Shown here piece after piece: positions 1 to 64,000 of a DNA stretch of 64,000 bases (positions are counted from its first letter, which is position 1; each line of letters opens with the position of its first letter). Made by a program: the position numbers and the translations under genes. The stretch spans positions 35,092,001 through 35,156,000 of the forward strand of contig JANJGN010000006.1 of NCBI GenBank assembly GCA_026770705.1, in the 5' to 3' direction. This DNA comes from Isurus oxyrinchus. Its lineage: Eukaryota. The notes beneath the pieces were generated by a model. The model saw only the letters and a program-made list of their open reading frames with translations. It was not told the DNA's origin and did no database searches.

Positions 1-331
1 TGGCCCTGGTGAGACCCTGGACTTACCTTCTTCCCACTCCATATGCTCCTTTTCTTCAGGAGACTGACTGCAGTCCCAGCAGTGGTCATTGCTCTAGGTG
101 GCAGTGCTGGGACACGATAGCTGCTGGCCATTTGACTGGGGCAGCTCTTGGAGGTGGGATTTGCTCTCCGACGGAGGGAAGTCCTGCCTCAAGCCAATTA
201 AAGGCCCGACAGTCGTTAAATGGCTGTGGGGCAAGTTGGCTAAGCAGGCGGACTCGCCCCATACTTCTATGCCAGAGGGCGGGAGTGAGATGCAACTCCC
301 CCCCTATCCCCTGTCCCTCAAATTTCAGCCC
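1..331 (-). mobile_element. Partial Harbinger-type MITE, cut by the window edge; same family as 2804-3514 in reverse orientation
   Basis: Ends in the TIR-like AAATTTCAGCCC (320-331) and carries the subterminal GCCAATTAAAGGCCC motif. Bases 60-200 resemble the reverse complement of about 2885-3000. Confidence 0.6.
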
Positions 332-1439
332 AACAAAATATGAGCACATTGCACTGAAAGACATCTAAACAATTAATACTGCACATTTGTTTGCTCACTA
401 TCAAGCTGAACATTTTTAGGATAATTTGTGTCCTAGCCAGTGGATGACAAAATTCCTGGTCAGCTTGTAAAAGATGTTTTTTACAAGAAACATGTACTTG
501 GATTAAGTTTCAGCTTCAGACATTGTCAGTAGTTTATGCAAAGAGGAGGTTGGGCTTTGAAATTCTTTGTGGAGTTTCTATTACAACAAGCAAAAACAAT
601 TTTAATGTATATAAAATAACTGCATCAGTTTAAAATCAATACCAGTTCTTGTCTTCTTTAATCCTGCTAAATTCTGGAGATCAACCTGCATAGACACATT
701 TTCACATCGTGGAATCACATTGCTCTGGTAGCAATTGATTGTTTTTCTTCACTCAGAGCTGACCTTATGCAGCAGGACGAGTCCAAAACAGGCCTTGAAA
801 ATTTTGACCACGCTGCAATTTTTTTTTGTCAGATTTGGAAAATTATTACACATACTTTAAAAATACTTGTCAGCTTTTCCTATAACTCAAATGTGTAACT
901 AAATCCTCTTTACTCCAGAGACAGAATTTTAAAGCTCTTTACTCCTCAACTTCTATTTTACCTTTTTGGTTTTGACAACCCTGCAATGATATTGTACTGA
1001 CGTAGCAGAAGATATTTTTCACAATAAAAAAATGAAGAAAGTGATCAGTTTTCCTGCTTTTACACTTTCAGTCATGTAGCAGATTACCTTTTGAGAGTGA
1101 GACTTACCAGATAGGACACACACTGCTCTCAGTAGCTTCTAGAGCTTATGCTTCTTGGTAGAATCCATTCAAATAATATATCCTAGAAGTCTCAGCATAT
1201 ACTGATGGCATTGAGCTTTTTCATTTACCATGAAATTCGAGGGAAGCAGGGCCTCAGAATTATGTACCGCACAACAGACTGTTTGAACTTGGTACCCTGG
1301 AATCTTTAGATTCCATTGCGACAAGCGCAGGCAAAACTTTATTCCACCTTCCTTGTTCATTTTAGCTGGTAGTGACTGACGTAGAGCCCCAGAAAAATGT
1401 ATTTGCCATAAATTTGGCATGAATTTTTAGTCTGCATTG

Positions 1440-1530
1440 TCAAAAACAAATGCTGCAAATCAGAACTAAAAACAAAAATGTTGGAAGTACACAACAGATT
1501 GATCAACAAGGTAACATTTTAGTTCTATAC
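1440..1530 (-). mobile_element. Old, decayed copy of the Penelope-like hammerhead-family 3' tail
   Basis: AAAAACAAATGCTGCAAATCAGAACTAAAAACAAAAATGTTGGAAGTAC resembles the reverse complement of the tails at 32220-32295 and 37535-37615. Confidence 0.45.
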
Positions 1531-1944
1531 TCGAGCCCTACTAGAAGAACCTGGTCCTTATTGAAGTAATAGCTGTTCTCAGCCTGAGGAAGCTGCGAAA
1601 GGTGTAGTCTCTGGAAGAGTGGATGAGTGGATGGTAAAAGATGCACAGCACAAGGCTACAGGATTAGTAACATTTGGCAATGCCAGTCTCAGGAAGGGAT
1701 AAGAAATGGAGAGACAATGAGCATGATGAAGTAAATCCATTGAACTTTTACCTTCTAATAGCCCATGTACAAACTGTACTGTCAGGCACAATGGCTAATC
1801 TCCTGAGTGAGGTAAATTGCCCCAAGGATATTTTAGGAGCTAGTACATAATAAAAGTTTGCACTGAATTGAAGGCAATGCAGAACATCCAAATGACAAAC
1901 TTTGTTAACAATTGCTCATGCTCCATGTTTGTGGTAGCATGCTT

Positions 1945-2770
1945 ACACCAGAACTTATATAGTATCTTTAATGTAGAAAAAGGTCCCTCATGTACTTCAC
2001 AAGAGCATTATCAATTAAAATTTGAAAGTGCATCAAATAAGAAAATATTAGGACAGATTAGCAAAAGCTTGACCAAAGTGGTAGGTTTTAAAGGGGAACA
2101 GAGAGGTGGAGAGGCAAAGAGGTTTATGGAGGGAACTCCAGAGCGCAGGGCCTAGGCAACTGAAACCAATGCTTCCTCCATTAAAGCATGATTAAAACTG
2201 GGGATGTTCAAGAGGCAGAATTGAAGGATTGCAGAGATCTTGAAGACTTGTAGGACTGATGGAGATGACAAAGCTATGGAGGGGCAAGGCCATGGAGAGA
2301 TTTGAATGCAAATATTAGAATTTTAAATTTGTTCTGAGAATGAGAGAGAATGTAGATTAATAAGCACATGAGTGATTGGTGAATGGGACCTGGTGTGAGT
2401 TAGGACATGAACATGCTTACACCACCAGTTTTGGGTGGAAGGTGGGATGCTGGCTGGGAGGGCATCGGAATAGTCAAGTGTGGAGAGAACAAAGGCATGG
2501 ATGAGGATTTCAGCAACAGCTGTTGGGTCATGTTACAAAGATGGAAGTAAGTAGTCTTGACGATGAGTGGATCTGTGTTTAGGAGCATCAAATAAATCAC
2601 CATGGCTGCAAAAATCTTGGTTCAGCCTCAGAAAGTTTCCAGGTAAAAGGATGGAGTTGGTAGCCAGGAAACGGACTTTGGAGAGAGGTCCAAAGGCAAT
2701 GGCTTCAGTCTTCCCAAATTCAGTTGGAGGAAATTTTTGCTCATCCAATACTGGATGTCGGACAAGCTTA
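1945..2770 (-). mobile_element. L2-clade LINE 3' fragment (decayed ORF2 C-terminus and tail)
   Basis: Minus-strand peptides GKTEAIAFGP...LRLNQ and IVKTTYFHLCNM are homologous to the L2 copy at 35700-37005. Confidence 0.75.
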
Positions 2771-2803
2771 CATTGATTTTAATAGGTTGGAAATTCTAAT
2801 CTT

Positions 2804-3514
2804 GGTCAGAATTTTTAGGGTGGCAGGTTCACATCCCTGCTGACTCTGAAAGCTCTGCTGCCTTTTTATGCTCTAACAAGTGTTGATTGGCAGTAGGTGG
2901 GACTTCTGCCCCTCACTCAGGAGGAAGCCCCACCTTGGAGTCAGATTGACCGGCAGCTCTCCAGTCCCTCCAGGAACAGTGCTGAAGTGGCCAGAAGAGG
3001 CATTGCAAGAAGCTTCCTGAACCTAAGTCCAGGGAACTGGAGAAAAAGCTGAGTGTCAGGGGTCCAGGTAAGGAGGGGAGGGAAGGCCTGTGGGGGAAAG
3101 GGGCGGGGAGGGTTGTGGGGGGGGGGGGGTTCACCAGGGGTGATTGGTGTCTCGGGGGAGGAGGGAGGTCTGCAGGTCACCGGGCCTTAAGGGGAGGGCG
3201 CCCCCAGTCAGAAGGGGGCTTCTGATGGAGGCGGACCCTCCCCCTTCCTGCCCGAGATTGAACTCCATTTCCGATCATCTCCCCCCACCCCACACCCTGC
3301 GCTGTCATCCACCCACCAGCCTAAAATATGAAGCTGGGCAGAAAACGGCCCGTAAGTGGCCTACTTAAGGGCCATAATTGGGGCTCTGCCTACCCCAGCG
3401 TAAAATTGCTCTGAGGTAGAGGGAGGCAGGATCCCGATGGGAATCCCATCTGTGCAACTTCACACTCCACGCCCCACCTCAGAACAGGTCAGGGGCGAGC
3501 GTAAAATCCTGACC
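2804..3514 (+). mobile_element. Harbinger-type MITE (~710 bp)
   Basis: TIRs GGTCAGAATTTT (2804) and AAAATCCTGACC (ends 3514). Non-coding interior with G-rich and C-rich tracts. Confidence 0.75.
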
Positions 3515-6217
3515 TCATGATCTACCACGTTACAGTTGAAACTACAAATTTTTGGCTTAGTATATGAGTTAATTTATCTTATTTAAATGTTTCAATGTTA
3601 GCAACAAACCAATTCTTATGCTATTACTAATTGGGCATGACTCTTGTTATCTGCTTTTGAAAACCTTTTTGAAAATGATTTATCTGTACTGTAACTTACG
3701 CTCCTTCAAAAAAATCAAAGTAAAACAAATAAATTGCAGAGCTCACAATTATGGGGACTAATTTTGTTTCTGGCAAAAGCCCGCATGCCAAATAATATTG
3801 TTACACCCCATGCATGTTGGAAGAATGTTGTTGCAATGTAGCCTGAAACTCTGGGCATAATAGAAAGGCTCAGTAATATAGCTAAGGGGGCACTTCACTT
3901 ATAAAAAAATAAGCCTAATCAGATTTTTGGAATATGATCACAATTTTGAAAATGCACAGCAGAACAGCAGAAATAAATACCCAGGTCTGTCTTACATAAT
4001 AAGCCACTACATTCCAAAAGCAATTCAGTTGAGCTGTTCCAAGATAAATTTGACAATAACTTTAATGGCCAAAAAATTGTAGGCTGGGGGTTAGTGATAT
4101 GTCCCTCTGGCGCATGTCAAGGAGCAGCACATTAGAAATCTTATTTCTGGTTTTCTACTACTTTTATGTTTCATACCAATTCTGTAGTTCTGCTTATAGC
4201 TTGTGCGCAGGCAGTTGTTTAAAAGGAACAATAGTAACTTTCATTTTCTGGTTGGCAGATCTTCCTTGCTTTCGACAATGCAAAAAAAAAGCATTGATGA
4301 CCTGCATGCGAGAGCTGAATACTCAGTCTGCTCGTGACCAGAAGACGTGGCAGCCAGCACGGCTTGGCATTTGCATTTGTTCCTGTGGCACTGCTGCCTT
4401 TGACAGAAAGCTGGCAAATGAACGCCTGAGGTCGCTTTTCACTCGTCCATTAGCAAGAGTGCCAATTCACTTATAGTGCAACTGTCAGATAAATGAGCTT
4501 GCTGCTGTCTCTGGAGATACTGAGACCTGCTTGTATTAAGTGGCATTTGCTGGTGCCTCTGGAAATGGTGGCGGTCCTTTACAAGTTTAAATGCTATTTC
4601 TCAAGACAGTGGCTGCTTGAATACTTAGCCCGTTTTTGACTTACTGGGCTGCAAAGACTTCCTGGCTCAGGGGAACATCCAGCAGCCAGAAACAAATCCA
4701 GATACAGTTGTTTTTCTCTTGCTGTGGTGCTGTGGAATAGGCAACATGTCAGCCTCGGCCTCTATCACAGAATCATTTCTCCAGGCAACTCTGTAACAAG
4801 ACTGTCACCAAGGTGAATGCTGATTCAGTTGAAAAATTGAAGAACAAAATGAAAGAGATGTGGTTCAGCAGAGTATAATACATGAACCTCTACCATGAAA
4901 ATAGGAAAGGTTGGAAATGTTCAGTGCAAGCCCTGAAAACCAGAGCAAGCTTTTTGCTAATTTACCAATTCCAGGAGGTATTTGGGGAGGGTGTCAATAG
5001 GAGGGTCGAAGTTATGTCCAAAGCATGAGCTTTAAAATATGGGGATTTAAATACTGAGATTTAGTGTGTCCAGCCATAATGTGTATCTGCTGGATTTAAA
5101 TACTTGAGTGTGCCCATTCCCTTTAGTAATTGCAGGCAGTTATTTTTAAGAAGAAAATACAAGGTGTTTCATTAATATCTTAAAGCAAATCATTGGTGTC
5201 ATTGTTGACTTGTATATGTACACTTTTCTAGACGCCAGGCACTGCATAAAGTTATGAATTGCACTTATTGAATAATTGTGCACATGTATTTAATTGCCCG
5301 CTGTTCTGCTGCTGTAAACACCCTCCTGTTGAGTGAGCAAATGGATTATTTTCCTCTTCCTTGCAAGAAAGCTATTAACTTTTTTTTTCCTTTTAGGTTT
5401 TAATAGCCAAGGATCAAAGGAGAGACCAGGCCAAAATAGTTCCTACACTTGACTTAATGAAACAGAAATTAAATAGCAAAAATGACAGAAAATTGGTCAA
5501 TTATGACAAACGTGTAGTAGCACTCCTTTCACACGTCTCAAGTAGTTAAACTAACACTTAACAGAGCTGACTGATGAAAAGTTTATTATTCCAGCTGTAC
5601 TGTATGCAAAACTTTCAGTTAATGATTTCAGAGAAATGTAGAAAATGCCAAGATATCCACAAAGTTCAGTCTTCCCTAAAAAGAAGTCCTACCTATAAAT
5701 GTGATTATGTGTTCTACAAGTCGAGAAATATGCTTTTCCTCAGACAGCTTTTTTTCATATACTGTGCTAATCAATCACACAAAACTCTATGGACATAACA
5801 TTGCAATTATAATTGTTTAATCATTTGAAATTGACAGCAGTAATTGCCATTAGTTTACCATTAAATGATTAATGATCTTACTTAAGCAGCAAGGGCCAGC
5901 AATACCTTACAGTAATTTTCATGCACTCTTATAATAATAACATTTAAGAGACACTCTAGACAGAATGTTAGTGATGCAGGGTTCAACAATTCATAACTCT
6001 TCCCAGAGGACTTGTCAGAATGCATACAAGTATGTTTAAATAAAATATCATAGACTTCTTTAATGAAAGGGGAAAAGACTTTAATTATGCCAAAAAAAGA
6101 AAGAAAGCAGAGGGGGTAATCAATTTATTTTCAGTTGTCAGTGCTGGATAAAACAGTGTTTAGGTGAATTAAGCATGTTTTAATCAAAACATGTTTTAAT
6201 TACAAAGACATTGGCAG

Positions 6218-6610
6218 TGTCAGCTTGGCTTAATTGGTAGTGCTCTTCAATCTGAAGTCAGAAGGTTGTGGGTTAAATCCTGCTTCAGCTCTTGAGTTTA
6301 TAATTTAGCTTTATATGTACAACCAGAGTTGAACAGTTGGTTGCGCTGGGCATTATAAAGATTTCATGGCACTATGCAAAGAAGAGAAGGAAGTTCTAAT
6401 TATGTCCTGGCAATTGTTCCTCCCTCCATAAGAAACAAACATTCACCTCATGCTGTTGTGGAGTCTTGCTGTGTATAAAGTGGCAACCACATCTGTCTAC
6501 ACTTTTTTGCCAAGGATCACTCATCTTAAAGCAATCATTGTATGTGAAGATATGAAGCGCTTAAGATGTTTTTAAGGCAAATGATGGGCACTATGTAAGT
6601 GCAAAACTAT
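6218..6610 (+). mobile_element. tRNA-headed SINE, SacSINE1/DeuSINE-like, with L2-type tail
   Basis: A-box-like TGGCTTAATTGG and B-box-like GGGTTAAATCC. The central ...CATGGCACTAT...GTCCTGGC...GCTGTTGTGGAGTCTTGCTGTG and the AAGCGCTT...GGCACTATGTAAGTGCAA tail are shared with other copies in the window. Confidence 0.7.
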
Positions 6611-6660
6611 TTTTCAGTTTTGGGTTATCAAATTGCCCATTGAAACGCAAGTCACCCATC

Positions 6661-6751
6661 ACACCACCCCCGCCCCTGCCACCGCCCCCCCCACCCCCCA
6701 CAGCGCCCCCCCCCCCCCCCCACCCCCCCCACCCACCCCCCCCCCCCCCCA
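6661..6751. repeat. C-rich low-complexity tract (G-quadruplex-capable on the minus strand)
   Basis: Many C5-C15 runs separated by single bases. Confidence 0.8.
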
Positions 6752-6945
6752 CTGACAACCCTCAGCAAGGGTGCTGAGTAAAGTTTGTTCATATCAGAGT
6801 GTAATGGCAATTAGCCAACAATATTGTAAAATCTATGTGATATGTCCTGCCCTAAGAAATTACAGCAGTAACTAGATAGTATGATTTTTGGGGCAGGCTA
6901 GGTCAATTGCATAGTGTTTTCAGTTCTGTACTTCCCCACGCTGCT

Positions 6946-7652
6946 TTGGGGGTTTTACAGTCAGTGTGCGGGGGCGGGCCCAACATGCCGGAGCATAAAG
7001 TGACATGTGATGACGTCGGGCATGCGTCCTGATGATGTCATCGTGCTGTCTCACGATGTTTCACTCGGTGGGTGCGCCGGAGTTGGCTGCTCGCCCGTTG
7101 ATAATTGAAAGGCCTGTTAAGGCCATTAACGAAGTAATTAATTTTAAGTTTATGCTGCCCGTCCAACCTAACGGCTGGCGGGGCAGGCGAAAAGACCAAG
7201 CGGTCTTTACATTTTTTAGGAAACCTCATCCACAAGGGGGATGAGGTTTCCTAAAGCTTTTACGAATTTAAATAAAAAGTTTTCCTGAAAAATAAAAACA
7301 CGTCCCACCTTGTGTGACACAGTCACATGAGGAGACATGTTTCATTAAATTTTTATTACATTCATTTATTTTTTTCAAAAGCGCTTCAATCTCCCTGAGG
7401 CACGGAGCTGCCTCAGGGAGATTGAAGTGCTCTTTCATGCGTGTGTGCGAAAGAGCGCTGGACCCAACTCTCCCTCCTCCCCCTGCCCACAGAGGTAGCA
7501 CTCGCTACCACTTGAGTATTATGCTGGGCGGGTCTTAGTTGGCTCGCCCGGGTAAAATGGCGGTGCGGAGCTGGTCGCGGGGGGTTGGTCGGGTCCACCA
7601 CCTCCCCTGCTCACTCCTGCCAGGTCTGCCCGACACCTGAAAAATTCAGGCC
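6946..7652 (+). mobile_element. Harbinger-type MITE, three-hairpin family (copy A)
   Basis: Right TIR AAAATTCAGGCC ends at 7652; the left end is degenerate. Collinear with 13815-14437, 48726-49424 and the reverse complement of 9815-10412. Confidence 0.8.
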
Positions 7653-8490
7653 ATAGAATTACATGGAATTTACAGCACAGAAATAGGCCAAATCAATGTT
7701 AACGCTCCACACGCGATGCCTCCCATCCTTCTTCATCCAACCTAGCAGCATAACTTTCTATTCCTTTCTCCCTCAAAAAATGACCTGGTTTCCCCTCAAA
7801 TGCATCCATTCTTTTTGCTTTAACCACTCCAAGTGGTAGCGAGTTCCACATTCCCATTACTCTCTGTACAAACAAGTTTCATCTGAATTTCCTATTTGAT
7901 TTCTTCTATTTTGATGGCCTTATGGTGTTGTCTTTTCCCACAAGTGGAAATGCTTTCTCTGTTTCTGCTTTATCAAAACCTTTCATAATTTTAAAGATCC
8001 CTATTTGGTCACCCCTCAGTCTTCCCTTTCCAAGACAGAGACCCACCCTGTTCATCTTTTCCTGATAGGTATAATCTTATATTTCTGGTATCATCCTTGG
8101 AAATCTTTTTTGCACCATCACCAGTGCCTCTGTATTTTTTTTTAGAATATGGTCACCAGAATTGTGCACACTCCCCTAAGCCTGGCCTAACCAAGGTTCA
8201 ATACAAGTTTAGCATAACTCCTCCATTTTTCAACTCTATCCCCAGTGCTTGGTGTACCTTTTTGAATAGTCTTATTAACTGTGTCATTACTTCAAGCGAT
8301 TTGTGTATTTTTTCTCCCAGATTCTTTTGCTCCTCTACCTCTTTTTGATTCTTATTTTTCATGGAATATATATCCTTCTTACCTTTTCCTTTAACAAAAT
8401 ATAATTCCTTACACTTAACTGTGTGGAAATTAATTTGCCAATTATATGCCCGGTTGACACGTTTATAAATGTTTTCTTGTAATTTGTTGC
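7653..8490 (-). mobile_element. CR1-clade LINE 3' fragment
   Basis: Begins with the reverse complement of the CR1 tail (ATAGAATTACATGG...CAGCACAGAAATAGGCC). The minus strand shows a LYxTLVRPxLxxCAQFW-type ORF2 remnant near 8150-8210. Confidence 0.75.
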
Positions 8491-8799
8491 AGCTGGTTTA
8501 ATATTCACTTTTATTATGAGAAAAAGTCTCCCATTTTGTAAGTTAGACTGCTCCTGCTATTCACATTTCACCACCAGAGGAGGGTAAACACCTGCCCAAG
8601 TATCACCTGGCAACTGGTCAAAAAGAGGGTGCATGCTAGCAACCAGGTTGCCGTTCATTGTTCTCCTCAACACACACAAAGCTAGTAATTCGTTCAACAT
8701 TCCCGATAAAGTCAAGTCAAAATTTGGAAAACACATTGTTTAGTTAAATCTTCCAATCACTGTCGTGTCTCACTTCAATGAACGCAGAAATAAATCGGG

Positions 8800-9155
8800 C
8801 TACAGTACCTAAAATTTTCTGACAAACTCTAAAGAAGGCAAAACCGTTTTGCTTACCTTGTAAAAACTCTTTCCGCCTCCATGAACTGATGTAAAAGCCA
8901 ACAACTGCTGAGCCCCACCTCCTCGCTGAAAATCAGTAAACTTTCTGGAGAAGGGCGCTTAATGAGCCCACCACAATGTAAAAGAGTTCGTTCACATGAG
9001 TGGGGCTAGTCGGAGTCCACTCCCAATCTCCCGCCTTTGGGAAAATGGCAGGGGTCAGAACGGAGGCGGGACTTCTAGCTTCGCCACTTAACGGTCAGTT
9101 TGTATGCTGTCGCGCCTCCATTCCATCGTGATTCGGGATGGGAAAATTCCGACCC
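8800..9155. mobile_element. MITE terminal fragment (Harbinger-type end)
   Basis: CpG-rich block ending in GGAAAATTCCGACCC (9155); left boundary uncertain. Confidence 0.45.
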
Positions 9156-9459
9156 ATGAATCCAAGAAAAATCCTGATCACGGGCGGTTGCTTTTATGTG
9201 ACTGACCGCTTAAAACCCTGTCCTTAAAGAGACCATAGCTGCTTATTACACAATTGCAGAAGCAGTTGAGGAGCAGCAGGTGACACACTGAGTTGACTGT
9301 AAGGCAACTGAAAAGAATGGTTCATCTATGATTTTGTGCCAGTTTTAAAGCATATCTTCAAATATAAGATCTGGCAAGAAGAAGGGAATTGTAAGGAGAA
9401 AGGAAAAAGAGCCCACAATATCAATGAACTAACTGTCGGACACCACTGGATGAGACATT

Positions 9460-9814
9460 GGCCAGAGCTTTACATTCCCCAATTAATGGCCACTGAAGTG
9501 CCATTTCCCCCCCCCCCCCCCAACCTCAATTTTTACCCTGGCAGGAAGATTGAATGTCCATGGGGGAAGTCTGAAATACATCAAAGGCACATCCTGGAAG
9601 GGAAGCCTGGGGGTGGGGGTGGGTGCCTCCATCAGAAGCCCCCTTGTGAAATCAGGCATCCCCCCTCCCTTAAGATCTGGTGGCCTCCAGACCTCCTTTC
9701 CCCCTTGCCTCAACCATGAGACCCCTCATGCCCCTTTCGTTCCCCCACCCCCCCCATGCCTTTTCTCCCCTCCCCACCCTGGGATCCCCTGAACTTGCCT
9801 GGGCCTTCAGTTCC
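9460..9814 (-). mobile_element. Fragment of the 2804-3514 MITE family
   Basis: Starts GGCCAGAGCTTTAC. GCCTCCATCAGAAGCCCCCTT...CCCTTAAG is the reverse complement of about 3186-3232. Confidence 0.6.
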
Positions 9815-10412
9815 CAGATGAATTTTCCCCCCATCGGGGGGGAAGTTGATGGGCGGGCGGTGCACCATTTTATGTGGGCGAGCCAATTAAGGCCCACCCA
9901 GCGTGACGTCCGGCGGGAAGCGCTATGCGCTCCCTGTGCGGGTGGGGGGGGTGGGATTCCTAAAATTGAGAGGGTGCTCTTTTGCGCACGTGCACAAAAT
10001 AGCACACTCACCTCCCTGAGGCAAAGTGCAGCCTCAGGGAGATCGTCTCTACTTTCAAAAATATTAAAGAATAGAAAAAAAAAATTCCCTTACATGTCCC
10101 CTCATGTGACAATGTCACTTGAGTTGGGACATGTCCATAATTTCAAAAAAAACTTTATTAAAATTTTTAAAGCCCTATGTGAAACTTCATCCTGCCGGTG
10201 GATGAGGTTTCATGTTTTTTCTATTACCCGCCGAGGCTCCTGGACTGCCTGCCAGCCTTAAGGTTGGACGGGCAGGTCCACTAACTACTTTAATCGCTCT
10301 GTCAATGGCCTCAAGTGGCCATTGACAGGTCAGTGGGCGCACAGTTTATTTTGCTGTGGCCCCACCTTCCTGAAAATTTAAATGGGGCGCAGTGACTTTG
10401 GGAGTTCCGCCT
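9815..10412 (-). mobile_element. Harbinger-type MITE, three-hairpin family (copy B, reverse orientation)
   Basis: The three hairpins appear in reverse order at about 10010-10043, 10091-10134 and 10181-10211. GCCAATTAAGGCCC motif at about 9881. Confidence 0.8.
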
Positions 10413-10799
10413 GTAGCATGTGGCTCAATTTCTTCTTCGGGCATTATGGATAGCAGCACACTGCTCTCCTAAAAGTAATGGATGTGCAAGTAATCCTTAG
10501 CAATGCACTGTGGTGAAGGATTCACCAGCTCAAGATCTTACAACATGTATTGCCATCTCCCTTAACAGCAATTTCTTGCGCACAATATTGTATAGTTTCT
10601 TCCTACACTTTAACAAGAGCAAATCAACATGAACTGGTGACACCCTCTAAAAAATAGTGCTCAAATGCCTTACCACAACCTTCTTAGAGTGCCAGTGTAA
10701 ACCAGGGCATTCCAGACAGTGAACTGGTCTTCTATGAAGAGTAGGCCATGGAGGTGTTGGGATGAATACTTCTCTAGCTGTTGGAGATGGTGAGATTGA

Positions 10800-11450
10800 T
10801 GGAGCAGTGGATACAACCAGAAGCTTCAAAACACTATTGCAAAGCAGCTCCTGGTCAATCAAGGCAGCAAAATGGTCCCAAATGGTCCTGTGGGAGCACA
10901 TATTCTCTCACTCATCAGCTGCTTTTATAACAATTCTTAGAGGGCTGATTTTCGAGAGGTGTACCATATCATCCATAAGTAATTCGTTCATTTACAGTCT
11001 TCCTTGAAAAACTCAGGCAGAATTCCTGAGGGTGAATGCATCATAGGCATTTCCTTCATATTTGGTGCTTATGTGACAGGTTCTTTACATCTGGTCACAT
11101 GCAGCCTGGATGTTCAGAGAATTGATACCACTTTCTGTTAAGAAATTTGAGTAAGTTAATGGTTGAAGATCACAATGGTACATATTGCTATTTTGATGGC
11201 CTTTTTGCAATGCTGAAGTCAAGCTGGATGAATTACCCAGGCCTCCTCCAGGGTCAGTGTCCAGACAAATCCATACCTATTAGAACCTTGGGTGATATTG
11301 CATTGGACCCCCATGACTGCTTGAAATGAGTCTCTGGCATAAATATTGAGTCCACTCATTTCTGTCCGTTGCTGCCACAGCTCCCCTTTTGCCTCTTTGA
11401 AGTACATTCTTCTCACACAGATCTCTTCGCTGTGGCCTTCACAGGATTTG
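10800..11450 (-). pseudogene. Highly decayed Harbinger/HARBI1-like DDE transposase relic
   Basis: Minus-strand translation ...SGINSLNIQAACDQ...KYEGNAYDAFTLRNSA...ELLMDD matches the HSLNVQxxCD / YPGSxHDxxILRxS / LLGD motifs. Many stops. Confidence 0.7.
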
Positions 11451-11667
11451 TAAGTTATTTTCAGAAATAATATTGTGTAAGGCAATGTCTCCTTAAATAC
11501 TGTCTCAATTCCCTTTCCTCTGCCCTACAATGGCTTCCTTCCTCCTCCATTAAAATTGCACACTAGGAAATTCCACAGGGAATCCATACCTGGGACTCAG
11601 TGGAAGAAAAAATTCCCACTGGTCTTGGAAACAGTTGGACTATCAGATCCAAGTCTAGCTCAATCCA

Positions 11668-12328
11668 GGAATGAAAGAAAGACTTGCATTTCTATAGCAC
11701 CATTTCTTTTTCACGACCATCAGACATGCCAAAGTGTTTTAACAGCCAATGAAGTATTTTAAAAATATAGTCACTGTGGTGATGTAGGAAATGTACCAGC
11801 CACATTGCACACAGAAAACTCCCATAGAGAACAATGTAATAATGACCAGATAATCTCCTTTAGTGTTGTCGATTGATGGTTAAACATTGGCCAGGACACT
11901 GGAGTATTTCCTCATTTCTTCTTCGAAATAGAAAGAAAGACTTGCATTTATATAAAACGCCTTTCATGACCTCAGGATGTCACAAAGTGCTTTGCAACCA
12001 ATGAGATACATTTGAAGCATAGTTACTGATGTTATGTAGGAAACATGGCAGCTAATTTGCACACAGTAAGCTCTCATAAATAGCAATATGATAATGACCA
12101 GATAATCTGTTATTTGTGATGTTGATTGAGGAATAAATATTAGCCAGGATACCGGTGATTACTCCCCTGTTCCTCTTTGAAATAATGTCATGGGGCCTTT
12201 TACGTCCAACTGAGAGGGAAGATGGGGCTACAATTTGATTTCTCATGCAAAAGACAGCACATTTGACAGTGCAGCATTCCCTCAGTACTACACTGGAGTA
12301 TCAGCATGGATGGTTGTGCTCAAGTCCT
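11668..12328 (-). mobile_element. Two tandem SacSINE1/DeuSINE-like SINE copies (11668-11930 partial; 11930-12328)
   Basis: Both start with GAAAGAAAGACTTGCATTT (reverse complement of the tail) and share the ATAATGACCAGATAATCT...GCCAGGA core with 26275-26647. Confidence 0.75.
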
Positions 12329-12660
12329 GGGGCTGGATTTTTATCTTGGAGGAAAGAATTGAGTGTCAGGAGGTTTCTGACATTTTTAACCCACCTCCTG
12401 ATCGACAGTGCCCCCTGATGCTATTTAAATGGTGGGGAGGCCAGTGCAGGCTGGAGTTGAGGCTGCTGTCTCCAGCAGCAGGCCTGAGGTGGAGATGAAA
12501 GTGGGCTGATCCTGAGGAGGCCAGATTATAAGGCTCACTTCCATTTGCAAAGACATTGACCCAGTTCTGGAGAGGAGTGTGAGGTCCTAGAGCCCTCACC
12601 CTCTTACCACCATGCCCCACTCACTCTCCCATAGCCCCCTCTTGCCACCAACCCGCTAAC
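12329..12660 (+). mobile_element. MITE left-end fragment truncating the SINE head
   Basis: TIR-like GGGGCTGGATTTTT immediately follows SINE sequence GTGCTCAAGTCCT; right boundary uncertain. Confidence 0.5.
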
Positions 12661-12720
12661 ACATTATCCACTATAAAAATAACTCACAAGTTCTATAATG
12701 ACATTAGGAAGTCTCTGAGA

Positions 12721-12885
12721 AGCTCATAAATCTATCAAAATAAAAAAAGATTGCTTGAATGGCCACTTAATAACCATAATCCTCTTAACAGCTTATAAAT
12801 CTGTTAAAATAAACAAAGATTACTTGGATATCTACTTTAAAAACCATAATCCTCTTAGCAGCTTATAAATCTGTCAAAATAACCA
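12721..12885. repeat. 70-bp tandem repeat, about 2.4 units
   Basis: AGCT(C/T)ATAAATCT(A/G)T(C/T)AAAATAA recurs at 12721, 12791 and 12861; AACCATAATCCTCTTA occurs twice. Confidence 0.8.
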
Positions 12886-13574
12886 GGCTTACATTGCCCT
12901 TGACAGCTGCATCAACAAACCCTGCTAAGCAGAATGCATTAGTGGGTTTGGAAGTCAGCCAAGCATTCATGACAAGATTCCATTGAACTACTGTATAACT
13001 AACTCCTGCTGAGCTGAACCCATTATTGGAATTGGAAGTCAACCAAGTATTCACAATGAGCAACTGTGTTAATAGACCATCCTGAGTTGAATCCATTGAA
13101 GCCAGCTAGTAACTCAACCATCTGTCAAAGCTTTGGAACAGCCAAACGAATAACTGAGCAGAACTTAAATGAAAAAAAATCAAAGCTATGGGCACATTTC
13201 ACACTATCATCTCTGGATTTCACTCTTGTATGATGCAGAATAGCACTTTATCCAGTGGTTAATATACTCTAATACATCTGAAGATTTTTATCTTCTTGCA
13301 ATGATGTTCTCTCCCTTGACAGCTTCCTAGTGTCAGAGGTGACAACCTGGCAACCACACTATTTAATGGTCACTTTCAAAATGAAGCACTATCATCATTC
13401 ACTGTATCAAAAATGTATATAACTCATGATACAGCATTTCATTATGACATGTGAAGTTGGCAACACCTTTTGAGCTTAACAATTGAGCAATAACTGCATG
13501 AGAAAAAGGTGATGATAGATGGGCAAATTAATTCTAATTGCTTATGGCATTGCCATAGAGAATGCGTCAAGGAA

Positions 13575-14690
13575 CTATTGTCCCCCATGTTTCTCTTTAA
13601 TTAAAGAAAGGTGTAATGCCTGGACATGTTCCTTCGGTCCGCAGAGGACAGGTCCCTGCATATGAATGAATGCAGCCTGTAGCAAGCATAAGTGAGTCAC
13701 ATTGAGAGCCCAAACGATTATATTAAATTGGTTATAAATGCAATTCTTAGCACAGTTGGGATTGTTCAGCAAGAGTTGTCCAATAGGGGAATCACATCTA
13801 ATGTTGGACATTATTGGCAGAATCTTTGGGTCAGCGAGCGGGGGTGAGACCGCTCGCCGAGGCGTAAAATGACGTCCCGATGTCTCCGCACGCCATTTAG
13901 ATTTTCCGTTCAAACTGTCAAAGGCCTATTAAGGCCTGTTAAAAACCAATTAAGGCAATCAGCTGAGCTGCCCGTCCAGCCTTAAGGTTGGCGGGCAGGT
14001 GAAGAGTCCATGCGGCTTTTGCATTTTTCATGGAACCTCACCCACGGGCGGGCTGAGGTTTCATGAATGATTTAAAATTTTCAGAAAATTTTTTATTAAA
14101 CTTAATGCACATGTCCCAGCTCATGTGACAGTTTCACATGAGGGGATTGTCATAAAAACTTCCTTGCCACTTTATAGCACTTTTTGGACTTAAAACTAAT
14201 TTCCCTGAGGCACCGCTGTGGGGAGATTTCTGCACTTGTTTGCGTGCATGCACGAAAGAGTGCACTCCCGAATTAGGCAAGCCCCATGCGGCCTGCACAG
14301 GGAGTGCTCAGCGCTTCCGGGTGCGCATCACGCTGGGCGGGCCTTAATTGGCCCTTCCATGTAAAATGACAGCTTGGACCCAATCGGATCCAGGCCCGCT
14401 CCCACACCGCCCGCCTGACAGGCAGAAAATTCCACCCTGTATTCTGAGTTTTGCAAGCATGGGCTGGCTGTTTGCAGTTGGCGCTCTGTCTATTGCGAAC
14501 AGCCGAAGGGATGTGACATTTGATACGATCTGCCAGTCATTGGGACGTACGGCCTATTTAACTAACATTGCATCAGCACTGAAAGTCATATTACTCATAT
14601 GTGTGGTAGAAGAATGTCTTTTTGGCTTAATGGCAGCATTCTGTTAGTGGAAAATACCACTCATATTGCTACTGTATTGTAGCAGTGTGA
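13575..14690 (-). mobile_element. Penelope-like retroelement 3' fragment (GIY-YIG endonuclease region) interrupted by a MITE
   Basis: Minus strand 13575-13814 reads CDSPIGQLLLNNPNCAKNC...FNIIVWALNVTHLCLLQAAFIHMQGPVLCGPKEHVQALHL. Bases 14438-14690 give the upstream NRMLPLSQKDILLP / FQCxC...GRTSQxLADRIK region. Confidence 0.8.
13815..14437 (+). mobile_element. Harbinger-type MITE, three-hairpin family (copy C), nested in the Penelope fragment
   Basis: Termini TGGCAGAATCTTT and AAAATTCCACCC. Penelope sequence resumes on both sides, with 3-bp flanks TAT and TGT. Confidence 0.85.
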
Positions 14691-14691
14691 A

Positions 14692-15365
14692 AAGATCACC
14701 TCTCATTCTTCAAAACTGTCATGAATATAGACATAAGCTGCTCAATTTTTCCTCAAAACAACTCCTTCATCCCAGGGATCAACCTAGTGGACCTTCTCTG
14801 AACCCCCCACAAACAAGTGTACCCCTTCTCAAATAAGGAGATCAAAACAGTAAACATGCTCCAGATATGGTCTTACCAATGCTCTATACAGTTGTAGCAA
14901 GAACCCCCCTATTTTTATGTTCCACCCCCTTTGCTATAAAGGCCAAGTTTCCATTTGCCTTCTGAATTACTTGCTGTGCCTGCATGCTAACATTTTTTGA
15001 TTTGTGCTCAAGGACACCCAGAACACTCCATACTGCAGCATTCCGCAGTTTCTCTCCATTTAAATAATACTCTCCTTTTCTTTTCTTCCCTCAAAAGCAG
15101 ACAACCTCACATCTTCCCACATTATACTCCATCTGCTAATTTAAGCCCATTCAATTAACTCGACTGTCTCCCTTTGGAGACTATGTGGATCTTCCTCACA
15201 AATTGCTTTCCTGCTTATCTTTGCATCGTCAGCAAATTTGGCTCTTATAAATTTGGTCACTTCACCCAAGTTTTCAATATCGATTGGAAACATTTGAGGC
15301 CCCAGCACTGATCCCTGTGGCAGTCTAATGCTTATAGTTTGCCAACCTGAAAATTTACCCTGACT
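14692..15365 (-). mobile_element. CR1-clade LINE RT fragment
   Basis: ORF 15141-15386(-) contains LPQGSVLGPQMF...AKFADDAKI; a downstream LVRPYLE-type motif lies near 14850-14880. Confidence 0.85.
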
Positions 15366-16608
15366 TCCTGGCTGGAATCTTCCCATCGCGGCAATGGCGG
15401 GCGGGAACGGAGAATCTGGCGGCAGGCAAAAAGCCGGAAATCCACCTGTGTAAAACAGCTTGCAGTTCTCCCAATGGTGGGTTTATGGTGGGTTGGCTGT
15501 CCTGCTGACTAGTGGCATGAATGCTATTTGCATTCATTAACATGTCATGAGTGCTCATTAAAACAGCTGCTCACTGGAACCTTGTCACATCTTCCAATCT
15601 TGCACCATGTCCGCAGGAAATTACGTCAGCCTGAAACCCATTTGAAAAGGGGCGGCATGCGTAAGTCAGACCTTAGTTCACTGGTGACTTCGAGCTGAGT
15701 GCAACATACATAGTCTACCTGCCACAGCGCTGTGCCGGTCATGTTGCCATGAATGCTACTCTGCTGGGGCTGTAGGGTTGGTCTGTTCCTGCTCTTTGCC
15801 TACATTGGCCTGAAGAACACCACTGTGCTGTGGCACTCACGCAGGCCTCCACTTTCAGAAACACTTCAACCTTTGTGAGGCGAGGGTGGGGTCGACGAAC
15901 ACGAACACGGGGAGGGAAGGCCACGGGAATGGCATCAGGGGGAAAGGTGAACACGAGAGCGGCCTTTCTGGATCACATCTTAATCTCTTGTTGCTGCCGG
16001 AGTGAACAGGTGTCTGCTTAGAAAGGAAGGAAGGAGACCTCCTTGCGATGAAAGCCACCGAAAGCCAATGGCTTCATTAGCACTGTTAAAAGGCTACTCA
16101 GAACACAGTAGCTTCAAAACACAATCGCTGCATCTCAAGAGTAACACATAGGAGTGTAGAATTTGGGAATGCAGGCAATAGTGAGGGAGGCACAGCTGTA
16201 TCATATATGACATTCCATCAATGAAGGCTTGTCACATGTTTAGCAGATGTGATGCTCCTAATGGGACAAAGAGCACACAAAGGACATTAATCATGAGCCA
16301 CTGGTTGGTCACTAATATGCCACATCAGAGGTTGGAGCACAGATTTAGGTTGGGTCACTCATCTCACTGAAACTTTAGCATCCCACACAGGGCTCAAGAC
16401 GTTACATATCTGCGATGCCATCTTGGTCACCTCGATGTGTGTGTTAGTGTCTCAGGAACAAGGCAGCATCAGCCACCATGTAAGGATGACAGGAAAATCC
16501 ATGGACCCTTACAGTTTCCAAAGGTGTCATCCTCTGAGCTTTGCTTTCTTGCCCCTTGAATCATTAATGTCTTCAATTTTTCCTTTCAGAGAGAAGGCAA
16601 AAGCAGAT

Positions 16609-17769
16609 ATGGATCCAGGTCTTGATGCTGCCTTTGTCAGGGTCCTAATACAACGGAGGAGGCAAAGGAGTGAGAGGCGACTCTGCACGCAGCTCCAGCA
16701 GGAGGGACATGGTCAAGTGGAGCCATAGCATGAACAGGAGGGTCAGGAGGAGAGACCCAGACAATAGGGATGATTCGCCAGATGTAGGGTTTATCGTCCA
16801 AGGGTCTCCTATTTACAAATGAATGAGAGGCAATGCCATGCACATCTGCACTTGGTACATCACATATGCCACATCCTTCATGAAGACCTGACACCACATG
16901 GAGTTGGAGGGTGACCGTCGCACTCAATTTCTTAGCCTCTGGTTCTTTCCAAGGATCAACAGGGGACGTGTGCAGCATCTCTCAGTCCGCAACACATCGA
17001 TGCATAAAGGAGGTCACAGATGCCCTTTACAGGAAGGCCCATCTTTATGTCAGGTTTGGTCTGGATGAAGATAGCCAGGCTGTGAGATTCACCAGCTTCG
17101 CCACCATCTCAGGCTTCCTAAGAGAACAGGATGCAATAGACTGCACCCGTGTGGCTGTATGGGCTCCATAGCAGCAGCCCCTAATGTTTATAAACAGCAA
17201 TGTACAACTGGTGTTCGATCACCGGAAGCACATATGGCACGTTTGTGCACAGTACCCTGGAGGTTGCCATATCTCCTACATCCTGAGTCACTCCCAGGTG
17301 CCTGAGATTTTCAAGGGGCCATTACGTCTGCAGGGATGGCTGCTTGAGGATAAGTGGTACCCACTGAAGTGTTGGCTGATGACACCGGTGCATTGCCCTC
17401 AGAATCGTTCCAAGGAGAGGTACAACGCTGCTCACAGCTCCGCACACTCCCTTATACAACAGACCATAGGCCTTCTGAAGATGCATTTCAGATGCTTGAA
17501 CCACTCAGGTGGCTCACTGCAATACACTCCTGACAGGGTTTCCTGCATCATCACAGTGTGTTGCACCCTTCACAATCTGGCTATGCAAAGAGGTGAACCC
17601 CAGCCAGAGGATGAACTGGAGGAGGATGAGAGCTCATTGGAGGATGAAGATCAGGAAGTCCAGGAACCTCAGGAGGTGCTGAGGGTCATGCAATCACACC
17701 ATGGAGGAAGGAAGACGTGGAAGACATGCCCATGATATGTTAATCGCTGACAGGTTCCAGGAAGAATAA
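16609..17769 (+). pseudogene. Harbinger (HARBI1-like) DDE transposase, with frameshifts and stops
   Basis: VALNFLASGSFQ...ISQSATHRCIKEVTDAL, AIDCT, YPGGCH, GWLLEDKWYP...WLMTP, YNAAH...IQQTIGLLKMHFRCL, CCTLHNL and an acidic tail. Confidence 0.9.
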
Positions 17770-18216
17770 AGACAAATGAGGGAATATGGCCACATCTCTC
17801 CCAGCCCTCAATGCCAACTTCTTTCCACTCAGGGGATGTCCACCCACTTACAGCGAGAACAAGTCTCACATTCACACTTGTGCCTTCTGACCTCATGAAT
17901 CGCCAGGACAAGATCTTTGCTTTGGTCTGTGGGGCCTGTGAGTGAGCTCATTCTGGGAACTGAGTCCACTTAGGAACAAAAGTGATGCGAGAGAAGACTT
18001 GAAACCTTTGCTGCCATCTAATGATGCAAACACTGCTGTGACTGAGATGCGGACAGGCCTAGGGATCTCCTCCTCCCGTGAATGTCGTTTCTTCTGCCAC
18101 CACTGAGGAATACAAATGCCACAGATTATCAATGCTGATGAGCTGCCCTCACTCAATGTGGTCCTTTGAGGAAGAAGGGTTAGAAATGCTTACATCATAC
18201 ACTTCCAAAAGTGACA

Positions 18217-19683
18217 TCAATTTCTCTTAATTTTCCTAACTCTAGCGCTATGCCTGGGTACAGTCCCGACATCCGCAGCAGAGGTGGAGGCAGCCTGCTG
18301 ACTGCTATGTTCTGATGTCTCTGATGACCTTGGCGGACATCCTCTGGTGGCCCCAGGCCTGGAGGGGTCTGGCCAGATAAGGGTCACCTGCTCAGGGGCA
18401 GGAGCTCCTTCGGTGGTCTGAGAAGCTGGAGTAGATGAGGTCACAGGCAGAGGGGGCTGTGAGCAGCTGCACACCCTTGGAGTGTCCTGAGAGGAGACCC
18501 CTGACGTGTCCAACTGATGCTTATCCTCCCTGTGGGTGCCCGAGGGCCCCGCCCTGAATCCTGCAGGAGATGGTGCACCTGGAGGGAGGTCAAGGTGCCT
18601 CAGCCTCATGTTGCCTACACCCTGATGATGCCCACCAGGGTGTGTGACCACGGAGTGCAGACCGACTGCAAATCCAGTGAGACCTGCTGGACCAAGGTCT
18701 CCATGGTGGTCGCTAGCCTTCCCATGGTGGCCTCAATGCACTCACATGTCAGAGCCATGACATCAGACAGAACACACGAACATAAGAACATATGCATTAG
18801 GAGTAGGAGCAGGCCACTTGGGTCCTCGAGCTTGCTCTGCCATTTATTAAGATCATGACTGATCTGAATGTAACCTCAACCCCACATTCCTGCCTAACCT
18901 GATAACCTTTCACCCCCTTGATGATGAAGAATTTATCTGGCTTAAAAATATTCAAAGACTCTGCTTCCACTGTCTTTTGGGGAAGAGAGTTCAAAAGACA
19001 AAGAACACGGACGGACTCCTCCATCATTCACCCCAGTCTGCTGAGTGACTGCTGAATCTCTGCCTGATATTATGCCGCTTGTTGTTGCATCTCCAGCATT
19101 GGGTTGGCAGCCACTTCCAGAGGCTTATCATCTGACTCAGACCAAGCAGGTGGCTGGTCTCCAGCAGCCCTCTGAGTGCCAGGGACCTGGGATGTTCCTG
19201 CCTCTGACTGCTGCAGGGACATGTCAGTGAGGTATTCCCCAGAAAGTGAGCCCGAGCCTAATCTACATCTGTGCCCCATGGACGTGTGTGTCTCTGAGCT
19301 GATGGAGGGTGTGTGTGAGGGCTGTGACGGTTCTTCTGGAGCTCCCTCTTTGGATGAAGTCGGGGGGCTCCCACTGTTGCTGGACTGGCTTGGGGCCCTC
19401 GATCTGCTGGTGCCTAGAAAATAGAAAATAGTTTCAGTTAATGAGCATGAGCTAGATAAGAGCGCATGTGACTCACTGTGAATGTCAGGATTTGATGAGG
19501 TGATGGAGCTCTGATCCATACTGGGCTGGTGGGAGAGGCCAATCTGCCCTTCCCCACAGGAGTGACACCTGTCCTCCCTGGCCAGCTCGGCTGCAGCCTC
19601 CTCAACCTCAGTGAGGGCGATAGTGTCAGCCGTCCCTTCCTCAGTCTACAATCTCTCGCGCCTGTTGTGCGCCAGCTTGGCCT
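18217..19683 (-). pseudogene. Harbinger Myb/SANT-partner gene, exons 2-3 remnant
   Basis: Acceptor ...TTCAAACAG|GCCAAGCTGGCGCACAACAGGCGCGAG (AKLAHNRRER), an S/P-rich exon 3, and C-terminal RHSARVRKIKRN as in the H3 and H5 copies. Confidence 0.75.
18778..19000 (-). mobile_element. CR1 3'-end insertion inside the H1 Myb-partner exon 3
   Basis: GAACATAAGAACATA tail and NSLPQKTVEAESLNIFK peptide. Flanked by repeated AGAACAC; removing the insert restores MEESVRVLSDVMA. Confidence 0.85.
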
Positions 19684-19819
19684 GTTTGAATAAGAAAGAA
19701 AGGCTTGTGAGGAGAAGGGATGGGGCAGAGGTTGGGTGAGATACATGTTCTCTGTGTGTGGTAAGCCCCCCCAAGACTTTCTCCCCAACAAGCCATCTTG
19801 TTGCCCACTCACTTAACAT

Positions 19820-20700
19820 GTTAACCTGTTACGTTCAATAGCTGGAAGAACTATCATCTTCAGTAGTTTCAGTCCCACTGCTGACTATGGTCTCAGACAT
19901 GGCCACACCAATTATCCCCAGCATTGTCTCTTCCAACTGGGTCAGGACATGTAGCCGTTTCCTGTATCCCACCGGTTAGGTGTTGCTGCTACCTATTATG
20001 GGTCACCTTGTCCTGGAAAGGAGAGGGAAGTGTGACAGTGAGTGTGATGCAATGTATTTGGGTGATGTGCTTGCCCCAGGTGAATAGCTGGCAGTGTGTT
20101 CAAGATGTGAAATGTGAGCGTGGGGCTTGCAGCAGTATTATGTATGTTAGTGTGAGATGAGTCTATGGATGTGAGGTATGGGTCGTGGTTGATGGAGAAG
20201 ATTGGTATCCCAGTGAGGGTGTTGGGATGAATGGAGTAGTGTGCGAGACAAGTGGTGCAGTTCATTGGATATGACATGCACAAATGCCTTCACTAATCTT
20301 AACCATTCGTGTGAGCACCTCCAGCTCTTGCTGCAGCCAGAATGTAACTCACCTTTAAGAGGTACAGTCTGGATTGAAGGAGTGTACAGTTGGCTGTGTT
20401 TACCTTCAGGTGGGCACATAAACTTGATCACAATATCAACAGCGTTTAGGTAAAAACCTCGAGCTTTAATGCAGCCATGAAATTGAGCAATACAATAAGC
20501 AATATGTTATTTCAATCATGCAGGCTAGTTTTAGGTGGCACTAGTCTTGCATGAATTTGGGTCCCATGATGATGGGTGCAGCCACTCAACAGCAAATTCA
20601 GTACAGGGCTGCACACCACTATCATTTACATCACTTTGAATGGGCATAGTTTAATCAAGCATCATGATCCCTGCATGCTTTTTGGTGGCAATTGAATCTT
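19820..20700 (-). mobile_element. Older Harbinger remnant with a second Myb-partner exon-2-like segment
   Basis: Minus strand TTCCCTCTCCTTTCCAG|GACAAGGTGACCCATAATAGG...ACCGGTGGA (DKVTHNR...TGG) near 19960-20030, followed by a CA-rich intron like the other copies. Confidence 0.45.
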
Positions 20701-23392
20701 TATACTTGGGATATGATTAGCCCTGGTTTCCTCTTTGACATGCTGTAATATACCTTTAATATATATCATTGAGCAAATGCATCGAAGGCTTCAGGTCATG
20801 TTTGGCTGTATAGCACTGCCATTTTTTTTGGAGGAAACCTGTTGGAAACAAGACCTGACCCAGACGCCATCCACAAAATTGCCAGTACAGTACACTGACA
20901 GAAACTCACCAAAAATGGAAAGTAAATTCAGGGCTGTTATTCTTGGCATACGTAATGATCTGAACGAAGAAAGAAAATGCCAGCCCAAAACAGCTGCAAG
21001 AAACTTCCTGAGCAATTTTATTTTGTGGCAGTCCCTGGTATATAATTTTGAAAAAGAGAAGTATTTGATTGGTTGGATTTGGGTTGATTGCCAGTCTGTT
21101 GCAGATAGTTTTTATAATTGTCTGCTTTTGCTATCTGTCTATATTGGAGTTGATGTGCAGGGGTAACAAGAGATAACTGGTTATTAGAATCAGGTAAGCA
21201 CAACAATTTAAGTTTCCGCATACTGTGGATGTGTAGTAGATAATAGGCTTATAGTTATATAGATACAACATGTGCTTCCTTCACAGGGTCATGGTTTATA
21301 TATCGATGCTGTTACTTTACCAACTAAGGCTCTATATGCCAGTGAAACATTCAAATGTGCCAGAATGTGGAAGATTTGAATTCCAAACCCCCTGTTTAGT
21401 TTAAATTTCTTTCCTTTGAAAGATTACCTGCATCTCTAGGCAAAAGGAGCAAATAAGAACTGTAGCATTTGCAAAACTTTGAAGATTTTAAAATGTATTC
21501 AAATCGAAATCATTTTGAAACTTGTACTTGCTTTTCGTTCACTTGCTAAAATCATTTTTGTCAGAGGAGGGCAGCAAAGTCTGAAAATGTCAACCAGCCT
21601 CTACGTGCTGTTGCCTATTTGCTTTAGTATGATTGCAGCAACACAGTGACATCATCAGATCCACTCATTAATAAGTCAAAAAATAAGTTTAGACTAAAGC
21701 ACATTACAAGTGCTCAGTGTATTTAGAATGCACAAGGAACTGTGTCAGCAGTTTGCAAAGCTCTGTTAGGCGTACTTGTTAAGTAATACAGGGGCTGGCT
21801 CTGCACCACCAAATGACAGGATCACAAGTGAATGCAGCCTAGCAGGAGCAGCTTTGTCCATGCGTGGACAGTTCTGTTAAGCAAAGCTACAAGTTATCTG
21901 CATTTTCCATATATTTAAACAGTGCAGAGTGTCTGAACTATTCATGACGTTCATAATGCTATTGGATATTCAATTTGTATTTTTAATCAACTCTACTGCT
22001 TATCAATAAAATAAAATCTTTTATGTCACCATTTCCTTCCATCGCTTTTCAAGTTGCCTTAAAAAGCCATTGTTTAAAATTGGAATGTGCGAAAGACCAT
22101 GATGTTTCTGTGCATCTGCTCCTTTTAAAATACTTTATTGATTCAGGTTCTTGACAGATATCAGAAATATTTTATAAGCACAGGGCATGCCAATCATTTC
22201 TGTTAGTCGCCAAGTGTTGCAGACATCAAACATAATGTGCGTTTCTTTCTGCATGGCTGTTCCATAAATTAAAATATTCCAAAAGAGCTAGATGACTACT
22301 TTTGCTTGAAATAAGATGAGAGGAAATCTTCCCAATATGTTCGCTGCATTGATAATATAGAGTGACGGGGAGACCGCTCTACTTCTGGTTTGTTCAGCCA
22401 CTGTCTCAGAGAAGTAGCACCTGTAAGTTGAGGCAACTTACTGGGAACCAGAGGAAGGTCAGATGTGATTCAAGGTTTGTTATCAAAACTAGAAGTTAAG
22501 TTTTAAAATGTATATTTGAAGTTATTCACCTATATGACAAAAGTCACTGCATTTCAAGAGGTAATTTTTTGTGCAGTTCGAGACAATAAAGCCTGAGAAG
22601 TATTATAGAAGTACTGGCGTTATAATTGAAGTATTCACTAATTTATATTTCTGGGGTTCTTTTAATACTCAAGAGCTAAGAAATATTAATGCTGAAAATA
22701 AAACCCTTCTGTTTTTTTAAAAGAGACTTTGTTGGCAGTTGTTGCTATTTAATGCTTTATTCCTCTTTTCTTGTTCTGGTTTACAAGGTTCAAACTTTAT
22801 GTTGACTTACATAAAAATATTTTTCAAAAGCGATTCCTTTCCATGTTAATACCCACTGTGAGTATCAAACACTTCTAACTCAGTCATAACACAGAAGGAT
22901 GCAAAATGAAATATACCCTGTGATGTTTCTTACCCAAATGCAAATAACTTCCCATTATATCCTTTAATATTTCTATTTCCCACAACAGTCTCCTTTAAAA
23001 AGCATTTTGAGTGACCCTACTTTGTTTTAGTTGTGTGCAATGTTGTGCTATGCCCCGAATTCACTGAGAAAGAGGGTTGAGGTAGCCCGGTTTCAGTGTA
23101 AAGGGACTTGTACAGTTACTGGGGAGAGAAAACTTTCATCATGCCTGTCTGGCTTGGATCACCAGAGTCAGCGATTTATTTTCTCTCCTGCTCTCCTCTT
23201 GTGTTCAACTTGCCATATGGCTGAGAATGTGGGCAATCAACCTCTTCTTGTGTAGCTGTGTAACTAATTCCTGTGAAATCCTCTTGCATGCCTAAAGGTG
23301 ACTGGCCATCGCAATTTCATCCTTTCCTGTGGTAAATTAGCTTTCTTTCAATATATTATCCAGGCAGCACGCTTCAAATTTGGGAATTCAAT

Positions 23393-23546
23393 GGCCCTGG
23401 CTTTTACCAAACCCACCAGACAGGCAGGAATGGGGCAGGTTTGCATCTGAAGTTTATGGAACATATAATAGGGTGAGGTATAAAGCTGGCGTTCTCACCC
23501 AATCCTATGCCAATCTTCTTGAGCAGATCAGGTTAAAATCCAGACC
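23393..23546. mobile_element. Short (~150 bp) Harbinger-type MITE
   Basis: Imperfect TIRs GGCCCTGGCTTTTACC and GGTTAAAATCCAGACC; flanks AAT and AGT. Confidence 0.5.
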
Positions 23547-23829
23547 AGTGTGTGCGGAATTATGGTTGTGAATCAATTTGAGACCCTTCTGTGGTACTGT
23601 ACTGTCCCAGCTGAAATTAATTAAAAGTATATATCTTACTAAACCTTTTTGAATATTAAGAGGCATGGTGACTTCGACCCTTTTCTTTTATGTCTGGAAC
23701 GCAGATTTGAATGAAAGCCATGAGGAGTAGCCATTTCTTTTCTCTGTTGCCTGGCTGGGTTCTGCATGAATTATATCTGGGCAGTCTCAGGTCCGACTTC
23801 CTACAGCTTAATCAATTCACAAAGGTGAA

Positions 23830-24440
23830 TCATGTGAGAAATTATGTTAACACTGGTGTAAAATTTGATACAAGCATCGTTCTGCCAGTAGGATGAATGC
23901 AAAATGATGAAGCATACTAAAGGAATATCTTACAGCACATCTAACATGTGACTGAGACTGCATTTTGATAATTATGGGAAATGGCCTGTTTATCATTTCC
24001 ATTAATGATCCAGCAGAAACTATCCTCATCTTTTTAGAGGGCACAAAATGTGGGCAGGAATTAATATGACTGAAGAGTTCGATGCAAGTTTGGCACAGAC
24101 ACCTACAGGACTGGCCATTCATGTTGTCATTGTTCATGCTTGGGGAACTTCTGCAGCTGTGCCACCTCTGACCTTCCTCTGGGCATGTTAGATGCTTCGA
24201 GCGTGGTGTAGATTGTCCTCGAAGCATACTGAAGTAAGTTTCAGTGCTTGTGTCCATGAGGGCCAGTCTGATGCAGTACTTTCCCAAGAGAGGTGGTCTG
24301 CAATGCAGAAGTTTCTAGGGTCATTCTTAGGTCGTCATTGTATAGTTTGTACTGTTTGACTTCATGTAGCTTGCCCTGAGGCCTGCCCATAGAAGATCTG
24401 CTTGGGGATTCCGTAGTCATCCATGTTGTACATGGAGAAG
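23830..24440 (-). mobile_element. RTE-clade LINE 3' fragment
   Basis: Minus-strand GRPQGK...YNDDLRMTL and C-terminal CRCLCQTCIELFSH resemble the RTE ORF end. Confidence 0.55.
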
Positions 24441-24639
24441 TACAGTGTAATGTACATGTAATTAAAAACATCAGTCATCTTCATGATGTGAGGATTTCTG
24501 CAAATGGAAACAGATCAGTGAAGAGACCTGGGAGTAATAGTCAATCGCTTCTTAAAGGTGCATAAGCTATAAAATGGAAAGCAAATGATGCTTTCGGTTG
24601 TATACCCAGGGCTACTGATTACAAGTCAAGGAGCACAGT

Positions 24640-24745
24640 GATAAAAAAGTTCTGTCGAAGGGTCATGAGGACTCGAAACGTCAACTCTTTTCTTCTCTGC
24701 CGATGCTGCCAGACCTGCTGAGTTTTTCCAGGTAATTCTGTTTTT
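24640..24745 (+). mobile_element. Young 106-bp hammerhead-motif retro-insertion with TSD
   Basis: Direct repeat GTCAAGGAGCACAGT at 24625-24639 and 24746-24760. Near-identical to 50407-50505. Confidence 0.9.
24648..24686 (+). ncRNA. Minimal type I hammerhead-like motif with variant core CUGUCGA
   Basis: AGTT-CTGTCGA-A-GGGTC-ATGAG-GACTC-GAAA-CG-TC-AACT: stem I AGTT/AACT, stem II GGGTC/GACTC, palindromic ACGT in place of stem III. Confidence 0.65.
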
Positions 24746-25169
24746 GTCAAGGAGCACAGTACTGTGTTATATAAGCCTGTTCTGCAACTGCACCTGGTGT
24801 ATTGTGTCCAGTTTCAGTCCCTAGTTTAAAAGATGTCAAGACTTTACAGCAAATATAGAGAAGAGTAACTGGGATGATAGCTTCACTATGAGGAGAGGCT
24901 TCCGAACTCACTGAGGAGAAATGCAGGTTTAGAGGGATGTAATTGAAGTTGATAAATGATTATGAGGCTGTACAGATTCAGTTAGATGAGTTATTTGAAA
25001 TGGATTGGTCTGGTAGAGTAAGCCTATAAAATCTGCAATTTAGTTTAGATATCAGGAAGTATTCATTTTCTTATACAATCAGCATCTTTTGGAACTAAAT
25101 AATGATTTATTTGGCTGTCTTTTAAAAGGGATCTTGGTAGGTTCCTATAGAGAAGTGAGTTGTTTTAGG

Positions 25170-25990
25170 TCTAGGAACAGAGGACTATCTAGACAATAAA
25201 AGACTAGGCCCATCTAGTTTGCCTTCTACCATTGGTGTAGTTGCAGGATACAACAATAACAGAGTTGCTGGCTAATCAATGCAATCAAACTCTATCAGCT
25301 AATCCAGAACAGACCCGGACATGAGGTGAGGAAATCACCTGTGATGAAAAGGTTCAGGAACCATAGGTCCAAAGTCTTCTGCTTCTTCCAAATGTGCCAA
25401 ACTTGCCACATATCATTTCTCAGATTACTCATAAGCTGCATCCCAAAATATTATTCTCTGAAAGAAATCTAGCTAATTTTTATTTAAATTAAGCAACATT
25501 CCCTGCTGCTATTATTTCTCTAGGGAGTTTGTTCTATAGATTTGTTGCTTATTCACTGAAATAACATTTCCACAAGTTTGTTTTGAATTTACTTTCTTCA
25601 GAGCCAAGTCCTCTAATTCTTCTTGGCAGAATGAACAAGGTCTACAGCCCCTTCAGAATCCGAGACAGAACAATTATATCACCTGTCAACCTTCTCTTTT
25701 CCAGTGAGAAAATGTTCAATTTACATAATCTTTCCTCAAAATCCAATTCTTTCATCTCCTTAATCATTCTGCTTTTCCTCATCTGCATTCTGACATTAAT
25801 ATCCTTTTTGTACTGTGACGAGTGGAACTGTACAATATATTCTAAGTGAGCTTGCACCAATGATTTATAAGGTAGCAGGATTAGCTCACTATTTTGACAT
25901 TAACCATTTAATACATCCTAGCACCTGAGTTACTTCCACCCAGTGTTGTTGCGATAGCTTCAAGTTATTACCAATCAGGACTCCCAGTCT
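25170..25990 (-). mobile_element. CR1-clade LINE 3' fragment
   Basis: ORF 25642-25860(-): VQAHLEYIVQFHSSQYKKDI...FEERLCKLNIFSLEKRRLTGDII. Confidence 0.85.
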
Positions 25991-27379
25991 CTCTCATTTT
26001 TTGTTCACGCTATATTCTTTGTGTAATATTCAATTGTTTCATTGTTCCATGTTTGATTATGTGCGCATGTCAATCATTCACTGTGTACTATAAATCAAGC
26101 CTGGCTGTGGTGACTGAGAAAGAGGAACCAAAAGAGAAAGCAAGAAGATATAAGCATGAGAGTGCAGACATTTTGAAAGCATTGAATAAAATTCCTATTC
26201 AGACATAGAACTGGTGTCATCTCTGCATTTCTCTGAGGTACAAAACACAGCATCTTCCATTTAAGTAATAAAGAGACAAAGAAATGAATTACATTTACAT
26301 AGCACCATTCACAATCTCAGGAAGTCTTAAAATGCTTTTCAAGTACTTTTGAGGTGTACTTATTATTGTAATACAAGAAATGTAACAATCAATTTGCACT
26401 TAGCAAGATTCTACAAACAGAAATGTGATAATGACTAAATAATGTGCTTTGGTCAGGTTAGTTTAGGGACAAACTTTGGCCAGGACACTGGGAATATCTC
26501 CCCTACACTTCTTCGAAATAACGCCACAGTATTTCTAAACTCACTGAGAAGGCAGGCAAAGTCTTAGTTTAATGTGTCATCTGAAAGATGGCACCTCTGA
26601 CAGTGTAGCACACCCTCAGTGCTCACTGGAGTGTCAGCCTAGATTTTGGGTGGAATTTTCCGTGCTTATTGGCGTCGGGTGGTGTTTGGTGGTGCGAGCA
26701 GACATTAAGGCAAGAAGGCCAGAATTTGGTATCATGCCATCATGAAACAAGTTTACAATCGTCTGCTCAGCCTGCTGATAGTGGGCTGCGTTTCCCTTCA
26801 TCGGACAGTGGGAGCTTCATTGTAATACATCTGCATATCATTATAAGGCCAGCCTGCTGAAATCATTCCCCCCATGCTGGATCGTCTGCTCACATCAGCG
26901 GGAAAACATGCCAGTGCAGAACATGTCTTAACAAGTGTGATGTGCAGAAGTCGGGATTTACTGCCAGGGCCTTGGTCACATCGCGGACACCTGAGGAGCA
27001 GAAGGTGCTGGAGCCCGACAACAACAGGATCCTGAAGGAATGTCCATGGCATGCTGGGCGGATATTCATGGACATGGCTCAGATGCGAAGCAGCTCATGG
27101 AAGTTGGAAAGTTACCATTGAGGGCCTGTTCACAACAGATGATGGTCAAGGGGGTGGAGTGGAAGGTCCAGCTGTGTTTCGGAAAGGAAGTTGTACCGAG
27201 GGGGTGGGAGAGGAAGGACTAGGATCGACTGGGAGAGGTAAAGGTGTTGGGGGAAGTGAAGTTGGGAGGTGGGAAGGATTATTTCAGGAGAGAGGTTGGG
27301 AGCAGGGGGTGGAGTATGTGGGGAGGAGGGGATAACGGGGAGAAGATAGCAATTGGGGAGGTAGGTGTAAGGGGGTGGA

Positions 27380-27720
27380 AGGTGTAAGGGAAGGAGTTCA
27401 GAGAGACAAAGGAGTGTGGAGAGGAGAGGGAGTCCAGAAAGAGGAAGGAGTGCGGAGAGGGGAAGGAGTAAGGGTGGAGGAAGGAGCCAGGAAGGGGGAA
27501 GGAATAAGGCTGGAGAAAGAAGTAAGGCTGGAGGAAGAAGTAAGGCTGGAAGAATGAGTCAGGAGAGGGTAAGGACTAAAGGTGACAGAAGAAGTCAGGG
27601 TGCCTGAAGGAGTCAGGAATTGGGAAGGACTAAGGCTGGGATAGTCCAAGGGGGAGAAGGATTCCAGGTGGGAAGGAGTTCCAAGGAGCGAAGGGGTTCC
27701 AAGGGGGAAGGGGTTCTGGG
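27380..27720. repeat. Degenerate ~18-bp purine-rich minisatellite inside H2
   Basis: Units like GGAAGGAGTAAGGCTGGA; translates as a hexapeptide repeat (EGVRRG/EEVRLE). Confidence 0.7.
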
Positions 27721-28429
27721 GAGAAGGGGTCTAGAGTGGGGGATGACCAGGTGAACATGCAAGGTCCATGACTGCCTCCTGTGGAGTGAACTGAGGGTGA
27801 GTGTGGAGCAAGGGAATAGTGAGAATGACCGAGGGCAGAGTGAGACGGTAAGGTGGGAGGGTAAGGGCTCGACGGTAGCAATAGAAGGGATGGTGAGGGT
27901 GGTTGGTGGGGACTCGGAGGCAGACACAGACCCTGGGGGTGGAAGGAGGAGGTCAAGGAAATTAAAGTGGATGGCGGTGGGATTTTTGGGCAGGGAGGGA
28001 ACGTGTACATTCAGCTGGACATCCCTGAAAGAAACGGGTTGTGGCTGGGTAGGTCACGGAGTTAGGGTGGGGGGGTGGGTGGTGGGCGGTGGAGGTTGAT
28101 GCCGGGGGGTCAACAGTGATGGGGGGAAGGAAATGGGTGACTGGGGGAAGGGAAAGGATGGGGGAGTAAATTAAATAGTATTACCACCATGTTGTATAAA
28201 TTAAAAGTGAAGTGAGAGTTGTGGTGGGCAGGATCAGGTGCTGCATGGCAGTGTGATCAGTGGGTAGGTGGAGATGCAGGTCAGCTCAGATAAACAGCTG
28301 AAAGTAAACCCCAGCAGGCAGCATTGAAAACGTTCAGGACATTGAGGTGAGTGTGATACAGGAACGATCCGTGTGTGTGGGAAAGTGCTTGCACGAGGCT
28401 CCGAAAGGCCCTGCCACACATACCCTTCT

Positions 28430-30118
28430 CCCTCCAGAATCACTCGTTGGCCAGCTGTTCCCTCTGTGGTGACAGAGGACGATGGTGAGCAGCTCACGGG
28501 CAAAGGGGACTCAGAGGGAGAGGGCAGCCTCTGAGATAACTGAGCGGATGACCCAGGGGTGTCCAGCTGTTGCACCTCCTCCCACCGGGTGCCCGGGCTG
28601 ACAGGACTGACTCCTTGAGGGAAAGGAGCACTTGGAGGGGTGTCAAGGTGCCCCATTTCTCCCTTGTTGCCGCTGCAGGAGGTCACCCATGGCTACCATG
28701 ATGGAGTGCAGGGCTGAGCCCAGCTCCACATTCTGCTGGACCAGGGTCTCCACCGTGTCTGCCAAGCTTTTCATGGAGACCTCAATATGTGTGCATATGG
28801 GCACCACTTCATCAGAGAGCAGGCAGACGCAATCCTCTGACTCATGAATCACTCTGTTGTGGGCTTCCAACAGCTCTGTGTGAATTTACCCTGCCTTCTG
28901 CTGACTCTCCATGATGAGTTGGAAGGCCAAATCCAGGAGTTCGTTATCTGACTCGGACGTCACAGATGCCTGATCCCCAGCAATCCTCCGAGTTCCAGGG
29001 AGCTTGGCTGTACTTGCCTCCCCCTGCTGCTGTGGACATGTGTCCGTGTGGTGACCACCAGATTGTGATCCTGAGCCTGCTCTAGATCTAGGTCCCACCG
29101 AGGTGTGTGTCTCTGTGCTGGTGGAGGGTGTGGGTAAGCGCTGTGATGGGTCTTCCAGACTGCTTATTTCTAGCTCTTGAATGGAGGAGGTGTCCTCTTG
29201 GCTGAAGGTGAGGGCATTGGTCACCTGACAGAGCTGCTGTGAACCAAAGTAGAGATAATTAGTGCAGAGCAGCAGAGTCAAAAGCAGGAGAGAGAGACCA
29301 CTCACATTTGCATTGAGAGAGGGATGATGTGGTGCAGGATTCAAGCGTGGGTGTTCGCCTCACCGTCACCGCAGACAGGTCCATGTCCTCGCTCTTCAGC
29401 ATGATGGCACGCACCTCAAAGTGAGTGAGGGGCTTAATGTGGGCCATCCCATCCCCAGTCTAGGACCTCTCTCTGCTGATGTGAGCCAGCTTCTCCTGCA
29501 TGAAAACAGATGAAGAGAGTGTGAGCAGGATGCATGGCACTGAGTGGAATGTTTGTGTGGTAAGTGGAGCCGTAGACAGGGTGAGGACATTAGCTTGAGA
29601 GGGTATGAGCCTGATGGAGATGTGAGAGTGTGTGTGAGAGTTAGTGATGTTGTCCCTTGAGGTGTGAGATCCCTGTGGATGTGTGATGGGTTTGTGAGTG
29701 TGTGAGCTGAGTGTGATGAGAAGAGTGATTTACCCTGGTGCAATGGATGAGACCATTCACCCTGTAGTGGCACTGGGTGGCTGACCTCTTTCCAAAGATT
29801 CTTTCCATAACCTTCTCCTAGGAATTTCCACACAACTGAAGCCTGACAGTTCTGTTTTGGAAACAACAGCCAGTCTCAAGTATTTGTCTCAGATTCAGTA
29901 AATCCTCAACAATGGTTCCATGCCAGTGCCTCCCATGCTGGTTTGGTGATGCTGCTGCCCATCCTGTGGCCAGAGTGGGGGTGTGGGGGTGTGGGGGGGG
30001 TGGGGGGGGAGGGGCGGTGGTCAAGGACATCATGGCAGGCCTCCACAGTGTCCAAAACGTGTTTGTGGGACCCATCACTAAACTGGGGGACTGCAGTCTT
30101 TTTGCCTTCCGGGGCCAT
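28430..30118 (-). pseudogene. Harbinger Myb/SANT-partner gene remnant (three exons) in H2
   Basis: MAPEGKKTAVPQFSD...VLDTVEACHDVL...KPAWEALA; donor CAGG|GTAAAT; exon 2 EKLAH...; exon 3 homologous to H3. Confidence 0.75.
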
Positions 30119-30699
30119 CCTGTCTTCTGTGTGGCAGTCCTGGGCTAGAAGCACTGGGAGATGTGCATGAGGCTGCACTTTAAATATGGCGCCTGGCGTG
30201 ATGTAGCGGCATGATGTAGCAGTGAAATGATGGCGTGGTGGGCGAATGGAAACGGCGTGTTTCCTGGCGATGCTTACTTTGGGACCATATGGCGTGAGAA
30301 GCCACCATTGTGGCCAGTGTGTAAAACATTGTTTTTCCCGCCTGTTACTGCACTTAAGTGCAAATCTGGGATGATTCTGTCCTTTATGTTCAAGCCCTGA
30401 TCTGGACATTGGATAACTTTCTGGCTCAATAGTTCAAATGCTACCATGGAGCCACAGCTGACACTAAGGGTGGGATTTTCTAGACCTGCCTGCTGCCGGG
30501 ATCACCTGATCATGGTTCCGAATACACCTGGCAGACATTGTTTGTTATGGCTCTTCCACTGAGTTTGTAAGAATGCTCCCTTTGCACCCGAGAAACTTAT
30601 TTGCATTTGAGAACTTTCAGACATGAGTTCATCCTTTGTGGAGAAAATGCAAAAGTCACCTGACCCTTGTGGGCCATCTTAACCACCTTGTTAGTGTCC

Positions 30700-30985
30700 A
30701 TTTTTTGAATAAAGGGCAGTTCCAGAAAATTATACATTTATAAATGTATGAATAGGACATGTCTTCATTGGGTATGACATGAAGTATCTTGCATTTCTCT
30801 ATATTGAATTTCAATTGACTGGCCTGGTCTGAGCAACTCCCAATTATATTCAAAGACTCCTATAGCTTATCCTGTTCGGTTTTGCAGTCTACCACCCTCA
30901 TTAGGCTTACAAATTCAGCCACTGTGCTTGTGACCTTGAGCTCCAGATCATTTATGAAGATGTTAAATGAAAGAGGTCCCTGATG
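30700..30985 (-). mobile_element. CR1 RT fragment
   Basis: QLKFNIEKCKILH motif; FNIFINDLE upstream. Confidence 0.65.
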
Positions 30986-30999
30986 GTTTATGAGGCCTG

Positions 31000-31570
31000 T
31001 GTACTCAGCATCTTGTTGTATGGCTTACAGCTAACAAGAAAGGAAGCTCAATAGTTTTCATCATCGATGTCTGTGGCATATACCTGGCAAATCTCCCAAG
31101 TCTGCTAGTACTCATCAAGCAGAGGTGACTTTGTTGGCTCAGGGATGTCTGCTTGGTGGAAGACGGATGCATGCTCAAGGATATTCTGTATGGGAAGGAA
31201 CCAAAGGACCAGGCGGATGCCCAAAGCTGGACTTCGAGGATGCTTGCAAGTACGATGCAAAGGCCCTAAACATCAATGTTCACATGTGGAAGAAACTGGC
31301 CAACAACAGAGGGAAATGCCAATATAACCTGTGAACCTGCCTGTGCCACCATGACTATCAGTGGTTACAGCAGATTGATATCAGGCGACAACTCTAAATA
31401 CAACAATCCACAAAACAAATGATAACCTTCTCCTTTGTAGCACTTGTAGCAGAATCTGCAGCTCATGGATTGGCCTTTTCAGCCATCAGCAAAATAGTAC
31501 CATGTGAAGCTATTCTAATGTCAATGGATTCGCTGCAAGTCTATCATCTCAAATAGGTGAAAGGATGCTG
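31000..31570 (+). mobile_element. RTE-clade LINE 3' fragment
   Basis: GGCPKLDFEDACKYDAKALNINVHMWKKLANNR matches GRPKLRFKDVCKRDMK; a downstream C-xx-C...GLFSH remnant is present. Confidence 0.75.
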
Positions 31571-31585
31571 TGATCTCTGCTTTTT

Positions 31586-31690
31586 TAGTTCTGACAAAAG
31601 GTCATTGACATGTAATATTAGCTCTGCGCCTCTCCACAGTTACTGCTCGACCTACTGAGTAATTCCAGCTTTTCTGTCTTTACATCAAAA
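31586..31690 (+). mobile_element. Old copy of the hammerhead-motif family
   Basis: AGTTCTGACAAAAGGTCATTGACATGTAATATTAGCT followed by the CTCTCCACAG...GACCTACTGAG tail. Confidence 0.55.
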
Positions 31691-31813
31691 CCAGCGCAAA
31701 GCTGGCAATTTCTCTGTCATTTCTTCAGACATAAGAGTGCCCTTCTGCAATGACCTAGCACAATCAACCGGGTTTGGATTTAAATATCTAAACCAATATA
31801 CTTAAAAGCCCAA

Positions 31814-31950
31814 AACAAAAACAGAATTACCTAGAAAAACTCAGCAGGTCTGGCAGCATCGACGGAGAAGATGCTGCCAGACCTGCTGAGTTTTTCCAGG
31901 TAATTCTGTTCTTGTTTTGGATTTCCAGCATCCGCAGTTTTTTTTGTTTT
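31814..31950. mobile_element. Young fold-back insertion of the same family (ribozyme part absent) with TSD
   Basis: Direct repeat TACTTAAAAGCCCAA at 31799-31813 and 31951-31965. About 50-bp inverted arms (2 mismatches) around GACGGAGAA. Confidence 0.9.
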
Positions 31951-31977
31951 TACTTAAAAGCCCAAGCCTGACTTTCA

Positions 31978-32296
31978 ACAAAAGCAGAAAATGTTGGAAA
32001 TATTCATGAGGTTGGGCAGCATCTTTGGAGTGAGAAACAAACTTGAAGTTTCAGGTTGATGACCTTTCGTCAGAGCTCCCCTTTTGTTCTTTCCTCCCCT
32101 CCCTCCTTTTCACTGCCTCTCTGTGTGCTTAAAACATAATCCATTTCTAACAGCTTTCAGTTCTGACAAAGGTTATCGACCTGAAATGTTAACTTGGTTT
32201 GATTTCTCTGCCCACAGATGCTGCCTGACTTGCTGAGCATTTCCAGCATTTTCTGTTTTTATTTCAGATTTACAGCATCTGTGGTACTTTACTTTT
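31978..32296. mobile_element. Older fold-back relative with a hammerhead motif in each arm
   Basis: Minus strand of 32041-32077: AGCT-CTGACGA-A-AGGT-CATCA-ACCT-GAAA-CTTC-AAGT. Plus strand 32159-32194: AGTT-CTGACAAAGGTTATCGACCT-GAAA-TGTT-AACT. Tails point outward. Confidence 0.75.
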
Positions 32297-33364
32297 GAGT
32301 GTTAGCACTATTTTCTTTAATGTGGATAGAAATATTTATTGTGGAGCATTTGAAGGAATTATAAAAAAATCATCTCATTCATATGATGTTTTCAGCCAAT
32401 TAACGGACTCATTTAAATTTGAACCATCATATTATTTTATTATTAAAATCAATATAATAAACAGCTACTATAAAAAATGACTTTAGTTCATTTAATAGTC
32501 TTGTTATGAAAAGTGAAATGTTATAACTCACTGGGCATAGTGCTTTAATATCAAGTCCCAATATTTCCCGAACCATGACAAATGTGAAAAGTTTGACCAA
32601 ACCACCAGATTGCCCCAATTCAACCCAACTGTTTAATTTAGGTTAACAGAATATAAGCACCAGGTTTGTAAACTTAACAAGTAAATAACTATTTGTTGAA
32701 CGAATTGTCTTTAACTAGTGGCAAAAGAATGAAATATAAACTGCTAACTTCTAACACTATAATTTAAACTCCACCCCTTCTTAAATCCCTAGACACACAC
32801 ATACAGGACACACAAAAACATGGATTTTAAGGGTGGGGTAAAACAGTTCAATAGCCCCAATTCCAGGGCATAGGATTCGATGGGTTGATTTTGATCAATG
32901 TCTTCCAAATTCCTTTCAGTTCTTGTTAATGACACGAGGTGGCCTTCCAGTACTTTCAGTATTTCGTTCATTGGTAAAGCACTTGCCTTTCATTGTTTCT
33001 AACAGCGATTTTCCCCTTTGCCTCTTGACAGGGGCTTTCAGAGCAAGAGCAGGTTTTAAAGATATGAGGGGATAAAACAGCTAGCTATTATTGTGGAATT
33101 ACTGGAATCTTCCACACACAGAAGAAAGGGGTTTTAGGTTTTGTTCCTTTCAGGCTAGGAGCTATTCTACTGGACTCACACAAAATCTGGTCACCTGGTC
33201 AGGAGTCAATTAAAATGTTGTTGTCAGGCAGCTCCCTTGGTCCAGAACTCCTTTCCAGCAGGATCCTGTCTTTCATGGCACACTCTGTTCCAGGACTGCA
33301 ACATTGTATATATCTCTCACCCTGTTTCAGTGGACATGTCTTTCAACTACAGCCTTTGTAATTT

Positions 33365-33436
33365 TACCACAGTCCAACAGAAAATAAAAAGATATGTTCT
33401 TTACGACAGTCCAACAGAATAAGGAGATATGTTCCT
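33365..33436. repeat. ~37-bp tandem duplication
   Basis: ACAGTCCAACAGAA...AGATATGTTC occurs twice. Confidence 0.7.
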
Positions 33437-35699
33437 TGCAGAAAGTTGAGCTGCATTGAATTTAAATCAATTGCTTTTTACTTGTGTCCTGCTTCGCTCT
33501 AGTCTGTCAATCATCATGCTGTTGAACTTCACATTGGGGCTGTAGAAGTAAGACTTGCTTTTATTAAAGGGATGTTATCACTGTACTGTGGCATTTAGGA
33601 ATGGTGCAAATTTCTGACAAATCTTGCTTCGAGAACTCCATTCAATGTGCAAAACTTTGTCTGTCTAGATACAGACACTATAGTGTGAGCCGTTGTGATG
33701 TTTTTATCTTGTTTTTGAAGGTTGACAGGTACACATGAGTTCAAAGAACTGGAAATTTTTTGGAGCTGCTTCACGTACCACTAGCGTATTATGACCGGAG
33801 CTGTGCATTTATGTGCGTCAGCCGAGCTTCTGCTGCACCTACAGTCAAGTTCCGGTGGAGGAGCATGAGCAGGGGCAGCTCTGAGGAAATTCTAGGCCAG
33901 TGCCTTCTCTGCTTGCTGCAACATACGTACATGAATTGTATTTGGCAGTCTCAGTTCAGTTTCTATAGGTTACGGGTACACAGATCAAAACAAATGCTCT
34001 TAATTCACATTTAACTAGCAATAGCACTGAAAGGCCAGTAGATAGCTTGTTTGGGAAATGTTAAAATACCACTTTGGTTATGGATAAAGTATTTTGTTGA
34101 AACAGAGGAAAAGGAAATTTGCTCCACATCTAACCATGTTATATTTGACTACGTAGTGCTTGATGCTGACATTATAAGGGTTTTTTTTTAAACTTTGCTC
34201 TCATGGGGAGAAATCTAACCTACTGGGGATGCATATCAGAAATTTGATACAAAATGCAGCCAGAATATCATGCATCATGTGTGCCTGAGTTTTTGTTGAG
34301 TTCCCAGGAGGCGGAAGATGATCCCTTATATGCCTGTCACCATTGGGAATTATTGGCAATTTAAAGCAGGAGGGATTTTTATCTTCAACTCCAACATGTT
34401 TCTGAAGCGAACTCAGATTTGGTGTTTACAGATTAATTTTCAAGGATGCAGTTTTCTCCCAGCTGTTTTTAACATCGGGAAATTGCTGGGGCTGTTGGGA
34501 CAAAAAGAGGATGGTCTATTTATGAGATAACCATTGAAATTTATATCCATAAGGGCTTTGCAGGACAATAGGTAATTTATTATCTAATTTCAGGCTTCTT
34601 GCACGCACAGCATGGGCTATCTGATAAGAATCCTTTCTTGGAAGGGTTAGCTGAGTTAATTGGTAGCCCTTTGGATCAACCCTGAACAAAGGAAAGGTTG
34701 AAGGTCAATCCCCTCCACCCCACTCCCTGTGGACACAGGGAAAAAGAAAAGAAAAGAGCTATGTGTTCGAGGTCAGTTGGTGACGGTCTACTGAGAGACA
34801 ATGAAGTATGACCTCAACAGTTTACCAAAAGAGTTGACCAGGACCAGTATAACCCGTGGTCTTATTCAATGCTTTGACTGATCAAAAGCAATACATTTAG
34901 CTGCTAACTGAGACAAAGTGGCATGGCTTATTCACTGTTCTTATTTGCAAAGAAAGACCAAGGTTAAGTTAAAGTAAATGAGATTTGCTGTAACCACTAC
35001 TTTGTATGTTCACTTGTTGACTGTAAAATAAACCAGTTTAATGATTAGCTTCCAACTGCATCTTACTCAATTGCTGATCAGTCTCTGCCTATTAGAAGAT
35101 TGGAGAGTACAGATGCGATTCACACAGTATTGACAAGATGGTGCCATTATTGCTCTCTTGTGTCAAACTATTACATAACTGGACATCGGGAAATACGGAT
35201 GAACTCTTGAACATCAAAGATATGGGATCCACTGCAGTGGAACCCAAAGGACTGCCTGATGCGGACTTGATATTTGTGGCACTGTCCAAACTGGAAAGTC
35301 TTCTGGGGGCTGGAGTTCTGGCCTGGTGGCTGTTTTGTCGAATTTTCATGCATCTCCTATGGGAAGTCAGTGAAAATACTGCAAACTCTGCCTGGACCTG
35401 GAATATGTTGGACAAGGACATGAGTTCTCTTGGGACTTACCAAAAAGCTCATATAAGGAAGCAGTCTATTAACCCCATGTCATGTGCTAGTAGCTCTGTC
35501 CCTGGATGGAGAGGGAAGGCAGGGTAGAATTAGAGCTTGAATATCCAAAGATGAGCGAGGGGAATTTAAGACAATTAAGCCCCAATATAATGAGTGTCCT
35601 GGAAAGTAGCTCACTCATGCTGCACCATGTAGCCTCTGTCAGTGGGGTACACCTCAGATGTGCGCTTCAGGTGCCAATGACCTGCTTTTGTGAACCTCC

Positions 35700-37005
35700 A
35701 AAATCACTGCCCATCTTTCCATGTCCTTCTTAACTCCATGTTTGAATTCTTCCAATCAGGTTTCTGGCCCTGCCACTCATACCAAAATGGCTCTTATCAA
35801 TGTCACAAATGACATTCTCCATGACTGTGACCATGGTAACCTATTCCTCCTTGTCCTTCTTGACCTGTCTGCTACCTTTGGCACAGTTGACCGTACCATT
35901 ATGCACCAATGCCTCTCCATCTTTGTTTATGTGGGTGGAACTGCACTTGCCTGGTTCCATTCTTATCTATTAAATTATAGCCAGAGTATTGCCTGCAATG
36001 GTTTCATTTCCTGCTCCCACATTGTTACCTCTGGTGCCCCTCAAAGATCTATCCTTGGCCCACTCCTATTTCTCACCTACATGCAGCCTCTTGGTGATAT
36101 CACCCAAAAGTGCAATATCAGTTTCCATACATATGCTGTTGACTCCCAGTTCTAACTCCCCATCCTCCCTCTTGACCCCCTCCACTGTCTCAAGATTGTC
36201 AGACTGCTTGTTTGACATCGGTAGTGGAGCAGAAATTTCCTCCAACAAAATATTTGGAAAACCAAAGCCATTGTTTTTGGTCTCTGTCACAATCTCTGTC
36301 CCCCCAGCCATTGATTCCAACTCTCTCTTTTGCAACTGTCTGAGGCTGAACCAGACTGTCCACAACCTTGGTATCCTGAGATGGGCTTCCAACCACATAT
36401 CCACAACATGATTAAGACCGTCTATTACCACCATGTAACATGCCTGAACTCTGTCTCTTCCTCAGCTCACCTGTTGCTGAAACCCTCATCCATGTGGTTG
36501 TTACCTCTAAACTTGACTATTTCAATGTACTCATGCCTGCCTTTTGTAAACTTGAGGTCATCCAAAACCCTGTTGCCTATGCCCTAACTCGCACCAAGTC
36601 TTCTTCACCCATCATCCCAGTGCTCACTGACCTACACTGGCCTCTGATCCAGCAACAGCACAATTTTAAAATTCTCATCCTTGTTTTCAAATTTTTCCAT
36701 TGGCCACGCCCCTCCCTGTAACCATCTGAGATATCTGTGCCCCTCCAATTCTAGCCTCTTGCTCATGCCCAATTTTAATCATTCCACCATTGGTGGTCGT
36801 GCCTTCAGTATAACCGCCAAAGTCTTAAGCTCTGGAATTTCTTCCCTGAACCTTTCTGCCTCTCTTATCTCCTTTAAGATGCTCCTTAAAACCTACCTCA
36901 TTGCCCTAGCATCTGCTTACATGACTTGGATAATGCTCCTGTGAAATGGTTAAGGATGTTTTACTATTTTATGGTGTTAAAGGCACTATATAAATTTAAG
37001 TTTTT
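35700..37005 (+). mobile_element. L2-clade LINE, RT domain to 3' tail (decayed)
   Basis: TKMALINVTNDIL...LLVLLDLSATFGTVD...GTALAWFHSYL...GAPQRSILGPLLF...FHTYAVDSQF; TSKLDYFN; PVLTDLHWP; tail AAAGGCACTATATAAAT. Confidence 0.9.
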
Positions 37006-37509
37006 GCTATCTTGCCTTCTGAGCTACTGAACTTCATCAATGATGGGTGTAGGCGAATGCATCCATATAATTTTTTCTGGGTGTGCTGACCCACACATTT
37101 TCAGGACTTCTCAATCTCCAGCACTTCTATGATAAGCACATCATTTTCAAGATTTCAAAAGCACAGTTTGGCTATTTATGTAATAATATATAATTGTAGC
37201 TCATGCCACTGTACACTATTGTACTCAGTTTCTGCAGGGCATCGTTTGTTCTTCTGCTGCCATTAATGTCATGCCTCTGATGGTTTATTGCTCTCCTGTT
37301 TAAGTTGCAGCAGGAGGGGAGGAGAAGCCCTGTGAAATGTGGGATCTCTGTCTCTCAAGATACTTGCTCCAGTCCTAAGATCAACTACTCTACAGCGCTC
37401 TTGAGGATGTGATAGTGGTCAAAGAAAATGAAAGTGATCTTTTAATCTTTTTTGGGTACTTTTTCTGAAATTCTGAAAGCAGCATTTTAGTTTCTTGCAT
37501 GTTAAAAAA

Positions 37510-37617
37510 AAATGTCAATTCTGTTTCTTTCTCCGCAGATGCTATCAGGCCTGCTGAGTATTTCCAGCACTTTTTGTCCTTATTTCAGATTTCCAGCAAC
37601 TGCAATATTTTACTCCT
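37510..37617 (+). mobile_element. Old 3' tail copy of the hammerhead-motif family
   Basis: TTTCTCCGCAGATGCTATCAGGCCTGCTGAGTATTTCCAGCA...CAGATTTCCAGCA. Confidence 0.65.
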
Positions 37618-38197
37618 GTATCAGAAATTCTTGCTTATGAGTTGCATTTAAGTGGATGGATTTAATTGAAGTAATCTCTGCTATTATTTGCAATCGGTGT
37701 TGGTTGTTGTCCCAGCTTTAGTTTTGTTGCATTGAAGATCTGTCTACAGTAAATTGCTCATTATTGTCAGTGAGCCATTCTGTGCTGTGGATTACTTGTT
37801 TAATATCACAGGGGGCTTTCATGCAAGTAATTCATTGAAAACAAAGCCCTGTGTTTCTCCACAATCATAATATTTCTTCCCAATCCCTTTTAAATGATGC
37901 ACATGCTGTTCTGCAAAGCTTTTATCTTTCGTCAAAGCCTGGCTGTGGCAGCATTCAAGATCGGTTCCCAGGAATCGGTAAACACGGGTAGCAACATAGC
38001 ATGAATACTGTTACCATGGTACTGTGCTGCCTGGCTAACCTTGGCTTGTTTGTCAAAACAATCTTATTTTTGGGAATGTTCTATGTCTTCCAGGTGATGG
38101 ATATTCATATCAGGGAATGGAAAATATTCTATTTTCAGCCCCAAAGCCTTAATTTTCCAATTCCAGAGCAGTTCCGTCTAGAAAGGCGAATAATCCC

Positions 38198-38728
38198 ATG
38201 TTTCCAGGGAGTGTGCACGACTCCTACATCCTCAGTCAGCCACAGGCTCCTGAAGTCTTCCAGGGTCCACAGAAGCTGTGGGGACGGCACTTTGGGAACA
38301 AGGGTCACCCACAGAGCGTGTGGCTGATGACACCCGTGTGGTGGCCTCAGACTGCAGCAGAGCAAAGGTATAATGAGGCTCATGCTGCAACTCACACTTT
38401 GGTGGAGCAAACCATCGGGATGCTGAAAATGAGGTTCCGGTGCCTGGACTGGTCTGGTGGAGCCCTGCATTATAGTCCACAGAGGGTATCACGGATTGTC
38501 ATCGTCTGCTGCGCCCTTTACATGCTTGCTCTGCAACAGGGAGAGGAGCTGGCTGAGGAGGAGTTGGAGTTCTCCTCTGATAAGGACGCCCACAGGGATG
38601 AGGGTGAGGAGGTCCTCGAAGGCAACGATGATGGGGATGAAGCCCTCACACTAGTCAGACGAGGCAGGCACACTCAGGAGGCCCTCATAGCTGCTAGATT
38701 TGGGGATTATGATGACAACATGCAGTGA
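38198..38728 (+). pseudogene. Harbinger transposase C-terminal half
   Basis: FPGSVHDSYIL...GNKGHP...WLMTP...RYNEAHAATHTLVEQTIGMLKMRFRCLD...CCALY. Confidence 0.9.
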
Positions 38729-39251
38729 GGAGACACCATAGATCCTCACATAGCATCTATGACTGTTTGACTCCAGTCTGGCTGAGGGCAGCTCGCTTAC
38801 GCTCTGTGATCAGGGTCAAATCATAGAGATGCAGCCATGAAAGTTTAAAAGCACCTGAGCCCTTCAGGAGCACAGCATCACTGATCACAGATGCTGAAGA
38901 GATGGGGGCCAGCCCCACCTTAAAGGTGCTGAGAGCACAAAGAGAGAATGAGAGAATTCTGTGACTCCTGTCCACTACATTCTGGCAGCAATACAAGCAC
39001 CATTGAGATGCAGGCATCAGTAAGATGTCCAGGGAGCATGAGGCTGGACCATCACTTTGGTCTGAGAGCTGCACAAAGTTTCCTGGACTGAGACACCTGC
39101 CTTTATCTTGTTCAGAAAGGTTTCACATCTGAGTGACAAAAACACAGCTCACTAGAACAAGGAACCATAGGTAGGGAGACATTCTTGGAAGTTTATTGAC
39201 AATAGTGAATAGTACGTACAAGTGATTAATACCCATGCTCAGGCTGTGCAA

Positions 39252-40886
39252 CTACATTTTCTTAAATTTTCTAACCCTGCCACTACGTCTTGGTGTTCCC
39301 CAGACATCCACAGCATAGATGGAGGCAGCTTGCTGACTACTACATCCTGTCTGTGATGACCTTGACAGGCATACTCTGGAGGACCCAGACCTGGAGGGCC
39401 CTGGCCTGCTTTCAGGGTCCTGCTGTGTGGCAGTGGCACCCTCCTCAGCCTGTGGAGTTCGAGCTACTGAGGTCATAGGAAGAGGGGATTCGGATGGGCC
39501 CGTCACTCCTGGAGTCACCTGGATGGATGGCTCCCAGGGGTAAACCTGCTGACCCTCCTTCCTATGGGTGCCCAAGGGCCCCTGGCTGGCTCCTTGATGA
39601 GAAGGGGTAGCTGGAATGAAATCGAGCTGTTGGAGGACAATGATGCTGTCAGTTATAGAGTTGAGCCCGTGCAGCAGTGCAGGACCAATGTCCTGGACTA
39701 AGGTCTCTATGGTAGCTGCCACCCTACCAGTATTGACCTTGGTATGTTGGCATGCTGGTGCAATCACCTCAGCCAGAAGGTGGATGGACTCCTCCACTGT
39801 GCCTTGCAATCTGAGGAGTGCAGCAGACATCCCTTCCTGATGTTCCCGAGCTTGCCTTTGCAGCTCCAGCAACTGTGACATGAACGAGTCCAGAGGCTTA
39901 TCACCGGTCTCGGATTCAGCAAATTTCTGGACTCCAGCAGTCCTCCGAGTGCCGGACACCTGGGAAGTCCCTGCACCCGCCTGTTGTAGATCAGACTGTG
40001 CCAAGTACTCACCAGATTGTGATCTCAAGGCTACTGTAAATTGACGTCCCACCGAAGTGTATGCCTTTGTGCTGGTGGAGGGTGTGGGTGAGTACTGTAA
40101 TGGGGCTTCAGGGAGGGTGCCTCCAGTTTCCTTTTCAGAGGTATTTTCAGGACTTGATTGGAGGCTCGTGGACTTTGTCAACTGTTTCCCAGATGTGCCT
40201 GCGGAATCAAGGGGAGCTAATTAATGTACAGCAGTGGCCTGTGAAAAGGAACACATCACTCACAGCATGGTTGTCTGATGGGTGTTGCATTGCTGGACTT
40301 GGTAGAGCACTGCCAACCTCACCGTCAGCACAGGAACGGTCCAGATCCTCACCGGCCAACTGGACAGCTGTTTTCAAAGTCCGTGAGAACCTTGATTTCA
40401 GGCATTCCTCCACCCGTCGGCGACCTCTCCCTCTTGTTGTGTGCCAGCTTGTCCTGCAGAATAGAGAGAGTGTAAACAGGATGCCTGCTAGGGCAGATGA
40501 TAAGCATGCCTGGCATGTGTGGGTGGTTGAGTGGTCCCATGGATGGGACGAAGACAATGAAGATGTGTGGGAGAGAGTGAATGGTGATACCCCTTGAACT
40601 GGCAGTGAGTGAGGGCCCTGTGGATGCGTGGTGGGTTTGTGAGTGTGAGATTTGAGAGTCATGGCAGAATGGAGGAGATCATTCATCCTCCAGTGGCACT
40701 TTTGCAGGGCGTTAGTGCTGACCACTGCTGTCACCGCCATCCAAGCTGGATTAGTGAGGTTGCTGCCCATCCTGCAGCCAGAGCGGGCATAGAGGACATC
40801 ACAGCGAGCCTCCGCTGCATCCAAAAGGTGATGGATGAATGTTTCATAGAACTAGCGGACTGCAGTCTTTTGCCTTTCGGGGCCAT
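39252..40886 (-). pseudogene. Harbinger Myb/SANT-partner gene: exon 1 damaged, exon 2 about 40453-40264, exon 3 40198-39252 still open
   Basis: DAAEARCDVLY...PAWMAVTAVVS...RMNDLL; DKLAHNKRERSPTGGG; a 309-aa open stretch with coiled-coil-like LLELQRQAREHQEGMSAALLRLQ and C-terminal RRSGRVRKFKKM. Confidence 0.85.
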
Positions 40887-41319
40887 GTCTTCTTTGCGGC
40901 AGTCGTGGGCTGGAAACACTGAGAGATGCGCTCGGCATGCTGAAGCGGCGAGGTGATGGCATGATGGGCGAATGAAAGCCCGCCCACCATGGAAACGGCG
41001 TGTTTCCCAGGAATGCATAATTAATGCGGAGGGTCTGGGACGATACGTGTGAGAACTCACCATTGCGGCCAGCGGGTAAAACGTCGTTTTACCCGTCAGC
41101 TACTGTACTTCATGCAAATCTAGGCCAATTCCGCCCTAAATCTGCGGAGAAGTAACAGAGCAGCTCCACATCAAAGGCTTTGTTTGATGGCTGTTGAAGG
41201 GGAGATGCCAGCATATGAGGTGGTTACAGGGGAGATGTTTCTATTCTTTGCTCCAGACCACCTTCTCCATAGGTCAGCATTACTGAGTAAACTGGAAGGA
41301 GATCTGAAGCAGTAACTGA

Positions 41320-41525
41320 AAATTACCCAGAGTTATTGGAATTTGGAATGCACTGTCTGAAAGGGTAGTGGAAGCAGATTCAATAGTAACTATCAAAAGG
41401 GAATTGGATAGAAAATAAATGCAGAGTAGGGGGAAAGAGCAGTGGAGTGGGATTATTGGATATCTCTTTCAAAAAGCTGGCACGATGGGCTGAATGGTCT
41501 CTTTCTGTACCGTATGATTCGATGA
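41320..41525 (+). mobile_element. CR1 3' end
   Basis: TGGAATGCACTGTCTGAAAGGGTAGTGGAAGCAG...GATGGGCTGAATGGTCTCTTTCTGTACCGTATGATTC. Confidence 0.8.
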
Positions 41526-41829
41526 ATATATGATTGTTACTGACCATACCACGCCGATGCATGACAACTGCAGATGTTCTTGCGACATATGGCATCCGGC
41601 TCCCTGCTGGCCCAGAACCTGTAAAGCCAGTTCTACATGGCTGTTGTTAGATAGGAATGCCAAGATCTGCAGACATGGCTGATGCCATTATGATATATGT
41701 AGCTGATTAAGCTGTAATTGTGGACACCCTGGCCTGTCTTGTCTCATCAATACCATTTAAAGTATGCAATACTGTGAGTGGGGTGCTTCCTAGTGCACAA
41801 CAGGAATAAGCATCTCTGCATCCTAGATG

Positions 41830-42100
41830 TAGGTGGACTGTCCAAAAAGAGAGGACTATACCCCACCTCATATAATCAGGATCTATAAACTTAGTGATTT
41901 CTTCCTGATGCAGCCTCGTCTGACACAGATCCAGAGCCTCATCATTGGAGGTAGCAATATATCTGACCATTCACCTACCGCTCTCCACCTAATACCAGAC
42001 GACTTAACTCCATCCTCCACACTGGCATGTCAGAACCTTCCCCTTTGATGCCCCAAATTCATAGCCTCCATTTGCATCTGGCTTACTCAATTTATTTGAC
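41830..42100 (+). mobile_element. L1/Tx1-like APE endonuclease C-terminal relic
   Basis: REDYT..PH....DFFL.....IIGGSNISDHSPTALHL resembles the RIDFFL...SDH motif. Confidence 0.5.
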
Positions 42101-42479
42101 AATGTGAGCCCTGAAACTTCCCTGATATTTCTGCGGGAAAATGTAAGTTCCCCCAAAGGGACCAGGAAGAAAGAATGGGTGAACTAGAAACTTAGCATAA
42201 AATGTTCCTGAAGGCACTGTTGGCAGGGCCAAGACAGCAAGATCTGACACCTTCTGCAACAAATGTGGCTGAAGCATATTATGGGCATTTATGGGACAGG
42301 GAAAGCAATATATGGACTACATATGGAGCTGGAAAAAACATCCTGTAGGCCACTCTACATCCATCCTAAACTTCCATGGTTATACCTGCCCCAGGACTAT
42401 CTTCTGTAGAGACGTTCCTCTGCAAAATTCCAAAGCAGCTACTCCACTACTGTGGAGTAACTCACCTTCCCAACGCAAA

Positions 42480-42790
42480 CACATATAGAATACGTAGGCA
42501 GCACAGGTCATATGAGGATGACCCTGAGGAGTTGTGTACAAGAAAAGGGCACTTCACTGAAGAAGCAACAGAACAGCTCTGTTACCTACTTTAGGAAGTC
42601 CTGCAGCTACACTCGTGTGCCTGCACTGCTCTCTTTGTGCCTATGAAAGTGACCACCACACTCTTTATGGTTCAGTCTCATTTCAGACAGCTACTTGCAA
42701 TCTCTGCATTTATCAGGTCACTGATGCCCTTTACAGGAAATGTGGGAAATTCATAACCTTTGACATGACAATACAGCAGAGTCACTCACT
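42480..42790 (+). pseudogene. Ancient Harbinger transposase N-terminal relic
   Basis: TALFVPMKVTT / YGSVSFQT...CIYQVTDALYRKCGKFITF is homologous to VTVALNFxASGSFQ...CIKEVTDALYRK. Confidence 0.6.
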
Positions 42791-42819
42791 TTCCCAGAGT
42801 CTTGGTGGTGGTATGTTAC

Positions 42820-43245
42820 ATAGAAACACAGCACAATAACAGGTCACTTGGTGCAATAGGACTATAACAGTATTTTGGTTCCACAAGAACTTCCTCCTAA
42901 CCTGCTTCATCTCAGCTAATCAGCATTGCCTTCTAGTTACCATGTAATATAAGGCTTCTCCTTAAATTCTCTAGCCCATTTGCCTCAACTACTTTATTTG
43001 GCAGCAAGTTCCACAATCTAACCACTCTCTTGATAATGAAGTTTCCTCTGAATTCCTTATTGGATCCTAGCTAACTCTTTCTAAATGTCATAATTTCAGC
43101 CGGTAACTAAATCAGCTGGTTTCAGAAACAGTTTGGATTCTCCCAAAAGTGGAAACATATTTTCTGCATATACCCAATGAAACCAATTCATAATTTTAAA
43201 GACTTTTATTAAGTCATCATCGAGCCTTCTCTTTTCTGGAGAAAA
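42820..43245 (-). mobile_element. Decayed CR1 3' fragment
   Basis: CATAGAAACACAGCAC tail; GCAAGTTCCACAATCTAACCACTCTC; similar to 7653-8050. Confidence 0.6.
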
Positions 43246-44763
43246 GAACCATCTGCATCCCCCACCCCCATTCAGTCTTTCAATATGGTTATTTACGGAG
43301 GCAGGGATAAGGGAAATAGCTCTGCATGGCCGTTAAATTTCCGCACTGTGTAATTTATTGTCCACATATTAAATAAAGGATCACTTCAGATTAAGTGGAG
43401 AAGAGGCCCAATCTTAATTCACTCAAAACCCATTCACTTACACAGAGTGAGTGTTGGGCTCCTTCTTTCCTTGGGCTGGACTTTGTGGTCAACAGCAAAG
43501 CTGTTGCTCAAAGAAGACTGCAGACAAGAATATAGCCATTCTACAGTGTGCTTTACCCTTTCCCTACATCACAATGAATCTGGCATCAAGTCAAGCAGAT
43601 TTCTAGGTATCCAATAGCAGTGACATCATCATAGAGGTTAAGTAGCCAATTACATTGAAGTATTGTCACAGACAGCAAATAGGAAGACTGCTGAATCTCT
43701 TCACTTATTACTTTACATTTTATACATAGCAAAATAAATGTATCCTCCATAGTCAGCCACCAAGTTTATAATATGTACAGTCCTCAGAAGCCATGCAATA
43801 GCAATGGGAATTCTTTTAAGTGCAATTGGAAAAATAGAATCCTCTAACAACCTATTAAAACTGTAATTCAACCACACAGCTATGGATAATGCAAACAATC
43901 TTTATTCTCACTGAAAAAATAAATCTGCTTAAGTGTTGTGAAAGCAAACATTTCTTCTGAAACCACGTTAATGTTGATAATACACTGATAATATTATAAC
44001 AATCTCTCAAAGCTGTGAATCAAACCAAATACTTCCTCTGAACAACTGTGTCAATAGACCATTTGCTGAGCTCAGGCCCCAGCTGCTTTTGAAACTAAGC
44101 CAAGCACTCATAATGGCCACTGCTATCAGAAGAAAACTGCAGGTCCAGACAATGAAACTGAAAAACCAGATGGTGTGTTTTCCATTTCAAAGCAGAATGT
44201 CAGCCAATGAATGGAGTGGACAGGTGGTTAGATTTTTTTTTAACTTTCAATTTTTTTGCAAAGTTAAAGATCTTTGGACATCTAAATCACAGTCAAAAAT
44301 ATTACAGAATGGTTTCCCAGCACAGTTTTCTATGGTTCTGAATGCATTATGGCATTTCTTCCAGTGAGAAAAGCATTCAAATGCACCTTAACACATGAAC
44401 AATGCTGCTTAATGTAATGGTTAAATTCATTGCAGTTAAAACACATCCACATTATAATATAGCAACTAATAGTGATATCTGAAGTTGTCAAGACATTTAA
44501 TACTTACCAGTAAGAATGTTTTTGATTGCTCAGCAGGCTTCCCCCAGTGGGCACAAACTCTCCAATGAGATGGGGTTTTTTTGCGCTTCCAAAACCAAAT
44601 TCTAATTTCCTACAGGACTCTCAATAGTTACCCTGACCTCAGGAGAGGTGCTTGCGGGATTGTGACTCAGGCTTTCCTGACTAACAAGAAGGTCACACCC
44701 AAATAGTGTGGTGTCAGGAATGCACTGCAAATTTGAAATTACTACACTATGTTCAAAGATTAT

Positions 44764-45925
44764 GGGCTGTAGCTCCTGAGCTTCAGGGCAGTGTATCTGG
44801 GGGGTACCCCAAAGATGCGCTGGGGAACACCCCCCTCTGCAAGTTCCCAGCTAAGGATTGCATGGCAATTCCCCAGCAAGTTCAAATTTCCAATGGATAA
44901 TTGCCCTGCACTCGGAACCATCCGAAAATGTGATTTAAATTGCAAACTTCTGATGGTTCCGATTGTGTTATTGCAATGGTTACCCCGAAACATTTAGAAG
45001 AATTAAAACCACTTCTAGCCTCTGGGTAACTATTGTATTGACTTTTCCAGACCCCCATGAGACTCCTCCCATGCCCTCAAACCCCCATGGGGCTCTCCTA
45101 AACCCAATAACCTCCCCAACAGCACACAGGACTCCCCCATCCCCTACTTCTACCCGTCCCCTCCCTAGCTAACACCCCCCAAATCCCCATGGGACTCCTC
45201 CCACCATTCCCCACTACCATGCCACTTCTGACTAACTCCTCTGACCTCCAACAGAGCTCATCCCAACCCTCCACTAATACCTCCAACACCCCATGGGGTA
45301 CATTCACCACCGCCCCCGCCCCCCCAGCCCCGCCGACCCCCACATGGGACACCACAACCCCCAAGGGACTACCCTATTCTTACCCCCCCAGGCCCAACTC
45401 CTGACCCCCCAACGCCTGACTCCTGACCCTCCCCCTCCACCCAGCCCAATTCCTAACACCACTCCCCACCTCCCCAACCCAGGCCTGACTCCTGACCTCC
45501 CCATCCCCACATCCAGGCTCGACTCCCGACCCTTCCCCATTCCCAGCCTGACACCACACCCCTCACCCCCAGGCCTGACTCCTGAACGACCCAGCCCCCC
45601 ACCCCCCCTTCCCCCCCTCGACCGACTGACAAGCTTGCCTTATACACTTACCTTCTCTCTGGCTCGTCAAAGACCTTTAAACGTGACTGGATCTTTAAAC
45701 TTACCTGGTTTATTGCAGCTTGTGCTGTACAATAGTGGGCGTGGCTTACTTATCTGTGACTCTAAAGTACTTGACTGTTGGCCCAGGGAGTGCGCTGCAT
45801 TACACAGATCTCACCTGGCCTGAGTCAAAAGGTCAGGCAAGATAGGATCGTCTGGATTTCCAGGTAGGTAATTTCAAGCGGAGCGGCAATCTGACTCAGT
45901 TGCAGTCCATCGGAAGTTATGGCTC
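44764..45925 (+). mobile_element. MITE-like element with internal C-rich tandem units
   Basis: Imperfect termini GGGCTGTAGCTCC and GGAAGTTATGGCTC. CCAGGCCTGACTCCTGA units at 45390-45590. A partial reverse copy lies at 46795-47244. Confidence 0.55.
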
Positions 45926-46659
45926 TTTGTCATTCTCGGCCCCATTTGCCTTGGTCATCTGACAAAAATCTGGCTCTAGAAGTTGCTGTCAGTTTCAGAG
46001 GAGTAATGACTCTGAATGCTGACTGTTTCACCATCAGTACCGCCACACAACCTGGGCCATTAATGTTCTTTTCCTCAGTGTAAACCTCATCATTCAGAAA
46101 TGTTCTTGTATTCATAAAGTTTGAAAACATTACAATCAAGTTGGCTGAACTGTCATGTCACAAGACTTTAGATACTGAATCTCATCTTTAAGATTACCTT
46201 CTGTCGATTGCTAAGCTACACTCATGCAATATGATATTAAAGGTTTTAATAGGGTCTTAATACTAATACCAAAATATTTATGGAAACAGCACCTTTCGAA
46301 GGCCTGTGAATTTGGGATGACAAGTTTCAGTGAGCATTTCAGTCACTATCCAAACATTTCTTCTTTCAAATAAATCACGACCACAATCTATTATATTATT
46401 GAATTTTGTAGTCAGTGGCGAAGGAACTACACTCAGCATTCATCTTGAAAAACGCTGCTTACAAAGTTTTAGCAGGCTCCAGAGATCAGACTTCTTTTCT
46501 GATGTCAGTTTGAATTCAGCACCTTCTACATGCATTCCATGGTATCTAGCAACGGGGCAGTCAGCAGGTATACTGATCGCTCAGTCAGATTGTAGAATGC
46601 TCACCGACCACAAACCAAATGTAAAAAGAAGGGATTATAAAATTGCCTTGAGAGGATAG

Positions 46660-46794
46660 TTAATGCAGGGGAAGGCACTGGTTGGATTCCATTTGGAGTA
46701 CTGTGCACGATTCTGGTCTCTATAATTACGGAGGTGCATGGAAGTACTGGAGCAGGTGCAGAGGAGATTTGCAGAGATGATCCAGGAACTGAGA
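46660..46794 (+). mobile_element. CR1 fragment
   Basis: HLEYCARFWSL and LEQVQRRFAEMIQELR motifs. Confidence 0.7.
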
Positions 46795-47244
46795 CGGGTG
46801 GGTGATCAGGTGATTGGAGGGGTAGCTGGGTCAGGGAGGAGTTGTCAGGTAGTTCACCAGGGAGTCGGGGGCCAGGCAGGGGGATGGGGGGTTTTGTGGC
46901 GGGGGGTGGGGGGGGGGGGGGGGGGGGGCGGTGCGGGTGTATGTGGGGTGGCGGGGATGGTGGTATGGGTCAGTAGTACAATTACCCAGGAGTTAAGACT
47001 GGTCATAATCCTTGTAACTTTTCTTGGGTAACTATTTTGCTAAACGAGTCAGAACCATTTGAAGTCCCTGACTTTAACTCAGAGTTTCAGAGGGTTCCAG
47101 ATGTAAGGGAATTGCCCATCAGAAGTCCAAACTTCCTGGGCAATTCCCAGGTAATCATTGTGTTGGGACTTCTGAGGGGTCCCCCAGCGCATCTTGGGGA
47201 GTATGTCTGGGGTACAACCATCTGGAGGTCAGAATTTCTGAGCC
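46795..47244 (-). mobile_element. Partial reverse copy of the 44764 MITE family
   Basis: Shares TTACCCAG, GGGAATTGCC, GGCAATTCCC and GGGGTAC blocks; ends AGAATTTCTGAGCC. Confidence 0.55.
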
Positions 47245-47618
47245 AATGAATACCAATTCATGCAGGTGGAGTTTTGTGAGGAGATGTGGGACGGGGCTCA
47301 TAAGGACCATAAACACTGATATATACCAGTTGAGTTGAATGGCTTGTTTATATGTTGTAAAATTGGATGTAATTACACTTAAAGCATTGTATTGAGAGCA
47401 AAATAAAGTTTGAAACATACTCAGGGAATTAAGGGAGAAAGTCAAACAACAAAATGCAAACCAAATTTTAAAAAAATCAGTAACACATTCAATTTCTTCT
47501 GAGGGAATGAGACTCCACAAGTAAAATTAATTTTTCAGGGCAAGTGTGATTGTTCAGTATTAATTAAGACTTACTATGCTGTTTGCATAGAGCTTGAGTA
47601 TTGCTGAAAAAAGACATT

Positions 47619-47654
47619 TTGTCAAAGCTTTTTATCTCGCACTCATCAGGACAA
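47619..47654 (-). ncRNA. Decayed minimal hammerhead ribozyme in the pLTR
   Basis: TTGTC-CTGATGA-GTGCGAGAT-AAAA-AGCT-TT-GACAA; the GAAA and UC positions are mutated at CpGs. Confidence 0.65.
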
Positions 47655-48397
47655 TCACAACAATACAATGACAGGAGAAGCAACAACTTTATACTGTATG
47701 AAAAGAGAGTGCTGATGGGTTGGCAAGTGGACTCTGAGTGGTAGAGGTATTGCCATGGAGAATGCACCAGTTAATGATGATTGACAGTTAACTACCAAGC
47801 ATTGTTTGAAATTTTAAACCAGGCAGCTTGACTCTGGTCAAGACATTGTCCCAAGGAATGAACCAGCGAATGACTATTACCTATTTTGTTTAGCTGAAAC
47901 TGGTGCAATGTTTGTACATGTTCCTTCTGTCTGTAAAGAACAAGGCCCTAAGTGTTAATATATATAGCTTCCAGTACACGCAAATGCGCCACATTGCGAG
48001 CCCAACTGACAATCTTAAATTGGGTGTCAGCTTAATTTTTTGCACACTGAGGATTATTTAGCAAATGTTGTCTGAACGCGGAATCATATCACAGTGTCCA
48101 ACATTATAAGCTATGCAGACAGAAAGAAGTTGTGCACACATTGCGCCTGTGTCAGCTGAACAAAGTAAGTGATAGCCATTCGTTGGGTCATTCCTTGGGG
48201 CAATGCCTTGACTAATCAGTCAATCTGTACGGTTTAAAATTTCAAACAATCCTTGGCTGTTAACTGTCAGTCACCTTTAACTGTTACATTCTCCATGGCA
48301 ATGTCTCTACGAATCAGAGTCCACTTGTCAACAAGTCAGCACTCTCTTCTCATACAGTGTAAAGTTGTTGCTTCCCCTGACATTGATATTCTTCTGA

Positions 48398-48433
48398 TTG
48401 TCCTGATGAGTGCAAGACAAAAAGCTTCAACAA
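48398..48433 (+). ncRNA. Decayed minimal hammerhead ribozyme in the pLTR
   Basis: TTGTC-CTGATGA-GTGCAAGAC-AAAA-AGCT-TC-AACAA; G12 has changed to A. Confidence 0.7.
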
Positions 48434-48725
48434 AATTTCTTTTCTCAGCAATACTTAACTATGGCGATAAAAACTCAGTTGCTCCTGATTGAATAAAGCT
48501 TAAGGTTTTCATCAATTGTTAGAGTGAGAAGCTGATGTCTCAACAGTGACTTCTGTGCAGATTCCATCAGTGAAGACTACGACTGCGCAGACTGTGGAAG
48601 AGCAAAGTATCTCTGACACAACTTCCAGATTTACATTTTCAAAGACTCGTATAAGGGTACCATTAGTTCCAATCAGTTTTGCCCAGAAATGACAGCCTCG
48701 CCATTATTTCTAGAGCAAAATCCAT

Positions 48726-49424
48726 GATCAAGATCTTCCGGTCGGTGAGTGGGGGCGGGGTTTGCTTGCCGACCCATAAAATGATGCGGGATGATGTCAC
48801 CCTGCGTCATTTCCATTTTCAGGTCGGCGGGGGCGCAGCCGAGTCAGCTGTGCACCCACTGACCTGTCAATGGCCTATTGAGGCCATTGAGAAACTAATT
48901 AAGGTCATTAATGGACCTGTCCATCCAACCTTAAGGTTGGCGGGCAGGCCGGGAGCCTTGGTGGGCTTCGGAAAAAGCATGAGGCCTCATCCATGAGGTT
49001 TCATGAGGGTATTTAAATTTTTATCAAATCTTTCAATATATGTTGTGCACATGTCCCAACTCATGTGACAGTGTCACATGAGGGGACATGTCAGGGAAAT
49101 TTTTTTATCATTTAAAAAATTTTAACTCCGAGCTGATCTCCCTGAGGCAGCACTTACCCTCAGGGAGATCAGTACGCTCTGTTGCGTGCATGCGTGAAAG
49201 AGCGCACTCCCGGCTGAGGGAATTCCCCCCCCCCCCCACCCCCCCTCACCCTCCCCCCCCCCCCCCCACCCCCCCAACCTCCCCAGCCTGCATAGGGAGC
49301 TCATAGCACCTCTGCGTGGACATCACGCTGGGCGGGCCATAATTGGCCTGCCCATTTAAAATGGCAGTGCGCCCCTAAATGTCTGCTCCTGCACTTCCCC
49401 CACCATGGGGGGAAAATTTTTCCC
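48726..49424 (+). mobile_element. Harbinger-type MITE, three-hairpin family (copy D)
   Basis: Collinear with copies A and C; right end GGAAAATTTTTCCC; flanked by CAT on both sides. Confidence 0.8.
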
Positions 49425-50281
49425 CATGGGTAGAATTTTTCGCTGAGCGGGTGGGTCTGCGCCCAACCCCCTCGAGCATAAAATATTGTGGGCAAGTGTC
49501 CCGTTGGCATCATGCACTTGTGCGATATTTTGGTTGATGGGTGCATGTGAGTGCTGGAGCTACACCTGCCATTAATTAAGAGGCCAGTTAAGGCCATTAA
49601 AAAGACAACTGATGCTGATTTTTCATTGCCCACACAACTTTGTGTTTGTTACACAGGCAAAACGAGCAGGTGGCCAGCTGACAATCTCAAAAACCTCATC
49701 CACAGGTGGGATAAAAAGGGTTAGCAGCATTGCCAGTGTGAGTAGTGAGGATTTTGGTAGACTGCTTGCTTCTAGTGACTTATTGATATATGGCAGCTTC
49801 ATCTCTGTTCGGGGATTCACTGTTAGCATTTCCAGGCTTCATTTCAGGACTTCTTGGTGTCTCCAAAGACCCCGGAGAATTCAGACCGTGTGGACCCTTC
49901 CAGGTATCAAACAGCCTTCCATTACCTTGGTAATGGGGAATGTGGCCTCTGCTGGTGGCACCTCCTCTGAGGAGAAAGAGAAGGGCAGAAGGGAGAGGAG
50001 GCCTGGTGTCCCTATGCAGCTTCCAGGGGAGGGACCTGTGGGAAGAGAAGCACAGGCACTGGGGGTGCAGGGCCAGGAGGTAGTCCAAGGCGTTAGGGGC
50101 TGCAGAACATGCCATTATCCTGCTGCCAGGGTTTACAGGTGGCAATGCAGCTACCTCAATATGTCTGAGATGCAAAGCCAAAGGAGGCTCCGCCTCTCAA
50201 GAAAGACAGTGACATCCATTTCAAAAACAGAATTACCTGGAAAAACTCAGCAGGTCTGGCAGCATCGGCGGAGAAGAAAAG

Positions 50282-50320
50282 AGTTGACGTTTCGAGTCTT
50301 CATGACCCTTCGACAGAACT
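50282..50320 (-). ncRNA. Hammerhead-like motif (CUGUCGA variant), left arm
   Basis: Exact reverse complement of 50407-50445. Confidence 0.65.
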
Positions 50321-50406
50321 TGATTTCGAGTCCAGGAAAGAGTTGAAATATAAGCTGGTTTAAGGTGTCCAGCTTATATTTCAACTCTTTCCTGGACTCG
50401 AAATCA

Positions 50407-50445
50407 AGTTCTGTCGAAGGGTCATGAAGACTCGAAACGTCAACT
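50407..50445 (+). ncRNA. Hammerhead-like motif (CUGUCGA variant), right arm
   Basis: AGTT-CTGTCGA-A-GGGTC-ATGAA-GACTC-GAAA-CG-TC-AACT; the predicted cleavage is after GUC at 50441. Confidence 0.65.
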
Positions 50446-51799
50446 CTTTTCTTCTCCGCCGATGCTGCCAGACCTGCTGAGTTTTTCCAGGTAATTCTGT
50501 TTTTGTTTTGGATTTCCAGCATCCGCAGTTTTGTTTTGTCTTTATCTCAGTGACATCCATTTGTCAGATGATTGGGCCTGAGAACAACTCCAACTGTGTG
50601 AGTGGACACCCCATACCAATGGCTTCGAAGGTCACAGTGGCTCTCAACTTCTATGCCTCCGGCTCTTTCCAGGGCTTAGTGAGGGGTCTGTGTGGAGTCT
50701 CCCAATCAGCTGTCCACAGTTGCGTCAAGCTGGTGACAGAAGCTCTGTTCAGGCAGGTATTCACTTTCATTCATTTTATACAGACGAGGTCAGCCAGGCG
50801 GAGTGAGCCAGAGGCTTTGCAGCAATTGCTGAGTTCCCCTGTGTCCAGGGTGCAATCATCTGCACACATGTGGCCATCAAGGCGCCAGCGGGTGAGTCCG
50901 GTGCCTTCATCAACAGGAAGGGCTTCCACTCCATGAACTTGCAGATAGGATGCAGATTCTGCAGTCTGTGTAAGGTACCCTGGTAGCTCCCATGACATGT
51001 ACATCCTGAGAAACTCCCAGGTGCTGAAGATCTTCAGTGCTGCAGCCTGACTGGATAGATAGCTGCTGGGTGACAAGGGCTATCTATCGAAAAGGTGGCT
51101 TATAATGCCTCTCTGCCACTCAAGAACAGAGGCAGAGCAGCGGTATAACCAGCAGCCATGCCTCCACAAGGGTGGTGATAGGTCTTCTGAAGACTCGCTT
51201 CCGATGCCTGGACCGTTCAGGGCTAGCACTACAATAGCCACCAGAGTGGGTGTCCCTGATAGTGGTTGCATGCTGCACTCTCCACAATCTGGCACTGGCA
51301 AGTCGGGTACCCACTGGAGCAAGAGGGTCTTGACGCACCTCCATAGGCCACAGACGATGAACTCAGTCGTGATTCAGAAGAGGAGCACGGTAAGGAGAAT
51401 GCTGAGGGCTTGGAGACAGACCTTTGTAACCTCCAGGGAGGCAGGGGCACCAGGGACACCTTGGTCCAACACTCCTTCAGATAGGCTGCCAAATAATTGC
51501 TACCACCTCATAAGGGTTGCCGCCTCCATCCTGGATGTCTGCAATGACCCTTTTCTTTGACCCCAAAGTCCACTCAGTGCCTGTGCACTAAAGTTTTGAG
51601 CCACCCATGTCCAGCATCACATTCTGGTGCACCCTGCAACACATTAAATAAAAAAAGTGATAATACTCAGGCCATTACAAGAAAAGAAAATTTATCTCAT
51701 GTTGACAGTCAAAACAAATTAACAGAAGCTTCTATGGTCTTCAACTCCAGATCAGAAAACAGAAATAAAACATTGCACAACATCCCTCTTGTGCTCATG

Positions 51800-52700
51800 G
51801 TGCCTTAAATTTAAATTTGTGTGTGCTATATCTTTGTTCTTCCCCCTCACTGGCACCGGCATTGGAGACAGCCTGCTAACTTTGGGGTCTTGTTGGCTTT
51901 GATGATCTTGGTGGTTGTCCTCTGGTTAGTGGAGCCTGTGCTGGCCCCGCCTGGGAGGGAGCGGCCAGTGCCATGGCTGGCATCTTCCCAGTCATCGCAG
52001 CCTCATCAGATGCCATGGTCACTGGCAGAGGTGGGGAGGAGCTGCTGCCATCATGCAGAGTGCCCTGACAGGAGCCCACAGAGATGACAGGCAGCTCATG
52101 TGCCAAGGTGAGGTCGCTCTGGACCTCCCTGCTCACATCGATGGATGGGCGCCTAGCTGGGATACTGGGTGCATCATCCATCTCCCACACAGACACTGGC
52201 CACCTGAGCTCAGTGCCTATGTTAGGGCTTGCAGGTCTGAGTGCGACCCCAAGAACTCCTGATTCTGTTCTTGGGGCTGCCTCTCCATGAGAGTCGCCAT
52301 TCTCTCAATGGAGGAGGCAGCGGGCTCAGCCATGATGGTCAACGTAGTGCTGATGCTCCGCATGGACTCCTCCATTATGGAGACCATACCCTCATGGATC
52401 TCTGCCACATGCTCTTGCTCACCCCACTGGACATCCAGCATCTGCCACCTAATGGATGACTCCAGAGGCTCATCAGCTGTCCTCGACTAAGCATTGTCCT
52501 GGTCTCCATCAGTCCTCCAACTGCTGGCGCCCTGGGTACTCTCTGCCTCCGTCTGCACCAAAAGCGGGTGTAAAGTGCCCTCAGCCACCATCTCCAGGTG
52601 GGCCATGAAGCACTCATCAGGAAACTGGGGTGGCAGGGGTGGGGGTGGTGCTGAGTGCCCACCTGACCTGCCACCATCTGCAGCTGCGTCTGAATCCATA
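51800..52700 (-). pseudogene. H4 Myb-partner gene, last-exon remnant
   Basis: WRTDGDQDNA...MLDVQWGEQEHVAEIHEGMV...AAPSQAGPAQAP, homologous to H6 60000-60748(+). Confidence 0.7.
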
Positions 52701-52967
52701 ACTTATAATCTCCTGTTGACAATGCCAACGACAACACTGGCAGCCTTCTAGGGCCTGACTGTGCCGGTTTTAAACCAGCCGCTGGATTGCCATTGGTTTC
52801 GACGGCTGACAGGCCCCCTCCCCCACCTCCCCTTCCAGACCATTGGGAAGCCGCCAGCTTGAAATTGTGGTTGGGGGACCAATCGCGGCTGCTCCCAGGC
52901 CCACCAATTGCACTTGCCCGCTAAACTCAAAATTCTGCCCCACGGATCTGAAAATGGAAATGCTAAC

Positions 52968-53060
52968 TTAGTTCTGAAGAATAGTTATACTGAATTGTTA
53001 ACCCGTCTTTTCTCTTTACAGATGGTGAAAGGCCTAATGTGTATTTCCAGTATTTTCTCT
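52968..53060 (+). mobile_element. Old copy of the hammerhead-motif family
   Basis: AGTTCTGAAGAATAGTTATACTGAATTGTTAACC...TTTCTCTTTACAGATG...TATTTCCAG; core CTGAAGA. Confidence 0.5.
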
Positions 53061-53147
53061 ATCTATTTCTACCAATTACAATTTGATTTTTCTTATTGAA
53101 TTGAAATAGCTGACCTATCTGCATTCAGAAGATACTGAAAAATGTAT

Positions 53148-53935
53148 GTCATAGAATCATAGAATAGATACAGCACAGAATAAGGCCATTCAGCCTGTTG
53201 TGCCTGTGTTGGCCCTCTGAAGAAGCAATTCACCTACTGCCATTCCCCTTCTTTACCCGTAGCCCTGCACATTCTTTCTTTTCAGATAATAATCCAACTC
53301 CCTCTTGAATGCCTTGAATGAACATGCCTCCACTCTCAGACAGTACATTCCAGATCTTAAACACACAGTGTGAAAAAGTTTTTCCACATGTTGCTATTGC
53401 TCCTTATGCTAATTACTTTAAATCTGTGCCCCCTGGTTCTTGATCTTTGCACCAATGGGAACAGTTTTTCCCTATCTACGCTGTCCAAATCCCTCAGGAT
53501 TTGGAATACCTCTATCAAATCTCCTCGCAGCCTCCACTTCTCCAAGGAAACCAGTTCTAACTTCTCCAATCTATCTACGCAACTGAAGTTCCTCATCCAG
53601 GTAACCATTCCCATGAATCTTTTCTGCACCCTCTCTAATGCATCCACATCCTTCCTAAAGTGTGGTGCCCAGAACTGAATGCAAAATTCCAGTTGAGGCT
53701 GAACCAGTGTTTCATACAAGTTTAACATAACTTGCTTGTTTTTGTACTCTTATGCCCCTGTTGATAAAGTCTAGGATGCTGTATGCTTTATTAACTATGC
53801 TCTCAACTTGTCTACCTTCACTGATTTCTGCACATATACACCCAGGTCCCTCTGCTCCTGCGTTCCCTTTAGAATTGTACGCTTCATTTTATATTGTCTC
53901 AATGTTCTTTCTACCAAAATGAATCACTTCACACT
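53148..53935 (-). mobile_element. CR1-clade LINE 3' fragment
   Basis: ORF 53357-53728(-): LYETLVQPQLEFCIQFWAPHFRKDVDALERVQKRF...RLRGDLIEVF...TRGHRFK. CATAGAATCATAGAAT tail. Confidence 0.9.
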
Positions 53936-54270
53936 TGTCTATAATTGCAGCTTGTTCAATATTTCTGAAAAAAGGCAGAAAACCACTTTGTTAAGTTGAA
54001 TAGAACAAATAATACCTTGCTCTGAGTATGCACAGCTTCTGAGAAAAAGCTCATTTTTATACTCAGATTTCAAAACAAAAGCAATATAAAGTGTTCACTG
54101 TTCCTTGTCAGAAAGTAATACAAAACTCACGTTTAAACTTGGGTGACTCAGCAAAAAGGAACCAACGTCAAAGTTTTGTGAGTTTTTGACTTGGGGAAGC
54201 TCACTTTTCAGCAGTGAAATGGGGACCTGGAGCTAAGCCAATTTTTTGCTATTGAGCAGGAAGGGAGAAT

Positions 54271-54381
54271 GAAACGTCAACTCTTTTCTTCTCCGCCGAT
54301 GCTGCCAGACCTGCTGAGTTTTTCCAGGTAATTCTGTTTTTGTTTTGGATTTCCAGCATCCGCAGTTTTGTTTTGTTTTTA
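54271..54381 (+). mobile_element. Young 5'-truncated copy of the hammerhead-motif family
   Basis: Near-identical to 50434-50545, starting at GAAACGTC. No clear TSD. Confidence 0.85.
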
Positions 54382-54559
54382 TTACAGCAGTTCAGCTGGT
54401 TTGGATTTGAAAGGAGACTTGGGCACTCTACTTTGTTGCCTGCAGCTTCACAAATTTCTCCTGGGACTGTACCACAAGGAATAGGGCTGCCCCATTACTG
54501 CTTTATCCAGATCATTTTGTAGTTTATTTCAGATTATACATCATTTGGTCATGACTAGT

Positions 54560-54765
54560 GACAGGTTGATCATTTGTGCCAAGCAGAGCCTTGCTATTAG
54601 CTAAGCAGCCTGTATGGTCCAGCCTATTAACTGGCCATTAAATAACTGCAGGGTAGCTGGTGTTTCCCTGGACGGTCTTGCCCCCCCGGACCTTTCAGTC
54701 CAAAGGGTTGGAGGGCGGTGGGTGGAGGCTGCACAGGGAATACAGCACACAGTATAATTCAGCCC
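54560..54765. mobile_element. MITE right-end fragment
   Basis: Ends TATAATTCAGCCC and has a TTAACTGGCCATTAA subterminal motif. Confidence 0.4.
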
Positions 54766-55371
54766 AATGTTTCTGATCATGGCCTTTTATCAGAACTGGG
54801 AAATATTAGAAATGTAATAGCTTTTATATAGGTGAAATGGGGGATGATGGAAGAAAACAAAGGGGAAGGTCTGTGATAGGGTTTACATTACATGCTTTTA
54901 TTACTAACCTGTAATTTTCTAAATGTCAATGAATCTTTTCCCTGCTGTAAGTTTAGTACTAGCAGCTTCCTCACTGACTACCCTTTATTTCTTTTGATGA
55001 TGCATATTTTGCACAGGTCACAATTACTGTGATAACTATCTTGTTTGAGCCTGAATTGTCAAGTTCTCCATGGAATTAAAATGCAACAGTCAAGTGGGAC
55101 TTTTCTTTAATGGCTGAGACAAGGGGTGGGATATTCCTCTCATTGCACTAAGTGTGGGGGTGGGTGTGAAAAACAATGCAGTTGCAATGGTGGGATTTTG
55201 CGCCGTATCGTCATGTGCACACGGGTGGGTTGCATCTGATTGTCCCCCCACCCCCTACTCCTCACCACCCCACCATCACCTCACAGCTTCCTCACTCTGG
55301 GCTCCATATTTAAAGTGCAGCCATGTACAGCTTTCTCAATGTTGGCAGCCAAGTGCTGCTCCACTGAAGAC

Positions 55372-57120
55372 ATGGTCCTGAAACCCAAGAAGACAGTAGC
55401 CCCCAAATTTAGGGACCCCTCACTGGAGTGCCTGCTGGATGCAGTCATGGCCTGCTGTCATGTCCTCTACCCCCACTCTTGCTGCAGGAGGTCCAGAAAG
55501 GTGACCAGTCTGGCTTGGGAGGCAACGGCAGTGGTGGTCAGTGCCAATGTGGTCCAAAGGAGGTTAGCCACCCAGAGCAGGAAGAGGATGAATATCTCAT
55601 CCATTCTGCCAGGGTAAGTCAACCATCCCATTACTCTCAACTCAAACACTCACAAGCCCATTACACATTCACTGGTATCTCATTCACTGCCAGCTCAAGG
55701 AACATCACCACTCATTCTTTCGCACACACCCTCACATCTCCACTTGGGCTCATCTACTCTGGAGATCTCGTCCTCATCCCATCCATGGTTCCCCTCACTG
55801 CCCACACATGACAGGCATTCTTACCATCTGCCTTGGCATGCATCTTGCTCACACTCTCTCCATCTGTCCTTATGCAGGACATGCTCGCACATAATTAAAG
55901 GGAGAGGTCCCAGACCGGGGGTGGCGTGCTGACATCAAAGTCCTCACAGAGTTCGAGAATTGAGTCATCAAGTTGGATGGAGAGGACATCGGCTGGGCCT
56001 GCATGAGGATGAAGTTGGTGGCACACACACAAGTGAGGATCCTGCAACAGCCCATACCTCAGACAATCACACTGTGAGTACTTTGGCTTGTTTTAGAGTC
56101 ACCTGCCATGCACTAATTATCTCTCCTTTTTCTCATAGGCACCTCTGGAAAGCATCCAACAGCATCCACAAGCCAGTCCCTCATCTCCAGCCCCAAGGAC
56201 TCCTCAGATGAGGAACCAGAGGACAACACCATTAAACACCTATCACAGCACTCACCCACAACCTCTACCAGCACAGAGACACACACCTCGGTGGGGCTGA
56301 GTTCTAGAGCAGGCTCAGGCTCATTATCTGGTGAGTACAGCACACAATCTGGTCTGCAGAAAGTGGAGGCAGAGGCGTCCGGTCGCCAGCACTTGGAAGA
56401 CTGCTGGAGGCCATGATTCTGCTGAGTCTCAGTCACATGACAAGCCATAGGGCTTGGTCCTAAATCAGTTGCTGGAGCTGCAGCGACAGTCATGAATATA
56501 ACTGGAAGGGATGTCAGCTGCATTACTCAGATTGCAACGTATGATGGAGGAGCCCATCTGCCTTCAGCCTGAGGTGATAGTGCCAGCATGCCAACGCACT
56601 GAGGTCAATGCTGACAGGTCGCAGGCTGCCGTGGAGACCTTGGTCCAAGACATCACTGCTGCAAGAACAGCACTTCATCACTGTAGCCCATGGTGGCATC
56701 CAGCAGTGGCTACATGAGGTGGGGGTGGGGTGGGGGTGGTGGCTCCTGCACCTCACTCCAGCTGCCCATTCTCCTCAAGGAATCAGTAGGGGGCCCTCAG
56801 GCACCTATTGGGAGGAGGACCAGCAGCTGCACACTCCGCGGCCATCCAACAAGGTAATTCGGGGACTCTCTGGCTGATCTAAATCCCCTCTACCTGTGAC
56901 CCCATCATCTCCAGCTCCACAGGCCGAGGAGGGTGTACCTGCCCCACACAGGACACTTGAAGCAGGCCGGAGCCTCCTGATCCTGGCCCTCCAGAGGATA
57001 CCTGCCAAAGTCATCACAAGCAACAGGGCGCAGCATTCAGCAGGCTGCCTCCACCTCCACTGTGGATGTCAGGGAAGAACCATCATGTAGTGGTAGAGCT
57101 AGGAATGTTAAAAAGATTTG
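55372..57120 (+). pseudogene. Harbinger Myb/SANT-partner gene, three exons (55372-55613, 55878-56073, 56139 to about 57120)
   Basis: MVLKPKKTVAPKFRDPSLECLLDAV...AWEATAVVVSAN...TQSRKRMN. GTAAGT donor at 55614, AG 55877, GTGAGT 56074, CACTAAT branch point plus AG 56138. Frameshifts and stops. Confidence 0.8.
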
Positions 57121-57336
57121 GGAGCACACCGGTGGCACAAGTGTTCACCACATGCATGCAATTTACACAAATGTAAATAGGATCACGGTTGATTTAGACA
57201 ATGTGGAGGGGAACAGTGGGAAAGGAGCGAGGATGTACTGAAGCTGAAGTGTGCTCTTTATTTGCAATGATGCATGCCCTTGAGGGCTTCATGGCGTGAG
57301 TGCATTGTGGACTTGACAAGGGCCAGGGCTAGCCAT

Positions 57337-57601
57337 GAGGGAAATTTCTTCGCTCAGAGGGTGGTCAACCTGTGGAATTCTCTGCCACAGAAGGCGGTGG
57401 AGGACAGGTCACTGAGTATATTCAAGAAAGATCATATATTGATAACTTTTTTGATATTGGGGGCATCAAGGGGTATGGAGAGAAAGCGGGAAAATGGCAT
57501 TGAGATAGAGGATCAGCTATGATCATGTTGAATGGTGGAGCAGGCTCGAAGGGCCGAAAGACTTACTCCTGCTCCTAGTTTCTATGTTTCTATGTTTCTA
57601 A
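57337..57601 (+). mobile_element. CR1 3' end inserted in H5
   Basis: NFFAQRVVNLWNSLPQKAVE...SLSIFK; (TTTCTATG)n tail. Confidence 0.9.
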
Positions 57602-58199
57602 TGTTTGTGTTAAAGAGGAGCCATTTTAATAACGGACATGTGTTTGATGTCGCCATGCTCATATGATCCACATCCATATCAAGCAGAGGATAAATGCAGC
57701 CCAGGATCTCTAACTGAGAGTGCCAGATGTCAATGTGATTTGGAAGATTGCACCACAGATGACTGAGCCATCAATAAATGGATTCACAGGAGCAGAATGT
57801 CATTGGCTGCCTCGTCCCAAGTGTCCCAATTGATGTCACACAGAGTGTGTATTCCATTCCTTCAGATGGATCTCCTTGAGGAACCTCGTCACATTGACAG
57901 CATACAGCTACAAGACCACTGAGGATCATGCAACAGCTCCAGGCTCTTCTAGGCCCACTGTTGTGACTGTGATGCTGGAGAATTGCTTGAAAAGACAGCG
58001 CCTTCTGATGTCTGATGCCAGGATGTCCTCCTTCGGTTAGCACCTCATCTCAGCAAGGACACATGCTGCCGAGGGTTCATCATTCTTCAAAGGATCAGGA
58101 CAATGTAAGCCTGATGTTTAACTATTTACTCTCAGATTGAAGTGCATGGGTAAAATGAGAGGAATTGAAATACTAGTGCTCATGTTCTCCCATATTTTG

Positions 58200-58700
58200 T
58201 CCAAGAAGGTACTCAGTACAGCTCGTCATCCTCCTGGTGGAATCTAGCGGCTATTGGGGCCTCATGAGCATGCCTGCCTCACTTATCCTGTGCTATGGCT
58301 TCTTACCTTGCAGCCTCGCTTCCTCAAACACATCACTCTCCTTCCCTTCGAGGTCCTCCTCATCAGAGAGAAGACGTGCAGCTCCTCCATCTCATCATCT
58401 GGCTAGCCCCCCCACTTTGCAGCGCCAGAGTGTGCATCACACAAAAAAGCCACGATGATCCATGAGATCCTCTGAGCAGTGTACTGGAGTGCTCCGCCAG
58501 ATCTATCCAGTCATTGGAATCGCATCTTTAGGATCCCTATGGTGTGCTCCATTAATGCTTAGCTAGAGGCGTGAGCCTCATTGTACCTTCTTTCTGCAGG
58601 AGTCTGAGGCTTCCGAACGGGCATCATCAGCCACATCCTTTGTGGGTACCCTTTGTCACTGAACAGCCAGCCCTGGGTCCTGTGTCATTCCTCGGAGATG
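58200..58700 (-). pseudogene. H5 transposase C-terminal remnant
   Basis: Minus strand QGWLFSDKGYPQRMWLMMP and RYNEAHAS. Confidence 0.8.
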
Positions 58701-58730
58701 ATCGGGATCTGCGATCTACTCAAGGTGTAT

Positions 58731-60975
58731 GGGCAGAATTTTGCCCTCGTCAGGCAGGCTCGGTGGGGGTGAGTGGAAGCAGCTGCAAAACGGACTACTG
58801 CCCGCAATCGGGCTACCACCGCGATTTCATGCTGGCGGGCCAATTAAGGACCGCCGAACGTGAACGCTGGCTGCAGAATGTTCTAGAAGGGGCAGGGGCC
58901 TGTCAGCTGCCGGTGACCCCAACAGTTCAAAAACAGAGCAGGCAGCCTCAGGATGCTGCCCATGTCGGAGTTTCTGCAAGGGCATAGCTGCAAATGCAGA
59001 TGTAGACGCCAGGCAGAAGGTGAAGTCAGCTGGGCACTCGGCCCCCATTTTTTGGATGGGTGCTTTGTCATCCTCCTGAAGGAGGTAGCTGCCAGGAGTA
59101 CATCCTTGTCCCAGAGATAGGAAGAGGAGGCCACCTCACCTCACAGAGAGGGCATGAGAGGAGGTGGCAGCCCAGGTAAGCAGCCACGACATGGTGTGAC
59201 ACACCTGGGTGCAGTGCCGCAAGGGGTTTAATGATCTGTTGTGCTCAGGAAGGGTGAGCACCATGTTGGCATGGGTCAGCGTGTTAAAGCGTTAAGGGCT
59301 GGCCTTCCCCTCCATGGAGCTCAGATGTGTTAGAGTCTGGGTGCCAACTGTCAATGACGCTGGAGCTGGCCGAGGGGGTGAGACCTGACTGCTTGGACTG
59401 AACACATTGCGGCTTGCGGGCCATGACTCAGATGTGCCCTGCAAAGTGTCCTTCAGGTGGGGTTGGCCAGGCTGCAATGGTGCTGCAGGGAGAGAGTGGA
59501 CTAATAATGCTCCTCTGTCCTTTTAGGAGAAGACAACCCACAACAGTATTGAGGAGCTGCGGACTGGCGGAAGACCCCCACACTTCCTCTTCCTCTTAGA
59601 AATGAGCAAGGTGCCTTGGAGCTCGAGAGGCGCCATGTGCCTGGGTCAACCAGCTGCAGATAGGCTGGGGTGTCAGACGAAGGTAAGAGTGCAGTGCACT
59701 GAGTTGAGAATTTCGAATGGTGCAAACAATCTTGATGGGAGCCTTCAGATTGGATTCCTCATTGATTATTGAAAGATGATAGCACCATGATGCAGATCTC
59801 CATTGTCTCACCAAGGTGTCTGGCATGCACAGTGACAGTATGATGAATTTAACAAATGACATGTTCTTGTTCTCCCTTGGATCTGCCACCAAGCAGCCAA
59901 TCTCAGGACCTCCAGGAGTGACCCCTGGCACCGGAGGACCACCAGGACCCAGAAGCAGCTGCGTCACTCCCACCCTCTGAAATAGGCTTCAGTGCAGATA
60001 CCAGCACCTCAGTGGCTAGTATCTCGGTGCACATTGGTAAGTGTACTTCACACTCGCTTGAGATGCAGGCTGAGGCAATGAGTGCCCAGGGCACCAGCAA
60101 TTGGAGGACTGCTGGAGACCAGGACAATGCTGAGTTGAAGGCTGATGATGAGCCTCTGGAGTCGTCCATTTGCTGGCAGATGCTGGATGTCCAGTGGGGA
60201 GGGCAGGAGGATGTGGCGGAGATCCATGAGGGTATGTGTGCCATGGCCTCTGTTGCCTCCTCTCATAGAGAGGCTGCTCCAGGAATAGAATCAGGGGTTC
60301 CTGGGGTTGCGCTCGGACTTGCAAGCCCTCACACAGGCAATGACCTCAGGTGGTCAGTGCCAGTGTGGGAAATGGATGAGGCACCCACCATCCCATCTAA
60401 CTGCCCATCCATCAATGGTGAGCAGGGAGGTCCAGAGCGAACTCACATAGGTGCAAGAACTGCTTGTCATCTCTGTGGGCTCCTCTCAGGATGAAGGCAG
60501 CAGCTCCTCCACCCCTCTGCCAATGACCCTGACATCTGATGAGGCTGCAGTGACTGGGGAGATGCCAGTTGTGGCACTGGCCACTCCCTCCCAGGCGGGG
60601 CCAGCACAGGCTCCATTGGCCAGAGGAGACTGCCCATTCATCAAGGCCAACGAGACACCAGAGTCAGCAGGCTGTCTCCAATGCCTGTGCCAGCGAGGGA
60701 GGAGAACCTAGACGTAGCACCCATAAACGTAGGTTTAAAGTGCCATGAGCACAAGAGGGACTGGTCACGGGTGATCTTTTGTTCTCCCATTTTTTTTCCT
60801 TTTTCTAATGGTGTGACCATCAACAGCTGATATTGTTCTGTTCATAACCTGTGAGTGCCAACGTTATATTACATTTACTTTTGTGTTATTGGCCTGAGTA
60901 TGCTTCATTTATTTTGTACATGCAGGGTATGCCAGTATGTAATGCTGGACATGGGTGACTCAAAGCTTTATTGCA
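58731..60975. mobile_element. Harbinger H6 (one TIR, Myb-partner gene; related to H4)
   Basis: TIR GGGCAGAATTTT at 58731. Bases 60750-60975 match the reverse complement of H4 51580-51800. Confidence 0.8.
58970..60748 (+). pseudogene. H6 Myb/SANT-partner gene remnant, three exons
   Basis: TWVQCRKGFNDLLCSGR|GTGAG (about 59250); TTTTAG|EKTTHNSIEELRTGG; C-terminus PRRSTHKRRFKVP*. Confidence 0.8.
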
Positions 60976-61829
60976 CAGTCTTTTTCTCTCTTGAGCAGAG
61001 ATGCCTGCGTAGCCCTGAATCTCCTCAAAACAACATAAAATGTCCAGACAACTACTATCATAAATTATACAGGACTGCAAGTTTCCGAGAGCTCCAACAA
61101 GAAAGATTCTCCCCACTGGGGCTTCAGCTCTGAATTGTCTTCTCTCTTTGCAGAGCAGGTTTGTCCACTTTTGTTACAGGTACCAGCAGCCCCTCATTGG
61201 TCAGACCAGCCAGCCACTCAGATGATTAGCCTGACACTTCAAGTAGATGACAGTCAGGCAACAAGAAGAGCCTTAACCTGAGGGTCCGGCACCATTTGGA
61301 GAGTTAAGACCTGAGACCATAGAGCAGACACTGCAATCTCCAGCCAGCATGGGCATGCTGGAACCGAGCAGCAGCCATCCATTGACAACAACACACCACA
61401 CAGCCAATAGCAAAGGTAAGCTTACTACCAAGTCACACCCTCACAACAGGGAGTGCCATCTTCCATCCTAGCATGTATTATGATGAGTTGCATGAAGGAA
61501 AAAGAGAAAAAAAACACTATAGAGATGAACGCAGAGTTTGTACGCCCCATAAAGAGCGGGATAAAAAAACTCAGCTGCCTAGCACTACAGTTGCGAATCG
61601 ACTAAAAGCAATTCAATGTCAAAGAATGGAAAAAGAGGACGAAAAGACACCCAGATGCCAGAGCAACCTCAAATTCAACAAAGTTTGCCTGCAGCGACAG
61701 AGCCTACCGCTTCTCTGACGCTAGTGAGAATAAGGTATGGAAGGGTTAGAAGGCTTTCAGGCCAGCTGAATCTATGAATCAGAGACTTGAGGGGGTGGGG
61801 GGAGGGGGGAGATGGGGTAGTAGTAATGA

Positions 61830-62165
61830 TGTAATACATGGGATAAATTGGGATAACCTGTAAATACATTGGATACAGTCTTGGGGTGAGGTGTAGCATA
61901 AGGGTCTGGCACATAAATGGTTAAAGTGAGACCGAGTACAATACCACCCACACAGTGATGTAAAAGAATGCATGACCCGCATCTAGGGGTCAGTGTAGTG
62001 TTGGACAGAGCCGTGTGTAGAAGCAAGCATGGAGACAGCTCCTAGCTTGGACATTTATTGTACCTACGTATATAGTTTCTAGTAGTTAATAAATACTTAC
62101 TGTTGAATTACCTAAGACTATGAATACCTTATTAAGATCTACCAAGCTACGCCCAACACCTTACA
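61830..62165 (+). mobile_element. Probable solo LTR (336 bp)
   Basis: TGTAA...TTACA termini and AATAAA at about 62088. The flanks AATGA and ACAGA match only partly. Confidence 0.5.
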
Positions 62166-64000
62166 ACAGAAGCCATTATTGTAGTTACCAAGAATTGACA
62201 TATTTCAACTTGGGAGTGACAGTACCTAGACCTTTAAAAAGAACTGCAGAAATTGTCACTATTACATCTAATATTACAAAGTTTACCATTGTGTAGGAGG
62301 AAACTTTTTAACATTGCTGTCACCAATTTTTCATCATCTTTACTTGAGCCATAGAGCTGAAGTAGGTATCTGTTCAATTCTCTACTTTTTGATAAAAAGA
62401 TATTCAGAACTCTTTTTTTCCCATATGCTTGCAGTCATGACAAAGCATGTTGAAACGTATCATAGCATCTACTATCTTGATGAAAATGACAGCTCTTCTG
62501 AACCTTCTCCTTCTCAAATAGAATAGTTTTACCAAACTCTCTCTAATGAACGTAGCGCCCCTTTGAGTGGCTGGGAACCTGTTTATAAATGAATGCTTGT
62601 TCAAGGATAGGCTGGTAATATATTCGAAGGTTCTTATTATAGGATTATATGTTTTCAATAGGCCAGGCTACATGACAAAGGAGGTCAATAAAAACTTGTT
62701 TCTAAAAGAAACAGCTTGCACTCAGCAGCAAGCAAGTTCCACAGATAAAGCTGAGAAAAGTTTTTTTGACGGGAATTAAAATTGCTTTAAATAGACCTAA
62801 TGTGCTATGGGATTTGGCTACCTCTCATGCAATCTGAAAACTCTTGGTACACATATATTTTTCTATGCAGCTATGTAAATTATTGACAGATATGATCAAA
62901 ATGTATATGAGTGGATCTATGGAAGGTTGTGTGACTGGATAGAGGCTCCCGGCCATCAGGCATTAGATTTCAGTTCAATTTGCTACTGCTAGATTTGCTG
63001 TGCCCTTCACCTTTTACTGGATGCGTTCATCAATACAAAGAAATCAGCTCTTTATTTTCTTTAAACTGAAGTGAATTTTTTGCCTGTGTTTTATGTTAAA
63101 TACTTGTTGGTGAAGAAGATCAGGGCTATTGCGAATGACAAGAAGAGAAGATTGATGAACGATGCTGGAACAGAAACTATAGAAACAGAAATTCTAGCTT
63201 GGAGTCAATATAGAAGCACAGTCAGATATTTAAAAGAATGTGGTCAAGAATGTCCCATAGGGGACGTTTGGTCATTGTGTTATAACACCTGGCGGTAGTA
63301 AATATTAGTGTCATGTAATAGACTTTTAAAAGCTCTCATACCAAGAATGATAAGGTAAAAAGTGTCCAGTCCTTAGCATATTCTACCAAATTGCCGTGCT
63401 AGTTTTTTTATTTTTTTGTCAGATCACATTTTTTCTATTATAACAGGAATATTTCCATATACATTGATAGTGCCAGAATTCTCCTGCTGAAGCTCATGAG
63501 GTTGTTTGACATTGTGTTAAAGGGTGTTAATCTTGCATTGTCTGTTACACTGTGCACACTAATATGTAAATACTGAATTTGAATAAGCACATGCTGGTTA
63601 GTTTGTTGAGAAGTCTGCCTCACATTTCTTCAGACAACTTCTGTTTGACAGTCTAACTGATTCAATGGCAGTAATAACAATACTTTCTAGGAATGAACTG
63701 CAAGTGTAATCATCTTGTGCTAGAGAAATAGTGCTATTCTCATCACAAGCATGATAATGTTATAATGTTATATTATACTTGCTTGCTCCTGAGCCTAGAA
63801 AAATTATAAAAGATAAGCTGTGCTTTCAAGGAACTCTCATATTCATCTTACGAGTGCTGATATCACTCTACTTGCATGCCCAATAAATGAGATTTGACTG
63901 TTCTCTTATCCTTCACATGGAAGCTTCATGTTATAGTAATCTTTTGATACAAGATTAACATTTGTCAAAGCAGTAACCTGCTATCTGGAGATAAAAAAGC

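Follow-up and report, generated by a model that had tools for sequence, protein, structure and literature searches.

Within the window, the 64,000-nucleotide stretch of Isurus oxyrinchus DNA analysed here, lie four related repeats, each a short, genuine insertion representing a truncated end of a very abundant, young Neptune-type Penelope-like retrotransposon (PLE). The original prediction had described a series with common termini, target site duplications (TSDs) of about 15 bp and a variable fold-back, and this structural observation is real and mostly confirmed: exact 15-bp direct repeats surround the copies at 24640, 31814 and 50222, and among 400 mismatched-flank controls 399 lack a duplication and none has one longer than 9 bp. 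Insertion 1 lies between TSD copies at 24625..24639 and 24746..24760 (both +) and consists of an inverted 9-nt piece (24640..24648, -; the site 2 arm), the reverse complement of the tail end, fused to a pseudo-LTR (pLTR) arm that starts at 24647 in hammerhead stem I, just as had been noted. This arm (24647..24746, +) begins in the 5' hotspot (x -99), ends at site 1, overlaps the inverted piece by 2 nt at the junction and contains a minimal hammerhead motif with a predicted cut after 24682. Insertion 2, with TSD copies at 31799..31813 and 31951..31965 (both +), has an inverted arm that extends from site 1 as far as x -55 (31814..31871, -) and a second arm that begins at x -44, includes the tail and ends at site 2 (31870..31950, +), so that the reported hairpin of about 50 bp without the ribozyme has arms of 55 and 44 nt. 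Insertion 3 (TSD copies at 50207..50221 and 50548..50562, both +) joins an inverted arm reaching from site 1 to x -146 (50222..50368, -) to an arm that begins at x -136, includes the tail and ends at site 2 (50369..50547, +), the latter with a TATA-like motif at 50375, the hotspot position at 50407, a minimal hammerhead motif with a predicted cut after 50441, and site 1 at 50505. Its 137-bp hairpin is exact, 50222-50358 being complementary to 50369-50505 at 137/137 positions, and the apparent loop formed by the last 10 nt of the inverted arm is 10 further bases of this left arm. The fourth copy is a single arm that extends from x -71 to site 2 (54271..54382, +) without an inverted partner; it begins at GAAAC, consistent with the GAAA start described, 8 nt before the predicted hammerhead cut, and no TSD is present, the longest word common to its flanks being 5 nt (or 7 nt, for one 55 bases away).

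For insertion 1, comparison of the orthologous locus (region 24250-25150) shows the site to be empty in all three covering runs among the four DNA runs aligned, with contigs that skip exactly 24625-24745, which is the insertion together with one TSD copy, and retain the TSD sequence as a single copy. No fuller allele is found among these three runs, and the first 60 matches listed include no paralogous locus that is empty where one of the window copies sits.

An exact 40-mer search for the element behind these copies gives 97,121 matches. In the natural copy L061 a 926-aa ORF is contiguous with the same pLTR; it matches RVT_1 above the cut-off (E 2.3e-8) and GIY-YIG (PF01541) just under it (E 1.7e-4, 22.2 bits against a Pfam cut-off of 22.6), and PF01541 is present in many full-length relatives. 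The element unit is 3,324 bp and has the same pLTR at both ends. A single RT ORF with a C-terminal GIY-YIG domain, pseudo-LTRs, an inverted truncated copy and a 30-40-nt tail are the features of an EN+ PLE, and the layout of inverted copy, tail and TSD is known PLE anatomy. The CxxxxCxxC motif characteristic of the Neptune clade, which Nematis also has, sits in the linker of the L061 ORF. No named Neptune reference element is among the protein matches found, and the Neptune label is one that we presume from this motif. A MITE or cut-and-paste DNA transposon, defined by fixed terminal inverted repeats and a fixed internal length, was rejected because the ends are asymmetric (one has the tail) and the centres span 17 to 1,946 nt per arm, reaching into the RT ORF.

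The family was sampled as 252 distinct clusters taken from loci L001-L240 and the window. We left out 29 loci (31 clusters) from the first similarity search, which was biased towards long arms; among the 221 clusters that remained 30 were at a locus edge and 19 complex, and the analysed sets comprise 86 head-to-head pairs and 86 single arms. Seven arm ends are poly-C alignment breaks, and arms shorter than about 45 nt were counted solely as partners. The outer ends of the pairs follow a simple rule: 81/86 combine a site-1 end with a site-2 end, with the tail at one end in 81/86, and the exceptions are one pair with two site-1 ends, none with two site-2 ends and four with an end elsewhere. TSDs are present in 77/86 pairs, 61 of them 13-15 bp long with a mode of 14, and in 29/86 single arms, where the median is 11. 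As the three window copies have 15 bp against this mode of 14, their TSDs probably include one base matching the element end by chance or microhomology. The target has a matching, symmetric half-site on each strand, outside the TSD, with a pyrimidine at +3 in 57/60 half-sites of 14-bp TSDs (p 6e-11). Leave-one-out half-site scores move with the apparent TSD length in the way expected of a 14-nt stagger; per-site fits of the spacing are noisy (14 in 11/30 sites with a 14-bp TSD), and the half-site signal in single arms without a TSD is marginal (p 0.05-0.09). A primer-template match of 1-2 nt is likely, with microhomology of 1.1 and 1.7 nt against 0.4; this null is set too low, since TSDs lengthened by chance are counted as well.

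At the other end of the arms, the idea that breakpoints fall near the ribozyme holds for its 5' edge but not for its cleavage site, which lacks enrichment. Breakpoints plotted against the cleavage site are non-uniform and peak 35 nt upstream of the cut, where 47/90 strictly joined arms (those within 4 nt of their partner or TSD) end in a hotspot at x -105..-94 that is roughly 25-fold enriched; a smaller peak lies at x -85..-83. The x -98 end is also found in single arms directly abutting the TSD (9/13 strict singles). Genome-wide there are 6,095 matches at x -98, with 6/16 preceding dinucleotides counted, as against 390, 358 and 259 at x -63, -60 and -67, with 9/16 counted at each. Inspection of 40 x -98 loci, picked by hand from the first 100 listed and hence not random, found true breakpoints in 37 and subfamily variants of the upstream sequence in the other three; strict joining together with this inspection removes the possibility that the hotspot is an alignment artefact of divergent subfamily upstreams. 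A 3' splice site at x -97 was also rejected because the AG belongs to stem I and many ends retain upstream bases. The RNA data covered, contigs from four of the 23 runs listed, give neither a transcript start nor a splice junction across the stretch.

The pLTR has a minimal-hammerhead layout, although its core reads CUGUCGA rather than CUGANGA of an active hammerhead, with U at position 6 in 253/263 copies where the canonical base is A. An Rfam scan of the window returned no hammerhead family match at E up to 1; the matches that it did return, long-hairpin models (miRNA, plastid UTR) below gathering scores, are palindrome artefacts. The idea that a conserved anti-ribozyme helix precedes the hammerhead was considered and dropped, as such a helix is predicted in the main subfamily alone. 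It is most improbable that self-cleavage creates an RNA 5' end that fixes the truncation and inversion points, notwithstanding the 390 genome-wide matches at x -63 and the complex insertion L178, in which both arms end at x -63 with a template jump. Only 2/90 strict arms end within x -66..-60, the counts at x -60 and x -67 are comparable to that at x -63, and 30 inspected x -63 loci include 8 in which an intact ribozyme has a small deletion, as well as 6 stem-I joins. The U6 core argues in the same direction, as does the finding that cleavage is dispensable for insertion of an anole element (PMC11167929), and hammerhead cleavage probably does not set the breakpoints.

We think that x -98 is probably the transcript start, since it lies downstream of a TATA-like motif at a distance that depends on the subfamily, 29-30 nt (47/51) or 32 nt (87/89). 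It would not be the sole RNA 5' end, because copies reading through into the ORF start mostly elsewhere: 3/30 begin in the hotspot and 11/30 extend past x -499. That weak enrichment, the lesser peak at x -85..-83 and the lack of a cap-derived extra G before x -98 (887/6,095) would also be compatible with a pause of the RT at RNA structure, or with a processed RNA end, in place of a transcript start. For the main subfamily, pairing of upstream sequence with x -98..-84 is indeed predicted (0.54 against 0.42 for shuffled sequence), but no such pairing is predicted in other subfamilies (0.43 against 0.50), and the hotspot is equally frequent in copies with the other-subfamily tag letter (20/55 against 48/126, p 0.87), imperfect as this tag is. 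Because the end is, moreover, sharp to the base and at TATA-initiator spacing, we regard a pause or processed end as rather unlikely.

The central junctions and the relationship between the two arms bear on how the mirror copies arise. Paired arms agree in subfamily letters (26/27 concordant at x -102, where the minor letter has a frequency of 42%, and 25/25 at x -121 and x -119) and also carry private mutations; post-insertion gene conversion was rejected as the cause of this identity, as the anchor column differs in 29 pairs and the change is common to both arms in 5. Arm lengths are coupled, with both arms short in 50 pairs, both long in 27 and mixed in 4, and a correlation of rho 0.73 among the 31 pairs with a long arm. 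Junctions could be resolved exactly in 65/81 cases (16/81 could not), and of these 36 have inserted bases and 10 are blunt; the insertion-free junctions have microhomology above chance (mean 1.34 against 0.67, p 0.0002), and one 2-nt junction recurs in 7/20 inspected loci.

The original prediction offered self-priming as one origin of the fold-back, and in this form, a published hypothesis for PLE palindromes in the accessible part of PMC3846280, a long cDNA copies itself into the mirror arm, after which either a second, short cDNA or a cut by the endonuclease sets the far end at the other tail site. It remains the main rival, unlikely though it appears to us, since it accounts equally well for the shared variants and coupled arm lengths, and since the excess microhomology and the recurrent 2-nt junction, which a 4-nt loop could produce, fit it too. 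In 6/30 of the x -63 loci a -98 arm is joined to the partner strand of hammerhead stem I, as snap-back pairing would give; this would amount, however, to some 80 joins genome-wide (6/30 of 390) as against thousands of -98 ends. Most resolved junctions (46/65) are blunt or have inserted bases, the two arms often end independently at the identical position, and a second fixed-site event is still required for the 81/86 rule. Hairpin loops require about 3 nt or more, and the ten pairs with central spacers of 0-2 nt (three spacerless perfect palindromes and seven with 1-2 nt) therefore count against folding back. The other origin that had been proposed, stepwise deletion of unstable palindromes whose centres were originally complete, finds no support here and is very improbable. 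Loss of the centre preserves ends and TSD, so that any single copy, that at 24640 included, is compatible with it, and arm asymmetry does rise slightly with arm divergence (rho 0.17), but the trend is non-significant (p 0.14, n=79, low power), with strong asymmetry in 2/14 undiverged and 15/65 diverged pairs. Spacerless palindromes still exist, deletion does not predict x -98 ends against the TSD in single arms, and the 24640 site is empty in all three covering runs, with no fuller allele.

Taken together, the fixed end pairs, the narrow TSD length, the target motif and the sharp breakpoint hotspot bear out the reproducible integration mechanism of the original prediction, and suggest that twin priming from two target strands fits better than self-priming. 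We propose, with a probability of about 0.6, that the window repeats are 5'-truncated ends of a Neptune-type PLE and that the mirror copies are built by cDNA priming from both strands of a staggered cut. The ends belong to the 3.3-kb element with the RT and GIY-YIG ORF, and the later steps are read from genomic products. The target symmetry suggests that an endonuclease, likely dimeric, nicks the two strands at positions about 14 nt apart, with a loose half-site W|GYYKGNT after each nick. One 3' end would then prime at site 1, the other about 40 nt downstream on the same RNA, at site 2, giving one tail-less and one tailed outer end; for the anole relative, extension of both strands and the use of two start sites have been shown in vitro (PMC11167929). 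Both cDNAs would head for the RNA 5' end and stop near one another, most often at x -98, and their 3' ends would be trimmed and joined bluntly, via 1-5 nt of microhomology or with inserted bases. The cDNA length reached would explain the whole series: 146/136 nt at 50222, 55/44 at 31814, 99 plus 9 of tail at 24640, and a single arm at 54271. A more specific version, to which we give somewhat less than even odds, is that PLEs integrate by obligate double target-primed reverse transcription, in which a dimeric GIY-YIG enzyme recognises two GYYKGNT half-sites and makes cuts 14 nt apart, each strand uses one of two fixed start sites on one RNA, a TATA/initiator in every pLTR starts transcripts at the first base of the ribozyme, and the genome is flooded with run-off copies about 140 nt long; the ribozyme of this family would be catalytically dispensable. 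If true, it would unite tail, inversion and TSD and give the in vitro system a concrete target.

How PLEs form inverted, tailed insertions is a question posed in PMC8557442 and PMC11167929, and a single genome with some 10^5 young, nearly identical copies makes it numerically testable through the 14-nt stagger, the symmetric target motif, the almost obligate pairing of start sites and the 5' stop off the ribozyme cut. As the anatomy is already known, the value rests on these measurements and we claim no new system. It is likely that the element uses both sides of a 14-base staggered cut to copy a single RNA, and the hotspot suggests that its cDNA usually runs off at the predicted start of the RNA, away from the ribozyme cut site. 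In L1 twin priming one RNA is copied from primers on both target strands, and an inverted 5' part lies inside one TSD, the second primer acting at variable internal sites so that the two cDNAs barely overlap. The shark element is similar in its proposed two-strand priming on one RNA and in the inversion inside one TSD, but its start sites are fixed and its arms overlap, so that it was rejected as a case of L1-type twin priming; its cDNAs overlap almost fully and hence give palindromes. The accessible literature yielded no paper that describes twin priming, symmetric half-sites or a TSD of 14 bp in PLEs.

In metazoan PLEs, minimal type I hammerheads have a short stem I, an extra base before stem II, a palindromic stub in place of stem III, and opposite-strand pairs 100-700 bp apart (PMC4209133); the shark element has the same layout, opposite-strand pairs included, but with CUGUCGA (U6) for their core CUGANGA. 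EN+ PLEs are described in the accessible parts of PMC8557442 and PMC3846280 as having a single ORF with RT and C-terminal GIY-YIG, pseudo-LTRs in partial tandem, a hammerhead and TATA/initiator-like motifs in the pLTR, an adjacent inverted 5'-truncated copy, a 30-40-nt tail at one end and a TSD. The shark element is like these elements (Penelope/Poseidon, Neptune) in ORF, pLTRs, inverted copy, tail, TSD, hammerhead-like layout and TATA-like motif. In the same sources, however, TSDs of rotifer PLEs are 8-10 bp, against 14 +/- 1 in the shark pairs, and the tail is optional, whereas pairing of a tailed with a tail-less end is nearly obligate here (81/86). For PAc, the Poseidon element of Anolis carolinensis, both target strands are cut and extended in vitro, two RT starts bound the tail, a dimer is predicted and ribozyme cleavage is dispensable (PMC11167929), and the mechanism proposed for the shark element resembles it in all four respects. 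PAc prefers ATT in AT-rich DNA and its priming is reported as non-homologous, in contrast to the half-site W|GYYKGNT and the likely 1-2 nt primer-template match seen here; the main text of that paper does not treat TSDs, stagger or inverted products (PMC11167929). What the shark element adds to the EN+ PLE descriptions, as far as the accessible parts of those sources go, is a measurable symmetric half-site and a sharp 5' hotspot.

Element coordinates (x) are counted from the last G of CTGTTTTTG, which is site 1 (x 0, window 50505), site 2 being the tail end at about x +38 to +45. After a first search with a long-arm bias was set aside, 221 of 252 parsed clusters of the Penelope-like element (PLE) end were kept: 86 simple head-to-head pairs of inverted arms, 86 single arms, 19 complex insertions and 30 at a locus edge. 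One outer end lies at site 1 and the other at site 2 in 81 of the 86 pairs. The original prediction had proposed a length distribution of target site duplications (TSDs) and a target logo as checks on a reproducible integration mechanism. TSDs accompany 77 of the 86 pairs and are narrowly distributed (mode 14; 61 of 13–15 bp), while single arms have them in 29 of 86 cases (median 11) and mismatched-flank controls in 1/400 and 6/400. The logo reads W|GYYKGNT just outside the TSD on both strands, and among the 60 half-sites flanking 14-bp TSDs, 57 carry a pyrimidine at +3. How a TSD is delimited biases positions -1 and +1 but not +2 to +7. In leave-one-out scoring of the half-site, 14-bp TSDs have their maximum at offset 0 and 12- and 16-bp TSDs are displaced by one, although single-site fits are noisy.

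The window insertions starting at 24640, 31814 and 50222 had been described as having TSDs of about 15 bp and differing centres, and this holds: all three TSDs are exact 15-mers, each centre agrees with the description, and the arms of the full 137-bp hairpin at 50222 match at 137 of 137 bases. No TSD was found at 54271, the fourth copy. The layout at 24640 recurs once in the sample (L093). For the 24640 copy, orthologous loci, whose comparison was also proposed earlier, are represented in three of four DNA runs by contigs that skip 24625–24745 and leave one duplication copy, with 13 letters of the alignment compatible with either side; this insertion is genuine, as is the duplication around it. 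These contigs come from two studies, and because their flanks differ by ~2% from the window their source is a close relative or a distant population.

The shared end is abundant, a 40-mer from it having 97,121 exact matches in the 4.98 Gb genome, and in longer copies the sequence upstream reaches an ORF end. A natural copy at L061, a further locus of the family, has a 926-aa ORF flanked by two copies of the same pseudo-LTR (pLTR) in a unit of 3,324 bp. The ORF matches RVT_1, has a C-terminal GIY-YIG match slightly below cut-off and carries in its linker CxxxxCxxC, a mark of Neptune and Nematis in PMC8557442; its nearest named relatives are bamboo-shark proteins (63–67%), which makes a shark the probable host. 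At 2,941 places the tail continues into the ORF start, so the site-1 and site-2 3′ ends are internal sites on the RNA. L061:1-7908 is a nested cluster of several tandem and inverted PLE copies, one with the uninterrupted 926-aa ORF, and copies are inserted into the 3′ region of their own family at L020, L029, L030, L326 and L327. At L061:4565-4655 both priming sites lie between a donor-like GT and an acceptor-like AG; if this is an intron, copying would be possible from unspliced RNA only, and no spliced joint across it was seen in four RNA-like runs of contigs.

Breakpoints had been predicted near the ribozyme. For strictly joined arms whose ends fall within x -135 to -45, 90 in all, this stands for a hotspot at -105 to -94 (47 arms) but not for the cut site (2 arms), predicted after the C at x -64 (window 50441); stem I starts at x -99. 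That hammerhead cleavage sets the ends is poorly supported and scarcely credible. Genome-wide pattern counts per preceding dinucleotide are ~1,000 at -98 versus 43, 40 and 29 at -63, -60 and -67. This ratio is approximate, given that the patterns were not identical and that some dinucleotides are inflated by favoured junctions. Inspection of 40 loci at -98 showed 37 to be true ends, many of them abutting a TSD. A TATA-like motif lies 29–32 nt upstream of -98 in 134 of the 140 copies retaining it, and TATA and an initiator are noted for a rotifer PLE pLTR in PMC3846280. This conserved spacing is only modest evidence because the subfamilies are close kin. Counting against -98 as the sole start, of 30 read-through copies just 3 start at this position, and cap-G at -98 ends was not seen in the genome-wide pattern counts. 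It seems rather unlikely that x -98 is a pause or processing point instead of a transcript start. In complex insertions an arm jumps elsewhere in the element right at x -98 to -105 (L045, L094, L155) or at x -63 (L178), the pattern expected of template jumping at an RNA end.

Paired arms agree at subfamily-diagnostic columns (26/27 at x -102), and each retains private mutations. Their lengths are coupled (both short in 50, both long in 27, mixed in 4), and the arm from site 1 is the longer of the two in 43 pairs, against 24 for that from site 2 (p 0.03). Since the outer ends of a pair, enclosed by a single TSD, are both 3′ ends of the element, each target strand must have been joined to a cDNA start. 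We propose as the simplest reading, at a probability of roughly 0.6, that a dimer nicks both target strands, that one RNA would be copied twice, with one target strand per start site, and that the two cDNA ends would be joined afterwards; we favour it because of the symmetric site, the fixed stagger, the use of one strand per start site, the shared variants and the coupled stops. Fold-back accounts equally for the coupling and draws partial support from microhomology, which is above chance among 29 insertion-free junctions, but spacerless palindromes, the rare use of stem-I pairing and the blunt or filled junctions (of 65 resolved, 36 have inserted bases, 10 are blunt and 19 have microhomology) speak against it as the rule, and we regard it as unlikely. 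Decay of copies is poorly supported and most improbable as the origin of these structures.

Other repeats occur in the window. The 50222 insertion is located in a decayed transposase region (50563–51300), which we take to be Harbinger-like and within which a stop-free stretch (50807–50983) has a weak, below-cut-off match to DDE_Tnp_4 (E 0.0014). Head-to-head arms of a related PLE end (31977–32290), older and diverged and with the canonical A at position 6 of their hammerhead cores, lie 11 nt past the 31814 TSD, and an old PLE end at 37510–37630, ~78% identical to the young family, is without the 5′ half of the ribozyme. Related direct and inverted repeats with the appearance of transposon ends (7220–7423, 9944–10396, 13915–14372, 48796–49367) are 70–84% alike. 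Kilobase-scale repeats in both orientations (18218–19336, 28733–30207, 38281–40882, 51783–52581, 55286–60760; 65–88% alike) are probably one DNA-transposon family, and an 865-bp element (47594–48458) with long arms 81–88% complementary is unrelated to the PLE end in sequence comparison.

Published descriptions of PLEs already include a tail, a TSD, a hammerhead and an inverted truncated copy; self-priming (PMC3846280) and two internal start sites (PMC11167929) are in print as well. In the literature searched we met no description of the paired-site rule, of the 5′ hotspot or of symmetric half-sites combined with a 14-nt stagger, supplements and older subscription papers being outside the search. 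The present measurements make PLE integration, an open question, testable. The ribozyme has the layout of a minimal type I hammerhead, the same form as those in PMC4209133, but differs from that type in having U at core position 6 (253 of 263 copies). The anole element of PMC11167929 likewise has internal 3′ sites on its RNA, there demonstrated in vitro.

Follow-up and report, generated by a model that had tools for sequence, protein, structure and literature searches.

How does a perfect palindrome with a hammerhead-like motif on both strands come to lie in a decayed DNA transposon, and is it a mobile unit in its own right? The question is raised by positions 50207–50562 of the 64,000-nucleotide stretch of Isurus oxyrinchus DNA analysed here (the window; contig JANJGN010000006.1), for which a preliminary description had proposed a tiny, non-coding, ribozyme-bearing unit, derived from Penelope-like elements (PLEs) or retrozyme-like. 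In our reading it very probably goes back to one young insertion event of a coding EN+ PLE that left two truncated copies, for which the target was likely nicked on both strands 15 bp apart, each nick priming on one source RNA from one of two start sites ~42 nt apart.

The arms of the palindrome (50222–50358 and 50369–50505) are exact reverse complements in 137/137 letters, are 10 nt apart (50359–50368) and are followed by a T-rich tail of 42 nt (50506–50547, plus strand), the whole being bounded by identical 15-mers, the left (50207–50221) and the right TSD (50548–50562); on rechecking, the coordinates first given for arms, spacer, tail and TSD proved exact. Each 137-nt arm of the insert (50222–50547) contains 6 CpGs, and in total 341 nt are inserted in the transposon copy. 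When compared with the parent element described below, numbered such that position 1 is window position 50369, the insert reads as two truncated parent copies joined bluntly at their 5′ ends: an inverted, untailed, 5′-truncated pLTR copy (50222–50368, minus strand; parent −9 to 137) and a direct, 5′-truncated pLTR copy with the tail (50369–50547, plus strand; parent 1–179). Read on the minus strand from 50368 to 50222, the former is identical in 147/147 letters to the pLTR of the ORF-bearing copy L033. The 10 nt between the arms are therefore not a separate spacer, as had been thought, but the next 10 nt of the parent (−9 to 0, minus strand), which are present in the inverted copy only. No microhomology was seen at the junction.

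The host of the insert is a decayed copy of a PIF/Harbinger-type DNA transposon (49428–52290, plus strand, which is the part aligned to paralogs rather than the true extent), and its paralogs are ~90% identical next to the insertion site. For a comparison with the empty site 19 other copies were fetched out of 40 listed. In 18 of the 19 the 15-mer is present once with contiguous flanks, which makes it a real TSD. The 19th (L136, G000:C18:41192567-41195779) has its own, different insertion at the site, namely an independent fold-back of the same PLE family in the opposite orientation, ~9 nt from the homologous position; being found in 1/19 paralogs, it may hint at a target preference. Two paralog ORFs match DDE_Tnp_4 (PF13359), and we take the family to be PIF/Harbinger; four short transposase fragments from the window's own copy had no match in Pfam. 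The transposase frame, which had been described as resuming after the insert, is indeed continuous, but only once the 341 nt are removed, and further downstream this copy has frameshifts and stops of its own. A host gene was looked for among the 71 stop-to-stop frames of at least 105 aa in the window, a length at which short exons would escape, and these yielded just two DDE transposase matches and one weak RT match. The window also contains at least three further decayed Harbinger-type transposase copies (16902–17732, 38153–38725, 58382–58729), a LINE-like fragment with a weak RT match (35694–36152) and a second LINE-like fragment (53357–53749), which we presume to resemble the RT end of CR1/L2-type elements.

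The parent was traced by exact pattern matching across the 4.98-Gb genome, on which all genome counts are based. A 50-mer across the hammerhead region has 2,841 matches, often spaced 3.33 kb apart, and 20 regions with such spacing were fetched (L031-L050). In these long loci the parent is a 3.33-kb tandem unit holding one long ORF; L033 and L035 contain frames of 926 codons from stop to stop. The ORF matches the RVT_1 profile with E 1.9e-7 (above the cut-off) and the GIY-YIG profile with E 8.7e-4 (below the cut-off), and DKG, YIDD, and CCHH motifs are visible in it. No coding parent had been noticed in the window; copies attached to an RT plus GIY-YIG ORF, for which a search had been suggested, exist elsewhere in the genome. 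The features of EN+ PLEs are all present, i.e., a single ORF with RT and C-terminal GIY-YIG, partial tandems forming pLTRs from which the insert derives, and an inverted 5′-truncated copy with a tail at one end and a TSD. Before GIY-YIG the parent has a CX4CxxC linker (CPRKRCNTC). According to the accessible text of PMC8557442, a CX2-5CxxC linker at this place marks Neptune and Nematis, not Poseidon; the parent thus has the linker of the Neptune clade, a clade assignment that is read from the linker, which Nematis shares, and not from an RT tree.

The insert's arm is the end of the parent's pLTR, and its tail corresponds to the sequence that immediately precedes the ORF where copies are in tandem; the tail of another copy, L013, is letter-for-letter equal. 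Penelope origin with an inverted partial pLTR, as first proposed, is thus borne out, both arms being pLTR of a coding PLE. It had also been considered that such copies might be no more than randomly truncated ends of a catalogued PLE. A truncated PLE end is what was found, which bears on the novelty of the insert and not on its structure; the family itself is possibly uncatalogued. Two public read sets, which we guess to be RNA, contain 63–65% of the parent's words, a figure that is not counted as expression. In L033 (3389–5332) and similar loci, long antisense open frames and a second sense frame (286 codons) recur within the PLE ORF, and these are probably a by-product of the C/T-rich coding strand.

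Although a 39-mer near the arm's 3′ end has 98,951 matches in the genome, a 30-mer across the central junction has only one in 4.98 Gb, at the locus itself, from which it follows that this fold-back was never amplified as a unit. Siblings were tabulated in two samples. Sample A, which spans the first 3.3 Mb of contig C1, comprises the first 30 of the 39-mer matches and 40 more regions drawn around later matches within the first 100 of the list, plus the window; its 115 anchors, after two false ones were dropped, left 113 arms. Among these are 36 head-to-head pairs, of which 35 have exactly one tail (34/35 without the mis-paired L118) and 28 a TSD of 13–16 nt (27/35 without L118). By comparison, random pairings reached a TSD-like match of 12 nt in 1/500. 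Sample B consists of the 20 long loci L031-L050 less four that are multi-copy or duplicated; of the 16 that remain, 15 are one-tailed and 13 have a TSD of 12–17 nt. Each sibling has its own truncation points in both arms. Head-to-head copies with one tail and a 13–16 bp TSD are, therefore, the norm for this PLE family.

The window itself contains more members of the family. At 31799–31965 lies a second fold-back, with arms from parent 82 and 93, one tail and a 15-bp TSD. A lopsided insertion at 24625–24760 consists of ~8 nt of an inverted tail end joined to an untailed copy from parent 38, with a 15-bp repeat at both ends, and a single tailed copy from parent 65, in which a clear TSD was not seen, is found at 54271–54382. 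Older relatives, 72–84% identical, are located at 31977–32077, 32157–32280, and 37510–37604. At the other end of the size range, the inverted arms of L044 and L050 are 2.1 and 3.1 kb long with 5′ ends within 7 and 6 nt of each other, which results in near-perfect palindromes of 4–6 kb.

The hammerhead-like motif is at 50407–50445 on the plus strand and, as its exact reverse complement, at 50282–50320 on the minus strand. By inspection it has a stem I of 4 bp, a bulged A, a stem II of 5 bp, which is also present in the predicted fold, GAAA and a palindromic ACGU, with a predicted cut after 50441. The minimal type I layout (stems I and II, bulge, G10.1-C11.1, GAAA, palindromic stem III, UH cut site) is thus complete, but the core, CUGUCGA, deviates from the conserved CUGANGA in that U replaces A6 (A6U). 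This is not a peculiarity of the locus: when the rest of a 32-nt pattern is kept fixed, A6 is present in 111 of 78,724 matches genome-wide, indicating that the PLE lineage spread with U6, and in 0/73 sampled arms. A search of 50000–50800 against Rfam (E ≤ 10) returned no hammerhead family among 17 matches; these are mostly miRNA hairpin models, all of the miRNA ones below the gathering score, and were dismissed as reflections of the palindrome. Folded as 46 nt, the motif does not exceed its shuffles in stability (z 0.08), and the same holds for the arm-plus-tail folds (z 0.42 and −1.25). Of the hammerhead first described on both strands, the layout therefore stands, by virtue of the palindrome on either strand, whereas the core lacks one defining feature, and because of A6U the designation "ribozyme-bearing" is doubtful. 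In the accessible text of PMC3088659 a natural A6C core is reported to have low activity and low activity is cited for changes at position 6, A6U being unnamed in that text.

It should be noted that 0 of 63 short arms start at positions 70–78, around the predicted cut, which indicates that the templates were uncut, as was the case with an anole element in vitro. The texts searched, largely openly accessible main texts, report neither A6U in PLEs nor a 5′-end hot spot at a transcription start. Of the older relatives in the window, those at ~31977–32077 and 32157–32190 have CUGACGA or CUGACAA by eye. One short fold-back elsewhere in the genome (G000:C4:163102678-163102846) has the rare A6 in both arms, which can be due either to a shared template or to arm-to-arm conversion.

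The whole insert has a predicted fold of −280 kcal/mol (z −38.5), which 0/100 shuffles equalled. This agrees with the earlier prediction that the motif would be hidden in any read-through RNA: according to the fold, transcription across the insert would give a 137-bp duplex that encloses both copies. The two arms also have TATA-like boxes, at 50375–50381 (plus strand) and, as the exact reverse complement, at 50346–50352 (minus strand), which may have a promoter role. Since the two boxes face outward, RNA started from either would be without the other arm.

The box at 50375–50381 lies 32 nt upstream of window position 50407 (parent position 39), at which 5′ ends of copies accumulate. In a set of 63 arms with 5′ ends within positions 1–97, from which three were excluded for edge or subfamily effects, 34 ends are at 36–46, ten of them at position 39, and just 6 at 13–35; two ORF-linked copies start at 38 and 53. 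In 40/40 arms retaining both motifs, a TATATTT box is found 29–32 nt upstream of the position-39 A, and the initiator-like word is good in 10 of the 40 and poor in 30. We infer from this a transcription start at ~39, with run-off of reverse transcription that began in the first pLTR of the transcript. The accessible text of PMC3846280 describes a pLTR with TATA and Inr motifs. A TATA-linked start is, however, not universal among PLEs, since the promoter of the Drosophila element is internal and TATA-less (PMC2377424, accessible text). Two other readings of the hot spot were discarded: a splice acceptor, as the copies retain the AG and have no common upstream exon, and hammerhead cutting, for which the position is wrong. 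In public contigs over 50340–51200, loose ends were seen at 50507–50510 and, in one run from a related organism, at 50407, a weak match to the family's end points.

How could two such copies have come to be joined? The arms end at parent positions 137 and 179, and the mechanism is read from end products only. Of the two 3′ ends at the target, that of the top strand would prime at the untailed site and that of the bottom strand at the end of the tail; their products would stop 10 nt apart near one 5′ point and then be end-joined head to head, and gap filling would yield the TSD. The element's RNA would not be cut at the hammerhead during copying. Indeed, both arms cross the hammerhead site, which argues for a template uncut there, and both pass position 39, so that it was probably the downstream pLTR, in a long transcript, that was copied. 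Neither arm contains the other, since 10 nt are found only in one and 42 nt only in the other, and thus neither is a plain self-copy. A one-tail rule together with a narrow TSD length is what is expected to be left over if both nicks prime, one per site. In vitro, the PLE protein from anole cleaves and extends both strands and starts reverse transcription at two adjacent internal sites bounding the tail; it is a predicted dimer, hammerhead cleavage is not needed, and the later steps of integration were left unvalidated (PMC11167929). We predict that the insert is a dead end, as it lacks an ORF and nothing points to its re-mobilisation.

Over 40 pairs there are 148 arm-to-arm differences in 21,275 sites, a figure to be read with the fact that loci picked for paired matches are included, so that the set is not a random sample. 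Common to both arms of a pair are 21 letters that are absent from all other sampled copies, and the arms of L050 differ at 2 positions in 2,710 nt, yet by ~1% from L033. As far as can be judged from such letters, this shows that the arms of one insertion share a source template. For 9 non-CpG arm differences both letters are found in other copies, and some pairs may therefore have had two templates or undergone recurrent changes. The 5′ ends of 2/22 long pairs are within 10 nt of each other (permutation p 0.025), with a rank correlation in long pairs of 0.39 (p 0.07), and among 16 short pairs the untailed arm is the one extending further in the 5′ direction in 10, with 3 reverse cases and 3 ties. 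Fold-back copying, or later conversion between arms, would account just as well for the closeness of 5′ ends and for the private letters that two arms have in common.

The second arm could thus also have arisen by fold-back self-priming of one cDNA strand or of an antisense template, the tail then coming from the antisense template or from a short cDNA primed on the other strand. We regard this as possible, if on the unlikely side. Antisense self-priming is proposed for head-to-head PLE repeats in the accessible text of PMC3846280, and besides the 21 shared private letters it would suit that in many pairs the two ends lie only a few nt apart and that the untailed arm is longer at the 5′ side in 10/13 untied short pairs and in this insert. 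It accords poorly with a junction that has no microhomology for a fold-back primer, and a cDNA copied from sense RNA, if primed at the untailed site, has no tail for which to serve as template. Many long pairs differ at the 5′ end by hundreds to 2,000 nt, and lopsided inserts with an inverted tail of 8–60 nt (24625–24760 in the window; L117) look like two separate primings. Priming from both nicks remains the preferred reading.

That the insert is instead a non-autonomous ribozyme-bearing mini-element, retrozyme- or MITE-like, moving as a fold-back unit, is very improbable. Short fold-backs are very common in the genome, and for animal retrozymes an origin from PLE pLTRs is reported (bioRxiv 10.64898/2026.07.22.740005, accessible text). 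MITEs or fold-back DNA elements are, however, represented by many copies with the same ends and interior, whereas here the junction is unique and siblings differ in both truncation points. Non-LTR retrozymes are defined in the same text as tandem repeats in direct orientation, each unit of which has its own hammerhead, amplified as units, and the locus is one inverted pair, with A6U in its core. With a coding parent in the genome as well, the picture of a tiny mobile unit had to be given up. Perfect palindromes can also be assembly artefacts, and among the matches listed no piece from four public contig sets crosses the junction or bears on an empty allele, in runs of more than 40,000 records each that are swamped by paralogs. 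Nevertheless, an assembly or library fold-back would not create a TSD whose sequence paralogs have just once, would not put a tail on one side as in 35/36 siblings and would not leave 10 parent bases on one arm only, and there are older siblings with diverged arms; we consider an artefact hardly credible.

As to age, the zero arm differences and the full identity to ORF-bearing copies support assignment of the insert to the youngest subfamily as judged from its letters. It had been called very recent, of which "young" holds and "very recent" goes further than a date allows: among sibling pairs compared over at least 90 nt, zero arm differences are found in 4/19, this insert included, conversion could erase differences, and 137 identical nt give by arithmetic a divergence bound of only ~2%.

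The insert is ordinary for its family, and its architecture is already published: the canonical EN+ PLE insertion comprises a head-to-head inverted 5′-truncated copy, a tail at one end and a TSD around the whole (accessible texts of PMC3846280, PMC8557442, and PMC8969392). With the PLEs of Arkhipova et al., 2013 (PMC3846280) and Craig et al., 2021 (PMC8557442), insofar as their texts were accessible, the family also shares TATA-/Inr-like pLTR motifs, partial tandems and a single RT-GIY-YIG ORF. It differs in that the copies in the insert are so short that only pLTR is left, in a TSD of 13–16 bp as compared to 8–10 bp in the rotifer examples, and in a tail of 42 nt as compared to 30–40 bp. PAc, the Poseidon of Anolis carolinensis (Frangieh et al., 2024, PMC11167929), has in common with what is proposed for the parent the two adjacent RT starts bounding the tail, cutting and extension of both strands, and a hammerhead upstream of the starts whose cleavage is not required. 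However, its start sites are inside the ORF and not, as here, upstream of the first in-frame ATG, Poseidon is without the CX4CxxC linker before GIY-YIG, and the parent's core is A6U. Metazoan PLE hammerheads (Cervera and de la Peña, 2014, PMC4209133) likewise have a short stem I, a bulge between 9 and 10.1, G10.1-C11.1 and a palindromic stem III; in the present family U is at position 6 in >99.8% of the counted matches, whereas the core variant in the accessible part of that paper is U3-A8, not A6U. Non-LTR retrozymes, in the text cited above, share with the insert that they are non-coding, pLTR-related and have a type I hammerhead motif.

The locus as such matters little, since it is a decayed DNA transposon in a window without a host gene among the frames examined. 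The interest of the family is modest: its young head-to-head copies, which number thousands, make it possible to study the completion of PLE integration by counting, be it of tail asymmetry, TSD length, variants between arms, or 5′ ends. In addition, that so successful a lineage has a non-canonical core puts directly to the test whether cutting is a requirement for PLE ribozymes, and perfect hairpins in their thousands could, if transcribed, enter small-RNA or editing pathways. Taken over the family, we tentatively suggest, with less than even confidence, that each insertion consists of two products primed on opposite strands ~14–15 bp apart, one per RT start site, from one source RNA; that synthesis of many of these ends by run-off at a TATA-linked transcription start where the hammerhead begins on its 5′ side, which would yield SINE-like and fold-back by-products of 100–140 nt; and that ~10^5 copies spread with an A6U hammerhead uncut in the templates, the motif being a protein-binding or promoter-edge structure rather than a ribozyme.
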